Part shown: piece by piece, positions 1 to 64,000 of the stretch
Layout of the letters: every line of letters begins with the position of its first letter
How positions within the stretch are numbered: the first letter of the stretch is position 1
IMG/VR virus record: IMGVR_UViG_3300049044_000094
Reading direction: 5' to 3' (one strand)
Length of the DNA stretch: 64,000 nucleotides
From: a virus
Taxonomy: Duplodnaviria; Heunggongvirae; Uroviricota; Caudoviricetes
Position numbers and translations under genes: made by a program
Notes under the pieces: model-generated
The model's input: the letters and a program-made list of their open reading frames with translations, nothing else
What the model was told of the DNA's origin: nothing
Database searches by the model: none

Positions 1-127
1 TGGTCGGCATGATCTTGCCGTAGTTGGTCCACTCATTCAGGATCGGAGCCTTCGACCCGACCTTCAAAGGCATGGCAGGGATGTTGGCGGCCCAGTATTT
101 GGGCGCGAAGTCGCGGAAAATGCTCAT
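1..127 (-). CDS. hypothetical protein, N-terminal 42 aa only (gene runs off left edge); MSIFRDFAPKYWAANIPAMPLKVGSKAPILNEWTNYG
   Basis: ATG at 127 preceded by GGAGAC RBS, coding-like codon bias; function not recognisable (weak resemblance to primase-polymerase N-termini). Confidence 0.3.
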   Translation of the reverse strand, partial: MSIFRDFAPKYWAANIPAMPLKVGSKAPILNEWTNYGKIMPT

Positions 128-141
128 AGTGTCTCCGGGGA

Positions 142-693
142 TTAGTCGCGGTAGGGTTCGAGGCGCTTCAGGAATTCGTCGCGTCCAGTTTCATCGATCA
201 GATCGTCGAGGATGGTGATCACGACGGCCTGAAATTGGGCGATCCTCTTCACGTTGAGGACGCGCTCTTGGGCCTTGAGGAGCTGTTCGACGAGCGCGGC
301 CTTGGCTTTGATGATCTGGATGCGCTCCCCGGTTTCGAGGGTTTTGCCACCATCGCCGAGGTTCTTCAGCTCCTTCAGAAGCTCCTTTGCGTTCAATTCC
401 AGTTCGTCTGACTGGTCCTCGGTGAGCGCTTGTTCTCTCGTCGCCGGCCGGCCGCGGCCACGCTTCTCAACGCCGTCGCTGCCGCCTTTGATGATCGTTT
501 TTTCGATCACCTTGGCGGCGTAGATTTTGCTCAGCGCCTCGACGGTTTCGGGGTCATAGGGGCAGGATGGGCTTTTCAGGAAGTCAGGATCGGCGTCGAT
601 CCGCTCCTTGAGCTGCAGCATCCCATGGAGAAGACCCAATCGCAAGGTCGGATAGTGGAAGGCTTCGGTCATAGCCGGGTCCAATTGAGTCAC
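142..693 (-). CDS. hypothetical coiled-coil protein with RGRGRP AT-hook-like motif
   Basis: 183-aa ORF, GTG at 693 (ATG alternative at 672); K/E-rich helical C-terminus; divergent from terminase gene. Confidence 0.45.
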   Translation of the reverse strand: MTQLDPAMTEAFHYPTLRLGLLHGMLQLKERIDADPDFLKSPSCPYDPETVEALSKIYAAKVIEKTIIKGGSDGVEKRGRGRPATREQALTEDQSDELELNAKELLKELKNLGDGGKTLETGERIQIIKAKAALVEQLLKAQERVLNVKRIAQFQAVVITILDDLIDETGRDEFLKRLEPYRD

Positions 694-724
694 CAGTCGA
701 TCAGACTCAACGCGAAAATCGTAT

Positions 725-737
725 AAGACCTGGTCAT
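725..737. promoter_or_regulatory. palindrome motif site 1 AAGACCTGGTCAT (1 mismatch), abuts terminase ATG
   Basis: member of 8-site ATGACCWGGTCAT family. Confidence 0.5.
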
Positions 738-739
738 TT

Positions 740-2533
740 ATGTTGGTGGGCCGACCACCGGATCTTATCAGCTATTGTTTGATCGTTGCCTGGCTCGCCA
801 CAGCATCATCGATGTTCAATGACCTGTACAACACCGTCAAGGTGCGCTTCGGCCAGGGCAGCGCCAGCATGTCGATGGGCGACTGGATCGTCGCCAACAC
901 GACCATCAAGAAGCGCCCGTTCACCTTCGAGGACTACCAGTTCCAGAAGGCGATCGCCGATGACATGCACCCGGACCTATCGGTCAAAAAGTGTTCTCAG
1001 GTCGGTCTGACTGAGGTCCAGATCCGAAAGTTCCTCGCGATCCTCACCCGTGGCAACGCGATCGCCGGCATCTTCACGCTGCCAAACGAGCGCATGTTCA
1101 CCCGGACCTACAACGCGAGGATCAAGCCGATCCTCGACGCCGACGAGGTGTTCAATCCCCCGGTCGCCAGCAATCCGGTTCGGCGACGGGATCAGATCCA
1201 GATCCGCGACAGCTTCGGATACATCACCGGTTGTACCGAGGGTGACGCGACATCGACATCAGCGGATTTCCTCATGCACGATGAGGTCGATCTCAGCCCG
1301 CAGGAGATCCTCGCGCTCTACCAGTCGCGTCTTCAGAACTCGGACATGAAGGTGACGCAGAAATTCTCGACACCGACCTTCGTCGGCTTCGGGATCGACA
1401 AATCGTACGCGCTCACCGATCAGCATGAGTATCTGGCGCTGTGCCAAGCTTGCAACCACTGGCAGATTCCACGCTTCACACCGGCCTTCATCCATCTCGA
1501 CAACTATTCGTACGAGGTCGAGAGCTTCACGGACCTGAGCGCCCAGCAGATCGCCACGCTGGATCTCTCAGGGAGTTACGTCCGCTGTGAGCAATGCCAG
1601 CGACGGCTGGATCTGGGTAATCCATCGCTGCGCGAGTGGGTGCCGATGCACCCGGGGCGGACGAATTTCCGTGGATATCAGGTCCGGCCGTTTTCAACGA
1701 GCCGACTGAAGCCGGCCTACATCTTCCAGCAGCTCGCCAAATATCAGGAGGACGGATTCCTCCGCGGCTTCTTCAATACCGTGCTGGGCGAGCCATTCAC
1801 CGAAGCCAGCGCTCAGATCCAGCGCGCCGACATCGAGAAGTGCATGGTCGGTGGCGCCATCCCGACCATTACGTCCGACGTTCCTGTGTTCCTGGGCGTC
1901 GACATCGGTTTCACCTGCCACATCACCTTGAGCTATGACGATGCCAGCGGCATGCCGGTCTTTTGCTTGTTCGAGACCGTGCCGATCGCTCATCTCGAGA
2001 CCCGCATCGCCGAGTTGCGCAAGATCTATACGATCATCCAGGGCGCTGCCGACCGTTTCCCGTTCACCCCTACGGTTGACGCGCTACGCGACGTCACCAA
2101 CGGGGTCATCATGCCGGTCCAGTATCGCGGCAACGCCGTGTTGCAGCCCGCCAAGGATGAGCTGGGGCAGATCACCCACTACTCGGCCAACCGAACTCTA
2201 ATCCTCGATCGGATCCATTCGGCCATCTCCCACCACAAGATGGTGCTGAGTGGTTACACCAGTCTCAAGGAGACATTGATTGCCCACCTGGGCGACATGG
2301 TCCGAGATGAGCAACCGGACGTCGAGGCCGAGTGGAAGAAGATCACGGGCAGCGACCACTTCTTCCACGCGATGGCTCTATCGCTTCTAGCTCGGCGGGT
2401 TTGTGATCACATGTTCCATACGCAGTCTGCCTCCGTCGCTACCAGTTCCTCGATCACGGGTGCCGACTGGTTGGGCGGTAGCACCCTGGCCGGCACCGCG
2501 ACCGGCATGAAGCGCTTGTCGAGGCTTGGCTGA
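740..2533 (+). CDS. terL: terminase large subunit
   Basis: 597-aa ORF at head of structural module, translationally coupled (TGATG) to portal gene; size, position and ATPase/nuclease-like layout; start codon abuts palindrome motif so true start may be downstream. Confidence 0.7.
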   Translation: MLVGRPPDLISYCLIVAWLATASSMFNDLYNTVKVRFGQGSASMSMGDWIVANTTIKKRPFTFEDYQFQKAIADDMHPDLSVKKCSQVGLTEVQIRKFLAILTRGNAIAGIFTLPNERMFTRTYNARIKPILDADEVFNPPVASNPVRRRDQIQIRDSFGYITGCTEGDATSTSADFLMHDEVDLSPQEILALYQSRLQNSDMKVTQKFSTPTFVGFGIDKSYALTDQHEYLALCQACNHWQIPRFTPAFIHLDNYSYEVESFTDLSAQQIATLDLSGSYVRCEQCQRRLDLGNPSLREWVPMHPGRTNFRGYQVRPFSTSRLKPAYIFQQLAKYQEDGFLRGFFNTVLGEPFTEASAQIQRADIEKCMVGGAIPTITSDVPVFLGVDIGFTCHITLSYDDASGMPVFCLFETVPIAHLETRIAELRKIYTIIQGAADRFPFTPTVDALRDVTNGVIMPVQYRGNAVLQPAKDELGQITHYSANRTLILDRIHSAISHHKMVLSGYTSLKETLIAHLGDMVRDEQPDVEAEWKKITGSDHFFHAMALSLLARRVCDHMFHTQSASVATSSSITGADWLGGSTLAGTATGMKRLSRLG

Positions 2534-3996
2534 TGGCAGTTCTTGATAGCCTCGCCCAGATCATCCTGCCCAAGGGGAAGGGCCGCAAAGGCGGCGCTGG
2601 CTTCGTGCCGGGCTTCAATCCGCAGCGTGAGGTAATGACGGCGCCGCAGTACCGGCAGCACCTCGTCGACATCTACAACAGCCGGCAGTCGAACGACAGC
2701 CGCACCCTGCTCAATGACCTTGTCAATCATGATCCCGATGTCTCCGCTGCAGTTCATGCCTATCTAACGATTGCCGGATCGTCACAGCCGGTGCTGGTGG
2801 CGTTGGGAGCCGATGGGCAAGTTGATCCCGCCGGCATCGAGCTGGCCAGCAAGCTCATGGCGGCGATCACGACGACCAATGATTACACGATCGGGTTTTC
2901 CGCAAAGCCGACTGTCGACGCCCTCCTCACGGAAATGCGCTACTGGCTCTTGCTGCGGGGTCAGCTTGCAAGCGAGTTGGTGCTCGACAAAACCTACACG
3001 CCGAGCGAGCTGCGTCTGATCGATCCTGCCACGATTGAATGGCGGCAGAAGCAGAACGGTGTCTACTCGCCGGTTCAGAAGCCCGCCGGGACGAACCAGG
3101 AAATCGACCTGAACATCCCGACGTTCTTCACCTCGAACTACCACCAGAACCCGACCGACGTGTACACATATTCGCCGTTCGTCGCGGCGTTGAACACGAT
3201 CGCAGCACGGCAGCAGGTCATCAACGAGCTGTATCGCATTATGACGATCGTGGGGTATCCGCGGCTCGACGTTGCGGTGCTCGAAGATGTTCTATTGCAG
3301 AACGCACCTCCTGCCTTTCGCACCGATCCGAAGCGGTTGCGCCAGCATGTTGAAGAGGAGGTCGCGCGTGTTCGGGCCTCAATCAACTCGCTTTCCTCCG
3401 GACAAGCCCTGGTCCACTCGAACGCCGTTGAAGCCAAGATCATCAACGACAAGAACCCCGGCGCCGGCCTCCAGATCCAGGGTGTGATCGACGTCCTCGA
3501 CAGCCAGAACCAGGCTGCCTTGAAGGTTATGCCGGCCGTGGTCGGCAAGACGTCGAACATCAACACGGCCTCGACCGAGGCTCGGCTCTTTGCGCTGTCC
3601 GCCGATGCCATCAACAAATCCGTTGCCGGCGGGCTGAGCAAGGGCCTGACACTCGGCGCTCGCCTCTCTGGATACCAAGGCCGCATCGAGGTTCGTTTTC
3701 CGCCCGTCGAGCTTCGCCCGGCGGCCGAGCTGGAACCTCAGTGGGTGATGAAGGCTGCCCGGCTGAAACAGGATCTGTCGCTCGGGCTGATCACAGACAT
3801 CGAATATCATATGGAGATGTACGGCCGCCCGCCGCCCGCAGGCGCGCCACAGCTCTCCGGCACCGGTTTCATGGAGGCGCAGGCTCAGGCGGCCAACGTC
3901 GACACGCAGAACATCTCGCCGAATGATGATAGCCTTGGCCGCTCGCTCGCACCTGAAGGTGGCAAATCCGCCAAGTCCAACGCGGTGAAGCAATGA
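2533..3996 (+). CDS. portal protein
   Basis: 487 aa immediately after terminase, acidic C-terminal tail, typical position. Confidence 0.6.
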   Translation: MAVLDSLAQIILPKGKGRKGGAGFVPGFNPQREVMTAPQYRQHLVDIYNSRQSNDSRTLLNDLVNHDPDVSAAVHAYLTIAGSSQPVLVALGADGQVDPAGIELASKLMAAITTTNDYTIGFSAKPTVDALLTEMRYWLLLRGQLASELVLDKTYTPSELRLIDPATIEWRQKQNGVYSPVQKPAGTNQEIDLNIPTFFTSNYHQNPTDVYTYSPFVAALNTIAARQQVINELYRIMTIVGYPRLDVAVLEDVLLQNAPPAFRTDPKRLRQHVEEEVARVRASINSLSSGQALVHSNAVEAKIINDKNPGAGLQIQGVIDVLDSQNQAALKVMPAVVGKTSNINTASTEARLFALSADAINKSVAGGLSKGLTLGARLSGYQGRIEVRFPPVELRPAAELEPQWVMKAARLKQDLSLGLITDIEYHMEMYGRPPPAGAPQLSGTGFMEAQAQAANVDTQNISPNDDSLGRSLAPEGGKSAKSNAVKQ

Positions 3997-4316
3997 GCAA
4001 CGAGACCTATGTCGTCGATGTCCGAGGGGACATTCGCATCCATAAGCGAGGGGGCGTCCGCATTCCGGTGACGATGAAGGATGTCGACGATGTCGACATC
4101 GATCTGTCTGCGCGCAGTCTCTATTTCGAGATCAAAGGAGTGCGACGCGAGCCGCTCGAGCAGGATCCCTCTAATCCTCTCGGACGTGTGATCGTGCTCA
4201 CGAAGGATGAGATCGCCCTACTACCTTTGGCGCCGACCGAGTTTGCTTTGATTGATGAGAGCGGCGAGGTATTCGACGTGCTCTGGTCGGGAAAGATCAC
4301 TGGCTATGGCTGGTGA
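3993..4316 (+). CDS. hypothetical head-associated protein
   Basis: 107-aa ORF overlapping portal stop. Confidence 0.4.
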   Translation: MSNETYVVDVRGDIRIHKRGGVRIPVTMKDVDDVDIDLSARSLYFEIKGVRREPLEQDPSNPLGRVIVLTKDEIALLPLAPTEFALIDESGEVFDVLWSGKITGYGW

Positions 4317-4755
4317 CGTCATCATCCGGCCAACCGCCGGTTCGGTCACGATCGAGCCTAAGGTTGCCACCGTCATCATCAAGACGACGGGAATCCCGGG
4401 CCCTCCGGGGAACGTCCAGCTCATTACCCGAGTAGCTGGAGAAGCTCTCGGCGGCCAGCGTGTTGTATATGTCGATGCCGATAACAAGGCCTACTACGCC
4501 TCTCCGGACGACGCAGAGGCTGGCCTCATTGTTGGGGTGACGACCGCGGCAGCTGCACAGGGCGCTGCCGTCCAGATCCGTACCGAAGGCGAGATCGTCG
4601 AAAGCTCGTGGAACTGGACGTCAGCACCAATCTGGTTGGGCGCAAACGGCCTTCTCACGCAGACCCCGCCGACGTCAGGTGTGCTGTACCGGGTTGGGAT
4701 CCCGCTGGGTCCGCAAGCCATGCGCGTCGCGATGCAACTGATCGCGAAGCTGTGA
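4306..4755 (+). CDS. gpD/DUF2190-like decoration-type beta protein (paralog 1)
   Basis: Ala/Gly-rich beta pattern AGLIVGVTTAAAAQGAAVQIRTEGEI resembling lambda gpD core; paralogous to 4772-5284. Confidence 0.4.
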   Translation: MAGDVIIRPTAGSVTIEPKVATVIIKTTGIPGPPGNVQLITRVAGEALGGQRVVYVDADNKAYYASPDDAEAGLIVGVTTAAAAQGAAVQIRTEGEIVESSWNWTSAPIWLGANGLLTQTPPTSGVLYRVGIPLGPQAMRVAMQLIAKL

Positions 4756-4771
4756 CCAGAGGAGAGACCAA

Positions 4772-5284
4772 GTGGCGAATGACGGCAAGTTTCTGACAAT
4801 CGAAAACGGCGTGCCCAAGCAGGAGGCCGCGATCAACGCGTCCGCCGGAGCTGGCGACGCCAACAAGATCGTCAAGCTCAACAGCTCGGGCAAGCTGGAT
4901 AGCACCATGATGCCGACCGGCCTGGGATCAGATTCGGCCTCGATCACCACCTCCGAAGCGCTATCGGCCGGGGACTTCGTCAATCTTCATAACAGCTCGG
5001 GCGTGAAGGCTCGAAAAGCCGACGCCACCACGGCAGGAAAAGAAGCACATGGCTTCGTCCTGGCCGCCGCCGGCTCCGGTGCCGCCGCGACGGTATTCTT
5101 CGAGGGCACCAACGATCAGCTCTCGGGCCTGACCCCAGGTGCTCGCCAGTTCCTGCACACCACGGCCGGCGGCCGCACCGAAACTGCGCCGTCTGCTTCC
5201 GGTAACGTCGCCCAGTCGCTCGGCATCGCTATCTCGGCGACGGCGGTGAATTTCGAAGCTGGCCCGGCGATCGTTATGGCCTAA
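4772..5284 (+). CDS. gpD/DUF2190-like decoration-type beta protein (paralog 2)
   Basis: shared motif spacing with 4306-4755 (SAGDFV..HGFVLAAAGSGAAATVFFEG). Confidence 0.4.
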   Translation: MANDGKFLTIENGVPKQEAAINASAGAGDANKIVKLNSSGKLDSTMMPTGLGSDSASITTSEALSAGDFVNLHNSSGVKARKADATTAGKEAHGFVLAAAGSGAAATVFFEGTNDQLSGLTPGARQFLHTTAGGRTETAPSASGNVAQSLGIAISATAVNFEAGPAIVMA

Positions 5285-5290
5285 CCGGCA

Positions 5291-5698
5291 ATGGCGAACC
5301 GGCGCCCCCTTGTTGTCATTAATGGTCTCCCGTCGGAGCTTCCGGCGGGAGATTTCGTATTGGGGCAGGTCAAGGGGCTCTCCGTCTTCTGTTCGGGAAA
5401 GCCGGCAGCGAACGAGGTTATTGGCGGCGGAATAGCTCCATATGACGTCACCCTCACCGAGGGAAATTGCATCGCAAAAGCGGAGGCTGCGGCAACCGGC
5501 TCGACAGTCATCACGATCAAGAAAAACGGATCATCGGTCGGTACGATTACCTGGAGTGCCTCCGGTACAACCGGCGTCGTGGATTTTACCAGCGGAACCA
5601 CGCTCGCTTTGACTGGGGCTACCGATCGGCTGACTTTTCATGCGCCGGGTACCGCCGACGCCACCCTTGCCGACATCATGATCCTTATGCGGGAGTAA
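5291..5698 (+). CDS. hypothetical beta-rich protein (decoration-like paralog 3)
   Basis: N-terminus MANRRPLVVINGLPSELPAGDFV parallels the 4772 gene; lower GC. Confidence 0.35.
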   Translation: MANRRPLVVINGLPSELPAGDFVLGQVKGLSVFCSGKPAANEVIGGGIAPYDVTLTEGNCIAKAEAAATGSTVITIKKNGSSVGTITWSASGTTGVVDFTSGTTLALTGATDRLTFHAPGTADATLADIMILMRE

Positions 5699-5701
5699 TC
5701 T

Positions 5702-6181
5702 GTGGCCGACATCAAACAGAAATTCGGCACAGCGAACCAATCGATTACGATCGGAGTTGCGTCGCTGGCAAGCACTAGCTCGCGAGAGTCATCGTATATC
5801 GACAATGCATCCAATTTGTTCATGGATGTAAAGATCACGGCCAAAATCAAGGCTAACTCGACCGGTGTGTCCAGCACCGGCATGGTCAATATCTACGCCT
5901 ACGCGACCGTTGACGGCGGGTCCACGTACAGCGGAGCTGCATCGGGATCAGATGCAGCCTACTCCGGCGAAAAGACCAATCTGGTCTATGTCGGATCAAT
6001 CACCCTGAATGCCAATAGCATGACCGGGATCGGTACCTTCAGCCTTGCGAGAGCTTTCGGCTACGGTGGAATCCCGGAGCGTTGGGGGCTTGTGATAGAA
6101 AATCTCTCCGGTGCCGCGCTTGACAGCACGGCCGGGAACCACTCGATTGCCTACCAGGGCGTTCTCGCCCAGACGGTGTAG
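5702..6181 (+). CDS. hypothetical protein
   Basis: GTG start with GGAG RBS; Ser/Thr/Gly-rich; lower-GC block. Confidence 0.35.
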   Translation: MADIKQKFGTANQSITIGVASLASTSSRESSYIDNASNLFMDVKITAKIKANSTGVSSTGMVNIYAYATVDGGSTYSGAASGSDAAYSGEKTNLVYVGSITLNANSMTGIGTFSLARAFGYGGIPERWGLVIENLSGAALDSTAGNHSIAYQGVLAQTV

Positions 6182-6184
6182 GCC

Positions 6185-6925
6185 TTGGCGAGAGGTTTCT
6201 ACTCCACCCTCGGCGTTTCAACGACAGACAGGATTGTCACGGGATCTCTAATCCCTGGTGGCTGGACGACTTGGTCAATCTGGTTTGATCAGAACGGGCT
6301 GGGTGGGAATAGCCTCGGCCGGCTATTCAACGAGATCAACGGCGTTTACCAATTGTTCATAGACGGGGGTACTACCCCGGGTCAGTTTAGGCTTGACTGG
6401 GCATTTAGCACCCAGGCTCGGCAAACCACACTTCAATTGGGATCGAATAGCTTAAAGCGTGCACATCTCATGATAGCTTGGGATGTGACCTCGGTCTCCA
6501 ACCTCCCTGTCGGATTCCTTAACGGCAAGCCTCTCGCGACAGCCTCAGTGGTTCAGGCTGGAAGCGGGTCGGCGAACACTCCTGATAAAGTCGTGATAGG
6601 CAACAACAACTCCGGCACGCGAGGCTGGGACGGCGTGATCGGGGACTTTGCTATATGGCGAGGTGCTCTTCTGCGTCGGGCACATGCCGAGGCCCTGTTT
6701 AGAGGGGTCTCGCCTCTCGACATCGCGCCAGGATATCTCGCTGAATACCTTTTGATGGATGGCAATCCGCGTTCGGCCCTTCCGAACAATCAGCAGCCTG
6801 TCATTACCGGGACCAAGCAGAGGACCGGCGGCAATCGATTTCCGTCTCCTCAGTTCCGACCGTCAGGATTATGGGTTCCCGACCAGAGCATCAGACGGGC
6901 TCCGCGTTATTCGATCTGGTGCTAA
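6185..6925 (+). CDS. LamG/concanavalin-A-like lectin domain protein
   Basis: GDFAIWRGALLRRAHAEALF matches the LamG C-terminal strand pattern; ~54% GC versus ~64% flanks. Confidence 0.45.
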   Translation: MARGFYSTLGVSTTDRIVTGSLIPGGWTTWSIWFDQNGLGGNSLGRLFNEINGVYQLFIDGGTTPGQFRLDWAFSTQARQTTLQLGSNSLKRAHLMIAWDVTSVSNLPVGFLNGKPLATASVVQAGSGSANTPDKVVIGNNNSGTRGWDGVIGDFAIWRGALLRRAHAEALFRGVSPLDIAPGYLAEYLLMDGNPRSALPNNQQPVITGTKQRTGGNRFPSPQFRPSGLWVPDQSIRRAPRYSIWC

Positions 6926-6973
6926 TAGCGTGGTTGCGCGTGGGTCACCAATCATAGATCGACCCTGAGAGAG

Positions 6974-8158
6974 GTGGCTTTCTACAGCCGCCTCATGAAG
7001 CAACTGCCGCTCACCGCCGAACTCACAGCCTTGATCAAGAAGGCTGTCGGCGACGATGTCGACACGACGGGGTTCGCGGTGTTCGAGGCGATTGTCCTGA
7101 ACACGCATCCGCTCCCGGGCAAGCGTGGAACGCTATGGGAAGGTGCGGTCGCAACTCCGCTGACCCTGCGGCAGATCTCAGATCATATTCAGAATGGCGG
7201 TCATGTGCCGCTCGTGTCAGATCATGATTTGAGTGGTGCCCCCCACGGTCGCGTTTTCCATTCGGATCTGAATTACGCCGAGGACGGCAGCTTTGAACTT
7301 CGCGCGCTCTTCTACCTCGATGCGACCGAGAAGCAGCTCATCGAAAAACTGAATGCTGGGTCTTTGGACGAGGTGTCTATCTCGTTCTTGCCGAGTCAAT
7401 ATCTCTGCTCAGAATGCAACTTCGATTACATTGGTGCTGAGGCATCTTACAGTAATCTATGGGACCGGACGTGCCCTGAAGGGCATGTGATCGGCGAGGA
7501 CGGCGTCCATGTTCGGATGGTCGGCCTCCAGCAATTGGTAGAGGTCAGTCTGGTTGCGCGCGGTGCAGCCAAGAACCCTAAGATTGTGGGCAAATCGGCG
7601 TCTACGTTGGCGCCCGCGTCGGCAATGCGACTTGCCGCGAAAGGTTTCGAATTGGACGCGCTCATCGTGAGCGCTTCGCTGGGAGAAGAAAGAGTGACGT
7701 TCGACCCCAACAAGCTCATGGCCGATCTCGTCCAGGCAAAGACGGACGTGGCGACGCTGACTGCCGCCAAGGCCAGTGTGGACGCGCAGGTCGTGTCGCT
7801 CACCGCAGATCGTGACGCTGCGAATTCCCGCATCGCCGAGTTGAGCGAGCAGGTGACTTCGCTCACTGCCGAGCGCGACGCCGCTCGAGCGGCCCCCGCC
7901 AACGCCGAGGATTATGCCGTGGCGCTCGCCTTCCTGGGTGAGACGCTGAACAAGGTGCTTGTCGCCTCCGGCGCCGAGGCGCTCGCCAACGACAAGCTGC
8001 CCAAGACAGCAGCGGAACTCAAGGCGGCGCTTGTCGACAAGACCAGCGCTCTCAGCTCGGTGCTGCCGATTGGCGGCGTCTCCAGCACCACCAAAGACGA
8101 AGATGGCGCCAAGAAGCCGCGTCTTGTCGCTTCGGCTTTCTCCAATCGCGTCCTCTAA
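6974..8158 (+). CDS. prohead protease (HK97/S78-like) fused to scaffold-like coiled coil
   Basis: VPLVSDHD..GRVF..ED..AGSLDEVSISF resembles S78 protease blocks; C-terminal 150 aa Ala/Glu/Lys coiled coil. Confidence 0.5.
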   Translation: MAFYSRLMKQLPLTAELTALIKKAVGDDVDTTGFAVFEAIVLNTHPLPGKRGTLWEGAVATPLTLRQISDHIQNGGHVPLVSDHDLSGAPHGRVFHSDLNYAEDGSFELRALFYLDATEKQLIEKLNAGSLDEVSISFLPSQYLCSECNFDYIGAEASYSNLWDRTCPEGHVIGEDGVHVRMVGLQQLVEVSLVARGAAKNPKIVGKSASTLAPASAMRLAAKGFELDALIVSASLGEERVTFDPNKLMADLVQAKTDVATLTAAKASVDAQVVSLTADRDAANSRIAELSEQVTSLTAERDAARAAPANAEDYAVALAFLGETLNKVLVASGAEALANDKLPKTAAELKAALVDKTSALSSVLPIGGVSSTTKDEDGAKKPRLVASAFSNRVL

Positions 8159-8170
8159 GGAGTTCAACTG

Positions 8171-8572
8171 ATGGTTTACACCCCGGGTGACATCGTTTCG
8201 TGGGGGTTCTCTTTCGAGGACTTCAAGTTCACCTACAAAATTTCGGGCACGGTGACTGCTGATGATGTCGGCAAGGCCGTGGCGCTCGACACTGCGGCGG
8301 CCAACACGGTCAAGCTCGCCGGTGACAACGACATCATCTTCGGCCGCCTTGAGGCGTACGAAGATCGGGCGGTGCTCGGCATCAAGGTCGGCACCATCTC
8401 GCGCAAGTTCAAGGACAAGCTGCCCGCAGCCTCCGGCCACACCATCGCCGTCGGCCAGAGCGTCACTGGATCCGCAACCGCGGGCGTCGTCAAGGCGGCG
8501 ACCACCCAGGACATCAAGGACAACCGCGTCGTCGAAACCGGCACCGACTATGTCGTCGTCGAGAAGCTGTAA
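8171..8572 (+). CDS. DUF2190/decoration-like protein
   Basis: 133-aa beta-rich ORF between protease and capsid, typical DUF2190 position. Confidence 0.4.
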   Translation: MVYTPGDIVSWGFSFEDFKFTYKISGTVTADDVGKAVALDTAAANTVKLAGDNDIIFGRLEAYEDRAVLGIKVGTISRKFKDKLPAASGHTIAVGQSVTGSATAGVVKAATTQDIKDNRVVETGTDYVVVEKL

Positions 8573-8587
8573 GGAGTAACACCTACC

Positions 8588-9784
8588 ATGAAGCCGACTG
8601 CACTTCTCGAGATCGCCCGCAACCGCAAGCCGGCTGAATCTCTGCTCGCGGGCCTGCGCGATGAAAACATGGCGACCTCGACCGCCGCGGGGCAGATGCT
8701 TGTCCAGAACGCCAAGGCTGCTCAGCTTTCGCTGCCGGACTATCTGCGGCTCGCGATCGACACGGACACGGGCGAGTTCAAGGGCTCGAAGCTCGATGGT
8801 TATGAGGCGGCGCTGGCCTTCCTCAATCTGCCGATCCGGGACGACTTCCAGCACGGCGTGCTCCTCCAGGCGGCGGCGGAGACGTTCCAGACGTACCCCG
8901 GCACCCGGGCTCTGTTCCCGCCTGTGATCGACGACATTCTGCAGTGGAAGTACCGCCAGCAGGGGCTCGAGCAGGTGTCCTCGATCGTGGGCCAGAGCCG
9001 GACGATCAACGGCATCGAGCTGGTGACCACGGTCGTCGACGACAAGGACGCTGATTACCAGCAGACCGGCGTGATCGCGGAAGGGTCGAACATTCCGGTT
9101 CGCTCGCTCCGAACGACCGAGAAGAGCGTGAAGTTCTACAAGTTCGGCGGTGGCATCCAGTTCACCTACGAATTCGAGCGTCGCGCCAGCCTCGATCTCG
9201 TCACTCCCTACGCGGCGCGCATGCAGCGCGAAGTCGAGATCGGCAAGGTGGCGATGGCGACCGCGCTGCTCATCAACGGCGACGGTGTGAACGCTGCGGC
9301 GCCTGTGGTTACCGCAACCACCCTGGCTGGTCAGTTCCCGGCACCTCCGACGATCGTCGCTGGCCGGATGAACTGGGAGATCTTCCTGCGCTGGCTGGTG
9401 AACCGGGCGAAGGCCGGTGTGCCCGTCGACACGGTGGTCGGCAACTACGACCTCTATTTCGAGTGGATCCGGATGTTCGCCACCCCGACGGCGAACCAGG
9501 GTCCGACGCAGATGGAGATCCTCGCCAAGGCCGGCGTGCCGACCGCGGTCGAGAACCCCAACTTCAACCTGAACGTCAGGTTTGCGCTCTCCTCGACCGC
9601 GCCCGCCTCCAAGCTGATCGGCTTCATCAAGGCCGAGACTGTGGAAGAGCTGGTCGAGAACGGCTCTGACATTGAAGAGTCGGTGCGTTCGGTCACGAAC
9701 CAGACGGTCAAGTATGTGAAGACCGAAAACAAGGGGTATCGCCTGCCCTTCGGCGACACCCGCGAGATCCTGCATCTCGCCTGA
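8588..9784 (+). CDS. major capsid protein (HK97 fold)
   Basis: 398 aa after protease/scaffold, followed by strong intrinsic terminator; AGGAG-type RBS. Confidence 0.7.
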   Translation: MKPTALLEIARNRKPAESLLAGLRDENMATSTAAGQMLVQNAKAAQLSLPDYLRLAIDTDTGEFKGSKLDGYEAALAFLNLPIRDDFQHGVLLQAAAETFQTYPGTRALFPPVIDDILQWKYRQQGLEQVSSIVGQSRTINGIELVTTVVDDKDADYQQTGVIAEGSNIPVRSLRTTEKSVKFYKFGGGIQFTYEFERRASLDLVTPYAARMQREVEIGKVAMATALLINGDGVNAAAPVVTATTLAGQFPAPPTIVAGRMNWEIFLRWLVNRAKAGVPVDTVVGNYDLYFEWIRMFATPTANQGPTQMEILAKAGVPTAVENPNFNLNVRFALSSTAPASKLIGFIKAETVEELVENGSDIEESVRSVTNQTVKYVKTENKGYRLPFGDTREILHLA

Positions 9785-9801
9785 TCCCGGGCGGTGGGGT
9801 G

Positions 9802-9830
9802 GGGGCGGCTCCGTGGAGCCGCCCCGTTTT
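9802..9830 (+). terminator. rho-independent terminator after capsid gene
   Basis: GGGGCGGCTCC-gt-GGAGCCGCCCC stem followed by GTTTT. Confidence 0.6.
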
Positions 9831-9841
9831 CAGGAGCAGTC

Positions 9842-10119
<278 letters not shown>

Positions 10120-10120
<1 letters not shown>

Positions 10121-10815
10121 TGCGGTCGGGTCAGCCTCTGACCCACCTTATCTCGTTCGCGACGGGGTTTCCTGATGCGGCCGTGTCCTGGCAGGTCCAC
10201 GACACGGCCGGCAACCTGGTCACCAGCGGCTCGTTCACGCCGGCATCCGGTGCCGTCTCCGCCATCATCACCGTACCCGGCTCGGCCAACACGCTCGGCA
10301 GCGGGGTGGTCTACGGCACCCGAGATCTGAGCTGGAGCTACACCGCCGGCAGCCTGGCCCAGGCTGGCGAGCTGCGTTATTCGATTGAGGCACGTCTGCC
10401 ATTCGGCATCCAGCGAGATGGCGTTCGCACGAAGCTCGGCGTTGAGGCGCACGAGCTGCCCGATGATCAGATTGGCATGGTCAGGGCGTACCTAGCGTTT
10501 CAGGAGCGAGTTAGCTCGGACCTGCTTGACACCTTCGCCGACGCCTCGGCCTACGAGCAACTCGTCATCGCTGACGGCATTGAAGCCGCGGCCGCGCTCG
10601 CCCTGATCCCGACGATGCAGGTTCGCCTCGCCTCGAAGGAGGCCAACGGTACCAACCAGTACCAGCGTGCCGACATCGACTGGGCTGCGGTCCAGGGTTT
10701 CCTCCAAGGCCTGATTGACGACGCGGTCGGCTTGGTGAACCCAGCGCTCGGCGCGGATGTCTCGATCGGAAACATTTTGCTGCTGACGACGCCGGACGAC
10801 CCCTTTACCGGGTGA
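10120..10815 (+). CDS. head-tail connector (gp6-like)
   Basis: C-terminal helical region and position after capsid resemble Phage_connect_1-type adaptors. Confidence 0.4.
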
Positions 10816-10839
10816 TCGCAGCGGGTTAGGGCAGGGGGT

Positions 10840-11178
10840 ATGAGTAGACCTGCTCCGCCATCTGAAACCTCCGTCCTCATCACCGGTTGGAAGATTACCG
10901 GAGGTCTGTTGGTCCTGATTATGATCAGCGGCTTGATTTTCGCAGACGACCCCAAGCCACTCACCGCGGTACAGCGCCTTACAGATCTCGAGCGTAGAAT
11001 ATTGGTGTCGGTCAAAACTGACCGCAAGTTCAAGACGGATGAAGAGGCCGCGCAGTATCTGATCGATCTAAGACCCTCTGATGCTGATCGACGACGTTGG
11101 GCACGTGAACGAGAACAGCGCGACGCAGAAATTGCCGCGCTTGCTCGAGCTGGTTGCGAGATGTCAGGTCGCTGCTAG
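10840..11178 (+). CDS. membrane protein (moron inside structural module)
   Basis: N-terminal TM helix VLITGWKITGGLLVLIMISGLIF then charged soluble domain; not a virion-type sequence. Confidence 0.4.
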   Translation: MSRPAPPSETSVLITGWKITGGLLVLIMISGLIFADDPKPLTAVQRLTDLERRILVSVKTDRKFKTDEEAAQYLIDLRPSDADRRRWAREREQRDAEIAALARAGCEMSGRC

Positions 11179-11609
11179 GACTGCCCCGTCCGCAGCAGTT
11201 CGATAGAGATCGCCCGGTAGTTCCGGATTTCGCTCTGCGCCATCGGTGCCATATCCCACGCGCTCGTCACCATTTCAGAGATCTCCTGCCCGGTGACCGG
11301 GTCGAGGAGCTTGATCTTCTGTCCCTCGCCAGTGTGGGCATGGATGATGTCGATAATCTCCATCTCGCGGAGAAGGTGGGCGTCCTGAAAGCTCGATAGC
11401 GCGATCGAATAGCGGACCACCCAGAGGCCTTGATTTTCGCTGAAGGCGAAGCCGTCGACGCCGATCAACGTCTCTTTGGGAAGTTTATCCTCATCCTGCC
11501 GATTTTCCCACGACCAATATTGCAGCGCCTGATGGCCGGTGGTTGCCTTGATCTCCTCGACAATGTCGTTGGTCGAGCGGACGAGAGACTTATAGATCGA
11601 GCTGATCAT
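11175..11609 (-). CDS. hypothetical protein, reverse-strand moron
   Basis: 145 aa from M at 11609; stop codon overlaps stop of 10840-11178 on opposite strand (CTAG). Confidence 0.4.
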   Translation of the reverse strand: MISSIYKSLVRSTNDIVEEIKATTGHQALQYWSWENRQDEDKLPKETLIGVDGFAFSENQGLWVVRYSIALSSFQDAHLLREMEIIDIIHAHTGEGQKIKLLDPVTGQEISEMVTSAWDMAPMAQSEIRNYRAISIELLRTGQS

Positions 11610-11628
11610 CACCCACCGGTGGGGCTTC

Positions 11629-12504
11629 GTGAGCGACAATCCAACCCTTCGTTTTCGGTTCACCTTCAACCGCCGCACCGGCGGCCGGCCGGAGATACAG
11701 AAGAACATTCGCGCGACCGGCCTCAGCTTTGCCCACACGATCGTCGAGGACGTCGGCGAGGTCGCAGCGAGCGAGACCTATAATGAGCTGAAGGGACGCA
11801 TGCGTCAGCAGATTCAGAGGGTCGTGCATCGGGAAATCGAGCACATCGCCAAGCTCTACTACCGCTTCATCATCGGCATCGAGCGCGCCCGATTCCAGGG
11901 CTCGCTCTCCACACTCGCCAATACTGGGGAGTTTGACACCGAAGGCAATCCCGTCCGATCGAGAATACCACTTGGCTCGATGCTCGAGCCTTGGGCCGCC
12001 CGCAGCAGGAAGTATCTGCGTCGGAAGCAGCGCGAATATGGTCACAAACGCTGGTTCGAGCGCAGCAAGGCTCTCGGCGACGAGATGAAGAACGACGCCT
12101 CCTGGTACAGCTTCTTCGGCCCACTACGAATCCGGCTCGTCCGTGAGAAGGATAAGGTGCTGCGCCGTGACGGCAGTGGCCATTTCGCGGTCGGTCGAAT
12201 CGAGGTCCGTGCCTTCGGCAATCTGACACCCTCGATGCTGCCCGCCCTATCCACCGGCAACCCGCGTGACATTGAGGCCGGCGACGGTCGCAGCAATGGG
12301 CTCATCAATCTGGTGCATCGGAAGAACCCGAAGATCGGGCACCACCTGGCCGGAGGCCGCTCGCGCAACGTGCCTTATCGCCCCACGGTGGAGCCCTTCC
12401 TTTCGTTCGTTCTCACGAGGTCGGTGCCAACGGCTGTGTTCAGCCAGCTTCGCCGCGCAACGGATGGTGTCGGATCGGCAGGTCGTACGCGCCGGCGCAC
12501 CTGA
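11629..12504 (+). CDS. hypothetical basic (Arg/Lys-rich) protein upstream of tape measure
   Basis: 291-aa ORF with GC3-rich coding codon usage; not similar to major tail or G/GT chaperones. Confidence 0.4.
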   Translation: MSDNPTLRFRFTFNRRTGGRPEIQKNIRATGLSFAHTIVEDVGEVAASETYNELKGRMRQQIQRVVHREIEHIAKLYYRFIIGIERARFQGSLSTLANTGEFDTEGNPVRSRIPLGSMLEPWAARSRKYLRRKQREYGHKRWFERSKALGDEMKNDASWYSFFGPLRIRLVREKDKVLRRDGSGHFAVGRIEVRAFGNLTPSMLPALSTGNPRDIEAGDGRSNGLINLVHRKNPKIGHHLAGGRSRNVPYRPTVEPFLSFVLTRSVPTAVFSQLRRATDGVGSAGRTRRRT

Positions 12505-12564
12505 AAAGTGGTGCAGCGCCTTTTCTATTGATGTCGGAGTCCTCGACGATCTTTACACTCGTCG

Positions 12565-15500
12565 ATGGCGAACGAACCCGGCACCGTAGAAGGCAATGTC
12601 GATCTCGAAGTCGATGGCTCCGGCATCGTCAAAGCTATTGCTGCGATCGAAACCAAGATCGCGAAGATCCAGGGTGCAATCACCAAGATCGTTAATGACT
12701 CCACGCTCGGTGCCGCGGAGTTCGACAAAAAGCTGAGTGGTACCGTCGCTGGCCTTCAGCAGGCATTGGGTCAGGTTAACACACTCCAGAAAAAGCTTGA
12801 GGCGGACGCTCGCAAGCCGATCACCCAGGCCAATCAGAACGCCGGCCTCGCCCGGGCGACCAGCCAAGCGGCTACCTACGCGAAGACGTTGGACAACGCG
12901 ACCACCTCGGCGGACGCGCTTCAGGCCAAGCTCAATGATATCAATAAGGCAATCGCCCGCGGAGGCGCAGACGGCATCCTTCCGAAGCGGGCCATCGAGA
13001 ACCAGAAGAAGAACACGGAAAGGGCGATCGCCGATCTTCGCCGCCTGGACGGCGAGCTGGAGCGGCTCGAGGCGAAGGCCCGCCGGTCGAAGGGCATCGA
13101 CGTTTCCTTCGACAAAGCTCAGGTCCAGCAGGCCCGCAAGTCGTTGCTCGAAGCGACGCTCAATCCGCGCCGCAGCAATTTCCAGAACGAGATCAACGCC
13201 CTTTCGGATGCTCAGGCGGGCCTTGCCAAAGCCATCGGTGATTTCCGCAACAAGGGCGCCGAGACTCTCCGTTCGTATCGACAGAACGCCAGGGAGGGGG
13301 CCGATGAGGCTCGTAAGCAGGCTCAGGTCGAATTGGCCTATCGCGCCCGCGAGCTGTCTGATGTCCGGCAGGTTCAGGCGCAGAAGCGTCTAGCCGCTGA
13401 CGAGGACAAGGCTTACCGCTCCAGCCAGTTGGCGGCGCGACGTGAACTGACCGAGGCCGAGAAGATCGGCGCCGCCCAGGTTGCTGCCCTGAACCGCAAG
13501 CAGTTCGAGGATGATGCCCGTGCTGACAAGGAGCGCGAGCTTCGCCGTAAGGACGCGCTGAAGGATCATCAGACCTCCCTGAAGACGAGGAAGGATGCAG
13601 CCGTCGCAGAGGTTGCCGCGTTGCGTGCCTCCGGCAACGCCGAGGCCCTCGAGCAGGCCCGCATCCGCAACGCCGGCCTCATCGCGGCTGCCCGTGATCG
13701 GTTGAAGACATCTACCGGTGAAGAAGCTCGCAAGATCCACGAGATCCTCGACATCGAAAAGGCCCGCGGCCAAGCGCTTCGCCAGGATCTGGCGGCCGAG
13801 GAACGACGAGCGGCCGCCATTGAACGGCAGGAAAAGGCACAACGCAATCTCGTCGCACGCCTTGACCAGCGTTTTCGCAAGGACGGTCTGCGCGACGAGA
13901 TCGCTGCCGAGAAGGCGGCGAATAACCTCACCAATGCTCGCGTGGAAGCAAGCCGACGTCTGCTCGACGCCCGGCAGCGCTACAAACTGGCCTCTGCGGA
14001 AGAGAAGCAGGAACTTCTTCGCACGATCGAACTGGAGCGGGCTCGTCTCCGATTGATCGATCAAGAGGTGGCCGCGGCCAAGCGCTTGGCCGAGGCGGAA
14101 AGCCGGGGGGCAGGGCGGGACAAGGGCAGCCCGATCAAGAATATTCTGACCCCCAGCTATGCTGGCGCCGCCTTCGCTCGCACCGCTGTGTATGGTGCCG
14201 CCGCGGGCGTCGCATATGGCGCCTTCAACGCCGTGCAGGAAGGGTTGCAGTTCGTCGTTCAGTTCGAGGACGAGCTGAAGAACCTCCAGGCGATCTCCGG
14301 CGCGACAGAAACGCAACTCGCATCTTTGTCAGACACAATCGTCGACGTTGCTTCGCAATCAAAATTTTCAACCCTTGAGATCACCAAAGCAGCTACAACG
14401 CTTGCTCAAGCTGGCTTCTCTACAAGTGACATGGAGAAGTCTCTTGCTGCGGTAACTGGATTGGCCGCAGCGTCTGGTTCCAGCCCTGCCGAAGCCGTGG
14501 ATGTGCTAACCAGTTCAATTTCAGCATTCAACCTCCAGACGAGCGAGGCTTCTCGCGTCTCTGACGTTCTCGTCGCCGCGTTGAACCGTTCCAAGTTGAC
14601 CATTGAGCAGGTTCGGCTTGCAATACAGTATGTTGGAGCTACCGCCTACGAGCAAAACATCTCGCTTGAGCAACTCGTTGCAACCGCTGGTGCCTTAGCT
14701 AATGCTGGTGTTCGTAGTGGTTCAACAATTGGCACCGGCCTAAGGCAACTGCTTGTCGATTTACAGAATCCAAGCGAGAAGCTGCTCGAACAGTTCAATC
14801 GGCTCAACATCAGCTTGGCTGATGTCGACGTCAAGACCCGCGGTTTCCCGGCCGTTTTACAGACGCTCACCGATAAAGGATTTGGTGCCGCTCAAGCTTA
14901 TGGGGCGCTCGAAACCCGGGCGGCTGCAGCGTATCTGGTCCTTCGCAACCAACAGGATACGTTAGGCGACCTTTTGGTCGCCGTTGCGAGACAAGGGGCT
15001 GCCGCAGAAGCGAACGCCAAGGCAATGGATTCGCTGTCTGCACAATGGACTCGGTTCACCAACATCCTAAGCACTTCCGCCTCTGGAGCGTTGCAGGATA
15101 CGGTCGATTTCCTGAAAAGCGTGCTCACCATTGCCGGTGATGGTATTCAGAAAATAAAGGATCTCCGCGAGGAAGCGTCCAAGTCTGGAGTCGCAGAACA
15201 AGTCCAACAATACAGCCTCCCTGGGCCTCTCGACGCGCTTTCCGCCCTAAACAAAGCGCTACTCACGGTTGCCGATAGTGGTGTCATTGCGGGCCGCGAA
15301 CTGGGGCTGTTGGATCAGAATACACGTGGTTGGGGAGAGAGGTGGATCGCGTATAGCGATAGTGTTTCGGGTTCATCTGCGAACCTTGACGATCTGTCGA
15401 CGGCCACTAAAGACGCAACTGAACAGTTGGACGCTCAACAGCAAACGGTTTCGTCACTCGACCAAGAAATAGCCCGGCTTTTACTTCAGCAAAACTCAAT

Positions 15501-17769
15501 CGCCAATAATCAGCGCCTTGTTCAGGCTGAGACGATAACTCTCACTTCGCGCTTTGAGGGCTTGGCCGTTCAGCTAGGAACTACTGAGAACAAGTTCTAT
15601 GACTTAGTCAACGCACTTCGAGCTTACAGAAAGGAGCAGCGTGAAGCCCTAGGAACTGCTCTTCAAGGACAGATCAACGCTGTAACACTTGAGCGCGACA
15701 GCCTTAACCGGCAAGGTGGCCAGCAAATCCGTGCCATTCGTACGAGCAATGAATATGGGCTGCTTAAGCCCGCTGAGCGTGCGGCACTTAATAATCCCAC
15801 ACGGGACGCGAATGCAGCAATCCTGACCGATGCTGCCAATCGACTGATCAAATCTAATCCGACGATCGCGCGCCAGCTTCTCGGTCTGTCCACCACGGCT
15901 GGACGATTTGTCGAGCTGGGGGTTCAGCAGAGAGGCGCTCAAGAAGCGCTGAGCTTCAACCGTGCAGCGACTTCAAATTACGGTCAGCAAGCCAGCAACT
16001 TTTTTGAGGGTGTCCAGGCCAGGATCGGACAGATCACCCCTCAGGCGACTGGTAAGGAACCTGGTGAACGGAAGGCGCTGTTCAATGCTCCGATCGCGGA
16101 TCTTGATCGGTTCGATCGTGAGCTTGAGAGGAAGCTCAACGCTGGTGGGCTCCGTGAAGGTGATCGAGAATTCATTGAGGATCTCCGCCAACAGGTCGCT
16201 TCTGCCAAAGCTGGTGTACAGGCGCTCGTCGATCCGACTTCGGCTGAGCAGAAGGCCAGTGACCGTGCGGCCAACAAGGCTGCCGGCGCCGCCAGGCGTG
16301 CGCAGAACAAGGCGCTCAGCAACGATCAGTTCCTTGAGCGTTCACAACTCAAGACGGCCGAACTCGATATCAAGGACGCGCTCGAGGATGTTGCGCAGGC
16401 GTCGGCCCTTGCAATTTACGACGAGGGTCGTGAGGCCGCGATGGCGGCACTTGATCGTTGGGTTGACGAACGTAACCAACTGGCCGACGCCGAGATTGCG
16501 AAGCGAGGCCTTGGAGGGGAACAGGCAGAACTCTATCGCCGGGAGGTCGCTGAAGAGATCCGCGCTAAGACCGATCAGGTTGTGCGTGCCCTCAACGATG
16601 GGTTCCGTAAATATATCGATGCTCAGGTAGACCAGATCAATCGCGAATTTGATCAGGCACTCCAGCCCACTCAGAGAGCACTCGGTATTGCAGAGGGACT
16701 TCGCAGCGGCCTGGATCGAGAATCTCTCAATGGTAAGGTGCCGGATTACGTACGGCAACTAGCGGACCGACGGGCGGGTTTGGCTCGGGATGAGGCTGAT
16801 CGCGCCGCTATCCCGGCCAATGAGGCCCGCATCGCCCGACTGCAGCAGCTCGCCAATGACACCAGGGCGCGTATCGAGGTTGCAAAGGGTGAGGGGGCAT
16901 CGACTGCTGAAGTCGCCACTTTGAATATCGAAGTCGAGAAGCTCACGCAGCAGATCGACGAGTTGTCAGTCGCCAATGACAATCTCAAGGCTAGCTTCCA
17001 TTCCGAGACGCTTATACCGCCAACCCTCGGCGCCTCCCTCCGTTCTGCTATCGATGCGTATGCTCAGGCGAATGGCGTCAACAACACCTTCGCCGAAAAC
17101 CTTAAGAACAACCTGGGTGGCGCGGTCGCGGCGGTTGGGGAGGGGTTCCGTGGCTTTTTCTCCAGCATTATCAGCGGCTCACAGTCCGCCGGTGGGGCGT
17201 TCATGGGTTTTGTCAAGAGCGTGATCCGCGCTCTTGAAGAGCTGCTGGCTCAGCAGCTCGCGCTGATGCTCCTCAAGCAAATCTTCAGCATGTTCGGCAG
17301 CTCTTTTGGCGGATCCACCTCGACCAGCCTTTCGGCGGGGACCGCCGGCGGCGGCTCGATCGGTGGTGCATCCGGCGCCAGTTTCATGCCAACCACTCTC
17401 CGATATCGAGGTGGCCCCATCACCGGTTACGACACCGGTGGTCTCGTCCGCAACGGGGTGCCTAATCGTGACAGCGTGAATGCGAAGCTGGCGAAGGGCG
17501 AGTTCGTGTTGCGGAAGAGTGCCGTGGATTCTCTCGGTGCCGAGTTCGTGAGCGACCTCAATCGCCGTGGTAAAATGGCGATCGAGGGCCTGAAGAAGAT
17601 GCCCACCGTGGTTCAGCAGATGCCTAAGCAAGAAATGGCTGTCTACGTCGTGGCCCCTGAGCAGAGGCCATCGCTTACGCCGAACGACGTGCTCGTCACG
17701 ATCCAGGAGGACATCCTCAAGGACGGCACGACCAAGAAACTGATCAAACACGTAAGCCAAGGAGGATAG
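12565..17769 (+). CDS. tail tape measure protein
   Basis: 1734 aa; N-terminal 500 aa coiled coil; central TP901-family TMP core; Gly-rich C-terminus. Confidence 0.8.
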   Translation: MANEPGTVEGNVDLEVDGSGIVKAIAAIETKIAKIQGAITKIVNDSTLGAAEFDKKLSGTVAGLQQALGQVNTLQKKLEADARKPITQANQNAGLARATSQAATYAKTLDNATTSADALQAKLNDINKAIARGGADGILPKRAIENQKKNTERAIADLRRLDGELERLEAKARRSKGIDVSFDKAQVQQARKSLLEATLNPRRSNFQNEINALSDAQAGLAKAIGDFRNKGAETLRSYRQNAREGADEARKQAQVELAYRARELSDVRQVQAQKRLAADEDKAYRSSQLAARRELTEAEKIGAAQVAALNRKQFEDDARADKERELRRKDALKDHQTSLKTRKDAAVAEVAALRASGNAEALEQARIRNAGLIAAARDRLKTSTGEEARKIHEILDIEKARGQALRQDLAAEERRAAAIERQEKAQRNLVARLDQRFRKDGLRDEIAAEKAANNLTNARVEASRRLLDARQRYKLASAEEKQELLRTIELERARLRLIDQEVAAAKRLAEAESRGAGRDKGSPIKNILTPSYAGAAFARTAVYGAAAGVAYGAFNAVQEGLQFVVQFEDELKNLQAISGATETQLASLSDTIVDVASQSKFSTLEITKAATTLAQAGFSTSDMEKSLAAVTGLAAASGSSPAEAVDVLTSSISAFNLQTSEASRVSDVLVAALNRSKLTIEQVRLAIQYVGATAYEQNISLEQLVATAGALANAGVRSGSTIGTGLRQLLVDLQNPSEKLLEQFNRLNISLADVDVKTRGFPAVLQTLTDKGFGAAQAYGALETRAAAAYLVLRNQQDTLGDLLVAVARQGAAAEANAKAMDSLSAQWTRFTNILSTSASGALQDTVDFLKSVLTIAGDGIQKIKDLREEASKSGVAEQVQQYSLPGPLDALSALNKALLTVADSGVIAGRELGLLDQNTRGWGERWIAYSDSVSGSSANLDDLSTATKDATEQLDAQQQTVSSLDQEIARLLLQQNSIANNQRLVQAETITLTSRFEGLAVQLGTTENKFYDLVNALRAYRKEQREALGTALQGQINAVTLERDSLNRQGGQQIRAIRTSNEYGLLKPAERAALNNPTRDANAAILTDAANRLIKSNPTIARQLLGLSTTAGRFVELGVQQRGAQEALSFNRAATSNYGQQASNFFEGVQARIGQITPQATGKEPGERKALFNAPIADLDRFDRELERKLNAGGLREGDREFIEDLRQQVASAKAGVQALVDPTSAEQKASDRAANKAAGAARRAQNKALSNDQFLERSQLKTAELDIKDALEDVAQASALAIYDEGREAAMAALDRWVDERNQLADAEIAKRGLGGEQAELYRREVAEEIRAKTDQVVRALNDGFRKYIDAQVDQINREFDQALQPTQRALGIAEGLRSGLDRESLNGKVPDYVRQLADRRAGLARDEADRAAIPANEARIARLQQLANDTRARIEVAKGEGASTAEVATLNIEVEKLTQQIDELSVANDNLKASFHSETLIPPTLGASLRSAIDAYAQANGVNNTFAENLKNNLGGAVAAVGEGFRGFFSSIISGSQSAGGAFMGFVKSVIRALEELLAQQLALMLLKQIFSMFGSSFGGSTSTSLSAGTAGGGSIGGASGASFMPTTLRYRGGPITGYDTGGLVRNGVPNRDSVNAKLAKGEFVLRKSAVDSLGAEFVSDLNRRGKMAIEGLKKMPTVVQQMPKQEMAVYVVAPEQRPSLTPNDVLVTIQEDILKDGTTKKLIKHVSQGG

Positions 17770-17770
17770 G

Positions 17771-18172
17771 GTGTCCGGCACGTTCGACTTCTGCCCGAAC
17801 AGTCTTGTGCCGGAGCTGATGCCACCAGATCCGGTTAAGGGCATCAGCATGAATGGTTGGACGTTCACGGCCAAGCCCACCATCCCGTACCAGCGCAAGT
17901 GGAAGGTCACCCTTCACGGCATGAAGTGGTTCCTGCAGTCGAACGGCTTATTCGACACTACGACGCAGCCGATGATCAATGCGCGGCGCCTCGAGCTGTT
18001 CTATCAGTCCAACGGGGTTTGGGACAATTTTTCGTGGACGCATCCGCACCTTGGTGCGCTCACCTGTCGATTTGATGCCGCGGTTGCGGTGCCGGCTGGT
18101 ATTCCAAATTCGGGTGGACTGATCGAAGCGTTCGAGATCACGCTCGTTGAGCATAATCCGGGATATTCATGA
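17771..18172 (+). CDS. minor tail protein M-like (distal tail)
   Basis: FSWTHPHLGALTCRFD..IEAFEITLVE aligns with lambda gpM FLWTPPYEWRQIKVTC..VEFSAEFEQV. Confidence 0.5.
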   Translation: MSGTFDFCPNSLVPELMPPDPVKGISMNGWTFTAKPTIPYQRKWKVTLHGMKWFLQSNGLFDTTTQPMINARRLELFYQSNGVWDNFSWTHPHLGALTCRFDAAVAVPAGIPNSGGLIEAFEITLVEHNPGYS

Positions 18173-18723
18173 TGGTCAGTCTGAGCAAAGTCGGTCGCCG
18201 TTTCGAGGTGCCCCTCACCGTCATCGAGGGTGGATCGGGGACCATTCAGGGCATTATCTCCGAGACCGACCAGCAGCAAATCCCCAGCTACATCTTCGTG
18301 CAGCAGCGGCATGTTCTGCGGGTACCGGCGCCGACTGCTCTGCAGTTCGGCATGGTCGTCCGTACCCCTGCCGGCCAGGTCTATATCCTCGGCGACAACG
18401 GGCCATCCGAAGCCGCTGAAGGCACCGTCTGGCAATCGTTCCGGCTCTTCGAACCCAGCGGCCAGTATCGGTGGGAGCGGCGGATCAAGGTCGTGGATCC
18501 CGTCACTCGGCTGGAACGTGATGATGGCTTGCAGGATATGGGCACCGTCTGGGCGGCCATGGAGCCGCTGGATCGCGAAGCCTTCGACCGGAAGATCCGC
18601 GCTTCGTTCGAGCAGAGCCGGTTCATCACCGGTGCTGCCGTTCTCTCAGATGACCTGCTCGACGGCCGGCCGGTGACCAAGAGCGATGTGCTGCTTGGCC
18701 TCCGGATCGGCGTCATTACCTAG
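18169..18723 (+). CDS. hypothetical tail protein
   Basis: 184-aa ORF overlapping previous stop (ATGA). Confidence 0.4.
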   Translation: MMVSLSKVGRRFEVPLTVIEGGSGTIQGIISETDQQQIPSYIFVQQRHVLRVPAPTALQFGMVVRTPAGQVYILGDNGPSEAAEGTVWQSFRLFEPSGQYRWERRIKVVDPVTRLERDDGLQDMGTVWAAMEPLDREAFDRKIRASFEQSRFITGAAVLSDDLLDGRPVTKSDVLLGLRIGVIT

Positions 18724-19393
18724 AAGCTCAGAACGCTGTTGATCTTAGCCACAGCCGCCTCGAGGTTGGCCGCCCCTGGCGTGATCGTATCTTTCGATGG
18801 CGGCGCACTAGGACCGGTGTTGTCAGTCTTGCCACCCAGCGCTGCGTTGATGATCTGAACCAAGCTGTTGTGTTGGGTGAGCTGGACCGCGGCCAGCTCC
18901 CCATATTTCAATCGCACCCGCTGGCTCAGTTCATAGAAGCTATACACCCAGTACAGCTTCTCGGCTTCATCTTCGCAAACATTGAATGCCCAGCAGATGG
19001 CGTCGTTCAGGCTGAGGCCTGAGAACCACTCGTCGAGAGCGCCAATTGCGGAAGCGCCTCTTTGAACTGGTTGCCCAGGCGAGCGAGTTCGCTCGCCTGC
19101 TGCTGAAAAAAATACAGCAGGTGCTCCGTGATCCATTTGAGCAGGTCCGACACTTCGTTCGGACCAATGTCATCCAGCTCATCGAAGTCGATCAAGTCCT
19201 CGATCTTCTCGACGGACTTCTTAACCGGCGTGAGTGCTCGACGAACTAGGTAATCCCGGGCGTAGGGATCGGTCAGCACCGTTGTGATGGCATTTTCAAC
19301 ATCGGGTACCATGCGCTGAAGATCGTTGAACAAGCCGTAGCTCATCTTGATCTCGCGGTCGCCGATCGTGATGGTGGAGTTGGGGCGTTCCAT
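18720..19393 (-). CDS. RHH-coupled protein split into two overlapping frames (128-aa ORF 19007-19393 and 138-aa ORF 18720-19136); -1 shift at T7 tract would fuse a ~245-aa product
   Basis: both frames protein-like; A7 run at 19106-19112 (T7 on coding strand) lies in the 130-nt overlap; ATG 19393 overlaps RHH stop (TAATG). Confidence 0.4.
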
Positions 19394-19590
19394 TATTCTT
19401 CGGTCTCCACGACGGCCTTGATCAGAAGCAGGCGAAGCGCCTGGTCGAGCGAGACATGCTTGCCCATCCCGAGGCGAAGAAGCTGGTTGACCTTGGCATT
19501 GAGGTTTTGGCCGTCGGCCTGGGCCAGTTCGGCAAGCTCGGTGTACATCTCGCGAGGTACCCGAACGGTGAAGCTGCGGTCTTTTGACAC
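19393..19590 (-). CDS. ribbon-helix-helix (CopG/Arc-like) DNA-binding protein
   Basis: GTG 19590 with GGAG RBS; RSFTVRVPREMYTELAELAQADGQNLNAKVNQLLRLGM is a canonical RHH strand-helix-helix. Confidence 0.55.
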   Translation of the reverse strand: MSKDRSFTVRVPREMYTELAELAQADGQNLNAKVNQLLRLGMGKHVSLDQALRLLLIKAVVETEE

Positions 19591-19759
19591 GTAGTTACTC
19601 CGGCGGTTGACAGGCAACCACCTAGGACGACGACTGCAACCAGTCGATGTGCAGTTGGGACTTAGATTTGGTGAAGCGCGGTGGCCGCGCTTTACATGGT
19701 TCTTCGTGATGACGGCTTTCAGAGAGGGCGCTGAAGTTTCGTCATACAGGAGCGCCATC

Positions 19760-20605
19760 GTGGCTGACGTCCAGAAGAACGCTTTTCTCCTTTCCAGCGC
19801 CACCCTGATGGTCGCTCCGGCTTTTACGACCGATGTGTTCACCCTCAAGCCGGACCTTCACTCGGTCGGCATGGCCCGAGAGATTGCCATCAGCGTCGAC
19901 AGTTCGCTTATCGAACTGCGAAACGGCATCGCGCAGGCGCTCGTCGACGCGAAGAAGACGAACGTGTCGGCGCAGATTACCGGCACCGTCTACGAGATCA
20001 CTGCCCAGAACCTGCTTCGCGCGGCCGCGCTCGATAGCTCGCAGGCGGTGCAGGTGAAGCGTGGCGTGCTGACCGCGGCGGCCAACGCCGCGGCTGTGTC
20101 GCTCTCGATCAACAGCGACCCCGTCCCCGGTGACACCAACAGCGCCATCACGGCGACGGGCGACATCCCGTCCGGTTCGACGATCCTGATCCAACGGCCC
20201 GGCAGCGAGACGGATTATGTGTTTCCCACCCTCACCTCGGGTGCGGCCACCGGCACCGGTCCCTACACCGTTCCTATCGCTGGAGCGTACGCGATCCCGG
20301 CGGGAATGTCGTTCCCGATCGGCTCGCGCGTCTGGGTGGTCACCCCGGTGGCCGTGGCGTCCATGGACGCCGATCAGCTCTTCGGTGTCAAGATCGTCGG
20401 CACGCTGTCGAACTACGACCGACCCGTCACGGCGGTGTTTCCGAAGGTGCGTATGTCGAAGGGCTTCAACCTGTCGTTCCAGGAGAGCGAATACGGCAGC
20501 ATGCCGTGGGAGATGAGCCCGCTGCTGCTCTCGGCCGCGGAGGCGACCAACCGGCTCGCCGAGATCGGTACCCGCGCACCCGGCAAGGTGTATGTCGGCG
20601 GCTAG
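19760..20605 (+). CDS. structural protein, candidate displaced major tail protein
   Basis: GTG 19760 with AGGAG RBS 7 nt upstream; 281 aa, Ala/Thr/Val-rich beta pattern; followed by the strongest terminator in the window. Confidence 0.35.
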   Translation: MADVQKNAFLLSSATLMVAPAFTTDVFTLKPDLHSVGMAREIAISVDSSLIELRNGIAQALVDAKKTNVSAQITGTVYEITAQNLLRAAALDSSQAVQVKRGVLTAAANAAAVSLSINSDPVPGDTNSAITATGDIPSGSTILIQRPGSETDYVFPTLTSGAATGTGPYTVPIAGAYAIPAGMSFPIGSRVWVVTPVAVASMDADQLFGVKIVGTLSNYDRPVTAVFPKVRMSKGFNLSFQESEYGSMPWEMSPLLLSAAEATNRLAEIGTRAPGKVYVGG

Positions 20606-20652
20606 TATACCCTGAAGATCAGCCTCTGCACTCAAGCGGCTTCAGGTTTCAC

Positions 20653-20694
20653 GGAACCCCCGGACAGCGCAAGCTCTCCGGGGGTTCCGCTTTT
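20653..20694 (+). terminator. rho-independent terminator
   Basis: GGAACCCCCGGA-12 nt-TCCGGGGGTTCC then GCTTTT. Confidence 0.7.
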
Positions 20695-20748
20695 GTAACT
20701 CCCAACACATCATCGACCACATCTCCGCCCACGGCGTAGTTCACCCCC

Positions 20749-21246
20749 GTGACTGCAATCCCCGCCTCCCATATCAGCGACGCTCACAAGCTCAACGCTG
20801 ACGGTAGGGTCGAGCTGTTCGAGCTGACGCCTATCGGTGCATATGGGACCGTTTACTTCAAGTCTGACAACTCGGTGACGTGGCAGGGCCACGAATATCT
20901 GGGTGTTCCTCTCACCTATTCTGGAGAGGATCGCACCGCACAGGGCGCCGCCCAGCAACCGCGGTTGATCATCGGACAGGAGAACGTCAATCTCTCGATG
21001 TTCAAACCGATCGTGAATGACGGCGCACTTGATGGCTCCATCATCCATAAGCTTGAGATCCTCCTCGACGACCTGATCAACAACCGGCCAATTTACCTGC
21101 GAAGGCCGTTTCGTGTTCGTCGTGTCGAGGGTTACACCCGCAGTCAGATCTCGCTTCAGCTCGCTTCCTTCTCGGATTCCTTAAGCTTCACCATGCCCTT
21201 CCGGCAGTATTTCCCACCCGCATTCCCCGCGGTGAATATCGGATGA
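20749..21246 (+). CDS. minor tail protein L
   Basis: VELFELTPIGAYGTVYFKSDNSVTWQGHEY aligns with lambda gpL VVLWEIDLTEVGGERYFF..VTWQGRQY. Confidence 0.6.
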   Translation: MTAIPASHISDAHKLNADGRVELFELTPIGAYGTVYFKSDNSVTWQGHEYLGVPLTYSGEDRTAQGAAQQPRLIIGQENVNLSMFKPIVNDGALDGSIIHKLEILLDDLINNRPIYLRRPFRVRRVEGYTRSQISLQLASFSDSLSFTMPFRQYFPPAFPAVNIG

Positions 21247-21728
21247 TCCGCTATGATCACCTCGTCGGCATTCATTTCGAACCGGGTGTGCACGATTGCT
21301 TCTCGCTTGGTCGGCAATTCTTCGTCGATAACTTCGGCCTGGTGATCACCGACTACGCCCGCCCCACCGACTGGAGAGCCGACAACCTCGATTTGATCGG
21401 CGCCGCCTACGAGCGTGAGGGCTTCGAGAAGATCACTGATTGGCGCGAAAAGGACCTTCGCCCCGGCGATGTGTTCTGCATGGCGATCGGGGAATCCAAG
21501 CCCAACCACTTCGCCATTTATGTTGGCGACAACATGATCCTCCATCAATTGCTTGGGCGGATGTCGGCGGCAGAACCGTACCGCGATTTCTGGCGCAACT
21601 GCACATCCTATCTGCTGCGCCATCCGTCGGTCCCCGACCTGAGGCCGACTCCGCCGGAACACGAAATAGGGAGCTTGCTGCGTGCTCGATACAATCTCCA
21701 AGCTGCTGAGCCTGTTCAAGGAGACTGA
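21243..21728 (+). CDS. NlpC/P60 (C40) peptidase, gpK-like half
   Basis: Cys-His motif DVFCMAIGE..NHFAIYVG typical of NlpC/P60. Confidence 0.6.
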   Translation: MIRYDHLVGIHFEPGVHDCFSLGRQFFVDNFGLVITDYARPTDWRADNLDLIGAAYEREGFEKITDWREKDLRPGDVFCMAIGESKPNHFAIYVGDNMILHQLLGRMSAAEPYRDFWRNCTSYLLRHPSVPDLRPTPPEHEIGSLLRARYNLQAAEPVQGD

Positions 21729-22047
21729 CGAGGAGGAACGCTGTGGCGTTGTTCTCAAAAGCGGCCGAGTGGTCGAGCTGCGGAATGTCGCGCCCGATCC
21801 GAAAATCGGCTTTCGTCTTGATCCGGCCGAATTGCTCCATTGGCTGACTCGCAAGCGCAGCCCGGCCGTGGCCACTTGGCACACCCATCCTGGCCAGACC
21901 CCGAACCTCAGTGAGGAAGACTACGCGGGTTTCCTCCAGTGGCCTGACCTCAAGCACTACATCGTCGGCGTTAAAGCCGGCCGGCCGACCGTAGCCACCT
22001 ACGAAGTCGATAATGGCATCATCGTCGCGGTGGGAGGCACGGTGTGA
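21682..22047 (+). CDS. JAB/MPN metalloprotease domain, gpK-like half
   Basis: JAMM motif HTHPGQTPNLSEED (HxHx7Sx2D). Confidence 0.65.
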   Translation: MLDTISKLLSLFKETDEEERCGVVLKSGRVVELRNVAPDPKIGFRLDPAELLHWLTRKRSPAVATWHTHPGQTPNLSEEDYAGFLQWPDLKHYIVGVKAGRPTVATYEVDNGIIVAVGGTV

Positions 22048-22604
22048 AGATCTATCTCCATGGCGTGTTGAAGGAGAGGTACGGCCCGGTCTTCGAGATC
22101 AAGACTGACCGTGTTCACGATGCCATTGAAGGCCTTTCGCGGCAGCTCCCCGATTGGCCACGCGATCTTTTGATTGAGGCCGTGGGCTTCGAAACTGAGG
22201 AGAAGCTTCGTTCGCCGTCGGACGCTTGCGAGGTCCACCTGCTGCCCGCCATGTTCGGCGGCAAGGGCATCGCCAAGTTCATTGGCATCATCATCGGCGC
22301 CGCTATGGTCGTGGCGGGAATTCTGCTCCTTCCGACCAACCCTGCTCTCGGATGGTCGCTCATTGCCTCAGGCGCCACGATGATCCTTGCCGGCGTTGTC
22401 CAGCTCTTCATGAAGGCACCGACTGTCTCGAAGGCCAACGACCCACCAGCCTCCAAATTCCTTGGCGTCAACAAGAACACAACAGACATCGGCACGCCGA
22501 TCATCCTTGCCTGGGGCAGAGTGCCGATCGCGGGCCACTGGCTCAGCATTCAGGCCGACAGCAACAAGCTTGTGCTCGGCGTATTTCCGGAGACTCCGAC
22601 TTGA
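22044..22604 (+). CDS. tail assembly protein I
   Basis: N-terminal ubiquitin-like MKIYLHGVLKERYGPVFEIK..EVHLLPAMFGG then hydrophobic C-terminus, as in lambda gpI. Confidence 0.6.
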   Translation: MKIYLHGVLKERYGPVFEIKTDRVHDAIEGLSRQLPDWPRDLLIEAVGFETEEKLRSPSDACEVHLLPAMFGGKGIAKFIGIIIGAAMVVAGILLLPTNPALGWSLIASGATMILAGVVQLFMKAPTVSKANDPPASKFLGVNKNTTDIGTPIILAWGRVPIAGHWLSIQADSNKLVLGVFPETPT

Positions 22605-23833
22605 TCGATCCTCGCATACTGGATTTCGCCAACGAAGTCGAAGCTCAGCACATCAATGCCTTTCTGCGCCATGGTACTTTTACCGCGGCGGGCGACGCGA
22701 TCGAGGTGCATCGCAGCACGATCCAACGCTCGATCGAACGGGTGAAAATGCGGGCCGCCGCCCACGGCTACAGCCCCGACCACGGCCTCGAGAGTGTCGT
22801 CCCGGCACCTTTCATTGCCAAAGGACATTCGACGCTGGAGCGCGTCTCTCCGGACGGTAGTCGTGAGCAGGTCCTGCAATGGACAAAGACGAAGATCGAC
22901 GACACCTTGTGGATGGAGCACGTCAAGGAAGGCATCAATGCTTTCCTGCAGGGCGCGCCCAAGGTCTTGGCGCCACACGCTCCGCTCGACTTCGATACAG
23001 ACATCATCCCTTGGATTCAGATCGGCGACGCCCACATCGGCATGCTGGCGCATGCCGCGGAAGTCGGCGAGAACTTTGACCTGAAGATCGCCGAGACCGA
23101 GCTGTGTGGCGCCTTCAGCATCCTCATCGATGAGTTGCCGAACTGCGAGCGGCTGGTCATCAATGACCTCGGCGATTTCACCCACTACGAGAATTTCTCA
23201 GCCAAAACCGAGGCGAGCGGCCACGACCTCGATTTCGACAGCCGCTTCCCCAAGATGATCAAGGTCTACTCGCGTATCATGCGATGGCTGGTCGACAAGG
23301 CTCTGACCAAGGCTCGACATGTCGACGTCATTGTGAACCAGGGCAACCACAGTCGCACCAACGACATCTGGATGGCTGAGTTGCTGCGCGTTTGCTATGG
23401 GCACACCGGTCGAGTTCACGTTCTCAACAACGACAGCGTTTTCATCGGCTACCGGATGGGGAACACGTTCGTGATGACTCATCACAGCGACAAGTGCCGG
23501 CCCAACCGCCTCGCGCACGTCATGACCACCGACTTCCGGCAGGATTATGGAGAGACCGAATTCCATTACATCGACATCGGCCACGTCCACCACAGCATGG
23601 TGGTGAAGGAGCACCCCGGTGTCGTCGTCGAGAGCTTCAATAACCTCGCGGCGATGGACAAATATGCCTTCGACAACGGTTATCGCAGCAAGCGGTCGAT
23701 GACCACGATCCTACGCAGTCGCCGCTATGGGGAGATAGGCCGGCGGACGCTGCCGATCCAGGAGGTCCGTGAGCGGCTGAACAGAGCGATCGGGTTCGAG
23801 ATCCCGAAGGTGCAACGCGCCTACGCGGTGTAA
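22601..23833 (+). CDS. HTH domain + calcineurin-like metallophosphoesterase, inserted between tail genes I and J
   Basis: TTG 22601 with GGAGAC RBS, overlaps gpI stop (TTGA); HTH AAGDAIEVHRSTIQRSIERV; phosphoesterase motifs GDAHIG, GDFTH, GNHS, GHVHH. Confidence 0.5.
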   Translation: MIDPRILDFANEVEAQHINAFLRHGTFTAAGDAIEVHRSTIQRSIERVKMRAAAHGYSPDHGLESVVPAPFIAKGHSTLERVSPDGSREQVLQWTKTKIDDTLWMEHVKEGINAFLQGAPKVLAPHAPLDFDTDIIPWIQIGDAHIGMLAHAAEVGENFDLKIAETELCGAFSILIDELPNCERLVINDLGDFTHYENFSAKTEASGHDLDFDSRFPKMIKVYSRIMRWLVDKALTKARHVDVIVNQGNHSRTNDIWMAELLRVCYGHTGRVHVLNNDSVFIGYRMGNTFVMTHHSDKCRPNRLAHVMTTDFRQDYGETEFHYIDIGHVHHSMVVKEHPGVVVESFNNLAAMDKYAFDNGYRSKRSMTTILRSRRYGEIGRRTLPIQEVRERLNRAIGFEIPKVQRAYAV

Positions 23834-23882
23834 CTCCCAGCCCCACCAATGAGATTGCCGCCGGTTGCGATAACCGGCGGCA

Positions 23883-26800
23883 ATGGGTTTCAAGCAGCGT
23901 CCTGACACGCTCCGATCAGACGATTCTTTCGAGGGTCTGCTCGGCCTATGCGCCGGCCCGATCAAAGGGCCAAGACGCGGCCTAAAGTCGATCTACATGA
24001 ATGGTACCCCTCTCGAGGACGAGAGTGGCCAGCAGAACTTCCTCGATTTTCAGGCGATCTTTGCTGACGGAGATCCGCTGAAATTTCCGCAGAAGGCGGT
24101 GATGAAGCTGGGGCAGGGTGGCAGCCCAATCCCGGTGAACCTTACGCTGACGAACACTGCGACGTCAGAAGGAACCCCAGGTCCGTGGATCACCAAGACG
24201 GTGCCCAACGTCGGCGCTGACGCTCTCGATATTCGGCTGGTCGTTCAGCAACTCTATGAGCAGACCAAGAAGGGCATTTTCCAGGCGACGCTCAACGTCG
24301 AGGTTCAGCTCAAGCCGACTGGTACCACGAACTGGATCAATCCGCTGATCGACAACCCCGCTGTCACTTATGATGACATGATCAACTACAGGAAGGGGCG
24401 GTCCTCCGCGATTGGCACTGTCCTTAAAATGATGGTTGCTCGTAAAAATTTCAAAGATAATGGCGAATGGATTGCGGAGCCGAATAGCGGTTACGTCCGC
24501 ATCATCGGCAAGACCATGTCCAGCCCTTATGTGCATGAGCTGCGCATCGAGGTGCCAAATGACGATGCCTACGCTGGTGTTGGTTGGGATGTTCGCTGCC
24601 GTCTGATCGAGCCGGAATCCATCGACGCGGATCCCAATTTCCTTAAGCGCACCATTAGCTGGGAATCGGTCAGCGCTGTGTATCAGGAGCCACTGGGTGG
24701 CGATGAGGCGTGGCGCGGCCTCTCATGGTTGCATCTGTTCGGCAAGGCTTCCGATCAGTTGACGGGTGTGCCCGAGGTCTGGGCCGAGTATGACAGCAAG
24801 ATCGTGTCGGTGCCTCCCCTCGAGGTTTTCGATCCTGAGACTCGTACCTACACGACCGCAACCTGGGACGGGTCCTGGGCTAAAGGGTTCACCACCGACC
24901 CGGCCTGGATCATCAACGATGCCATCTCCGATAGTCTCTCTGGGCTGTCGAACATCGCCCCGGGATCCTATCTGAACAAATGGGACGCGCTGGAAGCATC
25001 AAAATGGTTCAGCGAACCCGTCTCAGACGGCGATGGCGGGCTCGAGCCGCGCTTCTCCCTGAATCTCGTCGTCGACCAGATGCAGAAGGCGTCGGAGTTC
25101 GTCCAGTATATGGCCGGCGCCGTATGCGGCCTCGCATGGGAGAACGGCGATGGCGAGTGGCGGCTTAAGGTCGAGAAGCCCGAGACGCCCATCGACATCT
25201 TCACGCTGGAGAACATAGAGGGCGAATTTTCCTACGCCCATACCGATGTCGATAGTCGCTTCAACGACTACCTGATCACGTTCAAGAACAAGGAGTTCGA
25301 GTACCGCGAGGACCGGGTCCGCGTCTTCGACCAAGCCCATATCGATACCTACGGTCGGAAGCCCACCTCCATCGTAGCGATCGGCTGCACCGGTCGGCAG
25401 GAAGCGCTCCGCCGCGGCATGATGCGGTTGCGCTCGTCGATCAATGAGACGCGCATGGTCACCTTCACGACTAATCGGCGCGGCCGTTATCTCGAGCCTC
25501 TGAATACGATCCTCGTCGCCGACGGCGATCTGGGTTACACCCTCCCCGACGGGATCGGTGCGTCCAACCCGGCTGACGACACCGTCGAGAACAATCGAAC
25601 CACCGGCCGCGTAATCTCGATGAACGGGGCTCGTACCCAACTCACGCTCCGTGACACCGTGCGGCTCGAGATCGGTGTCACGTACAAGCTCCACCTGACC
25701 GTTCCAAACCCCAACTACAATGGCGAGCCGACCAGCCAACCGATTGATCCGAGCTGGAAGCTGCCGACGATCACGATCACCCGCAACATCACTAATACCA
25801 GCGGGCAGCGTGGCGACGTTTCGACGCTGTATCTCGACAGCGCATTGCCGTCGAACACCCCTGAGCTGGTCGCAGTAGCAATTGAAGCCGCCGGCTTGCC
25901 TACGATCCCCAAGATGTACCGGGTGACCGATGTTAAGCCTGCCGAAGACGGCGAGCGCGTAGCTGTCACCGCGATGGAGGTCGACACCGGCAAATACGCC
26001 GCCGCGGACAACGTCGACGCCTCTGCGATTGCGATGCAGGTGCCGACGGCAATCGTGCCTGCGCCGCTTGAGCCCACCGATGGTCCCTTCCTCTCGGTCA
26101 AGAAACTGAGCAGCGACAACGTCGATCACACCCATCTCCAGGTCAACTGGGGCCGCCCTGGATCCGCCTTCCTCGCGGGATTCCGTGTCCGCTACAAAGT
26201 GAATGACGGGCCTTGGATCACAGGCGTCGAGCGCACCCAAGACACCAGCTTCGAGTTGGTCGACCCGGCCGCCGGCACCTACAAGTTCGAGATCGTCACG
26301 ATCGATCGACGGAATGCCTTCTCGACGGCTTTGATCGGATCGATAGAAATCGACGGGCTGGTTGTCGACACTGCATCGCTAGGGCAGTTTTCCTTGGCGC
26401 TCGGTGCCGGCATGAAGCTGCGCGGCCGTACGTTGGAGAAGGCAACTGGTACAGACATCTGGGACACTGGAGCATACTCGCTCGAGTCCTATGTGAATGG
26501 TGCCTCAGCTTCACTTCAACCGCTGCAGACCAACAAGGCGCTGGCATTCGGGTTGAACACTGACCCCACGATCGCAACCGGCATCAATAGCATCGACTAC
26601 GGCTTCATTTGCGACGTGGATGGCAATCTCTACGTCACCGAGGTGCCGACAGGGACGGTCTTTCCCCGAACCTCGATCATCACTGAGGCTGGAGAGGAGA
26701 TCATCGCCGAGGACAGCACACCGTTGGTGACGGAGCAGAGCGCTTCGGCGCCTTTGCTCATCGGCCCCTATGAAGCCGGTGACGTTCTCAAAATCACCTA

Positions 26801-28040
26801 CAATGCCGAGATCGTCGAATATAGCCAGAACGACGTTGTAGTCCGCACCGTTGCTGCGCCTCGAGGCCTGCGTTTCAAATTCGACAGCGCCTTCCATAGC
26901 CTCGGTGCGAAGGCTGACAATGTCGTCTTCGCCGCGGTAGGCGCCGTCGCACCGCTTCTGATCACCGAATGGTCCGTCAACGGTACCACCGGCTGGCACA
27001 CATCTTATTCTGTCGGCGACCTATATATGCGACAGTCGGCCGATGCCGGCATAACATTCTCGACTCCGGTGAGGGTCGTCGGCGAAGACGGCAGCGCCGG
27101 CGAATACACCAACTTCATTTTCAAGCGGTCGGTAACGCAACCCTCAACACCGGCAATGGGGAGCGGCGTGCTACCCGCAGGGTGGAGCGATTCTCCTCCC
27201 ACAGGGGCGGACCCACTATGGATGACCACGGCGCAGTTCCTGTTAACCGATCAACTGACAGCCTGGGCCACCCCCACGCGGCTCGACGGAGAGGACGCAG
27301 CGCGCCTTGATGTGCCTGTACGTGCTCATCATTTCGATGCGACGTACACAGGGGTCATCAAGGACGGCCAGCTTCCGCTTGACTTCCTGGCATACGCTAA
27401 GATCGGCGAGATCGATGTTTCCGATGACGCGACTTGGTCTGTCGAGACCAGCAATTGCACTGTTTCTGTCGTAGATGGCGAAGGCCAAATCTCGGAAGTG
27501 ACCGGCCCAGGATACTTTGATATTACCGCAGAGTTTGCGGGCATCAGCGTCACCGCACGTGTTGACGTATCGGTGGCTCTCGATGCACCTCCCGTTCCAC
27601 CCAGTTCGGGGGTGACGATCGCAACATCAAACGCGGTGCCCCCTACGGTAAACAGCGGCACCTATCCGGCGACGCCGAGCGCGATTGTAACAGTCTCCAG
27701 CGATAGCTCCGGACGTTTGCAGGGAGTGCTTACCTCGAAGTATTATCCGATCATCAGCTCCGGCGTCGCTGTCGGGATCAGGCTCGCCGCGAAGTTCGTC
27801 TATCGCCTAGCTGGTTCCGGTGGGGCATGGAGTGATTTCGGGTCGGAGGTCGAGGGTAGCAATGGCAGCGCCTACCGCTACGGCATCAGCAAGGGCGTGC
27901 TGAACATCGATCAGACCAAGACGGGCCTCACCGCGAGCACCGATTATGAGGTGGGCGTGATGTTCCGCAGAACCTATGAGAGTCCAGCTTCTGGGTGGAC
28001 AGCATCGCTCTCAGGAACAGAAACGGTGAAGCAACCATGA
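23883..28040 (+). CDS. host specificity / central tail fiber protein J
   Basis: N-terminus GPIKGPRRGLKSIYMNGTPLEDESGQ aligns with lambda gpJ GPIEGPVDGLKSVLLNSTPVLDTEG; 1385 aa. Confidence 0.75.
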   Translation: MGFKQRPDTLRSDDSFEGLLGLCAGPIKGPRRGLKSIYMNGTPLEDESGQQNFLDFQAIFADGDPLKFPQKAVMKLGQGGSPIPVNLTLTNTATSEGTPGPWITKTVPNVGADALDIRLVVQQLYEQTKKGIFQATLNVEVQLKPTGTTNWINPLIDNPAVTYDDMINYRKGRSSAIGTVLKMMVARKNFKDNGEWIAEPNSGYVRIIGKTMSSPYVHELRIEVPNDDAYAGVGWDVRCRLIEPESIDADPNFLKRTISWESVSAVYQEPLGGDEAWRGLSWLHLFGKASDQLTGVPEVWAEYDSKIVSVPPLEVFDPETRTYTTATWDGSWAKGFTTDPAWIINDAISDSLSGLSNIAPGSYLNKWDALEASKWFSEPVSDGDGGLEPRFSLNLVVDQMQKASEFVQYMAGAVCGLAWENGDGEWRLKVEKPETPIDIFTLENIEGEFSYAHTDVDSRFNDYLITFKNKEFEYREDRVRVFDQAHIDTYGRKPTSIVAIGCTGRQEALRRGMMRLRSSINETRMVTFTTNRRGRYLEPLNTILVADGDLGYTLPDGIGASNPADDTVENNRTTGRVISMNGARTQLTLRDTVRLEIGVTYKLHLTVPNPNYNGEPTSQPIDPSWKLPTITITRNITNTSGQRGDVSTLYLDSALPSNTPELVAVAIEAAGLPTIPKMYRVTDVKPAEDGERVAVTAMEVDTGKYAAADNVDASAIAMQVPTAIVPAPLEPTDGPFLSVKKLSSDNVDHTHLQVNWGRPGSAFLAGFRVRYKVNDGPWITGVERTQDTSFELVDPAAGTYKFEIVTIDRRNAFSTALIGSIEIDGLVVDTASLGQFSLALGAGMKLRGRTLEKATGTDIWDTGAYSLESYVNGASASLQPLQTNKALAFGLNTDPTIATGINSIDYGFICDVDGNLYVTEVPTGTVFPRTSIITEAGEEIIAEDSTPLVTEQSASAPLLIGPYEAGDVLKITYNAEIVEYSQNDVVVRTVAAPRGLRFKFDSAFHSLGAKADNVVFAAVGAVAPLLITEWSVNGTTGWHTSYSVGDLYMRQSADAGITFSTPVRVVGEDGSAGEYTNFIFKRSVTQPSTPAMGSGVLPAGWSDSPPTGADPLWMTTAQFLLTDQLTAWATPTRLDGEDAARLDVPVRAHHFDATYTGVIKDGQLPLDFLAYAKIGEIDVSDDATWSVETSNCTVSVVDGEGQISEVTGPGYFDITAEFAGISVTARVDVSVALDAPPVPPSSGVTIATSNAVPPTVNSGTYPATPSAIVTVSSDSSGRLQGVLTSKYYPIISSGVAVGIRLAAKFVYRLAGSGGAWSDFGSEVEGSNGSAYRYGISKGVLNIDQTKTGLTASTDYEVGVMFRRTYESPASGWTASLSGTETVKQP

Positions 28041-28570
28041 GTGAGCAGCACTGGACGATCGTGAACAAAGCGACCGGTCAGGTTCTGGCTCAGGTCATAA
28101 CCCCAGGTGGGCATCCCCGCTTTTACGGTTGGGATTGGGATCCCGGCACTCAGGTCGCCCGAATGACCGCGCGGCAAGGCGATCCAGCTTCGGAGATCTT
28201 CGATGGGGATGAGTGGCAACCGAATCTTGCCGCCTATCGAGCCCGGCGCTGGACTTCGCTGAAAGCGGATCGGGACGCGGCCGTAGACGGCGGATGTGAA
28301 ACACCTCTAGGGCGTGTGGATAGTGATCCGGAAAGCCGAGTGAAGATCAGCGGCGCAGTTCAGCTCGCGATGCTGTCGCCGGAATTCTCGATCGCTTGGA
28401 CGATGGAGGATAACTCAAGCGTCAACCATGACGCGGCCGCTATGATTGCCTTGGGTATTGCAGTTGGTCAGCACGTCGCACAATGCCATGCCACTGCTCA
28501 ATCTCTGCGAAGCCAGCTCGAGGCAGCTAATAGCATCGCTGAGATTGAGGCAGTGAGATGGCCGATTTAG
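28037..28570 (+). CDS. DUF4376-like tail fiber assembly protein
   Basis: ATG overlaps gpJ stop (ATGA); position and C-terminal helical pattern. Confidence 0.4.
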   Translation: MSEQHWTIVNKATGQVLAQVITPGGHPRFYGWDWDPGTQVARMTARQGDPASEIFDGDEWQPNLAAYRARRWTSLKADRDAAVDGGCETPLGRVDSDPESRVKISGAVQLAMLSPEFSIAWTMEDNSSVNHDAAAMIALGIAVGQHVAQCHATAQSLRSQLEAANSIAEIEAVRWPI

Positions 28571-29193
28571 AAGGTGCCGTTGTCGTTGAACGCCTCAATC
28601 ATCGCACCGGCTCGGCCGACCGCGGGGCGGTTGTCGATAGCGTTGCCGGTCTCGATCGCGTCCAGCATGATTGCGATCGACGCTAGGGCGTGCCCCAGAT
28701 GATGGACCCCGCTGTCGCCGGCCTTTTCCTCGCCGTCGAGGAACGAAGCGAGATGGCGTTGCGCCGCGGCGACGTAGGTCATCAACTCGACCTTCTTTTC
28801 GCGCCAATTGTAGGGCCCATATTTCGCCGCGCCGTTCATAAAGGCGTGAGCCATATGAAGCATGGCAGCCGAGGGGACGAGCGCTAGGTTCGGCTTTTTC
28901 GCGCCCATGGCGTTCTTGGGGTTGGCGTCGTCGTTGGCCGCAGTTGGGGCTACGATGGGAATGTCCGAGATCCGCTTCGTCGCCATTTCAACCACCTTAT
29001 CTACGACATCATTAACTGACACTGGATCTGAGAATTTGTTGACGTACGGCACCAACTCGGGTCCGAAGACCAACGGCTCGCGCCGCTCTGGAAATCGAAT
29101 GGTAGTGCCGTGGCCCGATACGATCTTGCCTGGCTCGAGCTTGATCGGCTGCTCCACGACAACGTGGCCTTTGGGGTCGAGGTAACTGCTCAT
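28567..29193 (-). CDS. dATP/dGTP diphosphohydrolase N-domain-like (DUF5664) protein
   Basis: NLALVPSAAMLHMAHAFMNGAAKYGPYNWRE pattern; GGAGG RBS; coupled to thyA. Confidence 0.4.
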   Translation of the reverse strand: MSSYLDPKGHVVVEQPIKLEPGKIVSGHGTTIRFPERREPLVFGPELVPYVNKFSDPVSVNDVVDKVVEMATKRISDIPIVAPTAANDDANPKNAMGAKKPNLALVPSAAMLHMAHAFMNGAAKYGPYNWREKKVELMTYVAAAQRHLASFLDGEEKAGDSGVHHLGHALASIAIMLDAIETGNAIDNRPAVGRAGAMIEAFNDNGTF

Positions 29194-30011
29194 ACTGCAA
29201 CCTCCGCAGCAATGGTAGGATAGGGATCGTAGCCGAGGAGGTGGATGTCCTCGGATTTGAAGTCGAAGACGGTGTTCACAGCACGCGCGAACCGGACGGT
29301 CGGAGCCGATCTCCCCGTGCGGCCGAGTTGCTCTTCCACCTGCTCGCGGTGGTTGAGATAAATGTGCGTGTCGCCGCCGACCCACACGAGCTTGCCGAGC
29401 CCGAGGCCAGTGGTCCAGGCGAGCATCTGCGTCAGGAGCGCGTAGCTGGCGATATTGAATGGCACGCCCAGGAACATATCCGCCGACCGCTGGTAGAGCT
29501 GGCAGCTCAGCCGATTATCGTTCGAGACATGGAACTGGAACAGGCAGTGGCATGGTGGCAGCTTCATGTCGGGGACATCCAGCGGATTCCAGGCCGACAC
29601 AATATGCCGCCGCGACCACGGGTTCTTGACGAGATCCTCGACCAAAGTCTTCATCTGGTCGACGGCGACGGGTTTGCCGTTGGAGGCGACCCCACGCCAA
29701 TCCCGCCACTGTTTGCCATAGACCGGGCCTAGCTCGCCCTTCTCGTCGGCCCACTCATCCCAGATGTGGACACTGGCCTCCTGCAGCGGCTTCACGTTTG
29801 TGCTGCCGGCCAGGAACCAGAGCAACTCCTCGACCACGCCCCGCCAATAGACCCGCTTGGTCGTGAGCAAAGGAAATTCCTTGCCGAGGTCGAAGCTCAT
29901 GCGGCCGCCAAAGATACCGACAGTTCCGACCCCGGTGCGGTCTTTGCGCTCTTCGCCGTCGCGCAGTACCTCGCGCAGCAGCGATGCGTAGGTTTGATCG
30001 GCGCGGCTCAT
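29190..30011 (-). CDS. thyA: thymidylate synthase
   Basis: full ThyA signature including PPCH and catalytic-Cys region (LPPCHCLFQF), DTHIY. Confidence 0.85.
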   Translation of the reverse strand: MSRADQTYASLLREVLRDGEERKDRTGVGTVGIFGGRMSFDLGKEFPLLTTKRVYWRGVVEELLWFLAGSTNVKPLQEASVHIWDEWADEKGELGPVYGKQWRDWRGVASNGKPVAVDQMKTLVEDLVKNPWSRRHIVSAWNPLDVPDMKLPPCHCLFQFHVSNDNRLSCQLYQRSADMFLGVPFNIASYALLTQMLAWTTGLGLGKLVWVGGDTHIYLNHREQVEEQLGRTGRSAPTVRFARAVNTVFDFKSEDIHLLGYDPYPTIAAEVAV

Positions 30012-30397
30012 ATCGAGAACTCCGGCAGGAAATAGCCGGGCTTCGGATCGAGCTTCCGAAGCGGGATCGAATAGAGCAACAGCCACGCGCCGTCGCGGCC
30101 AGTGCACATGGTGTGGGTGCCGGCTTCGAATTTGGTGCGAGCTTCGGCAATGGCGGGCTCGGTGTTATCCCAGCCCGCGGACGCTGCCTTGCGCTTGCCG
30201 ACGCGAAACTTGAGCAGCTCCGGCCGGCCTTCGCCACCCCAGCGCTCCTCACCCGAGACGATGCGGTCGGTGTTGTCATCGATGACCTGAAGAACGACGG
30301 TGACGTCGATTCCGACATTCTTCGCAGTCTTGAACGGGCTGCGAGTTCTCTTGAACTCATACAATATTTCTTCGATAATCTCGGGAGAAGGGGACAC
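30008..30397 (-). CDS. hypothetical protein
   Basis: 129-aa ORF coupled at both ends (ATGA overlaps). Confidence 0.4.
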   Translation of the reverse strand: MSPSPEIIEEILYEFKRTRSPFKTAKNVGIDVTVVLQVIDDNTDRIVSGEERWGGEGRPELLKFRVGKRKAASAGWDNTEPAIAEARTKFEAGTHTMCTGRDGAWLLLYSIPLRKLDPKPGYFLPEFSI

Positions 30398-30467
30398 GTC
30401 GTTACTCCGGTTGTGGACACCGGAGGTCTACGAATCCGCTGACTCCCGCTCAAAGAAACACAGCTAA

Positions 30468-30480
30468 ATGACCTGGTTAT
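30468..30480. promoter_or_regulatory. palindrome motif site 2 ATGACCTGGTTAT (1 mismatch), overlaps SbcC-like stop
   Basis: family member. Confidence 0.5.
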
Positions 30481-32421
30481 TCATGTCGTTGGCTGGGAGT
30501 TATCAAGATCAACGTGGTGATACTCACCTGGGATCATCAGTGTTTCTCCCAGCCGTTTGTGCGTGATGATGATGAGCTGGCCAATCTGTTCGCGCAGATT
30601 GGCAAGGCTTTCGATTGTTGCCTGCGATCGCTCGGCGTCCATGTCCGAGTCCAGTTCGTCGGCCAGGAACACTGGGAACACGCGGGACACCAGCACCTGG
30701 CCGAGCGCCACTCGGAGCGCCACGTTGGCCACCGTTGCGCCGGCGCCGGACAGAGTCTCTACGGCTTGCCCGTCGACGCTGATGTTCATCTCCTCATCCA
30801 CGATCACCGAGCTGAAGACACCGTTGGTCATCTGATGGATCAGCGTCGACGCCACTCGGGTAAGGGCAGGGGCCAGATACGCCTTTACCGTGGTGCGTGC
30901 TGAAACCAGCGCTTCAGCACCGTGCTTGTAGGCATCGGCCTTGCGTACCTTCTCGGTGATCTCCAGGCTGATCCGATCGAATTCGGCTCGGGCCTTGGCA
31001 TAGGCCTCGACCTGGTTCTCGTAGACGCGAGCGTTGAGCAGCGCTGCCTCCAACTCGTGCGTGTTGTCGATCACCTCGCCGAGCTGCTCAAGCGCGGCCT
31101 TGGCTTCCACTGCGGCCGCGCTTCGCTTCTCCCACCCCTCCTTAGCTACGACATAGGCAGCCCATTCAGCCCTCAGCCGCCGCTCACCGGCTAGTGTGTC
31201 GGATCGATCCTCGAGTATCGGTAGACCGGCCAGTTCGTCGATGAGCTTGAGCTTCTCGTTCACCCGGGCGAGGGCGATCCGCCCCTTTTGGATTTCCGCG
31301 TCCGTCATCGTCATCCCACCGGCGGGTTCCGGTGGAAGTGGAGAAGACCAGTTGTCGTGCCGCCGCTGCTCGGCCCGTAGCTCAGGCAGCGGAGTGGTTG
31401 GGGGCTCTGGCACCTCACCGTTCGTCAGAAAAATGTGGTCACATTTCGGACAGGTTGCCTCGACGTGGACGAGGTTCTTGACCGCACCATAGTGTGCCCA
31501 CGCCTCGATGGCCGCGATCACCTCACCATAGGGGAGGATCGGTTGCGGGCCGCGTCGCTTGACTTCAGCGTGGTACTGGTTCGCAGTTTCTGCCGCGTCA
31601 AGGTTCTCTGCGGTCCAGATTGCGTCGGGGATAGCATCGATGGCCTTGGCAAGCTGCCGTCTCTGAGCATCCAGCTCGAGCCGGCTCTTCTCATGGGCCT
31701 CGAGTGCACAGAGGTCGCCAGTCGGCTCAGCCATCAGCATCGGAGGTGGCCCAACCTCAGCGATGATGCGTTCCAAGGCATTCTTCTCTTTGAGCCGTTC
31801 GCGCACGAAGAGTAAATCGACGGCAATCTGATCGGACGGTCGGTAGCCCTCCGGTTCAACAGGCTCCGCTGGCGCTGATAGCATCGTGCTCATGGCGTCG
31901 GCTTCGCGCCGATAGCCCTTCGCCTCATCGCGACAGGCCCTCTCGACGACTTCGTTGGCAGCGAGGCCGAGCACCTGATCGATCAGTTTCTTTCGCTCGG
32001 CTGGCTTCATGCTGGTGAGCCGTTCGCTCTGTTTCTGCGTCACCGCGCAGGCGATGTCGAAGACATCGAGTCCGAAGCCGAGCAGTTCCCGTATCTTCTG
32101 GTTGACGGCATCGGCACCGACGGCGAGCACGGCATCGTTCTTGTCGAGCAGGCGCTCGGACTTGCGGTTGCGTTCGACGCGGTAGTCCTCACCACGGATC
32201 TGGAAATCCATAGTGGCGTCGAGCTTTTTGTAATCGGAAGCTGGACCCCGCAGCGCTTTCTTACCGAACAGCAGGTAGCGCGGAAGCTCGCTGGCACTGA
32301 AGCTCTTCCCAGATCCATTGCGTCCGGTGACCGCGGTGATCCCTGGTGGCGGGGTCAACTGTCCCTTCAAGCTCAGGCCGTTCGTAGGGAAGGTGACGGA
32401 GTAGGTGATGTCTTTGATCAT
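30481..32421 (-). CDS. SbcC/Rad50-like ATPase with zinc hook
   Basis: Walker A GRNGSGKS, coiled-coil middle with CPKC hook, signature/D-loop VFLADELDSDMD, H-loop ITHK; AGGAG RBS. Confidence 0.7.
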   Translation of the reverse strand: MIKDITYSVTFPTNGLSLKGQLTPPPGITAVTGRNGSGKSFSASELPRYLLFGKKALRGPASDYKKLDATMDFQIRGEDYRVERNRKSERLLDKNDAVLAVGADAVNQKIRELLGFGLDVFDIACAVTQKQSERLTSMKPAERKKLIDQVLGLAANEVVERACRDEAKGYRREADAMSTMLSAPAEPVEPEGYRPSDQIAVDLLFVRERLKEKNALERIIAEVGPPPMLMAEPTGDLCALEAHEKSRLELDAQRRQLAKAIDAIPDAIWTAENLDAAETANQYHAEVKRRGPQPILPYGEVIAAIEAWAHYGAVKNLVHVEATCPKCDHIFLTNGEVPEPPTTPLPELRAEQRRHDNWSSPLPPEPAGGMTMTDAEIQKGRIALARVNEKLKLIDELAGLPILEDRSDTLAGERRLRAEWAAYVVAKEGWEKRSAAAVEAKAALEQLGEVIDNTHELEAALLNARVYENQVEAYAKARAEFDRISLEITEKVRKADAYKHGAEALVSARTTVKAYLAPALTRVASTLIHQMTNGVFSSVIVDEEMNISVDGQAVETLSGAGATVANVALRVALGQVLVSRVFPVFLADELDSDMDAERSQATIESLANLREQIGQLIIITHKRLGETLMIPGEYHHVDLDNSQPTT

Positions 32422-32471
32422 GCCGTTCTCCTGAGTTTGTTGTTGCCGTTGTTCAAGGCTTGGCAGGTAAA

Positions 32472-32484
32472 AGGATCAGGTCAT
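32472..32484. promoter_or_regulatory. palindrome motif site 3 AGGATCAGGTCAT (2 mismatches), between SbcC-like start and endolysin ATG
   Basis: family member, weakest. Confidence 0.35.
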
Positions 32485-32488
32485 TTCG

Positions 32489-33082
32489 ATGATTTCCGTG
32501 CCGTCCGATTATCAGTGGCTCAACACGGTGGGCACTCTTCCTCGGATCGTTTCCGAAGCGCTGAAGGAATATGGAACGATCGAGGCGGCCGGCGCTGCAA
32601 ACTGCCCGAAGATCATGGCCTGGGCCGAAGAGGTCGGCATCGAACGCATCGGCTACCGCTACACCGCTGACTCTGTGCCGTGGTGCGGGCTGTTCATGGC
32701 GGTGGTGGCGCTGCGCGCCGGCAAGGAAATTCCACAAGGCCCGCTGTATGCTCTGAACTGGTCAAAGTTTGGCGATTCTGTCGCTGCACGAGGGGGCCTA
32801 AATCTCGCCAATAAGTTGGTGACGCACCCCGGCAAGGCGATCAGCCTCGGCGATGTCCTCGTGTTCCGCCGAGAGGGCGGAGGCCACGTTGGCCTCTGCG
32901 CCGGCGAGGATGATGATGCCTTCCATGTGCTCGGAGGCAACCAGTCCGATCGGGTGTGCTTCACCCGAATTGCCAAGGCTCGTCTCGTTGCCGCGCGCAG
33001 GCCGAAGATGACCGTACCGCCGGCCAGCATGAAACCATACCGACTTGCCAAAGTCGGAGGCCTGTCGAGGAACGAGGCATGA
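32489..33082 (+). CDS. endolysin, TIGR02594/NlpC-P60-like peptidase
   Basis: VPWCGLFM..GGHVGL catalytic Cys/His layout; first gene of lysis cassette. Confidence 0.5.
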   Translation: MISVPSDYQWLNTVGTLPRIVSEALKEYGTIEAAGAANCPKIMAWAEEVGIERIGYRYTADSVPWCGLFMAVVALRAGKEIPQGPLYALNWSKFGDSVAARGGLNLANKLVTHPGKAISLGDVLVFRREGGGHVGLCAGEDDDAFHVLGGNQSDRVCFTRIAKARLVAARRPKMTVPPASMKPYRLAKVGGLSRNEA

Positions 33083-33333
33083 GCGAGGAAGAACTCGACG
33101 ACAAGATCCGGTCGATCCTGAAGCCACAACCGGCGATCTCGTCGCATCAGGTCTATTTCATCGCCCTACTGGCGATCGGTATCTGGACAGCAATCTCTGT
33201 TTGGATGCTGAACCACTCACCAAGTGAGGCGGAGCGCGCCGGCATCCAGAAAGCGGCCGAGACGATCGCGACTGCGGCATTCTTCTATTATCTCGGCTCG
33301 TCGGCCGGCTCACGAAACAAGGATCGGCCATGA
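33079..33333 (+). CDS. holin-like small membrane protein
   Basis: 84 aa, TM helix VYFIALLAIGIWTAISVWML, charged C-terminus. Confidence 0.45.
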   Translation: MSEEELDDKIRSILKPQPAISSHQVYFIALLAIGIWTAISVWMLNHSPSEAERAGIQKAAETIATAAFFYYLGSSAGSRNKDRP

Positions 33334-33755
33334 TGGGCTTGCTTGATTTTGCTGGAGGACAACTCTGGAAAATTGCCACGGGCGCCGCCGGCATTTTGTC
33401 TGTGGTCCTGGCCGGCTTTCTCCTGAGCGCGCAGATCGAGAACCGGCTGCTGAACCAGGCCAACGCTGCGCTCGACCAGCGGCTAGAGCAGAAGACGGCG
33501 GACCTCGCACAATCCCGCAGCAATGTCGCGACCCTGCAGGCCACGATCGATAGCCAGAACGCCAAGATCGAACTGCTCCGCAAGGACAATGAGGCCAAGC
33601 TGACCGAGGCGACCCGCCAGCTAGTGGCCGTTCAAACCCAGAACCGCTCGCTGTCGGCACGGCTCGACAGCTTCCTCAAGGTAAAACCCCGCGGATCCAC
33701 GCTCGAACAGCGGATCCTGGACGTGGACGCCCGTTACATGGAGCTGCTGAAATGA
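33330..33755 (+). CDS. i-spanin (Rz-like)
   Basis: N-terminal TM then long coiled coil. Confidence 0.55.
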   Translation: MMGLLDFAGGQLWKIATGAAGILSVVLAGFLLSAQIENRLLNQANAALDQRLEQKTADLAQSRSNVATLQATIDSQNAKIELLRKDNEAKLTEATRQLVAVQTQNRSLSARLDSFLKVKPRGSTLEQRILDVDARYMELLK

Positions 33756-34030
33756 AGTGGGCCTTGCTTCTACCGCTCGCCCTGGCCGGCTGCGGAGCCG
33801 CTGGACAGTATCGGCCAGAGCCCATTGTTGTACCAAAAACCGTCCTCGTCCCCGTCAAGGGCGACTGCGTGCCGACAGGACTCGGGGAGCCTCCCGCATA
33901 CATCGATAGCGATGAAGCGCTGCGCGGAGCGAAGGATGCAGCGGAGCGCTATCAGTTGACCGCCGCGGGGCGCAAGCAACGGCAAGCGCGCCTTGATGAA
34001 CTCGAACCGGTTGTGAAGGGTTGTCGGTGA
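33752..34030 (+). CDS. o-spanin lipoprotein (Rz1-like)
   Basis: signal peptide + lipobox LALAGCG, Pro-rich; ATGA-coupled. Confidence 0.55.
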   Translation: MKWALLLPLALAGCGAAGQYRPEPIVVPKTVLVPVKGDCVPTGLGEPPAYIDSDEALRGAKDAAERYQLTAAGRKQRQARLDELEPVVKGCR

Positions 34031-34311
34031 GCGAAGACGCCAAGGAGCTGGCCTTGCAGGCGCAGGCGGCAATCAATGCCCATGAACAGGTCTGTGCCGA
34101 GCGCTACGCCCATATCCATGCCTCGATCTCACGGATCGAAGGTGTGATGAAGTGGGTCGGTGGCGTGATCATCACGCTCATCTTGGCCGTGCTCGGTTGG
34201 TCACTCACGCAGCAATATAATGCGAACGAGGCTCAGAAGAGAGCGCTGGAAGATCGCATTGAACTGTTGCAAGGCCGCCAACCGCAGACAACCGAGCCGT
34301 CTGCTCCATAG
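34021..34311 (+). CDS. membrane protein (lysis accessory?)
   Basis: 96 aa with central TM WVGGVIITLILAVLGWSL. Confidence 0.35.
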   Translation: MSVSEDAKELALQAQAAINAHEQVCAERYAHIHASISRIEGVMKWVGGVIITLILAVLGWSLTQQYNANEAQKRALEDRIELLQGRQPQTTEPSAP

Positions 34312-34335
34312 TTAGCCCGAGTCTCTGCCGCGTAG

Positions 34336-34683
34336 ATGGTCTCCTCAAAGGAGATCATCGTGGACCTTCGCGACATCCATAAATCGAATCCACTGCCGAT
34401 CGCCCCGATCCTGACCCAAGGCGGTCACATCACGGTCCAGACCAACGGTGTCACCGGGGCGAACTATACGGCCTTTGAAAATCGGGCCTGTACCCAACTC
34501 ACAATCATGAATGACACCGGTACCAAGCTCGAAGTACAACAGGGTGGTGCCGGAGCTGCGTTCCCGATCCTTGACGGCCAGTATTTTCCCTTCTTCGGCA
34601 TAACAAACGCCAATCAGATCAGCGTCCGAAGGGCTGACACGTCGACTACCCAGGTCACTGTCAAAGCTCGCTGGGAGGCCTGA
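34336..34683 (+). CDS. hypothetical protein
   Basis: 115-aa ORF. Confidence 0.35.
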   Translation: MVSSKEIIVDLRDIHKSNPLPIAPILTQGGHITVQTNGVTGANYTAFENRACTQLTIMNDTGTKLEVQQGGAGAAFPILDGQYFPFFGITNANQISVRRADTSTTQVTVKARWEA

Positions 34684-36558
34684 TTGAGGCTCGCCGGCGC
34701 GGTAGGACGTTTCGGTTACCGGCCATGCAGGTTCGCAGCCGCGGGCTATTCCACCACCACAGGTTTGGTCCATTCGGCCTGGACTGGTGTTCCCACACCA
34801 ACCGGCTGTTACGTTTCAACACGGCTGGTGGCCGATAGCGCCGATGTCAAAATCGTCGTCTCGACCAACAGTGATCTATCCTCACCGATCTTGACCTCGT
34901 CGTCTGTCGCCAGTTCGGACCGAATCGCACGCCACACCGTTACGGGTCTGACGGCGAACACGACTTACTATTGGGGCCAGCTCGTGGGCGGCGTCCTCGA
35001 TATCGGTAAGATCGGTAAGTTCAAAACCGCTCCTGCCATCAATTCGCAAGCCAGCTTTCGCTTCGCGGCTTCCTCCTGCGCGCAGGTGGGCAGCAACCAT
35101 GCGGTCTATGATCAAATTCGGTCGATCAACCCGGCTTTCTTCATCCACATGGGCGACATCCATTACGCCGACAGCACGTCGACCGATGAGGCGGTGCGGC
35201 AAGCGCTCTATGACGACGTGCTTGCGCTTTCGAAGCCAGGGCAGCTTTTCCGCGAAGTTCCCTGCCCCTACATCTATGACGATCACGATTTCTGCGGGAA
35301 CAACAGTGACAGCACGTCAACTGGCGCGGCTGCGGCCAAGGCTTCATTCAGAGCGCGCGTTCCTGTCCCGGTCGCCTCGGGTGCCGGTGGCGCCAATTAC
35401 TACAGCTTCGTCTATGGTCGAGTACGCTTCATCGTCACGGACCTGAGATCAGCGCGATCACCGGTCGGGAATACCGACAACTCCTCGAAGACGATGATGG
35501 GGTCGACGCAGAAGACCTGGTTCAAGGATGAGTTGGTCGCGGCTGTCGCTGCCAACCAGGTGATCGTATGGGTATCGTCGGTACCTTGGCTCGAGACCAC
35601 TGCGAACAACGACGACGGTTGGGCCGATTACAATACCGAGCGGGTCGAGCTTGCCGACTACATGAAGGCCAACGGGGTACTGGGCCGTATCCTGATCTCG
35701 TCCGGCGATATGCACGCCATCGCCTGGGACACGGGCGGAGCCGACTACGCGACCGGCGGTGGGATGCCGATCCCGATATTCCATTCCGCCCCGCTGGATC
35801 GCACGCCCTCGAGCAAGGGCGGCCCATATGACGCCGGGCCGTACCAGAACAACAATCAGTTCGGTTATTTCGACGTCACCGACAACGGCTATGCCGGGGT
35901 CGTCTTCGCCTACACCGGCACGAACTCGGTCGGCGGAACGGTCACGACCACGAGCGTCACCCTTGGCAAGCAGGATTACGACAGCTTCACCGGTGGGGCG
36001 ACTGCAGCCTTGGCCGGACATGTTGCGGAAAGCGGCCAAACCTGGGCTCAGAAGACAGGCGCAGCCACCGGTGAGATTTCCATCGGCACTGACAGCGTTT
36101 TCCTAAGTGCACTGACCTCGGGCTCCGCGGGACGCTGGTACGTCCAGCCCTTCTCGGCGCAGGACGTGTCGATCACCAGCACCATGGAAATGAAGTCGAC
36201 GCCGGGCTCGTCAATGGGTCTCCTGGCACGCCTCCAGTCAGGGGCCGTCACCGCTTATTATGGCGGCTACAGCACGAGCAGCGGCTGGACGATCCGCAAA
36301 TATGTCGCTGGTGTCGAGACGACGATCGGCAACTCGGCCCACACCTGGGCGGCCGGTGTCACGCACAAGGTTCAATTTGACGTGGTGGGAAGCACCCTCA
36401 CGCTCACCGTCGATGGTGTTGAGGTGCTGAGCTTTACAGACACCAGCATCACGGGCGCGGGTGACGTCGGCATCCGCTCCGCGAACGCATCTTCGACTAG
36501 CTCCGAGACGACTGGCCTTCACATGCATGACTACCGCGCCGTTGCCGTGAACGTCTGA
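34684..36558 (+). CDS. PhoD-like metallophosphatase with C-terminal lectin/LamG-like domain
   Basis: FN3-like N-domain TGLTANTTYYW, metallophosphatase blocks GDIHYAD, DDHDF, SGDMHA; TTG start overlapping previous stop. Confidence 0.55.
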   Translation: MRLAGAVGRFGYRPCRFAAAGYSTTTGLVHSAWTGVPTPTGCYVSTRLVADSADVKIVVSTNSDLSSPILTSSSVASSDRIARHTVTGLTANTTYYWGQLVGGVLDIGKIGKFKTAPAINSQASFRFAASSCAQVGSNHAVYDQIRSINPAFFIHMGDIHYADSTSTDEAVRQALYDDVLALSKPGQLFREVPCPYIYDDHDFCGNNSDSTSTGAAAAKASFRARVPVPVASGAGGANYYSFVYGRVRFIVTDLRSARSPVGNTDNSSKTMMGSTQKTWFKDELVAAVAANQVIVWVSSVPWLETTANNDDGWADYNTERVELADYMKANGVLGRILISSGDMHAIAWDTGGADYATGGGMPIPIFHSAPLDRTPSSKGGPYDAGPYQNNNQFGYFDVTDNGYAGVVFAYTGTNSVGGTVTTTSVTLGKQDYDSFTGGATAALAGHVAESGQTWAQKTGAATGEISIGTDSVFLSALTSGSAGRWYVQPFSAQDVSITSTMEMKSTPGSSMGLLARLQSGAVTAYYGGYSTSSGWTIRKYVAGVETTIGNSAHTWAAGVTHKVQFDVVGSTLTLTVDGVEVLSFTDTSITGAGDVGIRSANASSTSSETTGLHMHDYRAVAVNV

Positions 36559-36735
36559 TGCGAGGCCAAAGCAGGAAGATCGCCATAATTGCCCCTCCGG
36601 TCAGCACCGCGAGCGGAGTTCCGAGCACGCGAATCAACGGCGCCAAGAGCAGGATCAGGAGCGCCGACAGTGCAGCGATTTCGCCAAGAGAAACATCAAA
36701 ATATCGCATCATGTCCGTGCCTTAGAGGATACAAA

Positions 36736-38052
36736 ATGGGATTGCTACCCCGGATCAAAATTGTCGCAGCCGCGCTCATATTGTCGCTCGCCGCGATGCC
36801 TGCCTTCGGCCAGGTCGGTCTTGACCAGGCCATTGCTGCCAACAAGGTCGTTGGCGAATACCTGGCCCAGCAACGGCCGGTCGCCGCGGTTCTGGACACG
36901 CGCGGAAAGCCTGTCCTGTCAATGCCCGTCGCTTCCATCGCGAACGTCTATGTCAAGCCTGGGGCGACGGAGGCCTTGGTCGATGTGAAGCTGTCAGCAC
37001 CTGCGCCGATGACGACCAGCTTCTGGTTCTCCACTTTCAACATGGACAGCCTCACCGGCTCTGTGGGCAAGGCCTATGAGGGGGGTACCTACATCGCGGT
37101 GAAGAAGCCGATCATGTTCCTCATGGGACAGGATCGCTACCGGGTGCGTGTTCCGCTAAAATCAATGCAGGCTGGTTGGCGCGTCGGCGTCAAGATCATG
37201 TGGAACGAGGACACACCGGCAACCAACATCCAGGAGCGTGCGGCTGCCATCGTTGGTTCGACGACCGAGGCGACGGCTCCACCGGAGTTCACCGCACCGA
37301 CCCCACCCACGCCGCGGCCCAACGGTGCCCAGCTTTTCGCGACCGACTTTATCAGCGGTTTCCAGGCCCGCAGCGGTGGCGGGTCCGGCTGGTTCAATAC
37401 AATGCATGACAGCCGCCGAATTAATTCCGAGCTTGGTCCCTACGTCGATCCGATGCTGTTCCCTGGGAGCGACCCATTCCCTGTGATCAACGGCGTCCGC
37501 ACGCTCAAGCTGGAATATACGCCCGATCGTCTGGTGACCTGGGATGGTGGCAGCTACGCCTATCGGTTGCCAATGCTGTCGACTCGGGGCGGCCTATATT
37601 CGGCGACCTACCGGATCGAGGAGTGGACGGTCCAATTTCCGGCGGGGCATGGGATTCTCGGGGCCGTCTGGAGCCTGAAGGAAGCCGGCGGCTGGCCACC
37701 CGAGACTGACGATGGTGAATATTGGGCGCGCGAAGGCACCAAGCGCCTGACGATCTCCGATCACTATCGGCTGGCGGATGGGTCGGTCGGCAAGTTCGTC
37801 CACAAGCCCTTCGTCGAGGCGATGGGTATCGACATGTCCAAGCCGATCACCATGCGGCGCGAATATACGCCCGAGACGATCCGGACCTACATCAACGGCA
37901 AGTTCGTCGACGAGCGGCCGAACATCCATCACGAGCCGGAATATAAGATATTCTCGATCGCGGCGGGCGGAACCGCTGCGGGAGCGCTGTCACCCACTGT
38001 CTCGTTTCCGGTGCTGATGCCGCTCCACAGTTTCAAGGCCTGGTCCTTCTAA
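36736..38052 (+). CDS. secreted GH16-like glycoside hydrolase
   Basis: Sec signal peptide MGLLPRIKIVAAALILSLAAMPAFG; ExDxxE catalytic motif (ETDDGE). Confidence 0.45.
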   Translation: MGLLPRIKIVAAALILSLAAMPAFGQVGLDQAIAANKVVGEYLAQQRPVAAVLDTRGKPVLSMPVASIANVYVKPGATEALVDVKLSAPAPMTTSFWFSTFNMDSLTGSVGKAYEGGTYIAVKKPIMFLMGQDRYRVRVPLKSMQAGWRVGVKIMWNEDTPATNIQERAAAIVGSTTEATAPPEFTAPTPPTPRPNGAQLFATDFISGFQARSGGGSGWFNTMHDSRRINSELGPYVDPMLFPGSDPFPVINGVRTLKLEYTPDRLVTWDGGSYAYRLPMLSTRGGLYSATYRIEEWTVQFPAGHGILGAVWSLKEAGGWPPETDDGEYWAREGTKRLTISDHYRLADGSVGKFVHKPFVEAMGIDMSKPITMRREYTPETIRTYINGKFVDERPNIHHEPEYKIFSIAAGGTAAGALSPTVSFPVLMPLHSFKAWSF

Positions 38053-38118
38053 ATCCGGTTGCGTGAGGTTCTAAGGCTTTGCCGGGAGGTGGGAATCCGC
38101 CCCCGGTAAGCCGACCTC

Positions 38119-39747
38119 ATGGTCGATCAAATCAAGGTGTCGCAGCTCCCGCTGGCGACACCCGCGGAAATAGCCGCGGCCGGCGATTCTATCATCACCG
38201 TTGGTGGGGTCTCCAAGCGCTGGTCGCCCTATCTCTTCGCAAGTCGCAAGACAGCCGACCTCCAAGCCTCGACGCAAATCCTGGGCACCGAGGTAATCCC
38301 GTCGCTGATCGAGAGTAGCGGTCTCGAGCAGAAGATTGCTCTCAACGAGATCCATCGCAAGTTCACCGGCATCATCAATCCCAAGATGCCACCCTACAAC
38401 TGCAAGGGCGACCTTCGCGAAACCAAGCTCGCCTCCTGCACCTCCGGCTCGAACATCATCACCTGTTCAGAGGCCATGTTCAGCGCGGATGACGTTGGGA
38501 AGCTCTGTTATCTCTCGAATGCGGGGCCGAGCTTCGCCATCCTTGAGACGACGATCATACAATATGACTCTGCGACGCAGGTTCGCATCGCGACCAATGC
38601 GAGCGTCAGCAAGCCCGACAATCAAATGTTCTGGGGGACCGACGATACCGCCGGGATGGCGGCCGCCATCGAGGCGACGCGGGCGCCGGGCAAATGGACG
38701 TACGGTGGCGCGGTTTTGCTCCCACCTGGTCGTTACCTGGTCGGCCCGCAGGTCTATCTCGCCAAGGCGGCGATCATTGGACATGGCCGGCGTCAGAGCC
38801 TTCTGTGTCGAAAGCCGACCAGCGCGACGACCTCGCTACTCCGCAACGAGAACAACCAGGTCGATTTTCCGATCCTGCACGGCTTCGGGCTGTACGGCAT
38901 GCAGTACGTCCAGCGGCCGAGCTTTGGCTCGCGCGGGCTCGAGTTCATCTCAGTGCTGCCCGGGTCCGCTCAGGACACCCTGCCGCAGGTCGATCCGTAT
39001 CCATTCTTCAAGGATCTCGCGATCTTCGGTTGCGCGTGGGATGGCCTGTATACCTACTATCGCAACTCCGGTGACCTCGTCTCGATCGACCTCTACGAGA
39101 ACTGGGGGAACGGGTGGCTGAGCAACAGCTACGACATCAACGTCATGAACATGTTGGCGATCGCGAATCGATCGGCCGGCGTGAACCTCGACAGCAACGG
39201 CTCCGCCAACTGCAACATCAATAACCTGAAGGCGAGCTACAACGGCGCAGGCCCCGGCTCCGACACCCAGGAAGAGGCCTGCAACCTGCTTGTGGCCGGG
39301 TTCGGCCACAACATCACCAACGCCCGGTTGCAAGAGAGCTTCGGCTCTAACCTCGTCATCAAGGGCGGCTGGAACAAGTTCGGCGATGTTAGCGCCGACG
39401 ATACGGCGTGCATCAAGCCCGCCCACAGCTCCGGTCCAAGTTACTCGACCACCCTTCAGCAGATTCGCGCTGCCGTGCTTTTCAAAGGCGGATCCGCGGT
39501 GGGCAACCTGCTGAATGACTTCGCCGTCGGCAAATCTGTCCATGGCAGCGATTACCTCTGCCAAGGAGTGTTCATGTCCGGCGATGCCAGCGGCAACAAG
39601 GGCCGGGTCTGGTTCCGACCCGGGATCACTTTCGGCGGATACCTGCCCGGCTCGGGGGCCTATCTCCCGGGCCAAGCTGGTACTGATAGCTCTGGCGGAT
39701 GGGGCTCGACCAACAAAATCCAGTTCGACGGAGTGAACTACCCGTGA
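38119..39747 (+). CDS. tailspike / depolymerase, pectate-lyase-like beta-helix
   Basis: GTDDTAGMAAAIEATRA..GGAVLLPPGRYLV matches the Pectate_lyase_3 N-terminal signature; Asn/Gly-rich repeats. Confidence 0.5.
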   Translation: MVDQIKVSQLPLATPAEIAAAGDSIITVGGVSKRWSPYLFASRKTADLQASTQILGTEVIPSLIESSGLEQKIALNEIHRKFTGIINPKMPPYNCKGDLRETKLASCTSGSNIITCSEAMFSADDVGKLCYLSNAGPSFAILETTIIQYDSATQVRIATNASVSKPDNQMFWGTDDTAGMAAAIEATRAPGKWTYGGAVLLPPGRYLVGPQVYLAKAAIIGHGRRQSLLCRKPTSATTSLLRNENNQVDFPILHGFGLYGMQYVQRPSFGSRGLEFISVLPGSAQDTLPQVDPYPFFKDLAIFGCAWDGLYTYYRNSGDLVSIDLYENWGNGWLSNSYDINVMNMLAIANRSAGVNLDSNGSANCNINNLKASYNGAGPGSDTQEEACNLLVAGFGHNITNARLQESFGSNLVIKGGWNKFGDVSADDTACIKPAHSSGPSYSTTLQQIRAAVLFKGGSAVGNLLNDFAVGKSVHGSDYLCQGVFMSGDASGNKGRVWFRPGITFGGYLPGSGAYLPGQAGTDSSGGWGSTNKIQFDGVNYP

Positions 39748-39989
39748 TCCACGCTCACGCTCACCATCCAGATATCACCGTCCTGCTCAGCCATGCCCAG
39801 GTGCCGCTCGATGCCGCTGCTCGGGTCCGGTTCACCTACGACGAGTTCAAGCGGCAGGTAGCGGAGGCGGACGGGCGCCTGAACGAAGAAGAGGCTGATG
39901 CTCTCCGAGGCCGCTTGGCGACACTTCGAGTGGAGATGCTGGAACTGATCGAGGCCTTTGCCGACGAGTTGGCTAACGACCCTGATTAA
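39699..39989 (+). CDS. hypothetical protein
   Basis: 96-aa ORF overlapping tailspike end. Confidence 0.3.
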   Translation: MGLDQQNPVRRSELPVIHAHAHHPDITVLLSHAQVPLDAAARVRFTYDEFKRQVAEADGRLNEEEADALRGRLATLRVEMLELIEAFADELANDPD

Positions 39990-40052
39990 CCCCGATTGCG
40001 ACTTAACCTGTCTTGCAAAATCGTTTCCTTCCAATCATGAAGACTGCGGGCA

Positions 40053-41387
40053 ATGGGGGCAGTTCAGGTCATGTTGGAGTCGTGTTCTAACGGCAATGCG
40101 GTGCATCGTCGTCAATTTGTAATCACACCGAGGGCTGACGGCCCTGCAGGATGGCCAGCAGTTCAACTGCCGGACGGGTTTCTCCTTTTCCATCATCCCG
40201 AAGCTTTCGTCACCAAGGAAGACGACGGGTACACCGTAGGGGTCAGGCTGCCCGGCGATGGCGGCCGGTTCGCACGTCTAGAGTGGCCGTACCTCCACAT
40301 TGACGTCGGTGGCATGCTTGGGGTGTTCTTCGACCCGAACCGGATGGAGGCTTCGAGCAGCGCGGCTCTTTTATACGACAATCGTACGGACCCCGTCGTT
40401 CCGCTCCTCCCTCGGAACAGCATCAACTGGTTCCCTAGCGGGCCGGTGCCACGGCTTCGACGTCTGCTGCGCGATCAGCGGCTGCACCTGCCGACGATGT
40501 CGGTAGAGGCGATAGACCGAGTGATCTCACCCCTTGGATCATTCGAAGCTGCCCAACAGGCGCTGGCTGACTCTTTGATTCAGGCAGTGCGCGCTCTCCC
40601 ACCAAGCAGTCGCGTGTTCCTGGCCCTCACAGCCGGCAAGGATTCGCGGAGCCTGGCTGCCGCCCTGATCGCCGCCGGCGTCCCGTTCGAAACCTATACG
40701 CAGACGTACCCAACCATTAAGCCGGCGGACATCTCGATCTCTCAGGAGATCTCGCAGCACCTCGGCGTGCGTCATCATGTGATCTCGCCGAGCGGACATA
40801 GTGAGGAGGTGCTGAGCGCTTGGGAGCACCACACCTGTCGGGCCATCCACGACGCCGACAACGCCTTCTTCCCCGCGGATCAATATGGCTTCGCCCGAGC
40901 CGGTGACCTCATGCTCCGCGGTGGCTGCTTCGAGGTTGGCCGCCGCTTTTACGATTGGGCGCTCCACGGGATGAACTTCGAAAACGCGACCGGTGAGCGA
41001 ATCGCTGAGCGGTTCCAGTCCACACCCGATAAGGCTGTCCCGCTCAATGACTGGCTCGCCTGGCGCCGCGCCCACCACACCGGGTTGGACCTTCTGGACG
41101 CTTTCTACCTGGATCAGCGAGTCGGCGGCTGGATGTCCGCCATCGAGCAGGGGCTGGATATGCTGCCGGCGGTTTCCCTTCATCCGGTCAACAACCTCAT
41201 GTCGTATCGTGCTCTGATCACGCCGACGATCGCCGATCGAGCCAGCGGCCGACTCCAGGTCGAGACGATCAGGAAGCTGGCACCCAGCCTCTTGAACTGG
41301 CCCTTCAATCCAGAGCCACCGACTCGGCGGACCTTCCGCTCGGTGCTGGGCGGGGCTAAGCGGCGCCTGCTGGCGCGGGTCAGGTGA
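40053..41387 (+). CDS. asparagine synthetase-like PP-loop ATPase
   Basis: PP-loop LALTAGKDSRSLAAAL (SGGxDS-type). Confidence 0.5.
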   Translation: MGAVQVMLESCSNGNAVHRRQFVITPRADGPAGWPAVQLPDGFLLFHHPEAFVTKEDDGYTVGVRLPGDGGRFARLEWPYLHIDVGGMLGVFFDPNRMEASSSAALLYDNRTDPVVPLLPRNSINWFPSGPVPRLRRLLRDQRLHLPTMSVEAIDRVISPLGSFEAAQQALADSLIQAVRALPPSSRVFLALTAGKDSRSLAAALIAAGVPFETYTQTYPTIKPADISISQEISQHLGVRHHVISPSGHSEEVLSAWEHHTCRAIHDADNAFFPADQYGFARAGDLMLRGGCFEVGRRFYDWALHGMNFENATGERIAERFQSTPDKAVPLNDWLAWRRAHHTGLDLLDAFYLDQRVGGWMSAIEQGLDMLPAVSLHPVNNLMSYRALITPTIADRASGRLQVETIRKLAPSLLNWPFNPEPPTRRTFRSVLGGAKRRLLARVR

Positions 41388-41660
41388 CGCTCATTTCGCT
41401 GCGGGGCAAATCATGAACACCGACCTCTCAATTGGTTCGCAGGCGCTGCGCTAACCTATTGAGAATTATGAGCCCGTATATATCCCCAGAAATGCGAACA
41501 ACCGCGGAAATCCGCCATTTCTGGCGGATTTTAAGTCCGCTGCGTCTACCGGTTTCGCCACGTCCGCAGTCGCAGAAATCCGCCATTTTTTGAGAGGCGG
41601 TCCTGCGAGTTCGCACTTTTGATCCGAGGAGTTCGCACTTTCTCCTTTCGTTCTGTCAGG
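41388..41660. promoter_or_regulatory. attP-like region with integrase arm-type repeats
   Basis: 4 copies of GTTCGCA/TGCGAAC, 3 copies of AAATCCGCCA (two as perfect inverted repeat), hairpin 41433-41456; adjacent to int. Confidence 0.45.
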
Positions 41661-42701
41661 TCAATACCGCTCCTCAATCACCCTCGCAGCCTGCTGGCTG
41701 TTACGGCGTTTCGTCGCATATTGCATGCCCATTTGGTAGCTGCGGTGGCCGACGAGTGCTACGATGACGCCCATCGGCTGACCTGATTCCTCGAGTCGCG
41801 CGGCTGCGGCATAGCGCAGGCCGTGGGAGGAGAGTTCGTTGCTCAGGCCGATCCGGATCACCTCCCGTTTGAGAGCCTTCATCCATGAGGTCTCATTAGA
41901 ATAGGACCGGCCATTCTCCTGGACGAGGAGGGTTGGGGCATCGGGGAACGGGCGCGCATCAAGAGCCTCCCGTAGCTGACGAGGGGTCGCGATCGGGAGC
42001 AGTTCGTTGGTCTTCTGCTGGCGGCATTCAACCTCGCCGCCGAGATACCTTTCCCGCTCCATCCGGATGACATCACCGGCGCGTTGACCGGTGTAGAGAT
42101 GGAGGATCAGCCCGAGCCGGACATGCGGTTTGAACTCGGCGATCGCCTTGGCGATCTCAGGCTCGCTCCACGGCTTGTAGCCCTTGCCGGGGAGCTTCAG
42201 CTTCTTGATGCCCTTGGCCTGATTCTCCTTGAGGAGCTGCCGGTTGATGCCCCAGTTCGACAGGATCGAGATCACCTGGACGGCATAGTTCGCCTTGCGG
42301 ATGTTGCCTTCCGACAGCGTGTCGCGAATCTTGAGCACCGCCGCCCGCGTCAGTTTGGCCAGCGGGAGGTCACCGGCTTTCTGTTCCAGGTGGTCCATTA
42401 CGCCATCGTAATCCCTCCGGGATCGCGCAGCGAGCTGCCGGTATTCGGGGGAGGCCCGGTATTCGCGAACGAACCAGGAGAGGCTGTGCAGGGCTGGCCC
42501 GGTACGGCTCGGTCGTCCCTCCAGTCGCTGGATCTCCGCGAGGAAGTCGCTGTATTGCCGATGAAATTCAGGCTCCCCCGGATTTCCCGGGAGAGCCCTG
42601 TCGCCAGTTAGACGGTGTCGGAAGCGCCAATAGCGCCCCTTGGCTTGATAGGTGAACTTAGGTCGCTGCGCCGAAGCGGGCGAGGAATGGATCTTCTTCA
42701 T
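41661..42701 (-). CDS. int: tyrosine integrase
   Basis: C-terminal catalytic region HGLRYAAAARL..LVGHRSYQMGMQYA (R..H..R..Y). Confidence 0.85.
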   Translation of the reverse strand: MKKIHSSPASAQRPKFTYQAKGRYWRFRHRLTGDRALPGNPGEPEFHRQYSDFLAEIQRLEGRPSRTGPALHSLSWFVREYRASPEYRQLAARSRRDYDGVMDHLEQKAGDLPLAKLTRAAVLKIRDTLSEGNIRKANYAVQVISILSNWGINRQLLKENQAKGIKKLKLPGKGYKPWSEPEIAKAIAEFKPHVRLGLILHLYTGQRAGDVIRMERERYLGGEVECRQQKTNELLPIATPRQLREALDARPFPDAPTLLVQENGRSYSNETSWMKALKREVIRIGLSNELSSHGLRYAAAARLEESGQPMGVIVALVGHRSYQMGMQYATKRRNSQQAARVIEERY

Positions 42702-42909
42702 TGCTTTCCGATTGAATTCCGAACTGTCGGTCTATCATGCGGTCGAGGTCGTCTTTCAGCCAGAACACCATCCCACCCTCGCGCTGGCCAGGAGGGTAGG
42801 AACCCTCCTGGACCTTGCGACGAAACGTGGCCTCGGAGACGCCCACATAGAAGGCGGCGAGCGCCTCGCGTAGCCGTCTAGGAACGAAGGCCGGTGCTGC
42901 CGAAGCCAT
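42658..42909 (-). CDS. xis: excisionase / AlpA-like HTH protein
   Basis: [42 protein letters not shown] matches AlpA/Xis HTH. Confidence 0.6.
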
Positions 42910-43318
42910 TCTCGCCTCTTGCTGTGTTGCTCAGCTCAGACACCTCCACCGGCTCCGCCTTGGTCACCGGTGCCAGCACGAGCTGGGCAATTCGGTCGCC
43001 CCGGCTGACGGTGGCGGCCGTGGCTCCGGTGTTGAGGAGGATCACGCCGATCTCACCGCGATAGTCCTCATCGATGGTGCCGGGTGTGTTGATGATGGTG
43101 ATGCCCTGCTTGAGCGCCAGACCAGAACGGGGGCGGACCTGAAGCTCGTGCCCGGCGGGCACTTCGACGGCAAAACCGGTCCTCATGAGGTGCCGGCCGC
43201 CGGCGATGATGCGGGCGTCGTCTGCCGCCACCACATCCATGCCAGCGGCGCCGGGGGTGGCGTAAGCGGGGAGGGGCAGACCCTCACCGTGTGGCAGTCG
43301 CTTGAGCTTCAGTTCCAT
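42878..43318 (-). CDS. dut: dUTP diphosphatase
   Basis: Dut motifs [30 protein letters not shown]. Confidence 0.85.
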
Positions 43319-43583
43319 GGTGTCCTTCCAGCCAGTTGAGCCCCCGCTGGAGACCAGCCTTGAGCTGGCCGGGCGAGCGGATGATGATGTTGAGAGTGGG
43401 GTTGAAGCCGGGCGAGGAATGATCGCTCACGCGAATCACGTCGTTGGCCCGGTTGTTGAGATAGACATAGCGGGACTTGCTGAACCGCACGCGGCTGCAC
43501 CGCAAGCTCGCCGCCAGTCCGAGCCGCCACGCCCGGTCAAGAAGACCGAGCGCGACGTCGGTGAGGGAGCGAGGCTCCCTCAC
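43284..43583 (-). CDS. hypothetical protein
   Basis: 99-aa ORF, start uncertain. Confidence 0.25.
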
Positions 43584-44354
43584 TCAGCGGACATTGACGA
43601 AGGGGAGAGCCGCGCCGCCGTACATATTCTGCGGCAACTGGCCATCCCACTTCTGAACGGCCTCCCATTCGACCAGCTTTGGATTTGCCGAAAGCGCGTC
43701 CGAGCGGAGCTTGATCGACTTGGCTTCAGCCTCGGCCTGGATGACCTGCTGTTTGCCCTTTTCCTCGATCTGCTTCGTGCGGTTCTGCTCGGCGATCGCC
43801 GTCTGGACCGCGACCTCCTTGTCCTCGACCGCTTGCTCGAAGGCATCGGTGTAGTCGATGTTGGTGATCTCGAAGCCGTCGAGGATGATCGCCTTCGACA
43901 GGAGCTTCGGCGCGATCGCATTGGCGACGTTGGCCTGCACGACCCCACGATTGGCGATGACGTTGACCGCGTTCCAGCGACCGAACTCGTTCTTGATCGA
44001 CTGCGTGATCACCTGCGGCAGCAACCGATCAGCCCAGTCCATGCCGACCTTCTGGTACATGACGTGGGCCCGGTTGGGGTTCAGGTGATAGGTCACCGTG
44101 AACTTGACCTGCCCCTGCTGGATGTCGCGGGTATAGACCGGCGTCTCGGCCGCCCACTTGATCACCTGGGTGTTCATCTCCTCGATCGAGGTGGTGAGCG
44201 GGTTGTACCAATAGAACCCCGGCGGCAGGCTCTTCTGTTCGACGGCGCCGTACCGCGAGCGGACCCCGGCGTTGCCGTTGTCGACGACCTCGGCGCAGCC
44301 GGCGGTGAGGGAAAGGGCGAAGGCGGCAGTGATGAGGGCGAGCAACTTCTTCAC
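43584..44354 (-). CDS. SPFH/band-7 (HflK/C-like) domain lipoprotein
   Basis: signal + lipobox LTAGCA; SPFH core plus coiled coil. Confidence 0.7.
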   Translation of the reverse strand: MKKLLALITAAFALSLTAGCAEVVDNGNAGVRSRYGAVEQKSLPPGFYWYNPLTTSIEEMNTQVIKWAAETPVYTRDIQQGQVKFTVTYHLNPNRAHVMYQKVGMDWADRLLPQVITQSIKNEFGRWNAVNVIANRGVVQANVANAIAPKLLSKAIILDGFEITNIDYTDAFEQAVEDKEVAVQTAIAEQNRTKQIEEKGKQQVIQAEAEAKSIKLRSDALSANPKLVEWEAVQKWDGQLPQNMYGGAALPFVNVR

Positions 44355-44573
44355 TCAGAAAACTCCTGTCCAAATTTTTGAGAGGTGACGGCGGCCGGCC
44401 TTGGAGAGCAGGTAGATCGGCCAAAGCCAGGCCGAGAAAATGCGCCAGCCGATGCGCTTCTCCTGATCATCGGCAATGTCGCGGTTGAAGAGAACGTCGG
44501 AGAGGATCACGAGGCTGAGCCCAAGGGCGATGATCACCCACGGGCCGGCGACGTAGCGCGCGAAGAAAATCAC
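44355..44573 (-). CDS. small two-TM membrane protein (NfeD/YqiJ-like SPFH partner)
   Basis: 72 aa, two hydrophobic helices; overlaps SPFH start. Confidence 0.45.
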
Positions 44574-44806
44574 GATTCCAGCGCTGTCTCATAGGTATGC
44601 AGGATTGCATCCTGCTCCTCGCGTTGAGCACGCTCGATCGCACGGCGTCGGACCACAGCCTTCATGGTCTTGGGGTCGAAGCCTTGTGATTTGGCTTCCA
44701 GATAGACATCCTTGATGTCGTCAGAGATGCCCTTCTTCTCCTCCTCGAGCCGCTCAATGCGCTCGATGAAAAGGCGGAGCTGGTCGGTGGCGATGTTATC
44801 GGACAT
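44570..44806 (-). CDS. gapR: GapR-like nucleoid-associated protein (DUF2312)
   Basis: [36 protein letters not shown] is the hallmark DUF2312/GapR sequence. Confidence 0.75.
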
Positions 44807-44927
44807 GGATAAGCTCCTGATGTCGGTGGGGGCGAAACTCGCAGCTCGGGACGAGCAACGCGGCGGCCAAGACGAGCGAGATCAGCGAGATCTCGACGGC
44901 GGGGCGCCAGTGGCGGAGGATTCCCAT
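44796..44927 (-). CDS. small hydrophobic peptide (43 aa)
   Basis: AGGAG RBS 5 nt before ATG 44927; one TM helix; not in ORF track (<60 aa). Confidence 0.3.
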
Positions 44928-44988
44928 GAGTGCTCCTGGCTGTTGCGGGAGCGCTCTCTTTCTACACGCGGGAGTCGGCCTTCAAACT

Positions 44989-45966
44989 CTACGCATCATA
45001 TGACCAGGTCATTCGGTCTTTTATGAAGTCCCGAACTTCCGGATCGACGTCGGCTAGGGCCTCCGTCATCACCTTGTCCCAGTCGAATGCGTTGAGATTG
45101 ACCTGCTCCGCCTCGGTGGCTTCGGCCTGGGCGCGGATCGACGTCATCGCCATGCAGTCGATGTCGGTCGGCAGCTCTTCGCCCTCGGCCAGGACTACGC
45201 GGACGCATTTGTCGGTCCAGGCCTCGGGTGTCTCGAGCACCTCGGCGAGCGACCGGGTGACGTAGATCAGCTCGTTCGGATCCTCGCCGTGGCTGTAGGG
45301 CTCGAGGGAGCCGGTGCAGTGGACGCCACCGACCTCGCCCTCGATATGGTAGTGGCCGGAATAGATGTCCGTGATGCCGAGCGCGTTCAGCTCGGCAACC
45401 GGGGCGAGGTGGCTGTCGTCGCCGCCGTAGCTCTGGAGATCCCAGTGGCCGATGGCCACCTTTATCTGCTCGTCCTCGCCCCAGCCGTCTTTGTTGAAGA
45501 TGTGAGCAGCGGGGATCTGATCAACAGCACTGATACCCCACTGCCAAGGGAACAGGGCCACATCCCCGACCCAACAGGGCTCGCGAGCGACCCGGAGGTT
45601 CTCGAGCCGGCCATTCACCATCTGCTCGAACGCATCCCAGGCGCCGACCACGCCCAGGTTGCGGGGGAGGTCGTGGTTGCCCGCCATGTCGATGAAGGTT
45701 GTATATGGATGGGCCCGAGCCGCGGCGAGGACGGCCTCGGCCGCCTCGACCACGACCCCGAACCCGACGTAGGGATGATCAAAAAGATCGCCGACCATGA
45801 TGTTGTAGTCGACGCCGGGGGTGTTCAGCTCGGCGACGAACTTGGCGAATTGGCGCTTTTCGCGCTCGCCGCGGCGGTGGAGGGGAACCCCTGTCTCGAA
45901 CTTGCGTCCGAGATGGGGGTCCCCGATCAGCCAGGCCGTTTTGCCTGAGGGGAGGGTAATCAACAC
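44989..45966 (-). CDS. SbcD/Mre11-like metallophosphoesterase nuclease
   Basis: motifs GDPHLG, VGDLFD, AGNHD, GHWD, SGHYH; GTG start. Confidence 0.7.
   Translation of the reverse strand: MLITLPSGKTAWLIGDPHLGRKFETGVPLHRRGEREKRQFAKFVAELNTPGVDYNIMVGDLFDHPYVGFGVVVEAAEAVLAAARAHPYTTFIDMAGNHDLPRNLGVVGAWDAFEQMVNGRLENLRVAREPCWVGDVALFPWQWGISAVDQIPAAHIFNKDGWGEDEQIKVAIGHWDLQSYGGDDSHLAPVAELNALGITDIYSGHYHIEGEVGGVHCTGSLEPYSHGEDPNELIYVTRSLAEVLETPEAWTDKCVRVVLAEGEELPTDIDCMAMTSIRAQAEATEAEQVNLNAFDWDKVMTEALADVDPEVRDFIKDRMTWSYDA
44999..45011. promoter_or_regulatory. palindrome motif site 4 ATGACCAGGTCAT (perfect), encodes C-terminal codons of SbcD-like gene
   Basis: family member. Confidence 0.55.
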
Positions 45967-46111
45967 GGCTTGACTTTCTGTTTCAGATCGTTGGCAAGCA
46001 TCTTCAAGAAGAACTCATCCCGTCCGAATGGTGCATAGTGGGATGATCGACTGACTAGATATGCTGCACAGGCCTCGACGCCTTTTTGAAAGGCGGCAAG
46101 CTCGGCATTGC

Positions 46112-46324
46112 TCATGCCCCCTCAATCCTCTCGGCAATCTCCTGCTGCAACTCGGCAGCGAACAGCGGCTGTTGGACACCCTCAAGCATCAGGAGCGAAT
46201 TGGCACCTGCCACCACGCCTTCGGGCAGGTGCATGATGACGAGAACGCTGTCGGCCTTCACCAGTGCGGGGAATTCGGCACCGGTGCCGTTCTCATCAAG
46301 AGCCGTGACTGCGAAATAGCTCAC
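46112..46324 (-). CDS. hypothetical protein
   Basis: 70-aa ORF packed between exonuclease and SbcD-like genes. Confidence 0.3.
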   Translation of the reverse strand: MSYFAVTALDENGTGAEFPALVKADSVLVIMHLPEGVVAGANSLLMLEGVQQPLFAAELQQEIAERIEGA

Positions 46325-46908
46325 GCCGCCACCTCCGTGAATTCGGCATATTCCAGGCCGTCCTCGGCGACACGCCCGAAGTCGCCGGCCTTGGCGGCGA
46401 AGAGCATTTTGAGCTGGTGGACGCTGTCAGCGAGGGCGTTGTGCGCCGTGCCCTCCATCTCGATGTGCGACATGTCGACATGCTCTACCCCGCCGCAACG
46501 GGCGGCGATGTAGGTGTTCAGGTCGCGGGTATTCCAATGCTGGAATGGCATCGGCAGACCGAGTTGCGTGTAGTGGCTCTCGACGATAGGCCAGTCGAAA
46601 CGGGTCGGCTTTGCCCAGAAGCGAAGCGGAGGACTCCCACAAACGAACGCGGTGAAGTCGCTGAAGACGATGGCCGGATCTTCTGCCCGCATGACGAACG
46701 AATGATAGAGTTGGGCGTTCTCAACCTGCCAGAAGCGGCGGGTGCCCTCCTCCCAATAACGGTTTGGAAGCAGCGCGGGGCAGCGATCGAAGAATGGCCC
46801 TATCTCGCCTGTTTCGAAATTAAACTTGATCGCCGCGAGTTGGAGGATGCCGTTTGAGTCAGGTGAGTACAGACCAGTTGTCTCAGTATCCACCATGAGG
46901 TCTGTCAT
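46321..46908 (-). CDS. DEDDh 3'-5' exonuclease (DnaQ-like)
   Basis: Exo I DTETTG, Exo III HNALADS; start MTDLMVDTETTG at 46908. Confidence 0.65.
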   Translation of the reverse strand: MTDLMVDTETTGLYSPDSNGILQLAAIKFNFETGEIGPFFDRCPALLPNRYWEEGTRRFWQVENAQLYHSFVMRAEDPAIVFSDFTAFVCGSPPLRFWAKPTRFDWPIVESHYTQLGLPMPFQHWNTRDLNTYIAARCGGVEHVDMSHIEMEGTAHNALADSVHQLKMLFAAKAGDFGRVAEDGLEYAEFTEVAA

Positions 46909-47405
46909 GTTGTCCACGGGGTAAGCTCCTCGAAAAGAATGGATTTGGCGCCTCGCGCTATGGCCTCGGCGAACTGTCGTGCTTCCATCACGAACCATTC
47001 GCCGAGACCAAACGAGAAAATATAGAAGCGATAGGGTCCGCCGGCGGCGGCCTGCCGCAAGGCGGCCGAACGCTGGCCGTCCTTGATGTTTTTGAAGGGG
47101 AAGCGGCGATCGCACTGCACCGACTTGACCTCGGCATAGTGGATCGCCCCGTCCTGGGTGACGAGAAAATCCGACGGCTTGGGGTAGTCAGTCACAGTGC
47201 GGCCGCGGTTGAGACCCCGCAGATCTGCTTGGTCCCAGAACCGCTCGATCACCACCCCCGGCCGCTTCATGCGGGCGAGGAAGGCGCCTTCGGCGTCTTT
47301 GCCGTCGTTCCTCATCCAGTGTGCTTGTCCCAGTCGTGGGAGATCATCTGTGCGGACCACCAGACGAGGAAGGCACCGGCAATCAGTCTGAAGATTGGGT
47401 GCCAA
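46905..47405 (-). CDS. PD-(D/E)xK-like nuclease (putative)
   Basis: DFLVTQDGAIHYAEVKS fits D..E.K core; start may be 47315. Confidence 0.35.
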   Translation of the reverse strand: MAPNLQTDCRCLPRLVVRTDDLPRLGQAHWMRNDGKDAEGAFLARMKRPGVVIERFWDQADLRGLNRGRTVTDYPKPSDFLVTQDGAIHYAEVKSVQCDRRFPFKNIKDGQRSAALRQAAAGGPYRFYIFSFGLGEWFVMEARQFAEAIARGAKSILFEELTPWTT

Positions 47406-47503
47406 GCCATAGGATTTGCCTGAAGCAAAGCGAAAGCTGGGAGGCTCCAGGCTGTGAGCGCACCAATGAGAAACACGATGACGATAGCGACGAACTTTTC
47501 CAT
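47312..47503 (-). CDS. small two-TM membrane protein
   Basis: 63 aa hydrophobic. Confidence 0.3.
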   Translation of the reverse strand: MEKFVAIVIVFLIGALTAWSLPAFALLQANPMAWHPIFRLIAGAFLVWWSAQMISHDWDKHTG

Positions 47504-50166
47504 TATGCTGCTACCTTTGCTTTTGAAATGAAATCGATAACTTCAGCGACCTTGTCGTCGGGCAATTTCTTCCCTTCCCACTCAGGCCCAATGACGCCAT
47601 CAATACTGCCCAAAACCTCGTCCAGTTCGATTTGGCTGAAGGCGGGGTTGGTCTTGTCGAACGGCCGGAAAGTACGCCCCACCGCTACGCTGCAGTTCAA
47701 CGGGAGTGACTTCACGATCTCCGGATGCTCACACATTGCTTGCCTCAACAGCGGGATAAAGGTGGTGACGACGCTCTGGTGGACTGAGAAGACAAGTTCG
47801 TCGTGGATCGGAATCATGAACCTTACGCGATCGGCAATATCTGCCTCGTCCACGAGTTGGCGCAGACGCAGGATCGACCGTTTTGCCAGAGCCGCGCAGG
47901 TGCCTTGGATCATCGCATTCACCGCCTGGTTCCGGGCGCGGCCTTGAATCCTTCGGATAGCGAGGTCGGCATATGCCATCATCGAGCCTTGGCTCGAGAT
48001 GTCAGCGAATTTACGGAGCATCGTCGTGGCCCATGCTGAAGTGGCCTCGGCGCGCACTCGACGGTGGCCGTCCGGTAGCGTGATGAACCCACGCTCGACA
48101 ACTTCGTCGCCCACTCCAACGCGCCACTTCTCAGCGATCGCAAAGCGTTGCCGATAGCGGTCGACCGCCTCCCACATTTCATCCGGTGACCAGCCAAGCG
48201 TCTGACCGACTGTGGAGAGAGCGCCCGAATACCAATACGAGAAGTTGGCACCTTTGCCGACAGGAGTGCCCCGGGTCAGCTTGAAGAAGGCAGCTGGTTC
48301 GATTTCGATACCGGTCGAGATATGCTTTAACACCCGATTATTCGGGTTCCGGTTGAACTTAAACTCTCGAAATTCGGCTTCGGTGAGGCCGGGGAGGGTT
48401 TTGACCGCAAGGCAATCCGCAGCAGCACCGGTGTGAAGATCGCCGTAAGGCAGTTGACCGTAGACTTCGGCGAAAGCGGGATCGCCGCTCAGTTCACCAA
48501 TGAGTACAAGCTCGATGGCCGACCAATCGGCGGAGACCACAACGTGGTCATCCGTATCTCCGAGATAGAAACCTCGGATGTACGTGGACGAGCCCTGCTT
48601 GGCGAGCTGCATGGGGTTGGGAAAGGAGGCGGCCAGGCGGCGGGTGGCGAGCTGCGAAGACAAGCTAGGATAGACACGACTGGTCTCCGGATCCATGAGC
48701 TGCGTGTAGGGCGTCAGATAGAGCTTCATCCGCTGCTCGATCTCGGCCATTTCCTGGAGAGCCTTCAGGATGGCGATGTGGGTCTGCTTGTCCTCGCGCT
48801 CGAAGGTCAGCATCATCTTGCCGCGGGCATCCTTGTCGGTCGACACCTCACCCTCGACGAACACCAGCTTGTGTCCCATCAGGTCGTGGAGCAGCGTCCG
48901 CATACAGTAATAGTGCGTGATGTTGAGCTTGCCCTTCGGCGCCGGCAGGCCGCGCTCGATCGCCCACGCATTGCCGATCGGGTTCGAGACCTGGAAGCAC
49001 TGCTCGAAGTCGTCATCGACGTCGCGTGAGTTGGCCCAGGCCACGATCTCGGCCCGCTTCTTGGCAGCATGCTTGCGATACCAATCCTGCCGCTCGAGGA
49101 GCTGGGCATTCAGCTCAGCCGGGAAGGGCAGCAGCTCGCGGATCAGCGCCTTGGTCTTGCGCAGCACCTTGGCCATTTCGACGCGCTCGACGGCCTGGCG
49201 CTCATAGACCTGCTCAAGGTTCAGACGCAGGCCATCACGCCACGCTTCCGCGTAGACCTGCACCATCGGGTTTTCGGTCTGCAGGAAGGTGACGAACGCC
49301 TGCGGATTGTGGGCCAGCAGGTCGTCACGGAGCCACTTGAAGTGCTGGACCGCCCAGTAGGCGTCGTCGGCGCCGTAGGCGCAGACCTGCTCGCCGGTCA
49401 GCTCGCCCATGTGGGTCGCGCCGGCGGCCTTCAGCACCTCCTCATAGGTGGTTTGCTTGACGCCGAACCGGCTCTCGGTCAGCCGCTTCAGGCTGTAGCC
49501 GGTGGCGATCGATTTGACGAAGCCATTATAGCTGTGCTCCGACTTCGATTCCTTGGCGATGAACTTGCCGAGTAATTCGGCCTGGTCACCGTTCAGGTTG
49601 CGGCCGCGGCTCTCGCCGTCATAATTCGCGAACGCGACCATGACATCCTTGGCCAGGCGCTTGAATGCAGTCAGCGGCTCGGAGAAGAACCGCTGCATTT
49701 CATACTCGTCTGGTCCGTGGTGGCTGACGGCGAGCTGGAGCGTGCAGAGGATATTCTCGAGCTTCACGCCAAGGCACTGCTCGAACATGACAAGCTCGAA
49801 CGGCGCGTTGTGGGCGAGCACGATCGCGTTGGGATTGTGGGCAGCGAGCAGATCCAGCGCCGCCTGCCGATTGAGGCGGTTCTCGACGTCGGCGTGGGCC
49901 AGGTTCACGTACCAGGCGGTGTCGGAGCCGTCCGAGTAGAAGGAAAAGCCCGTCATCGTCGTGCGACGATGATCGAAGACGTGGCGCTTCTTGTTGTTGT
50001 AGGCGTTGAGGCCGGCGTGGCGGGCCTCGTCCTGCGTTTCGCAGTCGAGCCCGAGCAGCGTGGCGGTCGAGATCTCCTGCCGAGCACGGTCGAGAACCTC
50101 GGCGGGGGTGCGGGCGTCGATCAGCACCGAGTTGATCATGAAGAGGCTCCGTAATGGAGAAGACAT
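47503..50166 (-). CDS. DNA polymerase I family A with 3'-5' exonuclease domain
   Basis: Exo I LGLDCETQ; pol motif A/B region and motif C IPIHDELVF. Confidence 0.85.
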   Translation of the reverse strand: MSSPLRSLFMINSVLIDARTPAEVLDRARQEISTATLLGLDCETQDEARHAGLNAYNNKKRHVFDHRRTTMTGFSFYSDGSDTAWYVNLAHADVENRLNRQAALDLLAAHNPNAIVLAHNAPFELVMFEQCLGVKLENILCTLQLAVSHHGPDEYEMQRFFSEPLTAFKRLAKDVMVAFANYDGESRGRNLNGDQAELLGKFIAKESKSEHSYNGFVKSIATGYSLKRLTESRFGVKQTTYEEVLKAAGATHMGELTGEQVCAYGADDAYWAVQHFKWLRDDLLAHNPQAFVTFLQTENPMVQVYAEAWRDGLRLNLEQVYERQAVERVEMAKVLRKTKALIRELLPFPAELNAQLLERQDWYRKHAAKKRAEIVAWANSRDVDDDFEQCFQVSNPIGNAWAIERGLPAPKGKLNITHYYCMRTLLHDLMGHKLVFVEGEVSTDKDARGKMMLTFEREDKQTHIAILKALQEMAEIEQRMKLYLTPYTQLMDPETSRVYPSLSSQLATRRLAASFPNPMQLAKQGSSTYIRGFYLGDTDDHVVVSADWSAIELVLIGELSGDPAFAEVYGQLPYGDLHTGAAADCLAVKTLPGLTEAEFREFKFNRNPNNRVLKHISTGIEIEPAAFFKLTRGTPVGKGANFSYWYSGALSTVGQTLGWSPDEMWEAVDRYRQRFAIAEKWRVGVGDEVVERGFITLPDGHRRVRAEATSAWATTMLRKFADISSQGSMMAYADLAIRRIQGRARNQAVNAMIQGTCAALAKRSILRLRQLVDEADIADRVRFMIPIHDELVFSVHQSVVTTFIPLLRQAMCEHPEIVKSLPLNCSVAVGRTFRPFDKTNPAFSQIELDEVLGSIDGVIGPEWEGKKLPDDKVAEVIDFISKAKVAA

Positions 50167-50363
50167 TTCACCACGGTCTGGTCGAGTTCGTGGTTCACGA
50201 TGTCGATGAGGTCACAGGCGGGGGTATTCGTCTGGTAATGATTGATAGCGATGATGCTCGCGAGGTTGGTGATCAGACCGGCCATAAGCTCTTTTGCGGA
50301 AAGAGACTTCGACGCCTGGCTGACGAGACCATGAAGTTGCACACGATAGTCTTCGACGTTCAA
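50136..50363 (-). CDS. hypothetical protein
   Basis: 75-aa ORF. Confidence 0.3.
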   Translation of the reverse strand: MNVEDYRVQLHGLVSQASKSLSAKELMAGLITNLASIIAINHYQTNTPACDLIDIVNHELDQTVVKCLLHYGASS

Positions 50364-51148
50364 AGAAAATACCTTGAGAGCAGGGCTTCGCCCTGCGGGA
50401 TATCGGTTTGGCCGACTGTGATGCCGGCGTTCAGCTCGTCGTCGGGGACGGTGTGGAAATGGGTGATGAGCAGCATGTTCTGCAGCTCGGCGATGTTGTC
50501 AGGATCGAGCAGCCAGTTTGCCACCGATTTTGTGACCGGGAGCCCGACAAACCCCGCTGGGTCACCAGCGACTATGGCACGTTCAAACTGGGCCCAATGA
50601 TCGCCCAGATTGTCCCACGCCTTGGGTCCGAAACCTGGGATACCAGAGATGTTGTCGGACGGGTCGCCGCGGGTTGCCTTATACAAAGGGATCCACCGCG
50701 CCGTCAGAGCCGAGTTGGGCTTGCGAACGCCGTTCAGCGTAACATTCGGCATTTCCTCGAGCTGTGCGTAGTCGAGGTCGTTGGTGTGGATCGTGACGTC
50801 GGTGCCGCGGCCGGCGAACTGGCGGGCGAGGGTGAAGATGACGTCGTCCGCCTCCCACCCCTTGCACTCGATCTGAATGCCGGGGGACAGCGTCAACAGT
50901 TCACGCCAGAGCTTGATCTGCGCGAACATGTCCTCCGCCATCGGCGTGCGGTTGGCCTTGTACGCTGGGTAGATTTCCTTGCGGCGCCGGTTATGGTCAT
51001 AGCCATCCCACACCCAGATCTGGGTGTGGAGCGGGGCGGCCAGGGTGGTGTGATAGCGCATACGCATCGACATCGGCTTCTCTGATGGGAGAAGCTGCTT
51101 CGACATCGCACGGAGCATCACGTTGTTTCCGTCGTAGATGTGGATCAT
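50360..51148 (-). CDS. 5'-3' exonuclease / flap endonuclease
   Basis: YKANR, GWEADDV, ATRGDPSDNISGIPGFG motifs. Confidence 0.75.
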   Translation of the reverse strand: MIHIYDGNNVMLRAMSKQLLPSEKPMSMRMRYHTTLAAPLHTQIWVWDGYDHNRRRKEIYPAYKANRTPMAEDMFAQIKLWRELLTLSPGIQIECKGWEADDVIFTLARQFAGRGTDVTIHTNDLDYAQLEEMPNVTLNGVRKPNSALTARWIPLYKATRGDPSDNISGIPGFGPKAWDNLGDHWAQFERAIVAGDPAGFVGLPVTKSVANWLLDPDNIAELQNMLLITHFHTVPDDELNAGITVGQTDIPQGEALLSRYFL

Positions 51149-51462
51149 TCAGGAGCGACCAGTCCACGCAAATAGCGCACCGCCTCGAAAAATACGGGGT
51201 CGGTGCGCAGCAATTCCTTGGCCTTTGCGCATCCGAGCGCGACGGCCTTGTGGTCCTTGTCGATCATCTTGCCGGTGCGATTGAGCGACCAGCCAACATG
51301 TTCGACGAGGACATGGCAAAGAGCCCAGCGAGCCAGGCTTGGGCGACCACGGCGCCGGCTCGAGAAAATAGTGCCTTCGCTGAGGTCATAAAAATGCTCG
51401 GCCGCGGCAACGAGGCGAGGCCCCAGGTTTTGCCTGGGGCCTCGGGCAGTCAGATCAGACAA
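51145..51462 (-). CDS. DnaA domain IV-like HTH protein
   Basis: SSRRRGRPSLARWALCHVLVEHVGWSLNRTGKMIDKDHKAVALGCAKAKELLRTDP parallels the DnaA C-terminal DNA-binding fold. Confidence 0.5.
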   Translation of the reverse strand: MSDLTARGPRQNLGPRLVAAAEHFYDLSEGTIFSSRRRGRPSLARWALCHVLVEHVGWSLNRTGKMIDKDHKAVALGCAKAKELLRTDPVFFEAVRYLRGLVAPE

Positions 51463-52144
51463 CCTCGAGCTTCTCGAACTCGACCACGCCCCACTCGTTG
51501 TTGTTCGAGTTGGTGCGCTTGGCGTGCGTCAGTTTCACCTTCAGGGTGGCCTCAAGCAGCGTCGGGTCTTCCTTCTGCAGCTTCTTGAGGAAGCGCTGGA
51601 AGCTCTTGAAGCCCGTGATCGACGGGGTCAGGCCGATGCGGGTGCCGGAGTCGATGACGAGCGCGGACTTGGGATCCTTGACGTCATCGACCAGTTCGAA
51701 CGGAATTTCGGCGGACTGATAAGGTCCATCGAACTTCGTGTTCGTCCGCTGGAGGTGGCTCATCGCGAGCTGGAAGTTCTGACCCTGAGCGGTCGTCACC
51801 CCATCGTAGCTCTTGATGAAGGTCGTCTTGCCGGCGGTCTCGCCGCGCGCCGACCAGATCAACGCGACCTCGGTCATGTCGATCTCGACAGTCAGCTCCT
51901 CGAGCAGGCCCTTGAAGTCCTTGCCCAGCTTCAGGCCTTCGGCCTTCACCTGGAGGAAGTCATCGACGTCGAGGCCGCCGCTTTCTGCGGCCTGGGCGAG
52001 CGTCGGCTTGGCAAGTGCGGTGTTGTTGTTGTTGGCGGGTGCGGGGAGATTCTCCGGCGCCGTCTGGACCTGGGGCGGCACATAAGCCTGAGCGGCCTGC
52101 TGAGCCTGATCGAGCACGGAAGCAAGAGCGGAGTTGGTAGCCAT
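51455..52144 (-). CDS. hypothetical, possible ssDNA-binding/annealing protein
   Basis: position between helicase and DnaA-like genes; Gln/Ala-rich N-term, beta-rich C-term. Confidence 0.3.
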   Translation of the reverse strand: MATNSALASVLDQAQQAAQAYVPPQVQTAPENLPAPANNNNTALAKPTLAQAAESGGLDVDDFLQVKAEGLKLGKDFKGLLEELTVEIDMTEVALIWSARGETAGKTTFIKSYDGVTTAQGQNFQLAMSHLQRTNTKFDGPYQSAEIPFELVDDVKDPKSALVIDSGTRIGLTPSITGFKSFQRFLKKLQKEDPTLLEATLKVKLTHAKRTNSNNNEWGVVEFEKLEVV

Positions 52145-52232
52145 AAAGTCTCCAGATTGAGAGCATAAGTGGGCAAGGCGCCCAAGATGGATTTCGCCGG
52201 TTAAGCGACATCTCTCAAGGATAATGAAACAA

Positions 52233-52245
52233 AAGACCTGGTCAT
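52233..52245. promoter_or_regulatory. palindrome motif site 5 AAGACCTGGTCAT (1 mismatch), overlaps helicase stop
   Basis: family member. Confidence 0.5.
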
Positions 52246-53982
52246 TTATGCTGCAAATTGAAGAACAGGTCGGGTTGGATCGACCTTGTTCGCCAACTGC
52301 GATTTGTGCGCCAGGATCTCATACTGGCGCCTGTCTATGGTGTCCTCATATTCGAGTGAGGTGACACGCAGGGTCTTGGTCCGCGTGCCACGACTGGCCC
52401 GTCGATAGGCCTGGATGTAGTTCACGTCCTGATAGTCGACGGATGGGTAGATGACGTGGTCGGCTCGTTCCCAATTGTAGCCGACGCCGGCAGTGGGGCC
52501 GGAGGCGACGATGACATCGAGCTGACCATTGCGGAAAGCTTGGTCGATTTCGTTGCGCTTGTTGAAGGATACGTCGGAGTTGATGAGGCCGGTGCGAAGA
52601 CCGCAGTCCTGCATCAATTTGACGATGCGGCGTTGTTCAGGTTTGAGGGCAGCGAAGATGAGCATCGGCTGCCCCTCGGCGGCGTAAATGCGAAGACGCT
52701 GGTCCTTGCCAGTCTCTTCGCCCTTGGCGATCCCCATCGTCTCGGGGTGACCAAGGATCTGGCGGGCTCTGATCACGGCAACGCCGGGCAGCGTGCCGTC
52801 GAGCACCTCCATATTCTCAAGCTCGAGCATGGCCTGTTCGTGGAACAGGTCATATTGGGCGCGGCATTTGGGCCCGACCTCCACCAGCTCGTGGAAGAAG
52901 ACCACGTCTTCCTTGCCATAGGCCTGCTCGAAGGTGACCTGCCGGCTGTGGCGCTCCAGGATTTGTCTGACCTTGTCTTCGTTGTTCCAGACAAGGACGC
53001 GGCCGTAGTTGTCCATGAAGCCTGCATGCTCGTTCAGGAACCCGGCGTGACTGCCATAATAGCGCGGCTCGATGACGTGGATCGCAGGGAAGGCGCTGTC
53101 GAGCTGGCCGTCCACGAGCGAGCCGGTCATCCCGACGAAATTTTCGCAGTGCTGGTTGATGTAGTAGAAGCTCTGTGTCTGCTCGCTCTCCGGTCGCTTG
53201 TAACCAAGGTGCAGCTCATCGACGAGGAACAGGTCGATATCGGGATGGGTGTCGAGCAGGCGCTGCCAGTGCGATCGCAGGAAGGCGAACGACACGATGA
53301 ACACCTTCGCGTCGGCCGCGGCCGCGATCAGGTCGATCGCTTCCTCGTCCTCGGTGACGTTCTTTTCGTATTGTGGCGCGCCGCTCGGGCCGAGGACGGC
53401 GGTCACAATCACCGAAGTGGTGGGATCATAAACGGCAGGATCGACCAGCGCCTTGCCGACGCGATAGGCGTGCGGCGGCTGACATCCAGGTTGGACCGGA
53501 CCCTGCAGCTCCACGCGCTCGATCGGGGTGATCCCCTGCTTCTCCAATGCGTACGTGTGCGTCCGCCGCACCGTCACGCCGCTGGCACGGGCGTCGGCGA
53601 TGCGGACGGCGAGGCTGCGGATTTTCTTCTGCCGAACGATCGTCGGCCCGGTCCAGCTCTTCGTCAAGGGAGCATGGTCGCTCTCGAGGATGACCACGTC
53701 GTCCTCGGCGAACTCGGTGAATTTCACCATCTCACCGCGGTTCTTTTTCATGAGCGACAAAGGCATCGCCCACACGGTCTTCTTCTGACGACGCTCCCAG
53801 TGGAACCAGGACAGCACGCACACGGTGGGCGTCTTGCCGGTTCCGGGGTGGCTGGTGTTGAGGGATTTCTTGGCGGCTATGTGGAAGCCGAGATGTTCGA
53901 TCTGATAGTCTCGGAGGGTGGGGGCGTCAGTCGACATGATGAGCAGAAAGCTCGGTGATCGCCTTGGCCAGCTCTTGTGCAT
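52246..53982 (-). CDS. SNF2-family helicase
   Basis: motif I HPGTGKT, motif II DELH, C-terminal helicase domain; start may be 53937. Confidence 0.7.
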   Translation of the reverse strand: MHKSWPRRSPSFLLIMSTDAPTLRDYQIEHLGFHIAAKKSLNTSHPGTGKTPTVCVLSWFHWERRQKKTVWAMPLSLMKKNRGEMVKFTEFAEDDVVILESDHAPLTKSWTGPTIVRQKKIRSLAVRIADARASGVTVRRTHTYALEKQGITPIERVELQGPVQPGCQPPHAYRVGKALVDPAVYDPTTSVIVTAVLGPSGAPQYEKNVTEDEEAIDLIAAAADAKVFIVSFAFLRSHWQRLLDTHPDIDLFLVDELHLGYKRPESEQTQSFYYINQHCENFVGMTGSLVDGQLDSAFPAIHVIEPRYYGSHAGFLNEHAGFMDNYGRVLVWNNEDKVRQILERHSRQVTFEQAYGKEDVVFFHELVEVGPKCRAQYDLFHEQAMLELENMEVLDGTLPGVAVIRARQILGHPETMGIAKGEETGKDQRLRIYAAEGQPMLIFAALKPEQRRIVKLMQDCGLRTGLINSDVSFNKRNEIDQAFRNGQLDVIVASGPTAGVGYNWERADHVIYPSVDYQDVNYIQAYRRASRGTRTKTLRVTSLEYEDTIDRRQYEILAHKSQLANKVDPTRPVLQFAA

Positions 53983-54136
53983 GGGGCCAAGGGATTATGA
54001 CTTCCCGCTGCTGATGGGTTTCGCTGTAAAGGATACGGCAGAGATCGAGCCCATCCGGATCGGGACCGACTTGTACATACCAGCCTTTATCATCATCATA
54101 GACGCGGATCGATCGCTCGACACTTATGCGGGGCAT
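53927..54136 (-). CDS. hypothetical small protein
   Basis: part of 14-gene overlapping chain. Confidence 0.25.
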   Translation of the reverse strand: MPRISVERSIRVYDDDKGWYVQVGPDPDGLDLCRILYSETHQQREVIIPWPHAQELAKAITELSAHHVD

Positions 54137-54357
54137 TGCTTGTCCTCGACAGGATAATAGATCAACTGACCACCTGCGCGGTATCCGCCGCGCAGGAGGC
54201 CCTTCTTCTTGAGTTTGTGGCACCGGCGACGAAGCCAGTCGTCACGATAGCGCAGGGAGACAGTGAACTCGCCTTTGAGGCGGGCGATTTCGAGGATGCG
54301 CTCGGGTGTGTCACGCTCTTTGCGATCGCGCTCGGCGCGGGCGTTGTAGTACGTCAT
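54124..54357 (-). CDS. hypothetical small protein
   Basis: 77 aa. Confidence 0.3.
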   Translation of the reverse strand: MTYYNARAERDRKERDTPERILEIARLKGEFTVSLRYRDDWLRRRCHKLKKKGLLRGGYRAGGQLIYYPVEDKQCPA

Positions 54358-54665
54358 ATTGGTCGATAGACTTCCGTTCGGCCGTCCTCTGGTTGCAGAA
54401 TCAACACGACATTTGACGGCTCATCCCACTCAATCTGCTTGGTGATCAACTCGACGAACTCATCCCGACAGTGGAAGTAATTGAAGCCGGCGCCGAAAGC
54501 ATGGTATTGCGGGTGCTTGCTACCACCGGTGGCATCGTCCACGCGAATGAGAGCGCCAAACCCGCGCTCGTCGAGCCAGGTGTTGATGAGGATGAACGGG
54601 TCATACCCTCGTTGCGCGTCCTCCACGCAGTGCGTGATCAGCATGACTCCAGTGACGACACTCAT
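54354..54665 (-). CDS. hypothetical protein
   Basis: 103 aa, ATGA-coupled. Confidence 0.3.
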   Translation of the reverse strand: MSVVTGVMLITHCVEDAQRGYDPFILINTWLDERGFGALIRVDDATGGSKHPQYHAFGAGFNYFHCRDEFVELITKQIEWDEPSNVVLILQPEDGRTEVYRPI

Positions 54666-54862
54666 TCTTCGTAACTCCTAATTGGGGCGAAGACGTTATC
54701 CAGTTCGTCCTCCCGAACGAAGCCAAAATCCTCGGGGCCGTCGATCTCCCAGCCGCACGCACAGGCGAAATTGCCGCGCACAAGGAGGCCTACGCCCACG
54801 TCAACGCTGTCGCTCTCAGCGACGTCGCCGCAGGCGGGACATTTCATTTGGTCTTCACGCAT
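54662..54862 (-). CDS. zinc-ribbon small protein
   Basis: CPACG..CACGW Cys pairs. Confidence 0.35.
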   Translation of the reverse strand: MREDQMKCPACGDVAESDSVDVGVGLLVRGNFACACGWEIDGPEDFGFVREDELDNVFAPIRSYEE

Positions 54863-54865
54863 GGG

Positions 54866-55183
54866 TCAGATTCCGAGAGCCGCACGGACATCAGCGCCGC
54901 GCTTAGCGTATCCAAGGCCGTGACCTTTGTTGAACATTGCGAACGCACGCTCGATAAAGGCGACGCAGGCGTCGACCGATAAAACTCCATCGAGAGACAG
55001 GATGTTGTAATCGGGCCAAGGTCCTACGTTCGGCCCATCATTCGAGATCAGGCTATGGGCAGGCTCTCGACCGTTGTTGATGGTCGTCAGTCGCCAGCTA
55101 AGCCCCTCGGTCTCGAATGTGTACACATGCCACCCATTGTGAGGTGGATCGTGTTCAACATACGGGTGGTTCAGCTTTGCCAT
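54866..55183 (-). CDS. hypothetical protein
   Basis: GGGAG RBS before ATG 55183. Confidence 0.35.
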   Translation of the reverse strand: MAKLNHPYVEHDPPHNGWHVYTFETEGLSWRLTTINNGREPAHSLISNDGPNVGPWPDYNILSLDGVLSVDACVAFIERAFAMFNKGHGLGYAKRGADVRAALGI

Positions 55184-55473
55184 ACAGGCTCCCACGGACT
55201 TGGGCTTTCGGTACAGCCGCATCGTTTGACGTCGTAGTCGACGTCCTGCTTGCAGCGCTTGCACCACCAACCGGTGGGCGGGATCTCGACCCCACCCTGG
55301 GCGATGACCTGCTGGTGGACGGACTCCGGATCGTCGATGTCGCCTTTGACATCGAGCGAACGGCCGCCAAGATCGTAGCAGCGGTCGTTGATGTTAATCT
55401 TGCCTACGCTGCCGACCTTCATGTCGGAGGCGCCGTTGTTGCGTGAGAAGATGTTCTTGAGGCTGAGGGCCAT
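55171..55473 (-). CDS. zinc-finger small protein
   Basis: CKRCKQ..CGC motif. Confidence 0.35.
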   Translation of the reverse strand: MALSLKNIFSRNNGASDMKVGSVGKININDRCYDLGGRSLDVKGDIDDPESVHQQVIAQGGVEIPPTGWWCKRCKQDVDYDVKRCGCTESPSPWEPVWQS

Positions 55474-55524
55474 CAGAAATTCCTACGATGTGATTTCATC
55501 CGTAGCTCGCGGCGGACGAGCCAA

Positions 55525-55857
55525 TCAGGCGTTGCCCACCAACTCGGGCTGTAGCGATGACGGACGCGCCAGAACCAGCGGCGGTGTTGTTCGTTGCGGA
55601 TCATTTTCAATGTCCTGGTTGTAGGCGAGATAATCGCAAACCTGCTCAGTCACCGACGCTTCCCAGTAAGGGTCCAATTTCTCGAGGCGATCGTAGACCG
55701 CCTGCGAAACCTCTTTGGCCTTCGAACCATCGCGCTTCTGCCAGTAGAGTGCATCGACTCCAGCGTCGTCGTCGGTCGTCCACCCGTCACCGCGGGTGAA
55801 CCAGACCTCGGCGATCACGGGTAGGCCGCCTAGGATTGTGCAGGGTGCTTCAGGCAT
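55525..55857 (-). CDS. hypothetical protein
   Basis: 110 aa. Confidence 0.3.
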   Translation of the reverse strand: MPEAPCTILGGLPVIAEVWFTRGDGWTTDDDAGVDALYWQKRDGSKAKEVSQAVYDRLEKLDPYWEASVTEQVCDYLAYNQDIENDPQRTTPPLVLARPSSLQPELVGNA

Positions 55858-55875
55858 ATCAACTCAAGTCCTGCT

Positions 55876-56136
55876 TCAGGATTTAGGTTTGCCGAAGTAC
55901 GAGGGCGGCCAGGCCACATGCCACTCGATCGTACCAACAGGCGGGTTGATGTCGGCGTAGTGTGTGATGTCGTTCAACGGGCCACCTTCGGTCGTTTCGT
56001 TCCAACCAGGTCCTTCCTCCCACCAACGCTCGGAAGCCCACACACCAACATCGGCACTGGTGCCATCCCAGAGCAGCATCTCGCGGCCGTCTTTGCGGTC
56101 CTCGGGCATCTCGGCGATGGGCTTCCAGTCGATCAT
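55876..56136 (-). CDS. DUF551-like phage protein
   Basis: Trp-rich MIDWKPIAEMPED..WWEEGPGW resembles DUF551. Confidence 0.35.
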   Translation of the reverse strand: MIDWKPIAEMPEDRKDGREMLLWDGTSADVGVWASERWWEEGPGWNETTEGGPLNDITHYADINPPVGTIEWHVAWPPSYFGKPKS

Positions 56137-56162
56137 GTCAATTCAAATCCTATCTCGGGAAC

Positions 56163-56417
56163 TTAGTTGCGCCCGGCGAAGATCGTCTGCGACACGCAAA
56201 TACCAGCAGTCGTACCATCAAGTGTGTCGGCGATCCGCTTGAGCGAGACTGCGATCGATGTGAGCGCGGCCTGCTCCGGCGTCCGCTGGGAGCGCGCCTC
56301 CGGTTCCAGTTTCCCCTCGAAGGGGGAGGCGGCGGCTACGTCACGGATAGATGTGCCGGGTGCTGCTGCGGTTTCCGGCTCGCAATAAGGGCCTGCGGTT
56401 CCACCCCAACCTTCCAT
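56163..56417 (-). CDS. hypothetical protein
   Basis: 84 aa. Confidence 0.25.
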   Translation of the reverse strand: MEGWGGTAGPYCEPETAAAPGTSIRDVAAASPFEGKLEPEARSQRTPEQAALTSIAVSLKRIADTLDGTTAGICVSQTIFAGRN

Positions 56418-56684
56418 CTAAACAGCCTCCTTCGATACCAACGGCGATACCAACTGGCCGTCACCGAGTTCGTCGGTGCTGCGGAGATACGCCAGCAGCC
56501 CTGCGTCTGAGAGTTTGAACGTGCCGCCGTTGGGCATCGACTCCAGCCAGCCCTCCCGGCAAAGTTGGTCCCACAGAGCGGAGACACTGCCGTGCCGGGT
56601 GAGCAGTTCGGGATACCCTTCATCGTCGAGCACGATACGGGCTTCCCCGCCTGCTAAAAGGCCGATCACGTCTCTGAGCGTCAT
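56418..56684 (-). CDS. hypothetical protein
   Basis: 88 aa. Confidence 0.3.
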   Translation of the reverse strand: MTLRDVIGLLAGGEARIVLDDEGYPELLTRHGSVSALWDQLCREGWLESMPNGGTFKLSDAGLLAYLRSTDELGDGQLVSPLVSKEAV

Positions 56685-56932
56685 ATTTCCTCCAATTCGG
56701 TAGCGACTGCGGCTACCGAAGCCACGCGCGCAGTATCAGATTCGATCTCTTGAAACCGGCCGTCGAGAAACTCATCCTCGTGCCGAAACCAAAGGCAACC
56801 GTCATCACCGCGATACGCGACGAGCCTATCGCCTTCGACAAGCTCGCGAGAGGTGGATTTCTGGAGTTCGCCGCGGCCGACCTCGGTGTAGGTCGAGCCG
56901 CGCTTGATATGCTTAAATCTTCTGGAAGGCAT
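56681..56932 (-). CDS. DUF1653-like protein
   Basis: YRGDDGCLWFRHEDEFLDGRF matches the DUF1653 pattern. Confidence 0.4.
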   Translation of the reverse strand: MPSRRFKHIKRGSTYTEVGRGELQKSTSRELVEGDRLVAYRGDDGCLWFRHEDEFLDGRFQEIESDTARVASVAAVATELEEI

Positions 56933-57275
56933 AATCCCACTCGAGCCAAAGGTAATCGATCGCGCTTTTTTCGTTAGTAGTGAGCTGCCTATCGAACGGG
57001 CAGGTGATCCGGCCGCTGCGTTTTACCGTAAAGTCGCGCCCAATCAGGAAGTTGAGCGCGGCTGCGTCATCTTCCCAGTTTTCGACCAGCTTCACGCTAC
57101 TCTCGTTGAACAACTTCAGGCTGCTCTCGTTGAAAATGAATAGGAGTCCGCGATCGTCCTCGACGACATAGCGGACGGTGCCGGATTTCTTGGCGAAGGC
57201 GGCGACAACCTCGCCTTCGAATGTGTAGTCGCCGCTGTCCTTATGGACGCGGTCGCCAACTTGGAATTTAGGCAT
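56913..57275 (-). CDS. KOW/DUF2158-like small protein with internal tandem duplication
   Basis: MPKFQVGDRVHKDSGDYTFEG; FNESSLKL/FNESSVKL from imperfect 24-nt tandem repeat. Confidence 0.35.
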   Translation of the reverse strand: MPKFQVGDRVHKDSGDYTFEGEVVAAFAKKSGTVRYVVEDDRGLLFIFNESSLKLFNESSVKLVENWEDDAAALNFLIGRDFTVKRSGRITCPFDRQLTTNEKSAIDYLWLEWDYAFQKI

Positions 57276-57729
57276 AGGCGAGCTGCCTCTCCTGCTGGAA
57301 AAGAATGTGCGGCACCCAACCGTCGACAGTCTGGAAGCCCCACTCCCGCTCACGCCGGAGGAACACGAACAGCGACGTCGTGCCGGGCTCGATGCTCTTG
57401 ATCGCGTGCAGCGCCGTGGCCGGCCGATAGACGACGTCGCCCGGCTTGCGGATGAAGGTGCCCTCAGGCGTCTCCTCGACATAGCTGCCGCTGAGGACGA
57501 CCGAGATGTTGGCGGCGGGATGGTCGTGCATCTCCTCGCTGTCCGAGCGGACGAAGCGGTGGATGTACACGCTGTCCACGTCACCGCCGGTACGGCGGGC
57601 GGCCCACCAGCGGTTCATGTAGGGCTCGCCGCGCTTGCGGGTGATGACTTCGTCGGGATCGCGGGAATCGATGATGCCTTCGGCCCAGGCGAGGATCTGC
57701 AAACGAAAGATGTCGGGGAGATGGGTCAT
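57268..57729 (-). CDS. cupin-fold protein
   Basis: HDHP..H metal-site pattern; start MTHLPD at 57729 preferred over 57855. Confidence 0.35.
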   Translation of the reverse strand: MTHLPDIFRLQILAWAEGIIDSRDPDEVITRKRGEPYMNRWWAARRTGGDVDSVYIHRFVRSDSEEMHDHPAANISVVLSGSYVEETPEGTFIRKPGDVVYRPATALHAIKSIEPGTTSLFVFLRREREWGFQTVDGWVPHILFQQERQLAYA

Positions 57730-57736
57730 ATCTCTC

Positions 57737-57895
57737 TCAATGAACAGTGGAACGGTGGAGATCGTAGAGGACACGAAGCTCGGCGAGGTCCTCGGCAGTG
57801 CCCTCCATTTCGGCAAGGGCGTCCTCATGGCGCTGATGGGCAGCCCCGTAATCAATAGCGGCTTCGATGATCTCGTCGATCAAATCGTCGGGCAC
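57737..57895 (-). CDS. small acidic protein (52 aa)
   Basis: GTG 57895 with GGAGAC RBS directly after terminator. Confidence 0.3.
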   Translation of the reverse strand: MPDDLIDEIIEAAIDYGAAHQRHEDALAEMEGTAEDLAELRVLYDLHRSTVH

Positions 57896-57906
57896 GGTGG
57901 GTCTCC

Positions 57907-57943
57907 AAAAGAAAGACCCCGACCAGCTATACTGATCGGGGTC
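57907..57943 (-). terminator. rho-independent terminator downstream of RNR gene
   Basis: GACCCCGA-13 nt-TCGGGGTC then TTTCTTTT on minus strand. Confidence 0.5.
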
Positions 57944-57966
57944 TCGGGTCTCGCAAATAGAAAGAA

Positions 57967-57979
57967 ATGACCTGGTCTT
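57967..57979. promoter_or_regulatory. palindrome motif site 6 ATGACCTGGTCTT (1 mismatch), overlaps nrdJ stop
   Basis: family member. Confidence 0.5.
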
Positions 57980-60623
57980 ATGAACCGCAGATGCCGCCGC
58001 CGCGCAGGTCACAGATGTCGACATGCTCTTCGGCGAACTCCTGGCCCTCATGGAGGATCGCCTCCTGATAGGAGACCGGCGTCAGCGGCTGGCCGCCGCG
58101 GGCGCCGTTGGGATAGGCAGTGAAACCACGCAGGCGCGGAGCAAAGCGGGCGAGGGTGTCGGCGAAGCCGGCGACGGTGTCCTCGTTGTTGTGTTCGCTG
58201 CCCCACTCAGGGAGGTTGATCGTCGAGCTGATCGCCATGTCGACATAGTCCTGAATGTCGGCCTGGAATGCGATCCGGCGCTCGTAGTCGGTGGCGAGAT
58301 CGATGGCGCTTTCGATGTTGTCGGGATCGGCGCCATAGTTCTGGATCATCTCCTTGGCGGTGCCGTCGACGACGAACTGGTAGTGCCAGTCGGTGCCGCT
58401 CTTCAGGTAGCGCCGCTTGTAGGCGACGGCGAACAAGGGCTCGATGCCGGTGGTGGTTCCCGCCATAATGCCAATAGTTCCCGTAGGAGCGATCGCTCGG
58501 TTCGCGACAGGGCGCGAAATCGAGAGAGCATCCGCAAATTCCGCAGACACTCGATCGCTGCAGTCTCGGTAAACACCGAGCCAATTGTGAAGTTCGGGGA
58601 CGACTTCATATCGGTACCCCCTCTTGATGAGCCATTCATGGACGCCCATCAGGCCGAGTCCAAGGCGCCGGTTCTTCTCCCGGACGTCATAGACCTTGCC
58701 GTAGGGCAACTTTGCGCGGAGCGTTCCGCAGATCAGGAACATCGTCGCGAGGCGGATGACGTCCCGCAACTCGTCGATGGTCTCGATGCGGCCGAGGTTG
58801 AGCGAGCCCAGATTGCAGACGTCGCTGTCGTCCTCGGACGTCACCTCGGTGCAATTTGAAATGATTACACCTTCAGCGCAGAAGCTGTGTTCTTCGACGC
58901 CTACGTCGCAACAGAAAACATCCTGGTTAACGTCGGGAACGACCGACACCACCCGCACGACGTAGTGGCGATATGCCTCATACGCTTCAACCTGCAACCT
59001 GACGGTTGGAATGAGTCTCGCGAACTCCGTTGTGGAACTAGACGCAACCACTAGGTTGAACGCTTTGTTACCGCCAAAGCCGGAGGTCACGGGAGACGAG
59101 ATGTAGGCTTGGATGCCAAGCTCTTCGAGCAGTCGACGAACCGAATTGAGCACGTTGAGATTGACGCTGGAAAGCCTGATGGTACCTCGATCAGCATCAT
59201 AGGAGCCATCAGCATCGAAAAGTCCCGCGAGGAACGACGCTCTAGCCGAGTGAGCGACGAAAGGCAGCTTGTCCTTGGTCTGTCCGTCAAAGAACCCATC
59301 ATAACCATATGCTCGGATATATCCACGGCTGTCACACCAATTGATGGTGTCGAACTGATCAGCAATGCGATCAAAGCAAACTTTCTTGCTCTCATGACAG
59401 ATTGCTAGGTCGATCTTCGACCCAATGTTATGACCATCGCCGAAAATGAAACCCCGCTTATATGCTTGAGCGTCGAAAGCCGAACGCTCGGCCTGGGGTA
59501 AAGAAACGTGAAGACGATCATCAGGCTGAAGCTGACCGGCGGGAACTTTCACAATCTCGACAGCCTTCTTTTCGCCTTTGCCGGACCATCGTTCGACAAA
59601 GAATTCATGTTCGGGATCAGCGACAATCTCACGTCCGCCCGACATGCTTACCCGCACGGTGGGAACCCCGCTCTTTGTCTTCACAAACCTGGCCGGTGCC
59701 CACTGCTTGCCAGTCCAAACAGAGACCTCGCGGTTGACGATCTCTGAGACCTGAACATAACCATCACTCGTAAGAACCTTCGTGTCCGCTGCAACAGGAG
59801 CATTGCGCAGCGTTTCGTTCGATTTCGCGCCGAAGTTGAAGCTGAAGCCGGGCTCGGCCGTCTTGAGTGCCTGGCGCACGTTGGTGAGAAAAATATCGCC
59901 CACCTGGCCTGTTTGCTGGAACGAAGCCAGCCAAGCGTCGTCGTAGTTGAGGCTGATGTTGGTCATGTCCAACGGACACGGCCAGTTGAAGTCTTTGTTC
60001 TTGAGATCGGCAAGGGTGAGATCGGTGCCGGGGACAGGATACCGGTCCCAGTCCTTAATGACGAGGAAGTCCCTCGCGTCTGGGTGGCTCCAGATGAGGG
60101 AGGCGTAAATCGCACTACGGCGACTGCCTCCCTGCATCACACGGCGACCGATCTCATTGATCATCTCCATCTTCGGCAATGGCCCGCTCGCAACACCCCC
60201 TGTGCGGGCGATGGGTGAGCCGGCGCCGCGGTAGCGCGAATAGTCGTTGCCAATGCCACCGCCGGTCATCAGGCAGGACTCAGCCTTCCAGCTGAGGTCT
60301 GCCCAATCCTCGCGAGTGTCCTCTTCCGAGCGAAGGAGATAACAGTTGTTGAAAAACGGATTAGGCCGGCCGGCGTAGTACAAATAACGCCCGCCAGGAA
60401 TAAATTTCATCTCGGCAATATACTGTGCCAACTGCGTCATGTCGCCCAAAGTCATGTATCGGGCGCAAACATCGGCTACGAGAGTGTCCGCAAGATCATC
60501 CCACGTTTCACATCCATCGTGCCGATATTTTTGATTGAAGATGTCGAGGCTAAACTGAGAACGAAAGGGCGACGTCATGACTGGTTCGGCTCCTGAAATA
60601 GGGCCGTCCCATCTACTGATCAC
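57978..60623 (-). CDS. nrdJ: class II (B12-dependent) ribonucleotide reductase, interrupted by an intein
   Basis: 881 aa; extein junction RNA|CTEV reconstitutes an N(P)CGE-like catalytic-Cys loop; GTG start. Confidence 0.75.
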   Translation of the reverse strand: MISRWDGPISGAEPVMTSPFRSQFSLDIFNQKYRHDGCETWDDLADTLVADVCARYMTLGDMTQLAQYIAEMKFIPGGRYLYYAGRPNPFFNNCYLLRSEEDTREDWADLSWKAESCLMTGGGIGNDYSRYRGAGSPIARTGGVASGPLPKMEMINEIGRRVMQGGSRRSAIYASLIWSHPDARDFLVIKDWDRYPVPGTDLTLADLKNKDFNWPCPLDMTNISLNYDDAWLASFQQTGQVGDIFLTNVRQALKTAEPGFSFNFGAKSNETLRNAPVAADTKVLTSDGYVQVSEIVNREVSVWTGKQWAPARFVKTKSGVPTVRVSMSGGREIVADPEHEFFVERWSGKGEKKAVEIVKVPAGQLQPDDRLHVSLPQAERSAFDAQAYKRGFIFGDGHNIGSKIDLAICHESKKVCFDRIADQFDTINWCDSRGYIRAYGYDGFFDGQTKDKLPFVAHSARASFLAGLFDADGSYDADRGTIRLSSVNLNVLNSVRRLLEELGIQAYISSPVTSGFGGNKAFNLVVASSSTTEFARLIPTVRLQVEAYEAYRHYVVRVVSVVPDVNQDVFCCDVGVEEHSFCAEGVIISNCTEVTSEDDSDVCNLGSLNLGRIETIDELRDVIRLATMFLICGTLRAKLPYGKVYDVREKNRRLGLGLMGVHEWLIKRGYRYEVVPELHNWLGVYRDCSDRVSAEFADALSISRPVANRAIAPTGTIGIMAGTTTGIEPLFAVAYKRRYLKSGTDWHYQFVVDGTAKEMIQNYGADPDNIESAIDLATDYERRIAFQADIQDYVDMAISSTINLPEWGSEHNNEDTVAGFADTLARFAPRLRGFTAYPNGARGGQPLTPVSYQEAILHEGQEFAEEHVDICDLRGGGICGS
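58854..59795 (-). mobile_element. intein with LAGLIDADG homing endonuclease inside nrdJ (approx. aa 277-590)
   Basis: Hint block A PVAADTKVLTSDG; LAGLIDADG motifs GFIFGDG and FLAGLFDADGSY; ends ..VIISN before Cys; GC drops to ~50% over this stretch. Confidence 0.5.
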
Positions 60624-60652
60624 AAATTCCGCTGTCTCGGCCAGCAGACCTT

Positions 60653-60665
60653 ATGACCAGGTCAT
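60653..60665. promoter_or_regulatory. palindrome motif site 7 ATGACCAGGTCAT (perfect), 30 bp upstream of nrdJ GTG
   Basis: family member. Confidence 0.55.
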
Positions 60666-60819
60666 TTCAGTCAGGTTCTGACGATTCTCAGGATCGCAGC
60701 ACGCAAGCGGGGATTGGTCGTCCTTTCGAGAAGCTTGGACATCTCGGATTTGATTGCGACCTGGACGAGTGCAAGTCCGCGGTTGCGGTTCAGCTTGGTG
60801 GCAAGGATGAAATATTCGG

Positions 60820-61353
60820 TTACCGGCTCAGGCACTTCACGACCTTTGCATACTCCTCGGGGGAAAGTACCAGTTTCACGATGAAGTCCCTGAACTCCTC
60901 GCCTTGCGCTTTGGCAAGGCGCTCGATCTGGGTGAGGGACCAATCATGGTTGAAGGGGCGCACGATCGCCACGTTCTGCGTTTTGGCAAAAACGCCGATT
61001 GCCCTGGCGGCGAGCGCCCCCTTCTGCCGGATTGAAAGTCCGGCCCCTAGGCGCTCGCGAACCGCATTCAGGTGGTCGGCAAGGCGGCGACGCATCGGGG
61101 CGCTGGCCTCTGTGAGGCTGTCGCTACCGATCGTCTTTTCCTTCGGTCGCTCATAAGTGATGCCCCGTTCTGCTTTGATGCGGCGCACAATCTTGCGCGT
61201 GTAATCCACGGGCTGACCTATGGTCTCGGCGATGGATTTGACCGGGCGCCCTGCTTTCATCAGCTCCGCGACATAGTCGTCGCGGTCCCCGTCCGACATC
61301 CCAGCCTGCCAACCAGCAGGCTGGGCCCCCTTTGTCTCAATCAGCCCATACAT
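60820..61353 (-). CDS. GcrA-like cell-cycle regulator homolog
   Basis: DDYVAELMKAGRPVKSIAETIGQPVDYTRKIVRRIKAERGI matches the GcrA N-terminal DNA-binding domain; start may be 61299. Confidence 0.5.
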   Translation of the reverse strand: MYGLIETKGAQPAGWQAGMSDGDRDDYVAELMKAGRPVKSIAETIGQPVDYTRKIVRRIKAERGITYERPKEKTIGSDSLTEASAPMRRRLADHLNAVRERLGAGLSIRQKGALAARAIGVFAKTQNVAIVRPFNHDWSLTQIERLAKAQGEEFRDFIVKLVLSPEEYAKVVKCLSR

Positions 61354-61579
61354 CTCTCAGAAATACTCCTTCATATAGCTCCCGAACATCATCCGGGACC
61401 TGAACCTTGCTGGGGTCGACGCTATTCCTGGCATCGTTCAAGAGTCTGATCTTGTCGGGGTCGTTGGCGATGGCATCCGGCGATGAATGGCGCAGCCATG
61501 CGTCGCTCAGCGCAGCCAAAAGATCGATCACGACTTGATCTCGGTTTGTCACGGTTGTTTTCCTCCTGGAGTCCTCCAT
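61337..61579 (-). CDS. hypothetical protein
   Basis: 80 aa. Confidence 0.3.
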   Translation of the reverse strand: MEDSRRKTTVTNRDQVVIDLLAALSDAWLRHSSPDAIANDPDKIRLLNDARNSVDPSKVQVPDDVRELYEGVFLRDVWAD

Positions 61580-61633
61580 TTCATACGCAGGGTTGCCGAG
61601 GTTGTCACATGACAGATTGGTGAGCGCCGCGCA

Positions 61634-62458
61634 TTAAGCGGCCAACAAATGACCAGGTCTTTTCTCCCTTTTTGATGGATTCACGAAACCGCTAATATCG
61701 CTGCGACCACGCACTCCCTTTGCCTTGAGGCCCACAACAACGCCGTCGGGGTCCGCGGGGCGATAGTCGTGCTCATCTCCGTTGATGACGGGGAGCGTCT
61801 GACCGCCAATGGTAAACGAATCGGGTAGGTCCGAAGTGGCGAAAACCACTGCGAGGTTTCTGCCCCGTTTAAGCTCCAAAATGGAGGCGTTCACGTTGTG
61901 TTCCTTCAGTGAGAACGTCAAATGGTAGTTCGCATTCGGCTGCCGATTCGGGATTGCCGTGTAGTCATAGAACGAGACTGCACCTGTAGGAAATATCCTA
62001 TCGATCGTCGTCATTTTCCTATCGATGCCGAGAGCGGCCGCAACCTCGGGGTAAAGTGTGAAGCCTTTTCGCTCCCAAACGATATCGCTGGTGGCGTTGA
62101 GGCGGACGGCGGCTTCCATGTTGCGGCGATCGGCCCGGCGAATGTGCTGGGCGATCTCGAGAGCCAGGATATTGAGGAAGAGATCGCGGTCGCTGAACAG
62201 AAGGCGCGTCTTACGAATTCGGCCGGCGTTCTTCGCTGCCATATACGCCGGCGAGCCGGCGAAGTGCAGACACGCAGCCGTGCAGCCTGGCGAGCGCTTC
62301 GGACATACCTCGTGGCCCGACAAATTTGCCGGTGCGAGGTGAAGGACCGCGGTGAGCACGCCGAGCTTGCCATTCTTTTTGACCTTCGGGTTGCTGTCGA
62401 TGTCAGACAGCAGTTGTCGAACCCCCGCGCGGACGCGGAGATCACTGAGCAAAGACAT
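61634..62458 (-). CDS. Cys/His-rich hypothetical protein (zinc-binding?)
   Basis: HEVCPKRSPGCTAACLHFAG cluster; 274 aa. Confidence 0.4.
   Translation of the reverse strand: MSLLSDLRVRAGVRQLLSDIDSNPKVKKNGKLGVLTAVLHLAPANLSGHEVCPKRSPGCTAACLHFAGSPAYMAAKNAGRIRKTRLLFSDRDLFLNILALEIAQHIRRADRRNMEAAVRLNATSDIVWERKGFTLYPEVAAALGIDRKMTTIDRIFPTGAVSFYDYTAIPNRQPNANYHLTFSLKEHNVNASILELKRGRNLAVVFATSDLPDSFTIGGQTLPVINGDEHDYRPADPDGVVVGLKAKGVRGRSDISGFVNPSKREKRPGHLLAA
61649..61661. promoter_or_regulatory. palindrome motif site 8 ATGACCAGGTCTT (1 mismatch), 76 bp upstream of gene 61337-61579
   Basis: family member. Confidence 0.5.
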
Positions 62459-62568
62459 AGTTGGAGAGCCCCTATCTTAGGGGTTGAAATCGCTAGGATT
62501 GCAGAGGCCCCCCGGCCTTCGGTTCGGCCGATAAGCCGGAGGGTGAGTGAGGTAAAGTGTCTTGTATT

Positions 62569-62859
62569 TCAGATTGAAACGCAGGTTAACGATTTGGTTA
62601 TTGATACAGTTTTGGCGGAGAAGCTCGCGGTTGCTTCATAACAAAGGCCGCGGCTAGATGACACGCGCCGGGCCCGGTTAATCATCACGAGCTTGGCAAG
62701 CTGACGACGGCAGGTCGGTTCCGTGAGCCCTGATAGATGGGCTAACGTAGACACGTTGGCCGGCCCGTTTTCACAGAGGGCCAGCCCAAGGGTGGCAACC
62801 CCCCACAACCGATCGAGTTCGAGGATCGAATGACGTAAGCGGGTCATACGAACCATCAT
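62569..62859 (-). CDS. winged-helix (MarR-like) transcriptional regulator, candidate repressor
   Basis: HTH VSTLAHLSGLTEPTCRRQLAKL; GGAGA RBS; divergent from RHH gene across palindromic operator. Confidence 0.5.
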   Translation of the reverse strand: MMVRMTRLRHSILELDRLWGVATLGLALCENGPANVSTLAHLSGLTEPTCRRQLAKLVMINRARRVSSSRGLCYEATASFSAKTVSITKSLTCVSI

Positions 62860-62869
62860 CTTGTCTCCG

Positions 62870-62905
62870 TAACCGCTATCGCTTATAGATAAGCGATAGC
62901 GGTTA
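62870..62905. promoter_or_regulatory. operator: 17-bp perfect inverted repeat TAACCGCTATCGCTTAT-AG-ATAAGCGATAGCGGTTA, third half-site at 62941-62952
   Basis: read directly; sits between divergent wHTH and RHH genes. Confidence 0.65.
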
Positions 62906-62927
62906 TAGCGTCAATCATAGGTGCGGC

Positions 62928-63125
62928 TTGGAAAACAAACCGATAGCGGTTAGTGGCGGGCGCATGGGGCGACCACCACTCGGAGTCAAGGCAACCACGG
63001 TCAGGTTGCCGAACGAAGTCGTCGAGCGCATCAAAGCGCTCGTCGGCAAGCACCGAGTGGCGTCCTTCATCCGCGAGGCTGTCGAGAACGAGTTGAAGCG
63101 GCGGGAGAGTTCACCCGACGCCTGA
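62928..63125 (+). CDS. ribbon-helix-helix DNA-binding protein (Cro-like candidate)
   Basis: TTVRLPNEVVERIKALVGKHRVASFIREAV RHH; TTG 62928 (AGGTG RBS) or ATG 62964. Confidence 0.5.
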   Translation: MENKPIAVSGGRMGRPPLGVKATTVRLPNEVVERIKALVGKHRVASFIREAVENELKRRESSPDA

Positions 63126-63129
63126 ATGG

Positions 63130-63987
63130 TCACAGCGTCCGCTCGGCGCCGTGAAATTTCGTAGCGACGGGAAAGCGGGGAATGCCATCCGGCGAGAGCT
63201 GGAAATATTGCACGGTGACGACCTTGTGCTTCTCGTTGAGAAGCTCGGCGGCGCGGGTGGCGTTGCCCTTTATCCCGGCGCCGAAGGTACGGCCATCGGG
63301 CAGGCGGCAAGTCACGCGCTTGGCGAGGCCGGCCCAGTTGCCGTTGCCGGGTAGGATCTCGACGCACTCGAATTCCTGGTCGGTGAATTCCTTGCGCTTC
63401 AGCAGCAGCTTGGAGCGCTTCTGCTCATAGGGGCCGGCCAGGCGGATCATCTGGCCCTCGTAGCCGGCGTTGAGATAATTCCCGTAGAGGTCGTCCAGCT
63501 CGTCGGCGTCTTCGCAGAAGCGAGTATCGACCATTCTGATCACCGCTTGGTGCTCAAGATAGAGCACGCCGCCGCCCGGAGCTTCGAGGCTCTCCTTGGG
63601 GAGTGCATCGTTCCCGAATACCGCACGGTGTGCAGCGATCATCCGGGTGCGGAAATCCCCTTCGACGCTCGGCATATCATAGACATGATATTGCATGTGC
63701 TGCCGAGCCTTCGCGAGATCCTCGGCGGTCGGTTTCTTCTTGCGCACGATCGAGCTGATCTCGCCGAAGTCGTCGGCCAGCTCATGGTTGTAGAGTTCGC
63801 CGTCCAGGATGGCGTCGGGGTCGCGTGCGAAGATCGGCGCGAGCGCCTCTTCGATATGCGGCACGGCCGTGATCGGCTGGCCCTGCCGGCTGAAGAGGCC
63901 TTCGGCGCGAGCGATGCAGCGGATCCCATCGAGTTTCATTTGAGACCAGCACGGGCCAGCCCATCCAGAATATTTCTGAGCCAACAT
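63130..63987 (-). CDS. lig: ATP-dependent DNA ligase
   Basis: adenylation motif I KLDGIR near N-terminus, later ligase motifs. Confidence 0.8.
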   Translation of the reverse strand: MLAQKYSGWAGPCWSQMKLDGIRCIARAEGLFSRQGQPITAVPHIEEALAPIFARDPDAILDGELYNHELADDFGEISSIVRKKKPTAEDLAKARQHMQYHVYDMPSVEGDFRTRMIAAHRAVFGNDALPKESLEAPGGGVLYLEHQAVIRMVDTRFCEDADELDDLYGNYLNAGYEGQMIRLAGPYEQKRSKLLLKRKEFTDQEFECVEILPGNGNWAGLAKRVTCRLPDGRTFGAGIKGNATRAAELLNEKHKVVTVQYFQLSPDGIPRFPVATKFHGAERTL

Positions 63988-64000
63988 GGGTTGGAAAAAT

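Follow-up and report, generated by a model that had tools for sequence, protein, structure and literature searches.

The window, a 64,000-nt stretch of viral DNA, covers about 64 kb of the ~80-kb genome of a Seuss/JWF-like siphophage with an integrase. The phage also carries an excisionase-like HTH protein and a tRNA-like attP region and encodes SbcCD-like nuclease genes, and its nrdJ gene holds an intein homing endonuclease. A near-identity DNA search with 49 kb against 50,697 phage records gave no match, and no relatives of the terminase were found in the genomes of 185,579 species (isolates or MAGs). A ligase-based metagenome scan did not recover the ~14 kb of the genome that lie beyond the window.

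A 13-nt palindrome, hereafter called the box, recurs in the window. The sequence ATGACCWGGTCAT is present with at most one mismatch at seven positions (725, 30468, 45000, 52233, 57967, 60653 and 61649), and a further copy with two mismatches lies at 32472. The preliminary description had listed all of these copies, one of them a single base off (44999 for 45000). The box is a 6-1-6 dyad in all lineages.

The leftmost copy (AAGACCTGGTCAT, 725–737) occupies the divergent region between a 176-aa gene on the minus strand, whose ATG at 672 is 52 nt away, and the gene for the terminase large subunit. The terminase ORF opens with an ATG at 740, which the box had been described as abutting; this is probably not the true start, as relatives align from residue 20–25 and a conserved Met lies at 812, 74 nt downstream of the box. 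The second copy (ATGACCTGGTTAT, 30468–30480) adjoins the TGA stop codon of an SbcC-like gene (30481–32421, minus strand, ATG at 32421) and lies 70 nt upstream of a GTG at 30397. At the other end of that gene, the degenerate box with two mismatches (AGGATCAGGTCAT, 32472–32484) sits in the divergent region between the SbcC-like and endolysin genes, separated by 50 nt from the SbcC-like ATG and by 4 nt from the ATG of the endolysin ORF at 32489. The search for SbcC relatives was uninformative, returning a single distant match (33% identity). A perfect box (ATGACCAGGTCAT, 45000–45012) falls in the last eight codons of a 325-aa SbcD-like gene; 72 nt downstream, the ATG at 44927 opens a gene for a small membrane protein, which is followed by a GapR-like gene. 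Another box (AAGACCTGGTCAT, 52233–52245) adjoins the TAA stop codon of the helicase gene (52246–53982, minus strand), 88 nt upstream of an ATG at 52144.

Two copies flank nrdJ. One (ATGACCTGGTCTT, 57967–57979) shares 2 nt with the nrdJ TAA stop codon, and 71 nt separate it from the downstream GTG at 57895; the other, again perfect (ATGACCAGGTCAT, 60653–60665), precedes the nrdJ ATG at 60578 by 74 nt. The last copy (ATGACCAGGTCTT, 61649–61661) is within the last 8–9 codons of a GP88-family gene (61634–62458, minus strand), 96 nt upstream of the GTG at 61552 that, with a ribosome-binding site, starts the 80-aa gene; the ORF of this gene has an ATG at 61579. Counted from the edge of the box, the next start codon that has a ribosome-binding site follows 50–96 nt downstream (median ~72).

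We observed 12 matches to ATGACCWGGTCAT at up to two mismatches, against 1.00 ± 1.06 (largest count 4) in 100 dinucleotide-preserving shuffles of the window. The remaining two-mismatch matches (2714, 36821, 53690 and 54592) are inside genes and fit chance. At up to one mismatch, there were no matches in 875 kb of other viral loci or in 481 kb of loci with 55–66% G+C. A rough gene map assigns 13% of the window to non-coding DNA or to the 15 nt ahead of a stop codon, and all eight sites fall inside this 13% (P ~9e-8). Occurrences of the box are strongly non-random and restricted to the junctions of gene blocks. Both observations of the preliminary description, non-random copies at gene boundaries and a location of every copy between genes or at a stop codon, were borne out, each copy being intergenic or within 15 nt of a stop. 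An overlapping contig of this genome (L067) adds a ninth copy (AAGACCTGGTCAA, 890–902), 3.9 kb beyond the left end of the window. The pattern AATGACCWGGTCATT gave 49 single matches in IMG/VR, as expected by chance; this pattern is too strict and fits none of the window's copies.

In uncultured relatives, a palindrome stands at the matching places: before the terminase gene, flanking nrdJ at either end, past the helicase gene and ahead of the 80-aa gene. Its sequence comes in lineage-specific versions, namely GTGACTnAGTCAC, GTGACCSGGTCAC, an RGTAAC-type, TCACTGAGTGA and AGTCGCnnnGCGACT, and the type-A variant is GTGACT-N-AGTCAC. In the relatives' loci, boxes were located after the helicase gene (L085 15868, L084 12948, L089 14858), past the nrdJ stop codon (L085 11635, L084 8329, L089 11657, L095 11642), before nrdJ (L085 9896, L084 6590, L089 9883, L095 9905) and before the 80-aa gene (L085 8658, L084 5353, L089 8926). 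The bracketing of nrdJ first noted in the window holds in four lineages (the window and types A, B and D). Upstream of the terminase gene, 13 out of 15 relatives' loci have a lineage-specific palindrome, and none was evident in the other two (L061 and L063). One relative has 14 boxes in a 46.8-kb stretch, each at a gene junction or in one AT-rich cluster. The GTGACCSGGTCAC variant has four copies in 2.7 kb, and the type C box is present in two phages. Caulobacter phage Seuss proved too distant as a comparator: AT-rich, promoter-like DNA precedes its terminase gene, and no palindrome recurs.

A single template, T-N-R-C-Y-N-R-G-Y-N-A, fits all of these variants, which suggests that their binders are homologous. 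The positions of the box are conserved, but its sequence has changed in a concerted way in each lineage, as expected for the sites of a trans-acting protein. This pattern favours the reading of the box as a promoter element or as the site of one regulator, both of which had been put forward in the preliminary description. The third reading given there, module boundaries for mosaic recombination, is without support because the flanking genes stay syntenic as the motif changes.

We consider it very improbable that the box is non-regulatory in any of the forms considered, namely a recombination or module boundary, a target for nicking or a homing endonuclease, a restriction-modification site or a host repeat. 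The SbcCD-like nuclease genes and the homing endonuclease in nrdJ would suit such a role, as would the central pentamers of three variants (CCWGG, CCSGG and CTNAG), which presumably match type II restriction sites; the core CCWGG we take to be a Dcm/EcoRII-type site. However, conserved gene order around a changing box is the opposite of what a recombination hotspot would leave, the placement relative to promoter-like elements is conserved, and the other viral DNA examined held no copies. In addition, a scan of the 185,579 species' genomes yielded at least 120 single, taxonomically scattered matches, where ~2,000 would be expected by chance, with no clusters of boxes among the matches listed.

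We also assessed the box at the RNA level. The predicted fold of the box RNA ranged from 0 to -2.9 kcal/mol, with 6 out of 8 copies at -0.7 or weaker, and mismatches between the half-sites were uncompensated. An Rfam scan of the window at gathering thresholds found no family for the box, the sole match being a weak, tRNA-like one at 41493–41567. On these grounds, we rejected a function in RNA. The fold energies also agree with the earlier judgement that the dyad is too short for an RNA terminator: the box has no stable G+C-rich hairpin with a U-run, and terminator-like hairpins are separate elements downstream of it. A strong one with a T-run lies at 57913–57945 on the minus strand, between the box at 57967 and the next gene, and holds a predicted -10 element (GTATAG) in its loop.

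We regard it as unlikely that the box, read as DNA or as nascent RNA where each unit ends, recruits a read-through factor, much as nut, ops or a roadblock would act, and so controls a hairpin terminator 20–35 nt downstream. Such a role would account for the arrangement after nrdJ, found both in the window and in relatives, in which the box adjoins or overlaps the stop codon before it and a terminator-like hairpin follows, and for the same succession of box and hairpin in the leader of an early operon. At the relatives' gene-junction sites, moreover, the better-conserved half-site faces downstream in all cases, as does the TT(G) flank; in the window, five copies have the better half-site and its TT flank pointing downstream and two have them pointing upstream, which is not significant. 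Yet only a subset of the boxes has a T-run hairpin behind it, no co-directional gene precedes the boxes at 725 and 32472, which occupy divergent regions, the hairpin of the box itself is negligible, and Pfam scans found no NusG, N or Q-like protein.

Further along, most boxes are followed by a predicted promoter. A sigma-70-like -35 element (ending in GAC) usually lies 12–14 bp past the box, a -10 element (xTA at its start) lies 17–18 bp beyond that, and A+T content peaks 36–41 nt after the box. The combined -35/-10 score reached 6 or more in 7 out of 20 oriented sites and at 6.7% of random positions, a comparison to be read with the score having been designed after the sites had been inspected. 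Only a second set, from lineages outside the score design, is independent; here 5 out of 7 gene-junction sites, which include homologous positions, scored at least 6, and the -10 element was always 36–38 nt after the box. One case is the nrdJ leader, in which we place a putative sigma-70-type promoter at 60611–60639 on the minus strand (-35 CGAGAC, 60634–60639; -10 GTAGAT, 60611–60616). Leaving aside the box and the RBS/ATG, the columns that were invariant in an alignment of six lineages included the GAC of this -35 element, and by eye TA followed 18–19 nt past GAC in 6 out of 6; between types A and B, the 17-bp spacer varies. After nrdJ, the predicted elements are TTGCGA (-35, 57951–57956) and GTATAG (-10, 57927–57932). 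The gap between box and -35 varies: ahead of the type-A 80-aa gene it is 3 bp, and elsewhere 12–14 bp. Also at odds with a promoter after each box, boxes upstream of the terminase gene had no such promoter in 3 out of 4 lineages, and the endolysin ORF opens 4 nt past its box. Boxes in relatives also overlap TATAAT or CTATAT elements in an AT-rich cluster. A promoter for a phage RNA polymerase was considered and rejected, the 887-aa protein being a family-A DNA polymerase; the other large phage proteins are a PhoD-like phosphatase, an exonuclease and tail proteins.

On balance, we lean towards the box being the binding site of one phage-encoded, dimeric, sequence-specific regulator that would head most transcription units of the phage. 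Each box would stand just upstream of a host-type (sigma-70-like) promoter, with its centre near -45 to -55 and with the mRNA starting perhaps 25 nt before the ribosome-binding site; at some junctions, the terminator of the upstream unit would overlap the promoter. An early phage regulator may then activate these rather weak promoters from the upstream box, as a class-I activator does. In relatives, the same protein may repress the very strong AT-rich early promoters that boxes overlap, and activation and repression by one protein would together make an early-to-middle switch. A box centre near -54 is unusual for a repressor and is not diagnostic of an activator.

The opposite sign, with the protein acting as a global immunity repressor, is nearly as likely. 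In its full form, to which we give tentative and lesser credence, one repressor on every box silences otherwise constitutive promoters or read-through in the lysogen, and the divergence of the box between lineages reflects selection for new immunity types. The integrase, the excisionase-like protein and the tRNA-like attP region fit a temperate phage of this kind, as does a type-B relative that is embedded in a 1.18-Mb metagenome contig. Boxes over strong early promoters in the relatives' cluster, and the many box specificities among fairly close relatives, point the same way. Most boxes, however, lie upstream of the putative -35 element and not over or past the core promoter, and 50–96 nt are kept before the next gene, a gap that a pure roadblock would not need. 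In the 47 kb examined of one relative, there was also no divergently transcribed repressor gene beside the box cluster.

The nearest parallel for repression throughout a genome is the stoperators, which number up to ~30 per genome and diverge together with their repressors between subclusters (PMC6550527, PMC9283540), and this numerous, diverging set of sites supports the immunity reading. The stoperator is an asymmetric site bound by a monomeric repressor (PMC9283540), by contrast with the palindromic box. Like the box, the stoperators of Cluster A mycobacteriophages (L5 and Bxb1) are 13-bp sites at gene junctions throughout the genome, served by a single phage regulator (predicted in our case), with a motif that diverges between related phages. 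They differ in that their two-domain monomeric repressor stops elongation, whereas the box is a dyad and usually lies upstream of promoter-like -35 and -10 elements. No homologue of a stoperator-type repressor was found for the box.

We think it rather unlikely, though worth setting out, that box, overlapping terminator and promoter form a standard module at the junctions of a ~35-kb co-directional array, at every one of which a small regulator decides between stopping, reading through and restarting. The fast-evolving regulator would then be a winged-helix (wHTH) protein or a member of the unclassified five-helix p79 family. If true, the repeated wholesale switching of the box among related phages would set up specificity types of transcription, comparable to immunity groups.

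Several phage systems resemble the regulator that we favour. Activator boxes of late or middle promoters include the P2/P4 Ogr/Delta dyad near -55 and those of Mu Mor/C and phi29 p4, and p4 also represses early promoters. These boxes would share with ours the form of dyads upstream of the -35 element of weak host-type promoters, in one regulon that a phage protein switches on. They serve a few late operons, whereas the boxes here are not restricted to late operons and precede units for replication (the helicase–polymerase block), nucleotide metabolism (nrdJ), SbcC, lysis and packaging (terminase). Pfam and PHROG scans found no Ogr-like zinc-finger or Mor/C-like protein. Temperate actinophages have multi-site palindromic operators, the conserved inverted repeats of phiC31 and the palindromes of Cluster O mycobacteriophages. 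These likewise occur as many intergenic copies of one inverted repeat near phage promoters, but they differ in host phylum and sequence, and no related repressor was found for the box. The controllers of restriction-modification systems bind C-boxes (GACT-N3-AGTC) as small dimers that activate from one site and repress from another. The type-A variant has the same GACT/AGTC half-sites, but with a spacing of 1 nt in place of 3, and the box is genome-wide, with no Xre-type C-protein gene found; scans for HTH_3/Xre or restriction-modification genes were negative.

Other phages are already known to have dispersed regulator boxes, and the box by itself adds no new principle. It does provide a ready map of transcription units in an uncultured group of ~80-kb Seuss/JWF-like phages. 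The at least six operator specificities at orthologous positions form a natural series, suited to studying how a regulator and ~10 dispersed sites change specificity together, and may be a source of orthogonal regulator/operator pairs for high-G+C hosts.

Among the proteins that might bind the box, the DnaA-domain-IV-like protein (51145–51462), suggested earlier, is a poor candidate because its DNA-contact segment differs between two phages with the same box. A 169-aa HTH protein (L067, 18–527) is likewise poor, its DNA-contact segment varying among same-box phages, and the GcrA-like protein was not found by Pfam among the proteins scanned. Besides the wHTH protein, candidates include two small proteins whose genes lie shortly before the left end of the window; p79 and the 169-aa HTH protein are encoded 4.0–4.8 kb to its left. 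An Arc-like protein (19396–19590) is another DNA-binding protein to consider. The p79 family (L067, 542–778; homologue P0001, 65% identical) had no Pfam or PDB sequence match, and the confident model of P0001 (pLDDT 90.6) is a plain helical bundle with only generic helical-bundle matches. p79 differs between the two type-C phages.

The best candidate in the window is the wHTH protein, a fast-evolving 96-aa protein encoded at 62569–62859 on the minus strand. Its match to the Pfam HTH_24/AsnC-type (E = 7e-4) is below the curated cut-off, and its low-confidence model (pLDDT 64) has winged-helix topology, with weak best fold matches to ArsR/SmtB and MarR regulators; as repressor types, these matches lend some weight to the immunity reading. 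A homologue search returned only the protein itself, and a profile search of the fetched loci reached just four lineages. Homologues share 20–28% identity between box types, and the recognition helix is identical in two phages with a common box. For both wHTH and p79, the putative recognition helices are kept within type A and changed between types, a pattern that relatedness could explain. Upstream of the wHTH gene lies a separate inverted repeat with 26-nt arms (62861–62914), which differs from the box.

We searched the window for the palindrome ATGACCWGGTCAT (the box) and found seven copies with at most one mismatch, at 725, 30468, 45000, 52233, 57967, 60653 and 61649, plus a copy with two mismatches at 32472. 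These are the eight copies listed in the preliminary description, seven of them at the positions given there and one, placed at 44999, off by a single base. Allowing up to two mismatches yielded 12 matches, versus 1.0 ± 1.06 in shuffled sequence. No match with one mismatch or fewer occurred in 875 kb of other viral contigs, and the palindrome was not found in 481 kb of loci with 55–66% G+C (the window has 60%). A ninth copy, with two mismatches, lies left of the window on L067, a Logan contig that is identical to the window across a 2.9-kb overlap and adds 4.8 kb on the left. The copies had been described as sitting at gene boundaries, and this held on a rough gene map: 13% of the window is non-coding or lies within 15 nt of a stop codon, and all eight copies fell in that fraction (p ~9e-8). 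The boxes at 30468 and 52233 begin directly past a stop codon, that at 57967 overlaps the nrdJ stop codon, those at 45000 and 61649 lie within the final 8–9 codons of a gene, and those at 725 and 32472 occupy divergent intergenic regions. The nearest downstream start codon that has a ribosome-binding site (RBS) lies 50–96 nt from the box (median ~72).

None of 50,697 phage records contained a close DNA relative of the window, and a 185,579-species genome set contained no terminase relatives. The window terminase shares 42–44% identity with its counterparts in two 80–85-kb siphophages with terminal repeats, Achromobacter phage JWF and Caulobacter phage Seuss, and 54–71% with those of uncultured relatives in IMG/VR. 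A scan of related phages had been proposed earlier, and it showed that they carry palindromes of their own at matching positions. In most relatives, a palindrome precedes the conserved methionine of the terminase by ~70 nt, matching the window copy at 725 in position and differing in sequence: GTGACTnAGTCAC in several phages of lineage type A, GTTACCAGGTAAC in type B and AGTCGCnnnGCGACT in type C, including a second type-C phage. In types A, B and D (type D having TCACTGAGTGA), nrdJ is bracketed by the lineage's own palindrome, with the downstream copy overlapping the nrdJ stop codon as in the window. Relatives also have their own box after the helicase gene and another before the 80-aa gene. 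The assembled 46.8 kb of one type-A phage holds 14 boxes: eight mark gene junctions within one leftward array of ~35 kb, five share an AT-rich non-coding cluster, and the last lies in the divergent region at the terminase. One 2.7-kb contig carries four copies of yet another variant, AAGTGACCSGGTCACTT. All variants fit the single template T-N-R-C-Y/N/R-G-Y-N-A.

Judged from these comparisons of sequence, fixed positions with genome-wide sequence replacement are the signature expected of a cis site whose trans-acting partner has switched specificity, which favors the regulator-site reading offered in the preliminary description. Neither chance nor a host repeat nor a recombination scar would leave positions conserved while the sequence is replaced wholesale, and the alternative of module boundaries for recombination finds no support here. 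When we scanned genomes for AAGACCWGGTCATTT, we obtained at least 120 single matches in taxonomically scattered organisms, which fits chance; there were no clusters among the matches listed. An RNA element was ruled out as well: the box with its flanks folds at only 0 to −2.9 kcal/mol (−0.7 or weaker in six of eight copies), in agreement with the earlier view that the 6-1-6 dyad is not an RNA terminator, mismatches are uncompensated and an Rfam scan gave no match at the sites. We regard the box as a genuine, phage-specific regulatory box with a predicted regulon of at least nine junctions. Dispersed phage regulator sites are an already known kind of system; new are this particular box family, its placement at stop-codon/terminator/promoter junctions and its repeated specificity switching between lineages.

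Sites aligned on the box and oriented toward the next gene showed an A+T peak 36–41 nt past the box. We scored promoters as a TTGAC-like hexamer starting 9–19 nt past the box, a 16–18-nt spacer and an xTAxxx hexamer, and this score, devised after the sites were inspected, was 6 or higher in 7 of 20 oriented sites versus 6.7% of random positions; with the reading direction reversed, this held for only 1 site of 14. Among gene-junction sites of lineages outside the score design, five of seven reached 6, with the −10 always 36–38 nt past the box. In the otherwise divergent nrdJ leaders of six lineages, the columns that never vary outside the box and RBS/ATG include the −35 "GAC", and "TA" follows 18–19 nt beyond it in all six (alignment read by eye); types A and B share the −35 (TTGGAC) and the −10 (CTTACT) and differ in the 17-bp spacer. 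From the oriented alignment, the scores and this leader conservation, we infer a sigma-70-type promoter beginning ~12 bp downstream of most boxes, which would centre the box at about −54, with transcription starting ~25 nt before the RBS. The offset is just 3 bp at one type-A junction, and no such promoter was seen at the terminase boxes in three of four lineages. Past nrdJ, a strong terminator hairpin (57945–57913) holds the predicted −10 in its loop, as also in relatives; there, one unit ends and its successor is predicted to begin within ~110 bp.

The clustered boxes of relatives lie on or right beside promoter elements that are AT-rich and very strong (CCCTATATAT/TATAAT), and between these boxes and the first small genes comes a terminator-like hairpin. 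This geometry suggests repression, and that of junction boxes upstream of weak promoters suggests activation. We prefer a reading in which a single early phage protein would shut off early promoters and turn on the dispersed weaker ones, since it would explain both geometries. Nearly as likely is a global immunity repressor that has an operator at each promoter, because the phage carries genes for an integrase and an excisionase-like protein as well as a tRNA-like attP, and a type-B relative sits within a 1.18-Mb metagenome contig; such a system would functionally resemble stoperators, which also diverge along with their repressors. That relative (IMG/VR 3300005841_000936, at 443723–464535 of L163, Ga0207641_10000001) suggests an integrated prophage, or misassembly. 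In a type-A relative (L053, 4885–5067), three tandem 61-bp repeats, each with one box, directly follow the stop of a 198-aa gene beside an AT-rich CCCTATATAT region that has been conserved across types A, B and C; this arrangement may be the early control region or the origin.

Among the binders proposed earlier, the DnaA-IV-like protein (51145–51462) is disfavored, as its DNA-contact segment differs between phages with an identical box; the same holds for a 169-aa HTH protein (L067 18–527). The 96-aa winged-helix protein (wHTH; 62569–62859, minus strand), also proposed, is the best in-window candidate but unproven: its Pfam HTH_24 match is weak, and its low-confidence model has winged-helix topology with weak best fold matches to ArsR/SmtB and MarR regulators. 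Across the four lineages compared, its homologues are 20–28% identical between box types versus 53–65% for neighboring genes, and the recognition helix DTARRRLN is identical in two type-A phages. An inverted repeat different from the box (62861–62914; 26-nt arms, 85% complementary, 2-nt gap) lies directly upstream of its RBS; because no T-run follows, an operator or RBS-sequestering structure is more likely than a terminator. Type-A relatives have another repeat, TAGGAAACTTCCTA, in its place. A weak candidate is p79, a 79-aa protein encoded just left of the window (L067 542–778) and, in six lineages, as the first or second gene past a box. Four type-A phages conserve its C-terminal helix, and other types have a different one; p79 differs between the two type-C phages, and the confident model of its 65% identical homologue P0001 is a generic helical bundle.

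The window has a rightward block of structural and lysis genes and a long leftward array encoding DNA ligase, nrdJ, a helicase, a 5′–3′ exonuclease, a family-A DNA polymerase, a GapR-like protein, a dUTPase, an excisionase-like HTH protein and an integrase. Its gene content includes no phage RNA polymerase; therefore, transcription must use the host enzyme. Judged against an 82-kb relative, ~14 kb of the genome is missing. The integrase and excisionase-like HTH_17 genes (41387–41661, 41661–42909) adjoin a tRNA-like sequence (Rfam 32 bits, ARAGORN negative), and two direct-repeat pairs, CGCRGAAATCCGCCATTT and GAGTTCGCACTTT, are also present, together a likely attP with arm sites. The nrdJ gene (57978–60578, minus strand), probably starting at ATG 60578 rather than GTG 60623, exceeds its counterparts in relatives by ~320 aa; the added segment (residues ~296–574) matches Intein_splicing, LAGLIDADG_3 and Hom_end, which points to an intein that carries a homing endonuclease. 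Directly past the terminator lies a 52-aa gene (57737–57895, minus strand) with a good RBS; because it begins at GTG 57895, the following cupin-like gene probably starts at ATG 57729. The 80-aa gene probably starts at GTG 61552 (minus strand; RBS AGGAGG).

A MazZ-like protein with a dATP/dGTP diphosphohydrolase N-terminal domain (E = 6e-25) adjoins a thymidylate-synthase-family gene with an N-terminal extension (28567–29385 and 29190–30107, minus strand); with a dUTPase/dCTP-deaminase-like gene (42878–43318), they hint at non-canonical nucleotide metabolism or DNA modification. Within the tail-gene block, an Arc-like ribbon-helix-helix gene (65 aa) and a 128-aa gene lie on the opposite strand (19007–19590, minus); L058, a type-C relative, keeps this pair. 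A second, unrelated palindrome family, TGGGAAATTTCCCA, is absent from the window proper and occupies intergenic gaps downstream of the Prim-Pol gene, at L067 1051–1064, 1389–1402 and 2116–2129 (3.8–2.7 kb left of the window start) and at L053 2806, 5358, 5607 and 6313. It could be an origin or the site of a second regulator; its sequence is identical in this genome and type-A relatives, and types B and C have TGGGACnnGTCCCA and TGGGTAnnTACCCA, respectively.

Follow-up and report, generated by a model that had tools for sequence, protein, structure and literature searches.

The window, i.e., the whole stretch of 64,000 nucleotides analyzed here, carries on its minus strand a cassette (18720-19590) composed of three parts, which in the order of transcription are a ribbon-helix-helix (RHH) gene, a short reading frame G and its extension T in the -1 frame. 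G and T together are referred to as gene 2. The features of the cassette are as follows:

19393-19590, minus strand: Arc-like RHH gene (65 aa), which opens the cassette with a GTG start at 19590 and a GGAG ribosome binding site (RBS)
19007-19393, minus strand: probable tail assembly chaperone, short G-like product of 128 aa in frame 0
18720-19106, minus strand: extension in the -1 frame, T-like part of 128 codons plus stop, which would make a G-T fusion of 224 aa
19106-19112, minus strand: slippery heptamer U_UUU_UUU, in the mRNA UAU UUU UUU, in X_XXY_YYZ phase
19076-19099, minus strand: GC-rich hairpin of 10 bp with a perfect stem, CAGGCGAGCG-AACU-CGCUCGCCUG, beginning 6 nt past the heptamer; candidate stimulator of frameshifting

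The initial annotation had described a minus-strand unit in which an RHH gene is followed by a gene that is protein-like in two frames, and exactly this layout is found in the sequence of the window. The GGAG is located 7 nt 5' of the GTG start at 19590, so start codon and RBS of the RHH gene stand as annotated; its product comprises 65 instead of the claimed 66 aa. Likewise present are the overlap between the TAA of the RHH gene and the ATG of gene 2 (TAATG, 19395-19391 on the minus strand), the two frames of gene 2 (19007-19393, encoding 128 aa, and the -1 frame, open from 19136 to 18720) with 130 nt in common, and, inside this overlap, the A7 tract of the plus strand at 19106-19112. The length of the fusion had been given as about 245 aa and has to be corrected, as the sequence yields 96 + 128 = 224 aa after a -1 slip.

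The cassette is surrounded by genes of the tail module:

11629-12504, plus strand: gp17 homologue, from the mapping to phage Seuss
12565-17769, plus strand: tape measure protein, 1734 aa (PHROG 37649 at 3e-104; PF10145 in the called genes)
17771-18172, plus strand: gp23 homologue in gpM position, from the mapping to Seuss
18169-18723, plus strand: gp16 homologue, 184 aa (tblastn to Seuss gp16, E 4e-15)
19760-20605, plus strand: tail tube (major tail) protein, divergent from the cassette, with an alternative ATG start at 19709
20749-21246, plus strand: gpL-like gene, next after the tube gene

The tube protein matches PDB 9n71_B "Tail tube" over nearly its full length (phmmer, E 4e-13) as well as PHROG 28493 (2.3e-32), and is homologous to Seuss gp19, whose gene precedes the chaperone gene in that phage. 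As initially annotated, the cassette lies between plus-strand tail genes. Its left neighbor, which had been taken for a gpM-like gene, is the homologue of Seuss gp16, and the gene in gpM position is the one at 17771-18172. T and the gp16 homologue are convergent and overlap in their stop codons (CTAG), so that there is no space for a terminator between the two units, and none was predicted there.

In the phages Seuss, 2-1, KB12-38, and Lumi, the genes for the tube protein (PHROG 28493), the chaperone, the tape measure protein, the protein in gpM position (PHROG 34212), and the gpL-like protein follow each other on one strand. The order tube-chaperone-tape measure on a single strand, common to these four phages, is not that of the window. 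Here, the putative chaperone gene is encoded on the strand opposite to the tape measure gene, 3' of the tape measure block and converging on it, which confirms the annotated position of gene 2 on the opposite strand, downstream of the tape measure gene and led by the RHH gene. Synteny is a heuristic for the assignment of chaperones and no mechanistic requirement. A search for a chaperone-like gene 5' of the tape measure gene found none, the gene at this place being the gp17 homologue; consequently, the inverted gene 2 would be the sole chaperone gene of the module. To regard the cassette as a mere interruption of the tail genes, as had been done, thus falls short, as it probably holds the only chaperone gene that the module has.

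Homologues of gene 2 at 42-57% identity, in combination with homologues of the RHH gene, led to nine further diverged loci. The inverted layout recurs in lineages L013 and L017 at about 50% protein identity and, with variations, in L018 and L019. In L020-L022, where cassette and tube gene are likewise divergent, the tape measure block is located beyond the gpL-K-I genes. In L014 the cassette immediately precedes the tape measure gene and in L016 it is located 3' of it, on the strand of that gene in both lineages. Hence, the RHH-G/GT unit is constant in 10 lineages, and at least four arrangements of it with respect to the tape measure gene occur. Divergence of the unit from the tube gene is seen in eight of the 10; in L014 and L016, the RHH gene does not adjoin the tube gene. 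The relocation of the chaperone gene is a new organizational variant, seen only in uncultured phages. A literature search for chaperones on the opposite strand or for a pairing of RHH and chaperone genes found nothing relevant, and megablast of the region 17.7-20.7 kb against the phage collection revealed no near relative.

Several comparisons bear on the identity of gene 2. The frame-0 protein matches PHROG 37198 "tail length tape measure protein chaperone" (2.5e-11) and, by tblastn, the annotated chaperone of Achromobacter phage 2-1. The region 18723-19031, i.e., the -1 frame past the frame-0 stop, matches, in Caulobacter phage Seuss as well as in the Achromobacter phages JWF and 2-1, the stretch that separates the stop of the chaperone gene from the start of the tape measure gene (tblastn, E 2e-9 to 4e-8), and more weakly that of Pseudoalteromonas phage KB12-38. 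With 21 homologues as input, the AlphaFold (AF2) model of the 128-aa protein reaches a pLDDT of 92, and its best viral fold match is the tape-measure chaperone of Seuss (E 5.4e-7, TM 0.72). Across the 21 homologues of gene 2, the motif W..HL[LM]YFF is invariant. In Pfam, neither G nor T nor the fusion matched a chaperone family, the only match being a sub-threshold one to DUF3834; among solved structures, no match to the model of the 128-aa protein was obtained, and a scan of viral contigs with the G protein found nothing. As neither a Pfam family nor a solved structure names gene 2, the label chaperone rests on the synteny of the family, the frameshift, and the PHROG annotation. On these grounds, gene 2 is very probably the tail assembly chaperone of the phage, of the lambda G/GT type. 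This is in good agreement with the main reading of the initial annotation, according to which a -1 slip gives a short and a long product as in lambda: both halves of gene 2 are homologous to the chaperones of Seuss, JWF, and 2-1.

The RHH protein matches the Pfam family Arc (PF03869) at 2.8e-5, with 24.3 bits exceeding the cut-off of 20.4. In 10 lineages, its best-conserved parts are the N-terminal strand RSFT[VIL]RVP and the helix motif LN..N. Equivalent genes were found in relatives with the canonical gene order. In phage 2-1, the tube gene is immediately preceded by an Arc-like gene for 65 aa that is encoded on the other strand (Pfam Arc, 3.3e-5). Unannotated minus-strand ORFs with an Arc-like N-terminus lie upstream of the tube genes of Seuss (Arc at 6.6e-4, just below the cut-off) and of Lumi, the latter judged by eye only. 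Given these equivalents in 2-1, Seuss, and Lumi, the RHH gene opposite to the tube gene is ancestral and no recent moron; the novelty in the clade of the window is the joining of the chaperone gene to the transcription unit of the RHH gene.

Most likely, the RHH protein binds the divergent region of 169 bp between its own gene and the tube gene, where it would regulate the tube gene, the cassette unit, or both. The conservation of precisely those N-terminal strand residues that read DNA, the Arc match above threshold, and the presence of standalone RHH genes that occupy the equivalent divergent location in 2-1, Seuss, and Lumi, where no chaperone gene is coupled to them, all argue against another reading, in which the RHH ORF only is a leader that brings ribosomes to the chaperone gene, or encodes an assembly partner that does not bind DNA, and is no transcription factor of the tail genes. 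That reading would account for the overlap of RHH stop and chaperone start, which is kept in 10 of 10 lineages, and for the RHH genes of L014 and L016 that lie away from the tube gene. It also agrees with the search for a conserved RHH operator in the intergenic alignment across lineages, in which only a TAACTCC core and the RBS of the tube gene turned out to be conserved. We consider it unlikely, though it deserves attention. Palindromes are present in 19591-19759, none of them conserved across lineages. Two features of this region are given here:

19654-19664, minus strand: motif TAAGTCCCAAC, preceding the RHH start by 64 nt; promoter or leader candidate for the cassette
19671-19695, strand not assigned: palindrome/hairpin of 11 bp in the RHH-tube divergent intergenic region, specific to the lineage of the window

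The palindrome could be an operator or a weak plus-strand terminator. The motif at the RHH gene begins 74 nt before the start codon. Four exact copies of the pattern TAA(C/G)TCCCA(A/G)C occur in the window, compared to 0.06 expected, a generous comparison as the pattern was set after the hits. The other copies lie 38-42 nt upstream of gene starts: that of the gpL-like gene begins 53 nt before the start, that of the gpJ-like gene 52 nt, and that of a minus-strand gene at 30453 begins 49 nt before it. The TAA(C/G)TCC motifs are at 19664, 20696, 23831, and 30502. L013, L017, and L018 carry the core TAACTCC at the same three tail positions, with the spacing of 51-53 nt kept, and it is the core that is conserved in the RHH-tube intergenic alignment. 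This suggests that cassette and distal tail operons share one class of expression signal, either a promoter or a leader element. A scan for sigma-70 promoters in 18.0-20.2 kb found none, and a search against Rfam in 17.5-21 kb gave matches at chance level only.

Across the A7 tract, the mRNA of gene 2 reads CUG CUG UAU UUU UUU CAG. U_UUU_UUU is the only in-phase heptamer of gene 2 with a long -1 extension behind it, and the tract at 19106-19112 is the sole homopolymer of at least 7 nt in the window. The nine diverged loci and four isolated phages make up 13 lineages with an in-phase heptamer. In all 13 lineages having the motif, Seuss included and down to about 25% identity, U_UUU_UUY is in phase; the heptamer is absent from Xylophilus phage Lumi. 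The slip context is TAT TTT TTT in ...EHLLYFF... in the window, TAT TTT TTC in ...DHLTYFF... in Seuss, and TAT TTT TTC in ...EHILYFF... in 2-1. The residue preceding Phe-Phe is Tyr, His (L020 and L021), or Asp (KB12-38), its codon always being NAU (UAU, CAU, GAU), and the first Phe codon of the heptamer is UUU throughout the 13 lineages. In the structural genes of the phage, UUU makes up 17% of the Phe codons, and UAU 44% of the Tyr codons. As the wobble U is kept through the replacements of Tyr by His or Asp, and as the rare UUU is retained, selection acts at the nucleotide level. Judged from these alignments, the conservation of the heptamer in 13 diverged lineages with its rare UUU is well beyond chance expectation.

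The -1 frame is conserved along with the heptamer. It is open for 123-135 codons in each of the 13 lineages, corresponding to fusions of 223-239 aa. In the alignment of the 13 lineages, the -1 peptides consist of a poorly conserved Gly/Pro-rich linker, which overlaps the frame-0 tail, and a conserved domain WF..L.F..A.CWAF ... Q/HN.LV ... GG ... N..L.F, which starts at the frame-0 stop. That frameshifting occurs is inferred from the heptamer and the -1 domain, both of which are kept among the lineages, as the initially proposed slip at the U7 would lead one to expect. A -1 frameshift as such is ordinary and of an already known kind. For Seuss, the annotation gives two chaperone products that ribosomal slippage at the TAT TTT TTC connects; Xu, Hendrix and Duda 2004, on lambda gpG/gpGT, is cited in the genome announcement of this phage (PMC4591317).

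The 10-bp hairpin at 19099-19076 has a folding energy of -25.4 kcal/mol and a z-score of -4.2 against dinucleotide-preserving shuffles; a longer stretch has a z-score of -3.2 against simple shuffles. Its 6-nt spacing from the heptamer suits a stimulator, which makes it a candidate for this role. In a search for a stimulating structure downstream of the heptamer in 10 lineages, most relatives were without a clear equivalent.

The same fusion frame would arise if RNA polymerase added a single U on the T7/A7 tract, such that the long product came about by transcriptional slippage and no ribosomal shift took place. The pure 7-nt homopolymers of the window and KB12-38 would fit this explanation. 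For transcriptional slippage to be efficient in bacteria, a run of about 9 nt or longer is usually needed. The run is shorter, namely T6C, in eleven of the 13 lineages, and all lineages keep the X_XXY_YYZ phase, which is relevant for the re-pairing of tRNAs and irrelevant for slippage of the polymerase. Since most lineages have only T6C and the ribosomal phase is kept in all, transcriptional slippage is disfavored, and we regard it as improbable.

The cassette had also been considered to be a moron in the tail module, i.e., a pair of RHH antitoxin and toxin, or another defense system, unrelated to assembly. The overlapping gene pair with the RHH gene first does resemble type II toxin-antitoxin operons, and the RHH protein has weak HicB/FitA-like Pfam matches, with homologues labeled 'HicB family' by some sources. 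Searches of gene 2 and the fusion for toxin or defense families gave no match in Pfam or PADLOC. Moreover, gene 2 is homologous to chaperones in canonical position and would be the only one of its module, and the RHH gene is the ancestral neighbor of the tube gene in relatives where no partner gene follows it. These findings leave very little probability to a toxin-antitoxin or defense function.

The identical 128-aa protein is encoded on 15 contigs. Eight of these were compared; their assemblies are independent, from different JGI and SRA samples and pipelines, and they are 100% identical across the cassette, the T7 tract included. Although homopolymers are prone to error and gene callers divide the region into genes of 128 and 75 aa, the suggestions of a homopolymer sequencing error and of a decaying pseudogene can be dismissed with near certainty, as eight independent assemblies agree in the T7, the two-frame arrangement is kept at about 50% amino-acid divergence, 13 lineages down to about 25% identity require the same shift at the same codon, and the -1 domain is conserved at the protein level.

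With these alternatives weighed, the cassette is very probably an autonomous minus-strand operon, composed of the RHH gene followed by G/GT, which encodes the only tail assembly chaperone of this siphophage. Gene 2 would normally be decoded to the G-like protein of 128 aa. A minority of ribosomes would undergo a backward slip of the two tRNA-Phe by one base at U_UUU_UUU (19112-19106), to which the hairpin 6 nt past the heptamer may contribute, and decoding in the -1 frame would then run via the Gly/Pro-rich linker into the conserved T-like domain to yield the 224-aa fusion. In analogy to lambda G/GT, the N-terminal part common to both products should hold the tape measure protein while the T domain should recruit the tube protein. 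Chaperone proteins act in trans, hence their gene need not adjoin the tape measure gene. The Arc-like RHH gene is translationally coupled to the downstream chaperone gene, and its product most likely binds the 169-bp region shared with the tube gene, thereby regulating one or both transcription units.

The order tube-chaperone-tape measure, combined with the frameshift, is a near-universal landmark in the annotation of siphophage and myophage tails. The clade described here keeps the frameshift intact, yet breaks the synteny in at least four ways. Chaperone calling by synteny misses such genes, and every pipeline here made two hypothetical proteins of gene 2. The chaperone would evidently be functional in trans, without being co-transcribed with its client. 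In addition, a tail morphogenesis module may contain a transcriptional regulator of its own, for which the RHH gene is a candidate open to testing.

Tentatively, and as a possibility that we rate below even chances, these findings may be joined to one reading. In this uncultured clade, an Arc-like regulator, present family-wide opposite to the tube gene, would have taken the chaperone gene into its transcription unit; dosage and timing of the chaperone would be set by autoregulation of the RHH gene and by convergent antisense transcription against the tape measure block, not by co-transcription with the tape measure gene; and the tail module would be composed of independently shuffling units marked by the TAACTCC promoter or leader signal. 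If all of this held, nature would have shown the near-universal tube-chaperone-tape measure synteny to be dispensable, and a dedicated repressor would be embedded in a virion assembly module.

Among known systems, the closest likeness is to gp20/gp21 of Seuss and their equivalents in JWF, 2-1, and KB12-38. Both halves are homologous to those of the window at 25-35% identity, a ..W..HL.YFF motif holds an in-phase U_UUU_UUY, the two frames overlap by about 130-150 nt, and the products comprise 121-151 aa and 223-236 aa. In contrast to the window, these phages have the canonical order tube-chaperone-tape measure on the same strand, and their RHH gene stands alone upstream of the tube gene, on the strand opposite to it, whereas in the window the chaperone gene resides on the strand of the RHH gene and is coupled to it.

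Lambda gpG/gpGT shares with the window a -1 frameshift near the end of the short ORF and a minor fusion that is about 1.7-1.8 times longer; binding of G to the tape measure protein and of T to the tube protein is presumed to be common to both. A relationship at the level of sequence or Pfam is not detectable. The heptamer of lambda, G_GGA_AAG, differs from U_UUU_UUU of the window, and the slip site of the window precedes the G stop by about 100 nt, whereas that of lambda is at the very end. Position and strand of the gene differ as well, and the operon of the window is led by an RHH gene.

The RHH protein itself resembles the P22 Arc and Arc/MetJ repressors in its pattern of an N-terminal beta-strand and two helices. 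At the equivalent positions, the window has FTVRVPREM...NLNAKVNQLL and P22 Arc FNLRWPREV...SVNSEIYQRV. Compared to P22 Arc, the RHH protein of the window carries an extra C-terminal segment of about 25 aa, and its gene is embedded in a tail morphogenesis module, where it is coupled to the putative chaperone gene.

In two isolated phages, the stretch just ahead of the tube gene carries, on the other strand, an unannotated open reading frame with an Arc-like RHH N-terminus:

L002 (Caulobacter phage Seuss), 7237-7629, about 15171-15563 of the Seuss record, minus strand: unannotated ORF, Arc-like RHH N-terminus
L004 (Xylophilus phage Lumi), 7280-7543, minus strand: unannotated ORF, Arc-like RHH N-terminus

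They correspond to a 65-aa gene that is annotated in Achromobacter phage 2-1. An RHH gene facing the tube gene from the other strand seems to be common to the whole family. The tail assembly chaperone of the window also has a homologue in Lumi:

L004, 8534-9303: chaperone homologue region

This homologue reads ...EHLLDFSF... and is devoid of the slippery heptamer U_UUU_UUY; in the annotation, its T-like part forms a gene of its own, beginning at the end of the first gene (9031). The Lumi chaperone may use another recoding site, or none.

When window positions 10100-21300 are compared with the loci of uncultured relatives (L013-L022) and of isolated phages (L001-L004), the tail module of the clade is found to be reordered relative to Seuss and JWF. 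With the RHH-chaperone unit and the tube gene as reference points, the block formed by the tape measure gene and the homologues of Seuss gp23 and gp16 takes at least four placements across lineages, and in L018 and L019 the gp16 homologue is absent from the block or shifted to the other strand.

Within the window, four sites share the 11-mer TAA(C/G)TCCCA(A/G)C, each starting 49-74 nt ahead of a gene start and oriented as the gene downstream of it:

19654-19664, minus strand: 11-mer
20696-20706, plus strand: 11-mer
23831-23841, plus strand: 11-mer
30492-30502, minus strand: 11-mer

The TAACTCC core is kept in relatives at the same three tail positions, those of the RHH, gpL-like and gpJ-like genes, with a spacing of 51-53 nt:

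L013, 9718, 8732 and 5620: TAACTCC core
L017, 9736, 8794 and 6909: TAACTCC core
L018, 9723, 8735 and 5672: TAACTCC core

At the gpJ-like site, the TAA of the 11-mer also serves as stop codon of the preceding gene. The 11-mer may represent a phage promoter or leader signal.

Two hairpins lie beside these sites. Six nucleotides separate the TAAGTCC motif from a palindrome with an 11-bp stem (19671-19695, in the divergent region between RHH and tube gene). Just 3' of the tube gene comes a long GC-rich hairpin with a T-run (about 20653-20695), which is directly abutted by the next TAACTCC motif, a terminator-then-signal layout.

Two further genes stand out, one in the window and one in a relative. 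The first lies among the tail genes, between the gpI-like and the gpJ-like one:

22601-23833, plus strand: gene of a 410-aa protein

It matches PHROG 704, "DNA repair exonuclease" (5e-93), and resembles a protein of the nuclease or phosphoesterase type, set within the tail tip module; most relatives carry a gene of similar size (351-419 aa) in its position. The second is the large terminase of L022 (16727-18213), which has 954 aa versus 579 aa (L020) and 595 aa (L021) in sister lineages. Its extra length, together with a LAGLIDADG_3 Pfam match, suggests that an intein or a homing endonuclease has been inserted.

Finally, the structural module on the plus strand contains a second case of inversion, here of a single gene:

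11178-11609, minus strand: gene of a 144-aa protein

Matched by size and place, an opposite-strand gene of 144-152 aa stands beside a gp17-sized gene in all relatives whose examined locus spans the region. By BLASTP, the 144-aa protein shows weak homology to Seuss gp18 over its full length (2e-5, 21% identity); in Seuss, gp18 shares the strand of its neighbours.

Follow-up and report, generated by a model that had tools for sequence, protein, structure and literature searches.

A helix-turn-helix metallophosphoesterase of the phage family PHROG 704 encoded between tail genes I and J of an uncultured tailed phage

Introduction

The metallophosphoesterases (MPEs) of the calcineurin-like superfamily share a beta-alpha-beta-alpha-beta sandwich fold and five two-metal motifs, DxH, GDxx(D/H), GNH(D/E), H and GHxH. 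In the PPP type, which includes the lambda protein phosphatase, the pattern takes the form of GDxVDRG and GNHE, whereas Mre11/SbcD have a capping domain and a Rad50/SbcC partner and lack an N-terminal helix-turn-helix (HTH), and PolD DP1 and the polymerase B-subunits combine an N-terminal OB fold with the phosphodiesterase and act as partners of the catalytic PolD or PolB subunit. An MPE from P. putida has been characterised as a stand-alone Mn2+ ssDNA endonuclease, in which the DNase activity depends on His81 and His113, generic diester hydrolysis proceeding without them (PMC7826289). Among phages, Gp48 of the Cluster A mycobacteriophage A10ZJ24, the product of an early gene for which no HTH is described, is an MPE with phosphodiesterase activity that is reported to disrupt host genomic DNA and thereby blunt defence (PMC12287305).

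The family closest to the locus considered here is PHROG 704, homologues of which occur in more than 2000 sequenced phages of the T1-like, Jersey-like, N4-like, T7-like, Vibrio and Rhodobacter groups; a near-full-length copy is present in 1800 of 2041 matching phage records, which are largely T1-like and Jersey-like. Its members, about 380-420 residues long, consist of an N-terminal HTH and an MPE with the same motifs, and examples include the T1 ORF 40822-41955 (MK213796.1), ACG-M12 gp18/Rtp61-like, Salmonella Jerseyvirus ORFs, Rhodobacter phage RcPescado gp50 and Vibrio phage SBP1 gp004. The names currently attached to them ('DNA repair exonuclease', 'DNA polymerase II small subunit', 'oxidoreductase') are guesswork, and no biochemically tested member was found in the searchable literature. 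Here we describe a member encoded in a 64,000-nucleotide stretch of uncultured tailed-phage DNA (IMG/VR record IMGVR_UViG_3300049044_000094), referred to as the window.

Results

The gene and its place in the tail operon

A preliminary description of the window had proposed a 411-residue HTH-MPE protein encoded between the tail genes I and J and translationally coupled to gpI. The open reading frame is real (Table 1), although the product comprises 410 residues plus a stop codon. In frame, it extends upstream to position 22226, but since the N-termini of the homologues (MID...) align with the TTG at 22601, the latter is taken as the start. The proposed coupling, in which the TTG start shares a TTGA with the gpI stop codon, and the GGAGAC ribosome-binding site can both be read in the sequence, and the tail neighbourhood also holds, with L, a split K, I and J all identified by Pfam or PHROG matches. 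A foreign origin of the gene by base composition was rejected, the GC content of 0.58-0.60 throughout being equal to that of the flanks.

Table 1. Features of the HTH-MPE gene and its surroundings in the window.
Feature	Position	Strand	Details
gpL-like minor tail protein	20749..21246	+	PF05100 25.1 bits (at the cutoff of 25); phrog_18 E 2.6e-12
gpK equivalent, split in two ORFs	21243..22047	+	NlpC/P60 + JAB
NlpC/P60 ORF of split K	21243-21728	+	PF00877 E 7.6e-10
JAB ORF of split K	21682-22047	+	PF14464 E 7.7e-8
gpI-like tail assembly protein	22044..22604	+	upstream of and coupled to the HTH-MPE gene; phrog_32 E 8.7e-24
Ribosome-binding site GGAGAC	22589..22594	+	read from sequence; 8 nt upstream of TTG, from GGAG
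HTH-MPE gene	22601..23833	+	410 aa plus stop; TTG start; PHROG 704 E 5e-93
N-terminal HTH domain, residues 1-55	22601..22765	+	helices 4-9, 12-24, 27-34, 38-54
Linker module, residues 56-130	22766..22990	+	modelled as long beta-hairpin 71-99 and helix 101-118; 43% mean identity
Binuclear MPE core, residues 131-345	22991..23635	+	GD143xH145, GD192xxH195, GN249H250, H294H295, GH328xH330
C-terminal region, residues 346-410	23636..23830	+	conserved basic patch RSxxYGExGRRxLP; model confidence partly low
Hairpin after the HTH-MPE gene	23854..23884	+	perfect 13-bp stem, 5-nt loop; in 49-nt gap
gpJ-like central tail fibre	23883..28040	+	downstream of the HTH-MPE gene; phrog_31 E 3e-104; PF13550 + PF24801

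The hairpin that follows the gene is unique in the window, and its 3' arm reaches into the J start codon, covering its AT. Stable hairpins are found at the same place in relatives, their sequences differing (median best dG of -25 kcal/mol versus -18 kcal/mol in random windows; Mann-Whitney p 2e-7), and the structure is terminator-like. The HTH-MPE gene is the final one of the L-K-I tail-tip assembly operon in this phage clade, and because it is last, coupled to gpI and followed by the putative terminator, its product would be made late, together with the tail proteins.

Domain architecture and conservation

The AlphaFold model of the product shows the architecture initially proposed, an N-terminal HTH combined with a calcineurin-like MPE core. 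The HTH is confidently modelled, is of the LysR/sigma-region-4 type and has the tri- or tetra-helical arrangement of such domains, while the core adopts the sandwich fold of the superfamily, with fold matches that include MJ0936, Rv0805 and YfcE. All motifs quoted in the preliminary description, GDAHIG (residues 142-147), GDFTH (191-195), GNHS (248-251) and GHVHH (327-331), were located in the product together with the HTH stretch (29-48). The five-motif pattern of the superfamily is present, the sole departure from it being a Ser in place of D/E after GNH. The metal ligands and the catalytic histidine (GD143xH145, GD192FTH195, GN249H250S, H294H295 and GH328VH330H331) are invariant among 48 homologues, which answers the earlier concern that the metal-binding residues might prove non-conserved. 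Mean identity amounts to 81% in the catalytic core and to 31% in the hypervariable DNA-binding helix of the HTH; as judged from the alignment, the HTH evolves fast and the core is very strongly conserved, with an intact catalytic site. A fold search with the linker module gave no informative match.

At the sequence level the core is divergent, which is why the Pfam Metallophos models (PF00149, PF12850) do not match the protein even at E<=10; this does not contradict the fold, and the ACG-M12 and ST521 homologues score 18.7-22.1 bits against these models, likewise under the cutoffs. Searches with the protein against the sequences of solved structures and against NCBIfam were negative, as was a megablast of the region against phages, and the fold matches in BFVD are solely unnamed or guess-named phage proteins.

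Membership in PHROG 704

The product matches the PHROG 704 profile over its full length (E 5.2e-93, 313 bits; residues 30-388 against positions 25-388 of 390) and has the length, HTH and MPE layout and motifs of the cultured members. In a set of 5.8 billion proteins, 1452 were found at E<=1e-10, of which the best 120 are all 60-70% identical, and 4972 cluster representatives (clusters at 50% identity) were found at E<=1e-3 in metagenomes, whereas the closest cultured relative is merely 49% identical. These matches place the gene well outside anything expected by chance. The HTH is kept across the family: the homologues from RcPescado, ACG-M12 and ST521 have weak HTH matches in Pfam, and among the 150 best representatives the match mostly begins at profile position about 4-14. 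The gene is best described as a further member of a known, uncharacterised phage family and not as a new tail component.

Genomic position across phages

The position between I and J had been thought unusual, which proved not to be so among the relatives of this phage. A search with gpI only yielded 39 loci, and every one with enough downstream sequence has an HTH-MPE gene directly after I, with the exception of a distant relative, L121. The divergence of the gene roughly follows that of its neighbours. Within this uncultured clade of phages the I-J location of the gene is a fixed trait and does not stem from a single chance insertion.

In L121 the slot is filled by another MPE (L121:2149-3216, phrog_20266), which has an ATGA overlap with gpI, carries an N-terminal 'homing-endonuclease-associated repeat' (HNH_repeat) domain and shows no detectable similarity to PHROG 704 (hhalign probability 0.5%). 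PHROG 20266, to which Roseobacter phage RD-1410W1-01 gp32 and Bordetella phage PHB04 gp096 also belong, shares with the window protein the layout of a DNA-binding N-terminus followed by an MPE, but its DNA-binding module is of another type, its motifs are the canonical GDxxD and GNHE, and Pfam Metallophos matches it. Its surroundings in N4-like phages are of the same kind as those of PHROG 704 in the N4-like SBP1.

Cultured phages carry PHROG 704 not between I and J but among DNA-metabolism, early or lysis-proximal genes, where the neighbours encode VRR-NUC, Dam, HNH, helicase, exonuclease, endonuclease VII and ligase proteins. The homologues in T1-like, T7-like and N4-like phages lie in non-structural regions, and those in prophages and RcPescado follow the lysis cassette. 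Among other phages, the gene is found between the endolysin and a 631-residue virion structural protein (the uncultured L055 group), after a giant protein of 1911 residues (the uncultured L026) and within the head module (Vibrio phage 207E29).

Several possible functional partners were considered and rejected. Split RNA end-healing by the MPE and a 'polynucleotide kinase' fails in that the 'PNK' proteins have the DxDGT motif of HAD phosphatases and no kinase P-loop; the adjacency itself is real in ACG-M12, PP99 and MEW1, and the window has no 'PNK' homologue. A nucleotide-pool link is too inconsistent, a MazZ-like PF18909 protein being absent near most loci, and for a Z-genome no adenylosuccinate-synthetase-like (PurZ) match was obtained among the large window ORFs scanned. 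A conserved Cys-rich upstream partner of about 70 residues occurs in just a subset of prophage-type loci and is absent from the window. The MazZ-like protein adjoins the gene in SBP1 and is encoded near it in 207E29, L044, RcPescado and the window.

Discussion

While the window protein follows the general principles of the MPE superfamily, it differs from each of the described subgroups. With the lambda protein phosphatase it has the fold and the five-motif logic in common; however, the GDxVDRG and GNHE motifs are absent and the PPP enzymes are not its closest structural neighbours, hence the suggestion of a lambda-PPase-like protein phosphatase is unsupported. The OB fold and polymerase partner of PolD DP1 and the B-subunits are likewise lacking, and this assignment was rejected. 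Unlike Mre11/SbcD, the protein has an HTH, and no SbcC gene adjoins its own: the SbcC-like gene of the window is on the opposite strand at a distance of 6.6 kb, a separate SbcD-like gene is present at 44989-45966, and no SbcC-like gene was seen near the PHROG 704 copies of T1 and ACG-M12 in the 13-15 kb regions viewed, so a role as the SbcD partner of the SbcC-like protein was rejected. The P. putida enzyme is a monomer-type nuclease without Rad50, and the GDxxH and GNH histidines equivalent to its His81 and His113 are conserved in the window protein, although the two have no detectable sequence relationship and the P. putida MPE, encoded in a bacterial repair operon, is without an HTH. A10ZJ24 Gp48 serves as a functional precedent, since it is a phage MPE for which an action on DNA has been reported (PMC12287305); it is a different MPE, and no Mycobacterium phages are among the organism names that head the tblastn matches.

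The explanation that we tentatively favour, at somewhat short of an even chance, is that the protein is a cytoplasmic enzyme made late, in which the HTH tethers the MPE to DNA and the MPE acts as a metal-dependent DNA phosphodiesterase, that is, a nuclease. The HTH would bind DNA and hold the binuclear centre on it, DNA would be the likely substrate, and the enzyme would presumably act in the infected cell and not in the virion. It might degrade host or competing DNA or process DNA ends or structures prior to packaging, which is the weakest step of the proposal; the DNA-end processing initially suggested thus becomes one possible role among others of a probable nuclease, while the intact phosphoesterase with an HTH stands. 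In favour of a nuclease we count the full-length family match, the invariant ligands, the GDxxH and GNH motifs, the confident family-wide HTH, the replacement MPE of L121 with its own DNA-binding domain, the DNA-transaction neighbours in other phages and the A10ZJ24 Gp48 precedent. On the other hand, the SbcC-like and SbcD-like proteins of the window make a second end-processing nuclease not obviously needed, late co-expression with the tail-tip genes is odd timing for the degradation of host DNA, and the HTH could serve regulation instead of substrate targeting. The 'gene 2.5' of phage T1, needed for host-DNA degradation, could correspond to the T1 homologue, but serves as a lead only.

The tail-tip setting invites the idea that the enzyme becomes part of the tail tip or capsid, is ejected along with the DNA and attacks host DNA or defences as infection begins, as the coupling to gpI within the tail-tip operon, the clade-wide I-J position, the unrelated DNA-binding and MPE gene in the same slot of L121 and the structural, giant or head gene surroundings in the L055 group, L026 and 207E29 would suggest. 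Gene position by itself is no proof of packaging, however, the copies in T1-like, T7-like and N4-like phages are in non-structural regions, those of prophages and RcPescado come after the lysis cassette and no proteomic report of a family protein in virions was found in the literature, and we therefore regard virion cargo as unlikely. Its stricter form, in which the position following gpI is reserved for an ejected tail-tip enzyme that cuts host or defence DNA at once, two unrelated DNA-binding MPE proteins having been recruited to it independently, appears a little less likely again; if true, the enzyme would stand for a new class of effectors injected by siphophages. A comparably unlikely function is the degradation of nucleotide messengers (CBASS, Pycsar, Thoeris and type III CRISPR signals or 2',3'-cNMPs) by the MPE core, with the HTH serving in autoregulation. 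Many MPEs, with MJ0936, Rv0805 and YfcE among the fold matches, are cyclic-nucleotide phosphodiesterases, and PHROG 704 is widespread in virulent and temperate phages at variable positions, like accessory genes; but no PADLOC model matches, the GDxxH histidine is nuclease-associated, and neither the universally kept DNA-binding domain nor its swap for another one in L121 is explained. The fold also differs from those of the known phage signal nucleases Acb1 and Apyc1, which counts against this function. Neither virion cargo nor a protein phosphatase nor a signal hydrolase is at present supported.

The combination of an HTH with a nuclease-like domain is also what a selfish mobile nuclease would have, an element that resembles a free-standing homing endonuclease, has a novel catalytic fold (the MPE) and has inserted between conserved genes, and the position does vary by phage group, often next to an HNH endonuclease, with cores at least 60% identical in phages with unrelated flanks and with the contrast between the 81% core and the 31% DNA-binding helix. 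Yet the sporadic presence and absence typical of free-standing homing endonucleases was not observed among the 39 gpI-found loci, where the gene is fixed in all except L121; the 1800 near-full-length copies in the 2041 records and a divergence that roughly tracks the neighbours likewise make such an element very unlikely. The resemblance of the HTH to LysR and sigma-region-4 domains and the variation of the recognition helix from phage to phage, which would suit operators specific to each phage, might instead point to a late transcriptional regulator, with the HTH as the working part and the MPE sensing or removing a small-molecule ligand. GACCWGGTC is enriched at operon borders, but the 81% core identity and invariant catalytic residues speak for an enzyme under strong selection, the 3' end of a late operon is a poor site from which to regulate it, and there is no palindrome near the gene, so that a regulator is highly improbable. 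The HTH had also been named as a candidate binder of a genome-wide palindrome, which falls away, as no exact palindrome of at least 10 nt occurs more than four times and the enriched GACCWGGTC lies away from the gene.

For the window itself, the gene was correctly spotted and is an ordinary member of its family. PHROG 704 is one of the larger uncharacterised families of tailed-phage enzymes, its carriers including many phages isolated on Klebsiella, Salmonella and E. coli, and it is a tractable one, with a conserved core, a hypervariable HTH that is nevertheless kept family-wide and an unrelated replacement in the same slot. Should it turn out to be carried in virions, it would represent a new kind of effector delivered by injection; if it is a DNA nuclease directed against host or competing DNA, a common phage gene would have its explanation, with consequences for the annotation of thousands of genomes.

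The HTH-MPE gene in the tail operon

The metallophosphoesterase (MPE) gene that the preliminary description had placed between tail genes I and J is present as an ORF of 410 codons plus stop, and the quoted protein motifs, both of the helix-turn-helix (HTH) and of the phosphoesterase, lie where they had been located. The L, K, I and J neighbours are likewise borne out by family matches, e.g. to phrog_32 and phrog_31. The reading frame is open upstream as far as 22226, and the TTG at 22601 is the supported start because the N-termini of homologues (e.g. MIDPKLREW) align with that residue; this codon and the gpI stop share the sequence TTGA. Two overlapping ORFs with 47 nt in common make up the split K equivalent, NlpC/P60 first and JAB second, the opposite of the domain order in lambda K.

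Features of the window and of the distant relative L121, with the domains of the window MPE
Feature	Position	Strand	Remark
L-like gene	20749-21246	+	
K equivalent, NlpC/P60 ORF	21243-21728	+	
K equivalent, JAB ORF	21682-22047	+	
I-like gene	22044-22604	+	phrog_32, E 9e-24
GGAGAC	22589-22594	+	upstream of the TTG start
HTH-MPE gene	22601-23833	+	
Hairpin	23854-23884		between MPE stop and J start
J-like gene	23883-28040	+	phrog_31, E 3e-104; DUF4376 protein follows
Three small genes	18720-19848	-	between p184 and p332
MazZ-like and thymidylate synthase genes	28567-30107	-	
SbcC-like ATPase gene	30481-32421	-	
PhoD-like phosphatase gene	34684-36558	+	
Tyrosine-integrase-like gene	41661-42701	-	phrog_1, E 2e-29
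SbcD-like gene	44989-45966	-	
L121 I-J ORF	L121:2149-3216		355 aa
HTH	residues 1-55		31% mean identity to window protein
Linker	residues 56-130		43% mean identity to window protein
MPE core	residues 131-345		81% mean identity to window protein
C-terminus	residues 346-410		53% mean identity to window protein

Set against lambda, a gene between I and J is indeed unusual; within the lineage it is not, as relatives carry the same order. The window shares the arrangement L-K-JAB-I-MPE-J-DUF4376 with the identical contigs L007 and L008 and with L009, a relative at 64% identity, and gpI lies directly upstream of the MPE in 29 of 80 IMG/VR loci, all found via the MPE. A search with the gpI alignment only, which tests the position independently of the MPE, places the MPE right after I at every locus with enough downstream sequence except L121. 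At 60-68% identity the MPE is the most conserved protein of the module; the values for L, K, JAB, I and J are 42-65%. As judged from these sequences, its position is a lineage trait and not a singular insertion.

The window-type order (listed for window 12565-23833) runs from TMP, M and p184 through a block of three reverse genes, p332, L, K, JAB, I and MPE to J, while in a second order found in the clade the same block stands ahead of TMP; the relatives listed for this observation are L045, L051, L060, L073 and L075. The breakpoint falls directly 3′ of the MPE and its hairpin, and thus it is the L-K-I block, not J, that the MPE accompanies. The three reverse genes, located before the 332-aa protein, are kept in relatives, and the matching region of L009 has a gene with a weak HicB match on the same strand as the L009 tail genes.

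The hairpin, which comes immediately past the MPE stop codon, has a perfect 13-bp stem (ATTGCCGCCGGTT/AACCGGCGGCAAT) with a 5-nt loop, occurs once in the window and covers with its 3′ arm the AT of the J ATG. Equally strong hairpins of other sequence occupy the same place in relatives, with a median best dG of -25 kcal/mol, compared with -18 in windows drawn at random from these loci (Mann-Whitney p 2e-7; indicative only, as the loci are related). The L-K-I-MPE unit may end in this terminator- or attenuator-like element, or the hairpin may control J translation.

Domain architecture and active site

The HTH and metallophosphoesterase calls proved correct. Residues 1-134, modelled separately, give a very confident structure (pLDDT 93), in which residues 56-130 form a long β-hairpin plus a helix, for which fold comparison gives nothing informative, and weak N-terminal HTH matches extend to the distant members RcPescado, ACG-M12 and ST521. 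The metal-site residues, whose conservation had been the point to check, are invariant in the alignment of 48 homologues (D143, H145, D192, N249, H250, H294/H295, H328 and H330). The recognition helix, by comparison, ranks among the most variable stretches of the protein. The window MPE has GDFTH as motif II and GNH as motif III; GDxxH is also present in Mre11. The histidines of both motifs are equivalent to His81 (Asp78+3) and His113 (after Asn112) of the Pseudomonas putida MPE, which are needed for DNA cleavage and not for bis-pNPP hydrolysis (PMC7826289).

The protein family and its genomic contexts

The window MPE aligns along its entire length with PHROG 704 (E 5e-93), a family annotated as 'DNA repair exonuclease', and finds no matches in Pfam, NCBIfam, PADLOC or PDB sequences. 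Of 50,697 phage records, 2041 contain a homologue by tblastn, near full length in 1800, and the best of these homologues is 49% identical. In a metagenome protein set 1452 homologues pass E<=1e-10, of which the 120 best show 60-70% identity. When 1.84 billion cluster representatives were scanned in full with HMMER, 4972 passed E<=1e-3, the majority 380-420 aa long with alignments starting N-terminally. Carriers include T1 and other Drexlerviridae, Klebsiella phages placed beside the T1-like hits, Jersey-like Salmonella phages, Kagunavirus, Dhillonvirus, many Vibrio siphophages, Rhodobacter phages, the N4-like Vibrio phage SBP1, Autographiviridae (PP99) and Erwinia phage Era103, as well as prophages of Massilia, Noviherbaspirillum, Pseudomonas, Pelagibacterium, Microbulbifer and others. 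By homology, the window MPE is an additional member of a large, named, uncharacterised phage family.

No consistent structural neighbourhood emerges across the contexts compared. In T1 and ACG-M12 the gene follows a helicase, VRR-NUC (ACG-M12), Dam (T1) and small ORFs and precedes an HNH endonuclease and the lysis cassette; in PP99 it has endonuclease VII on one side and a HAD phosphatase, dNMP kinase and ligase on the other; in Jersey-like ST521_1H4 it forms with an HNH endonuclease an opposite-strand island within the tail module. It is the last gene past the lysis cassette in RcPescado and a Noviherbaspirillum prophage, lies within the head module in Vibrio siphophages, and in one uncultured group stands in the order endolysin, HslV-like protein, MPE, 48-aa ORF, 631-aa virion protein. 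The shared feature is an orientation common with late or DNA-transaction genes. The adjoining 'polynucleotide kinase' proteins of ACG-M12 (L004:7684-8157) and PP99 (L006:7075-7653) have DxDGT, a HAD-phosphatase motif (Pnkp 3′-phosphatase type), and show no kinase motif. A conserved Cys-rich ORF of ~70 aa (CxxC...C...C) immediately precedes the MPE in L010, L020, L039, L042, L044 and L067; it is tied to prophage-type contexts past the lysis cassette and is absent from the window.

In L121, whose gpI is 42% identical, the ORF in the slot starts at an ATG that shares the sequence ATGA with the gpI stop. Its product is an MPE assigned to phrog_20266 (E 3e-91); it gives a Pfam Metallophos match, has the canonical motifs GDxxD and GNHE, and carries at its N-terminus a 'homing endonuclease associated repeat' (PF18780). 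Comparison of the two MPE families by hhalign reveals no relationship (probability 0.5%), so the same slot is filled by two proteins without detectable similarity, both joining a DNA-binding domain to an MPE. The same pairing recurs in N4-like phages: SBP1 has PHROG 704 in its early region, where phosphatase, HNH endonuclease and MazG-like genes adjoin it, and Roseobacter phage RD-1410W1-01 has phrog_20266 beside thymidylate synthase and dCMP deaminase. This argues that both families share one job, DNA binding included. The phrog_20266 gene is interrupted in Stenotrophomonas phages ANB28 and BUCTxx99 and Xanthomonas phage JGB6, where it lies in 2-3 pieces across ~2 kb; the annotation places a LAGLIDADG homing endonuclease within it, which suggests an intein or intron.

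Other features of the window

Two further MPE-superfamily genes are present, PhoD-like and SbcD-like, the latter not adjacent to the SbcC-like gene. Genes for a MazZ-like dATP/dGTP diphosphohydrolase (PF18909) and thymidylate synthase converge on the tail-module end; the phrog_2252 label of this MazZ-like family ('endolysin; inhibits RNA polymerase'), which has spread into Vibrio phage records, looks like a misannotation. The palindrome GACCWGGTC, which may be the 'genome-wide palindrome' of the preliminary description, occurs 6 times against 0.54 expected (727, 45002, 52235, 57969, 60655 and 61651), mostly at gene or operon borders, with the 727 site just upstream of the terminase start; none of the six sites is near the MPE gene. 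The tyrosine-integrase-like gene suggests that the phage is temperate; no prophages of the clade were found among species-representative genomes.

Possible function

The best-supported reading is that of an HTH-targeted, metal-dependent DNA phosphodiesterase that would be produced late in infection and act on DNA in the cytoplasm, either degrading host or competitor DNA or processing ends or structures ahead of packaging. The protein has two domains, an intact site and nuclease-type histidines; its structural neighbours are rich in nucleases, its DNA-binding N-terminus is retained family-wide, its neighbourhoods are those of DNA transactions, and it is swapped for another gene of the same domain pairing. 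Gp48 of mycobacteriophage A10ZJ24, an MPE of a perhaps unrelated family, is reported to damage host DNA (PMC12287305) and offers a precedent; Gp48 is, however, an early gene. A simple repair-nuclease role is disfavoured by the phage's own SbcC- and SbcD-like proteins and by the late timing, which is odd for host-DNA degradation.

Carriage in the virion would agree with the tail-operon position, the L121 replacement and some structural contexts, but the T1, T7-like and N4-like contexts speak against such tail cargo and leave it a low probability. Hydrolysis of a nucleotide signal is similarly unlikely, as it leaves the conserved DNA-binding domain unexplained, and the protein-phosphatase idea once put forward finds no support. 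A selfish homing-type nuclease could account for the variability of the DNA-binding helix and for the nearby HNH genes, yet the gene is fixed in lineages, which makes this very improbable; a regulatory protein, with which the extreme conservation of the catalytic core does not fit, is the least probable of all.

While the window MPE is itself unsurprising, the family, in which the core is conserved, the HTH is hypervariable and an unrelated MPE can stand in the same slot, lends itself well to experiment, since T1 and the Jersey-like phages are easily manipulated.
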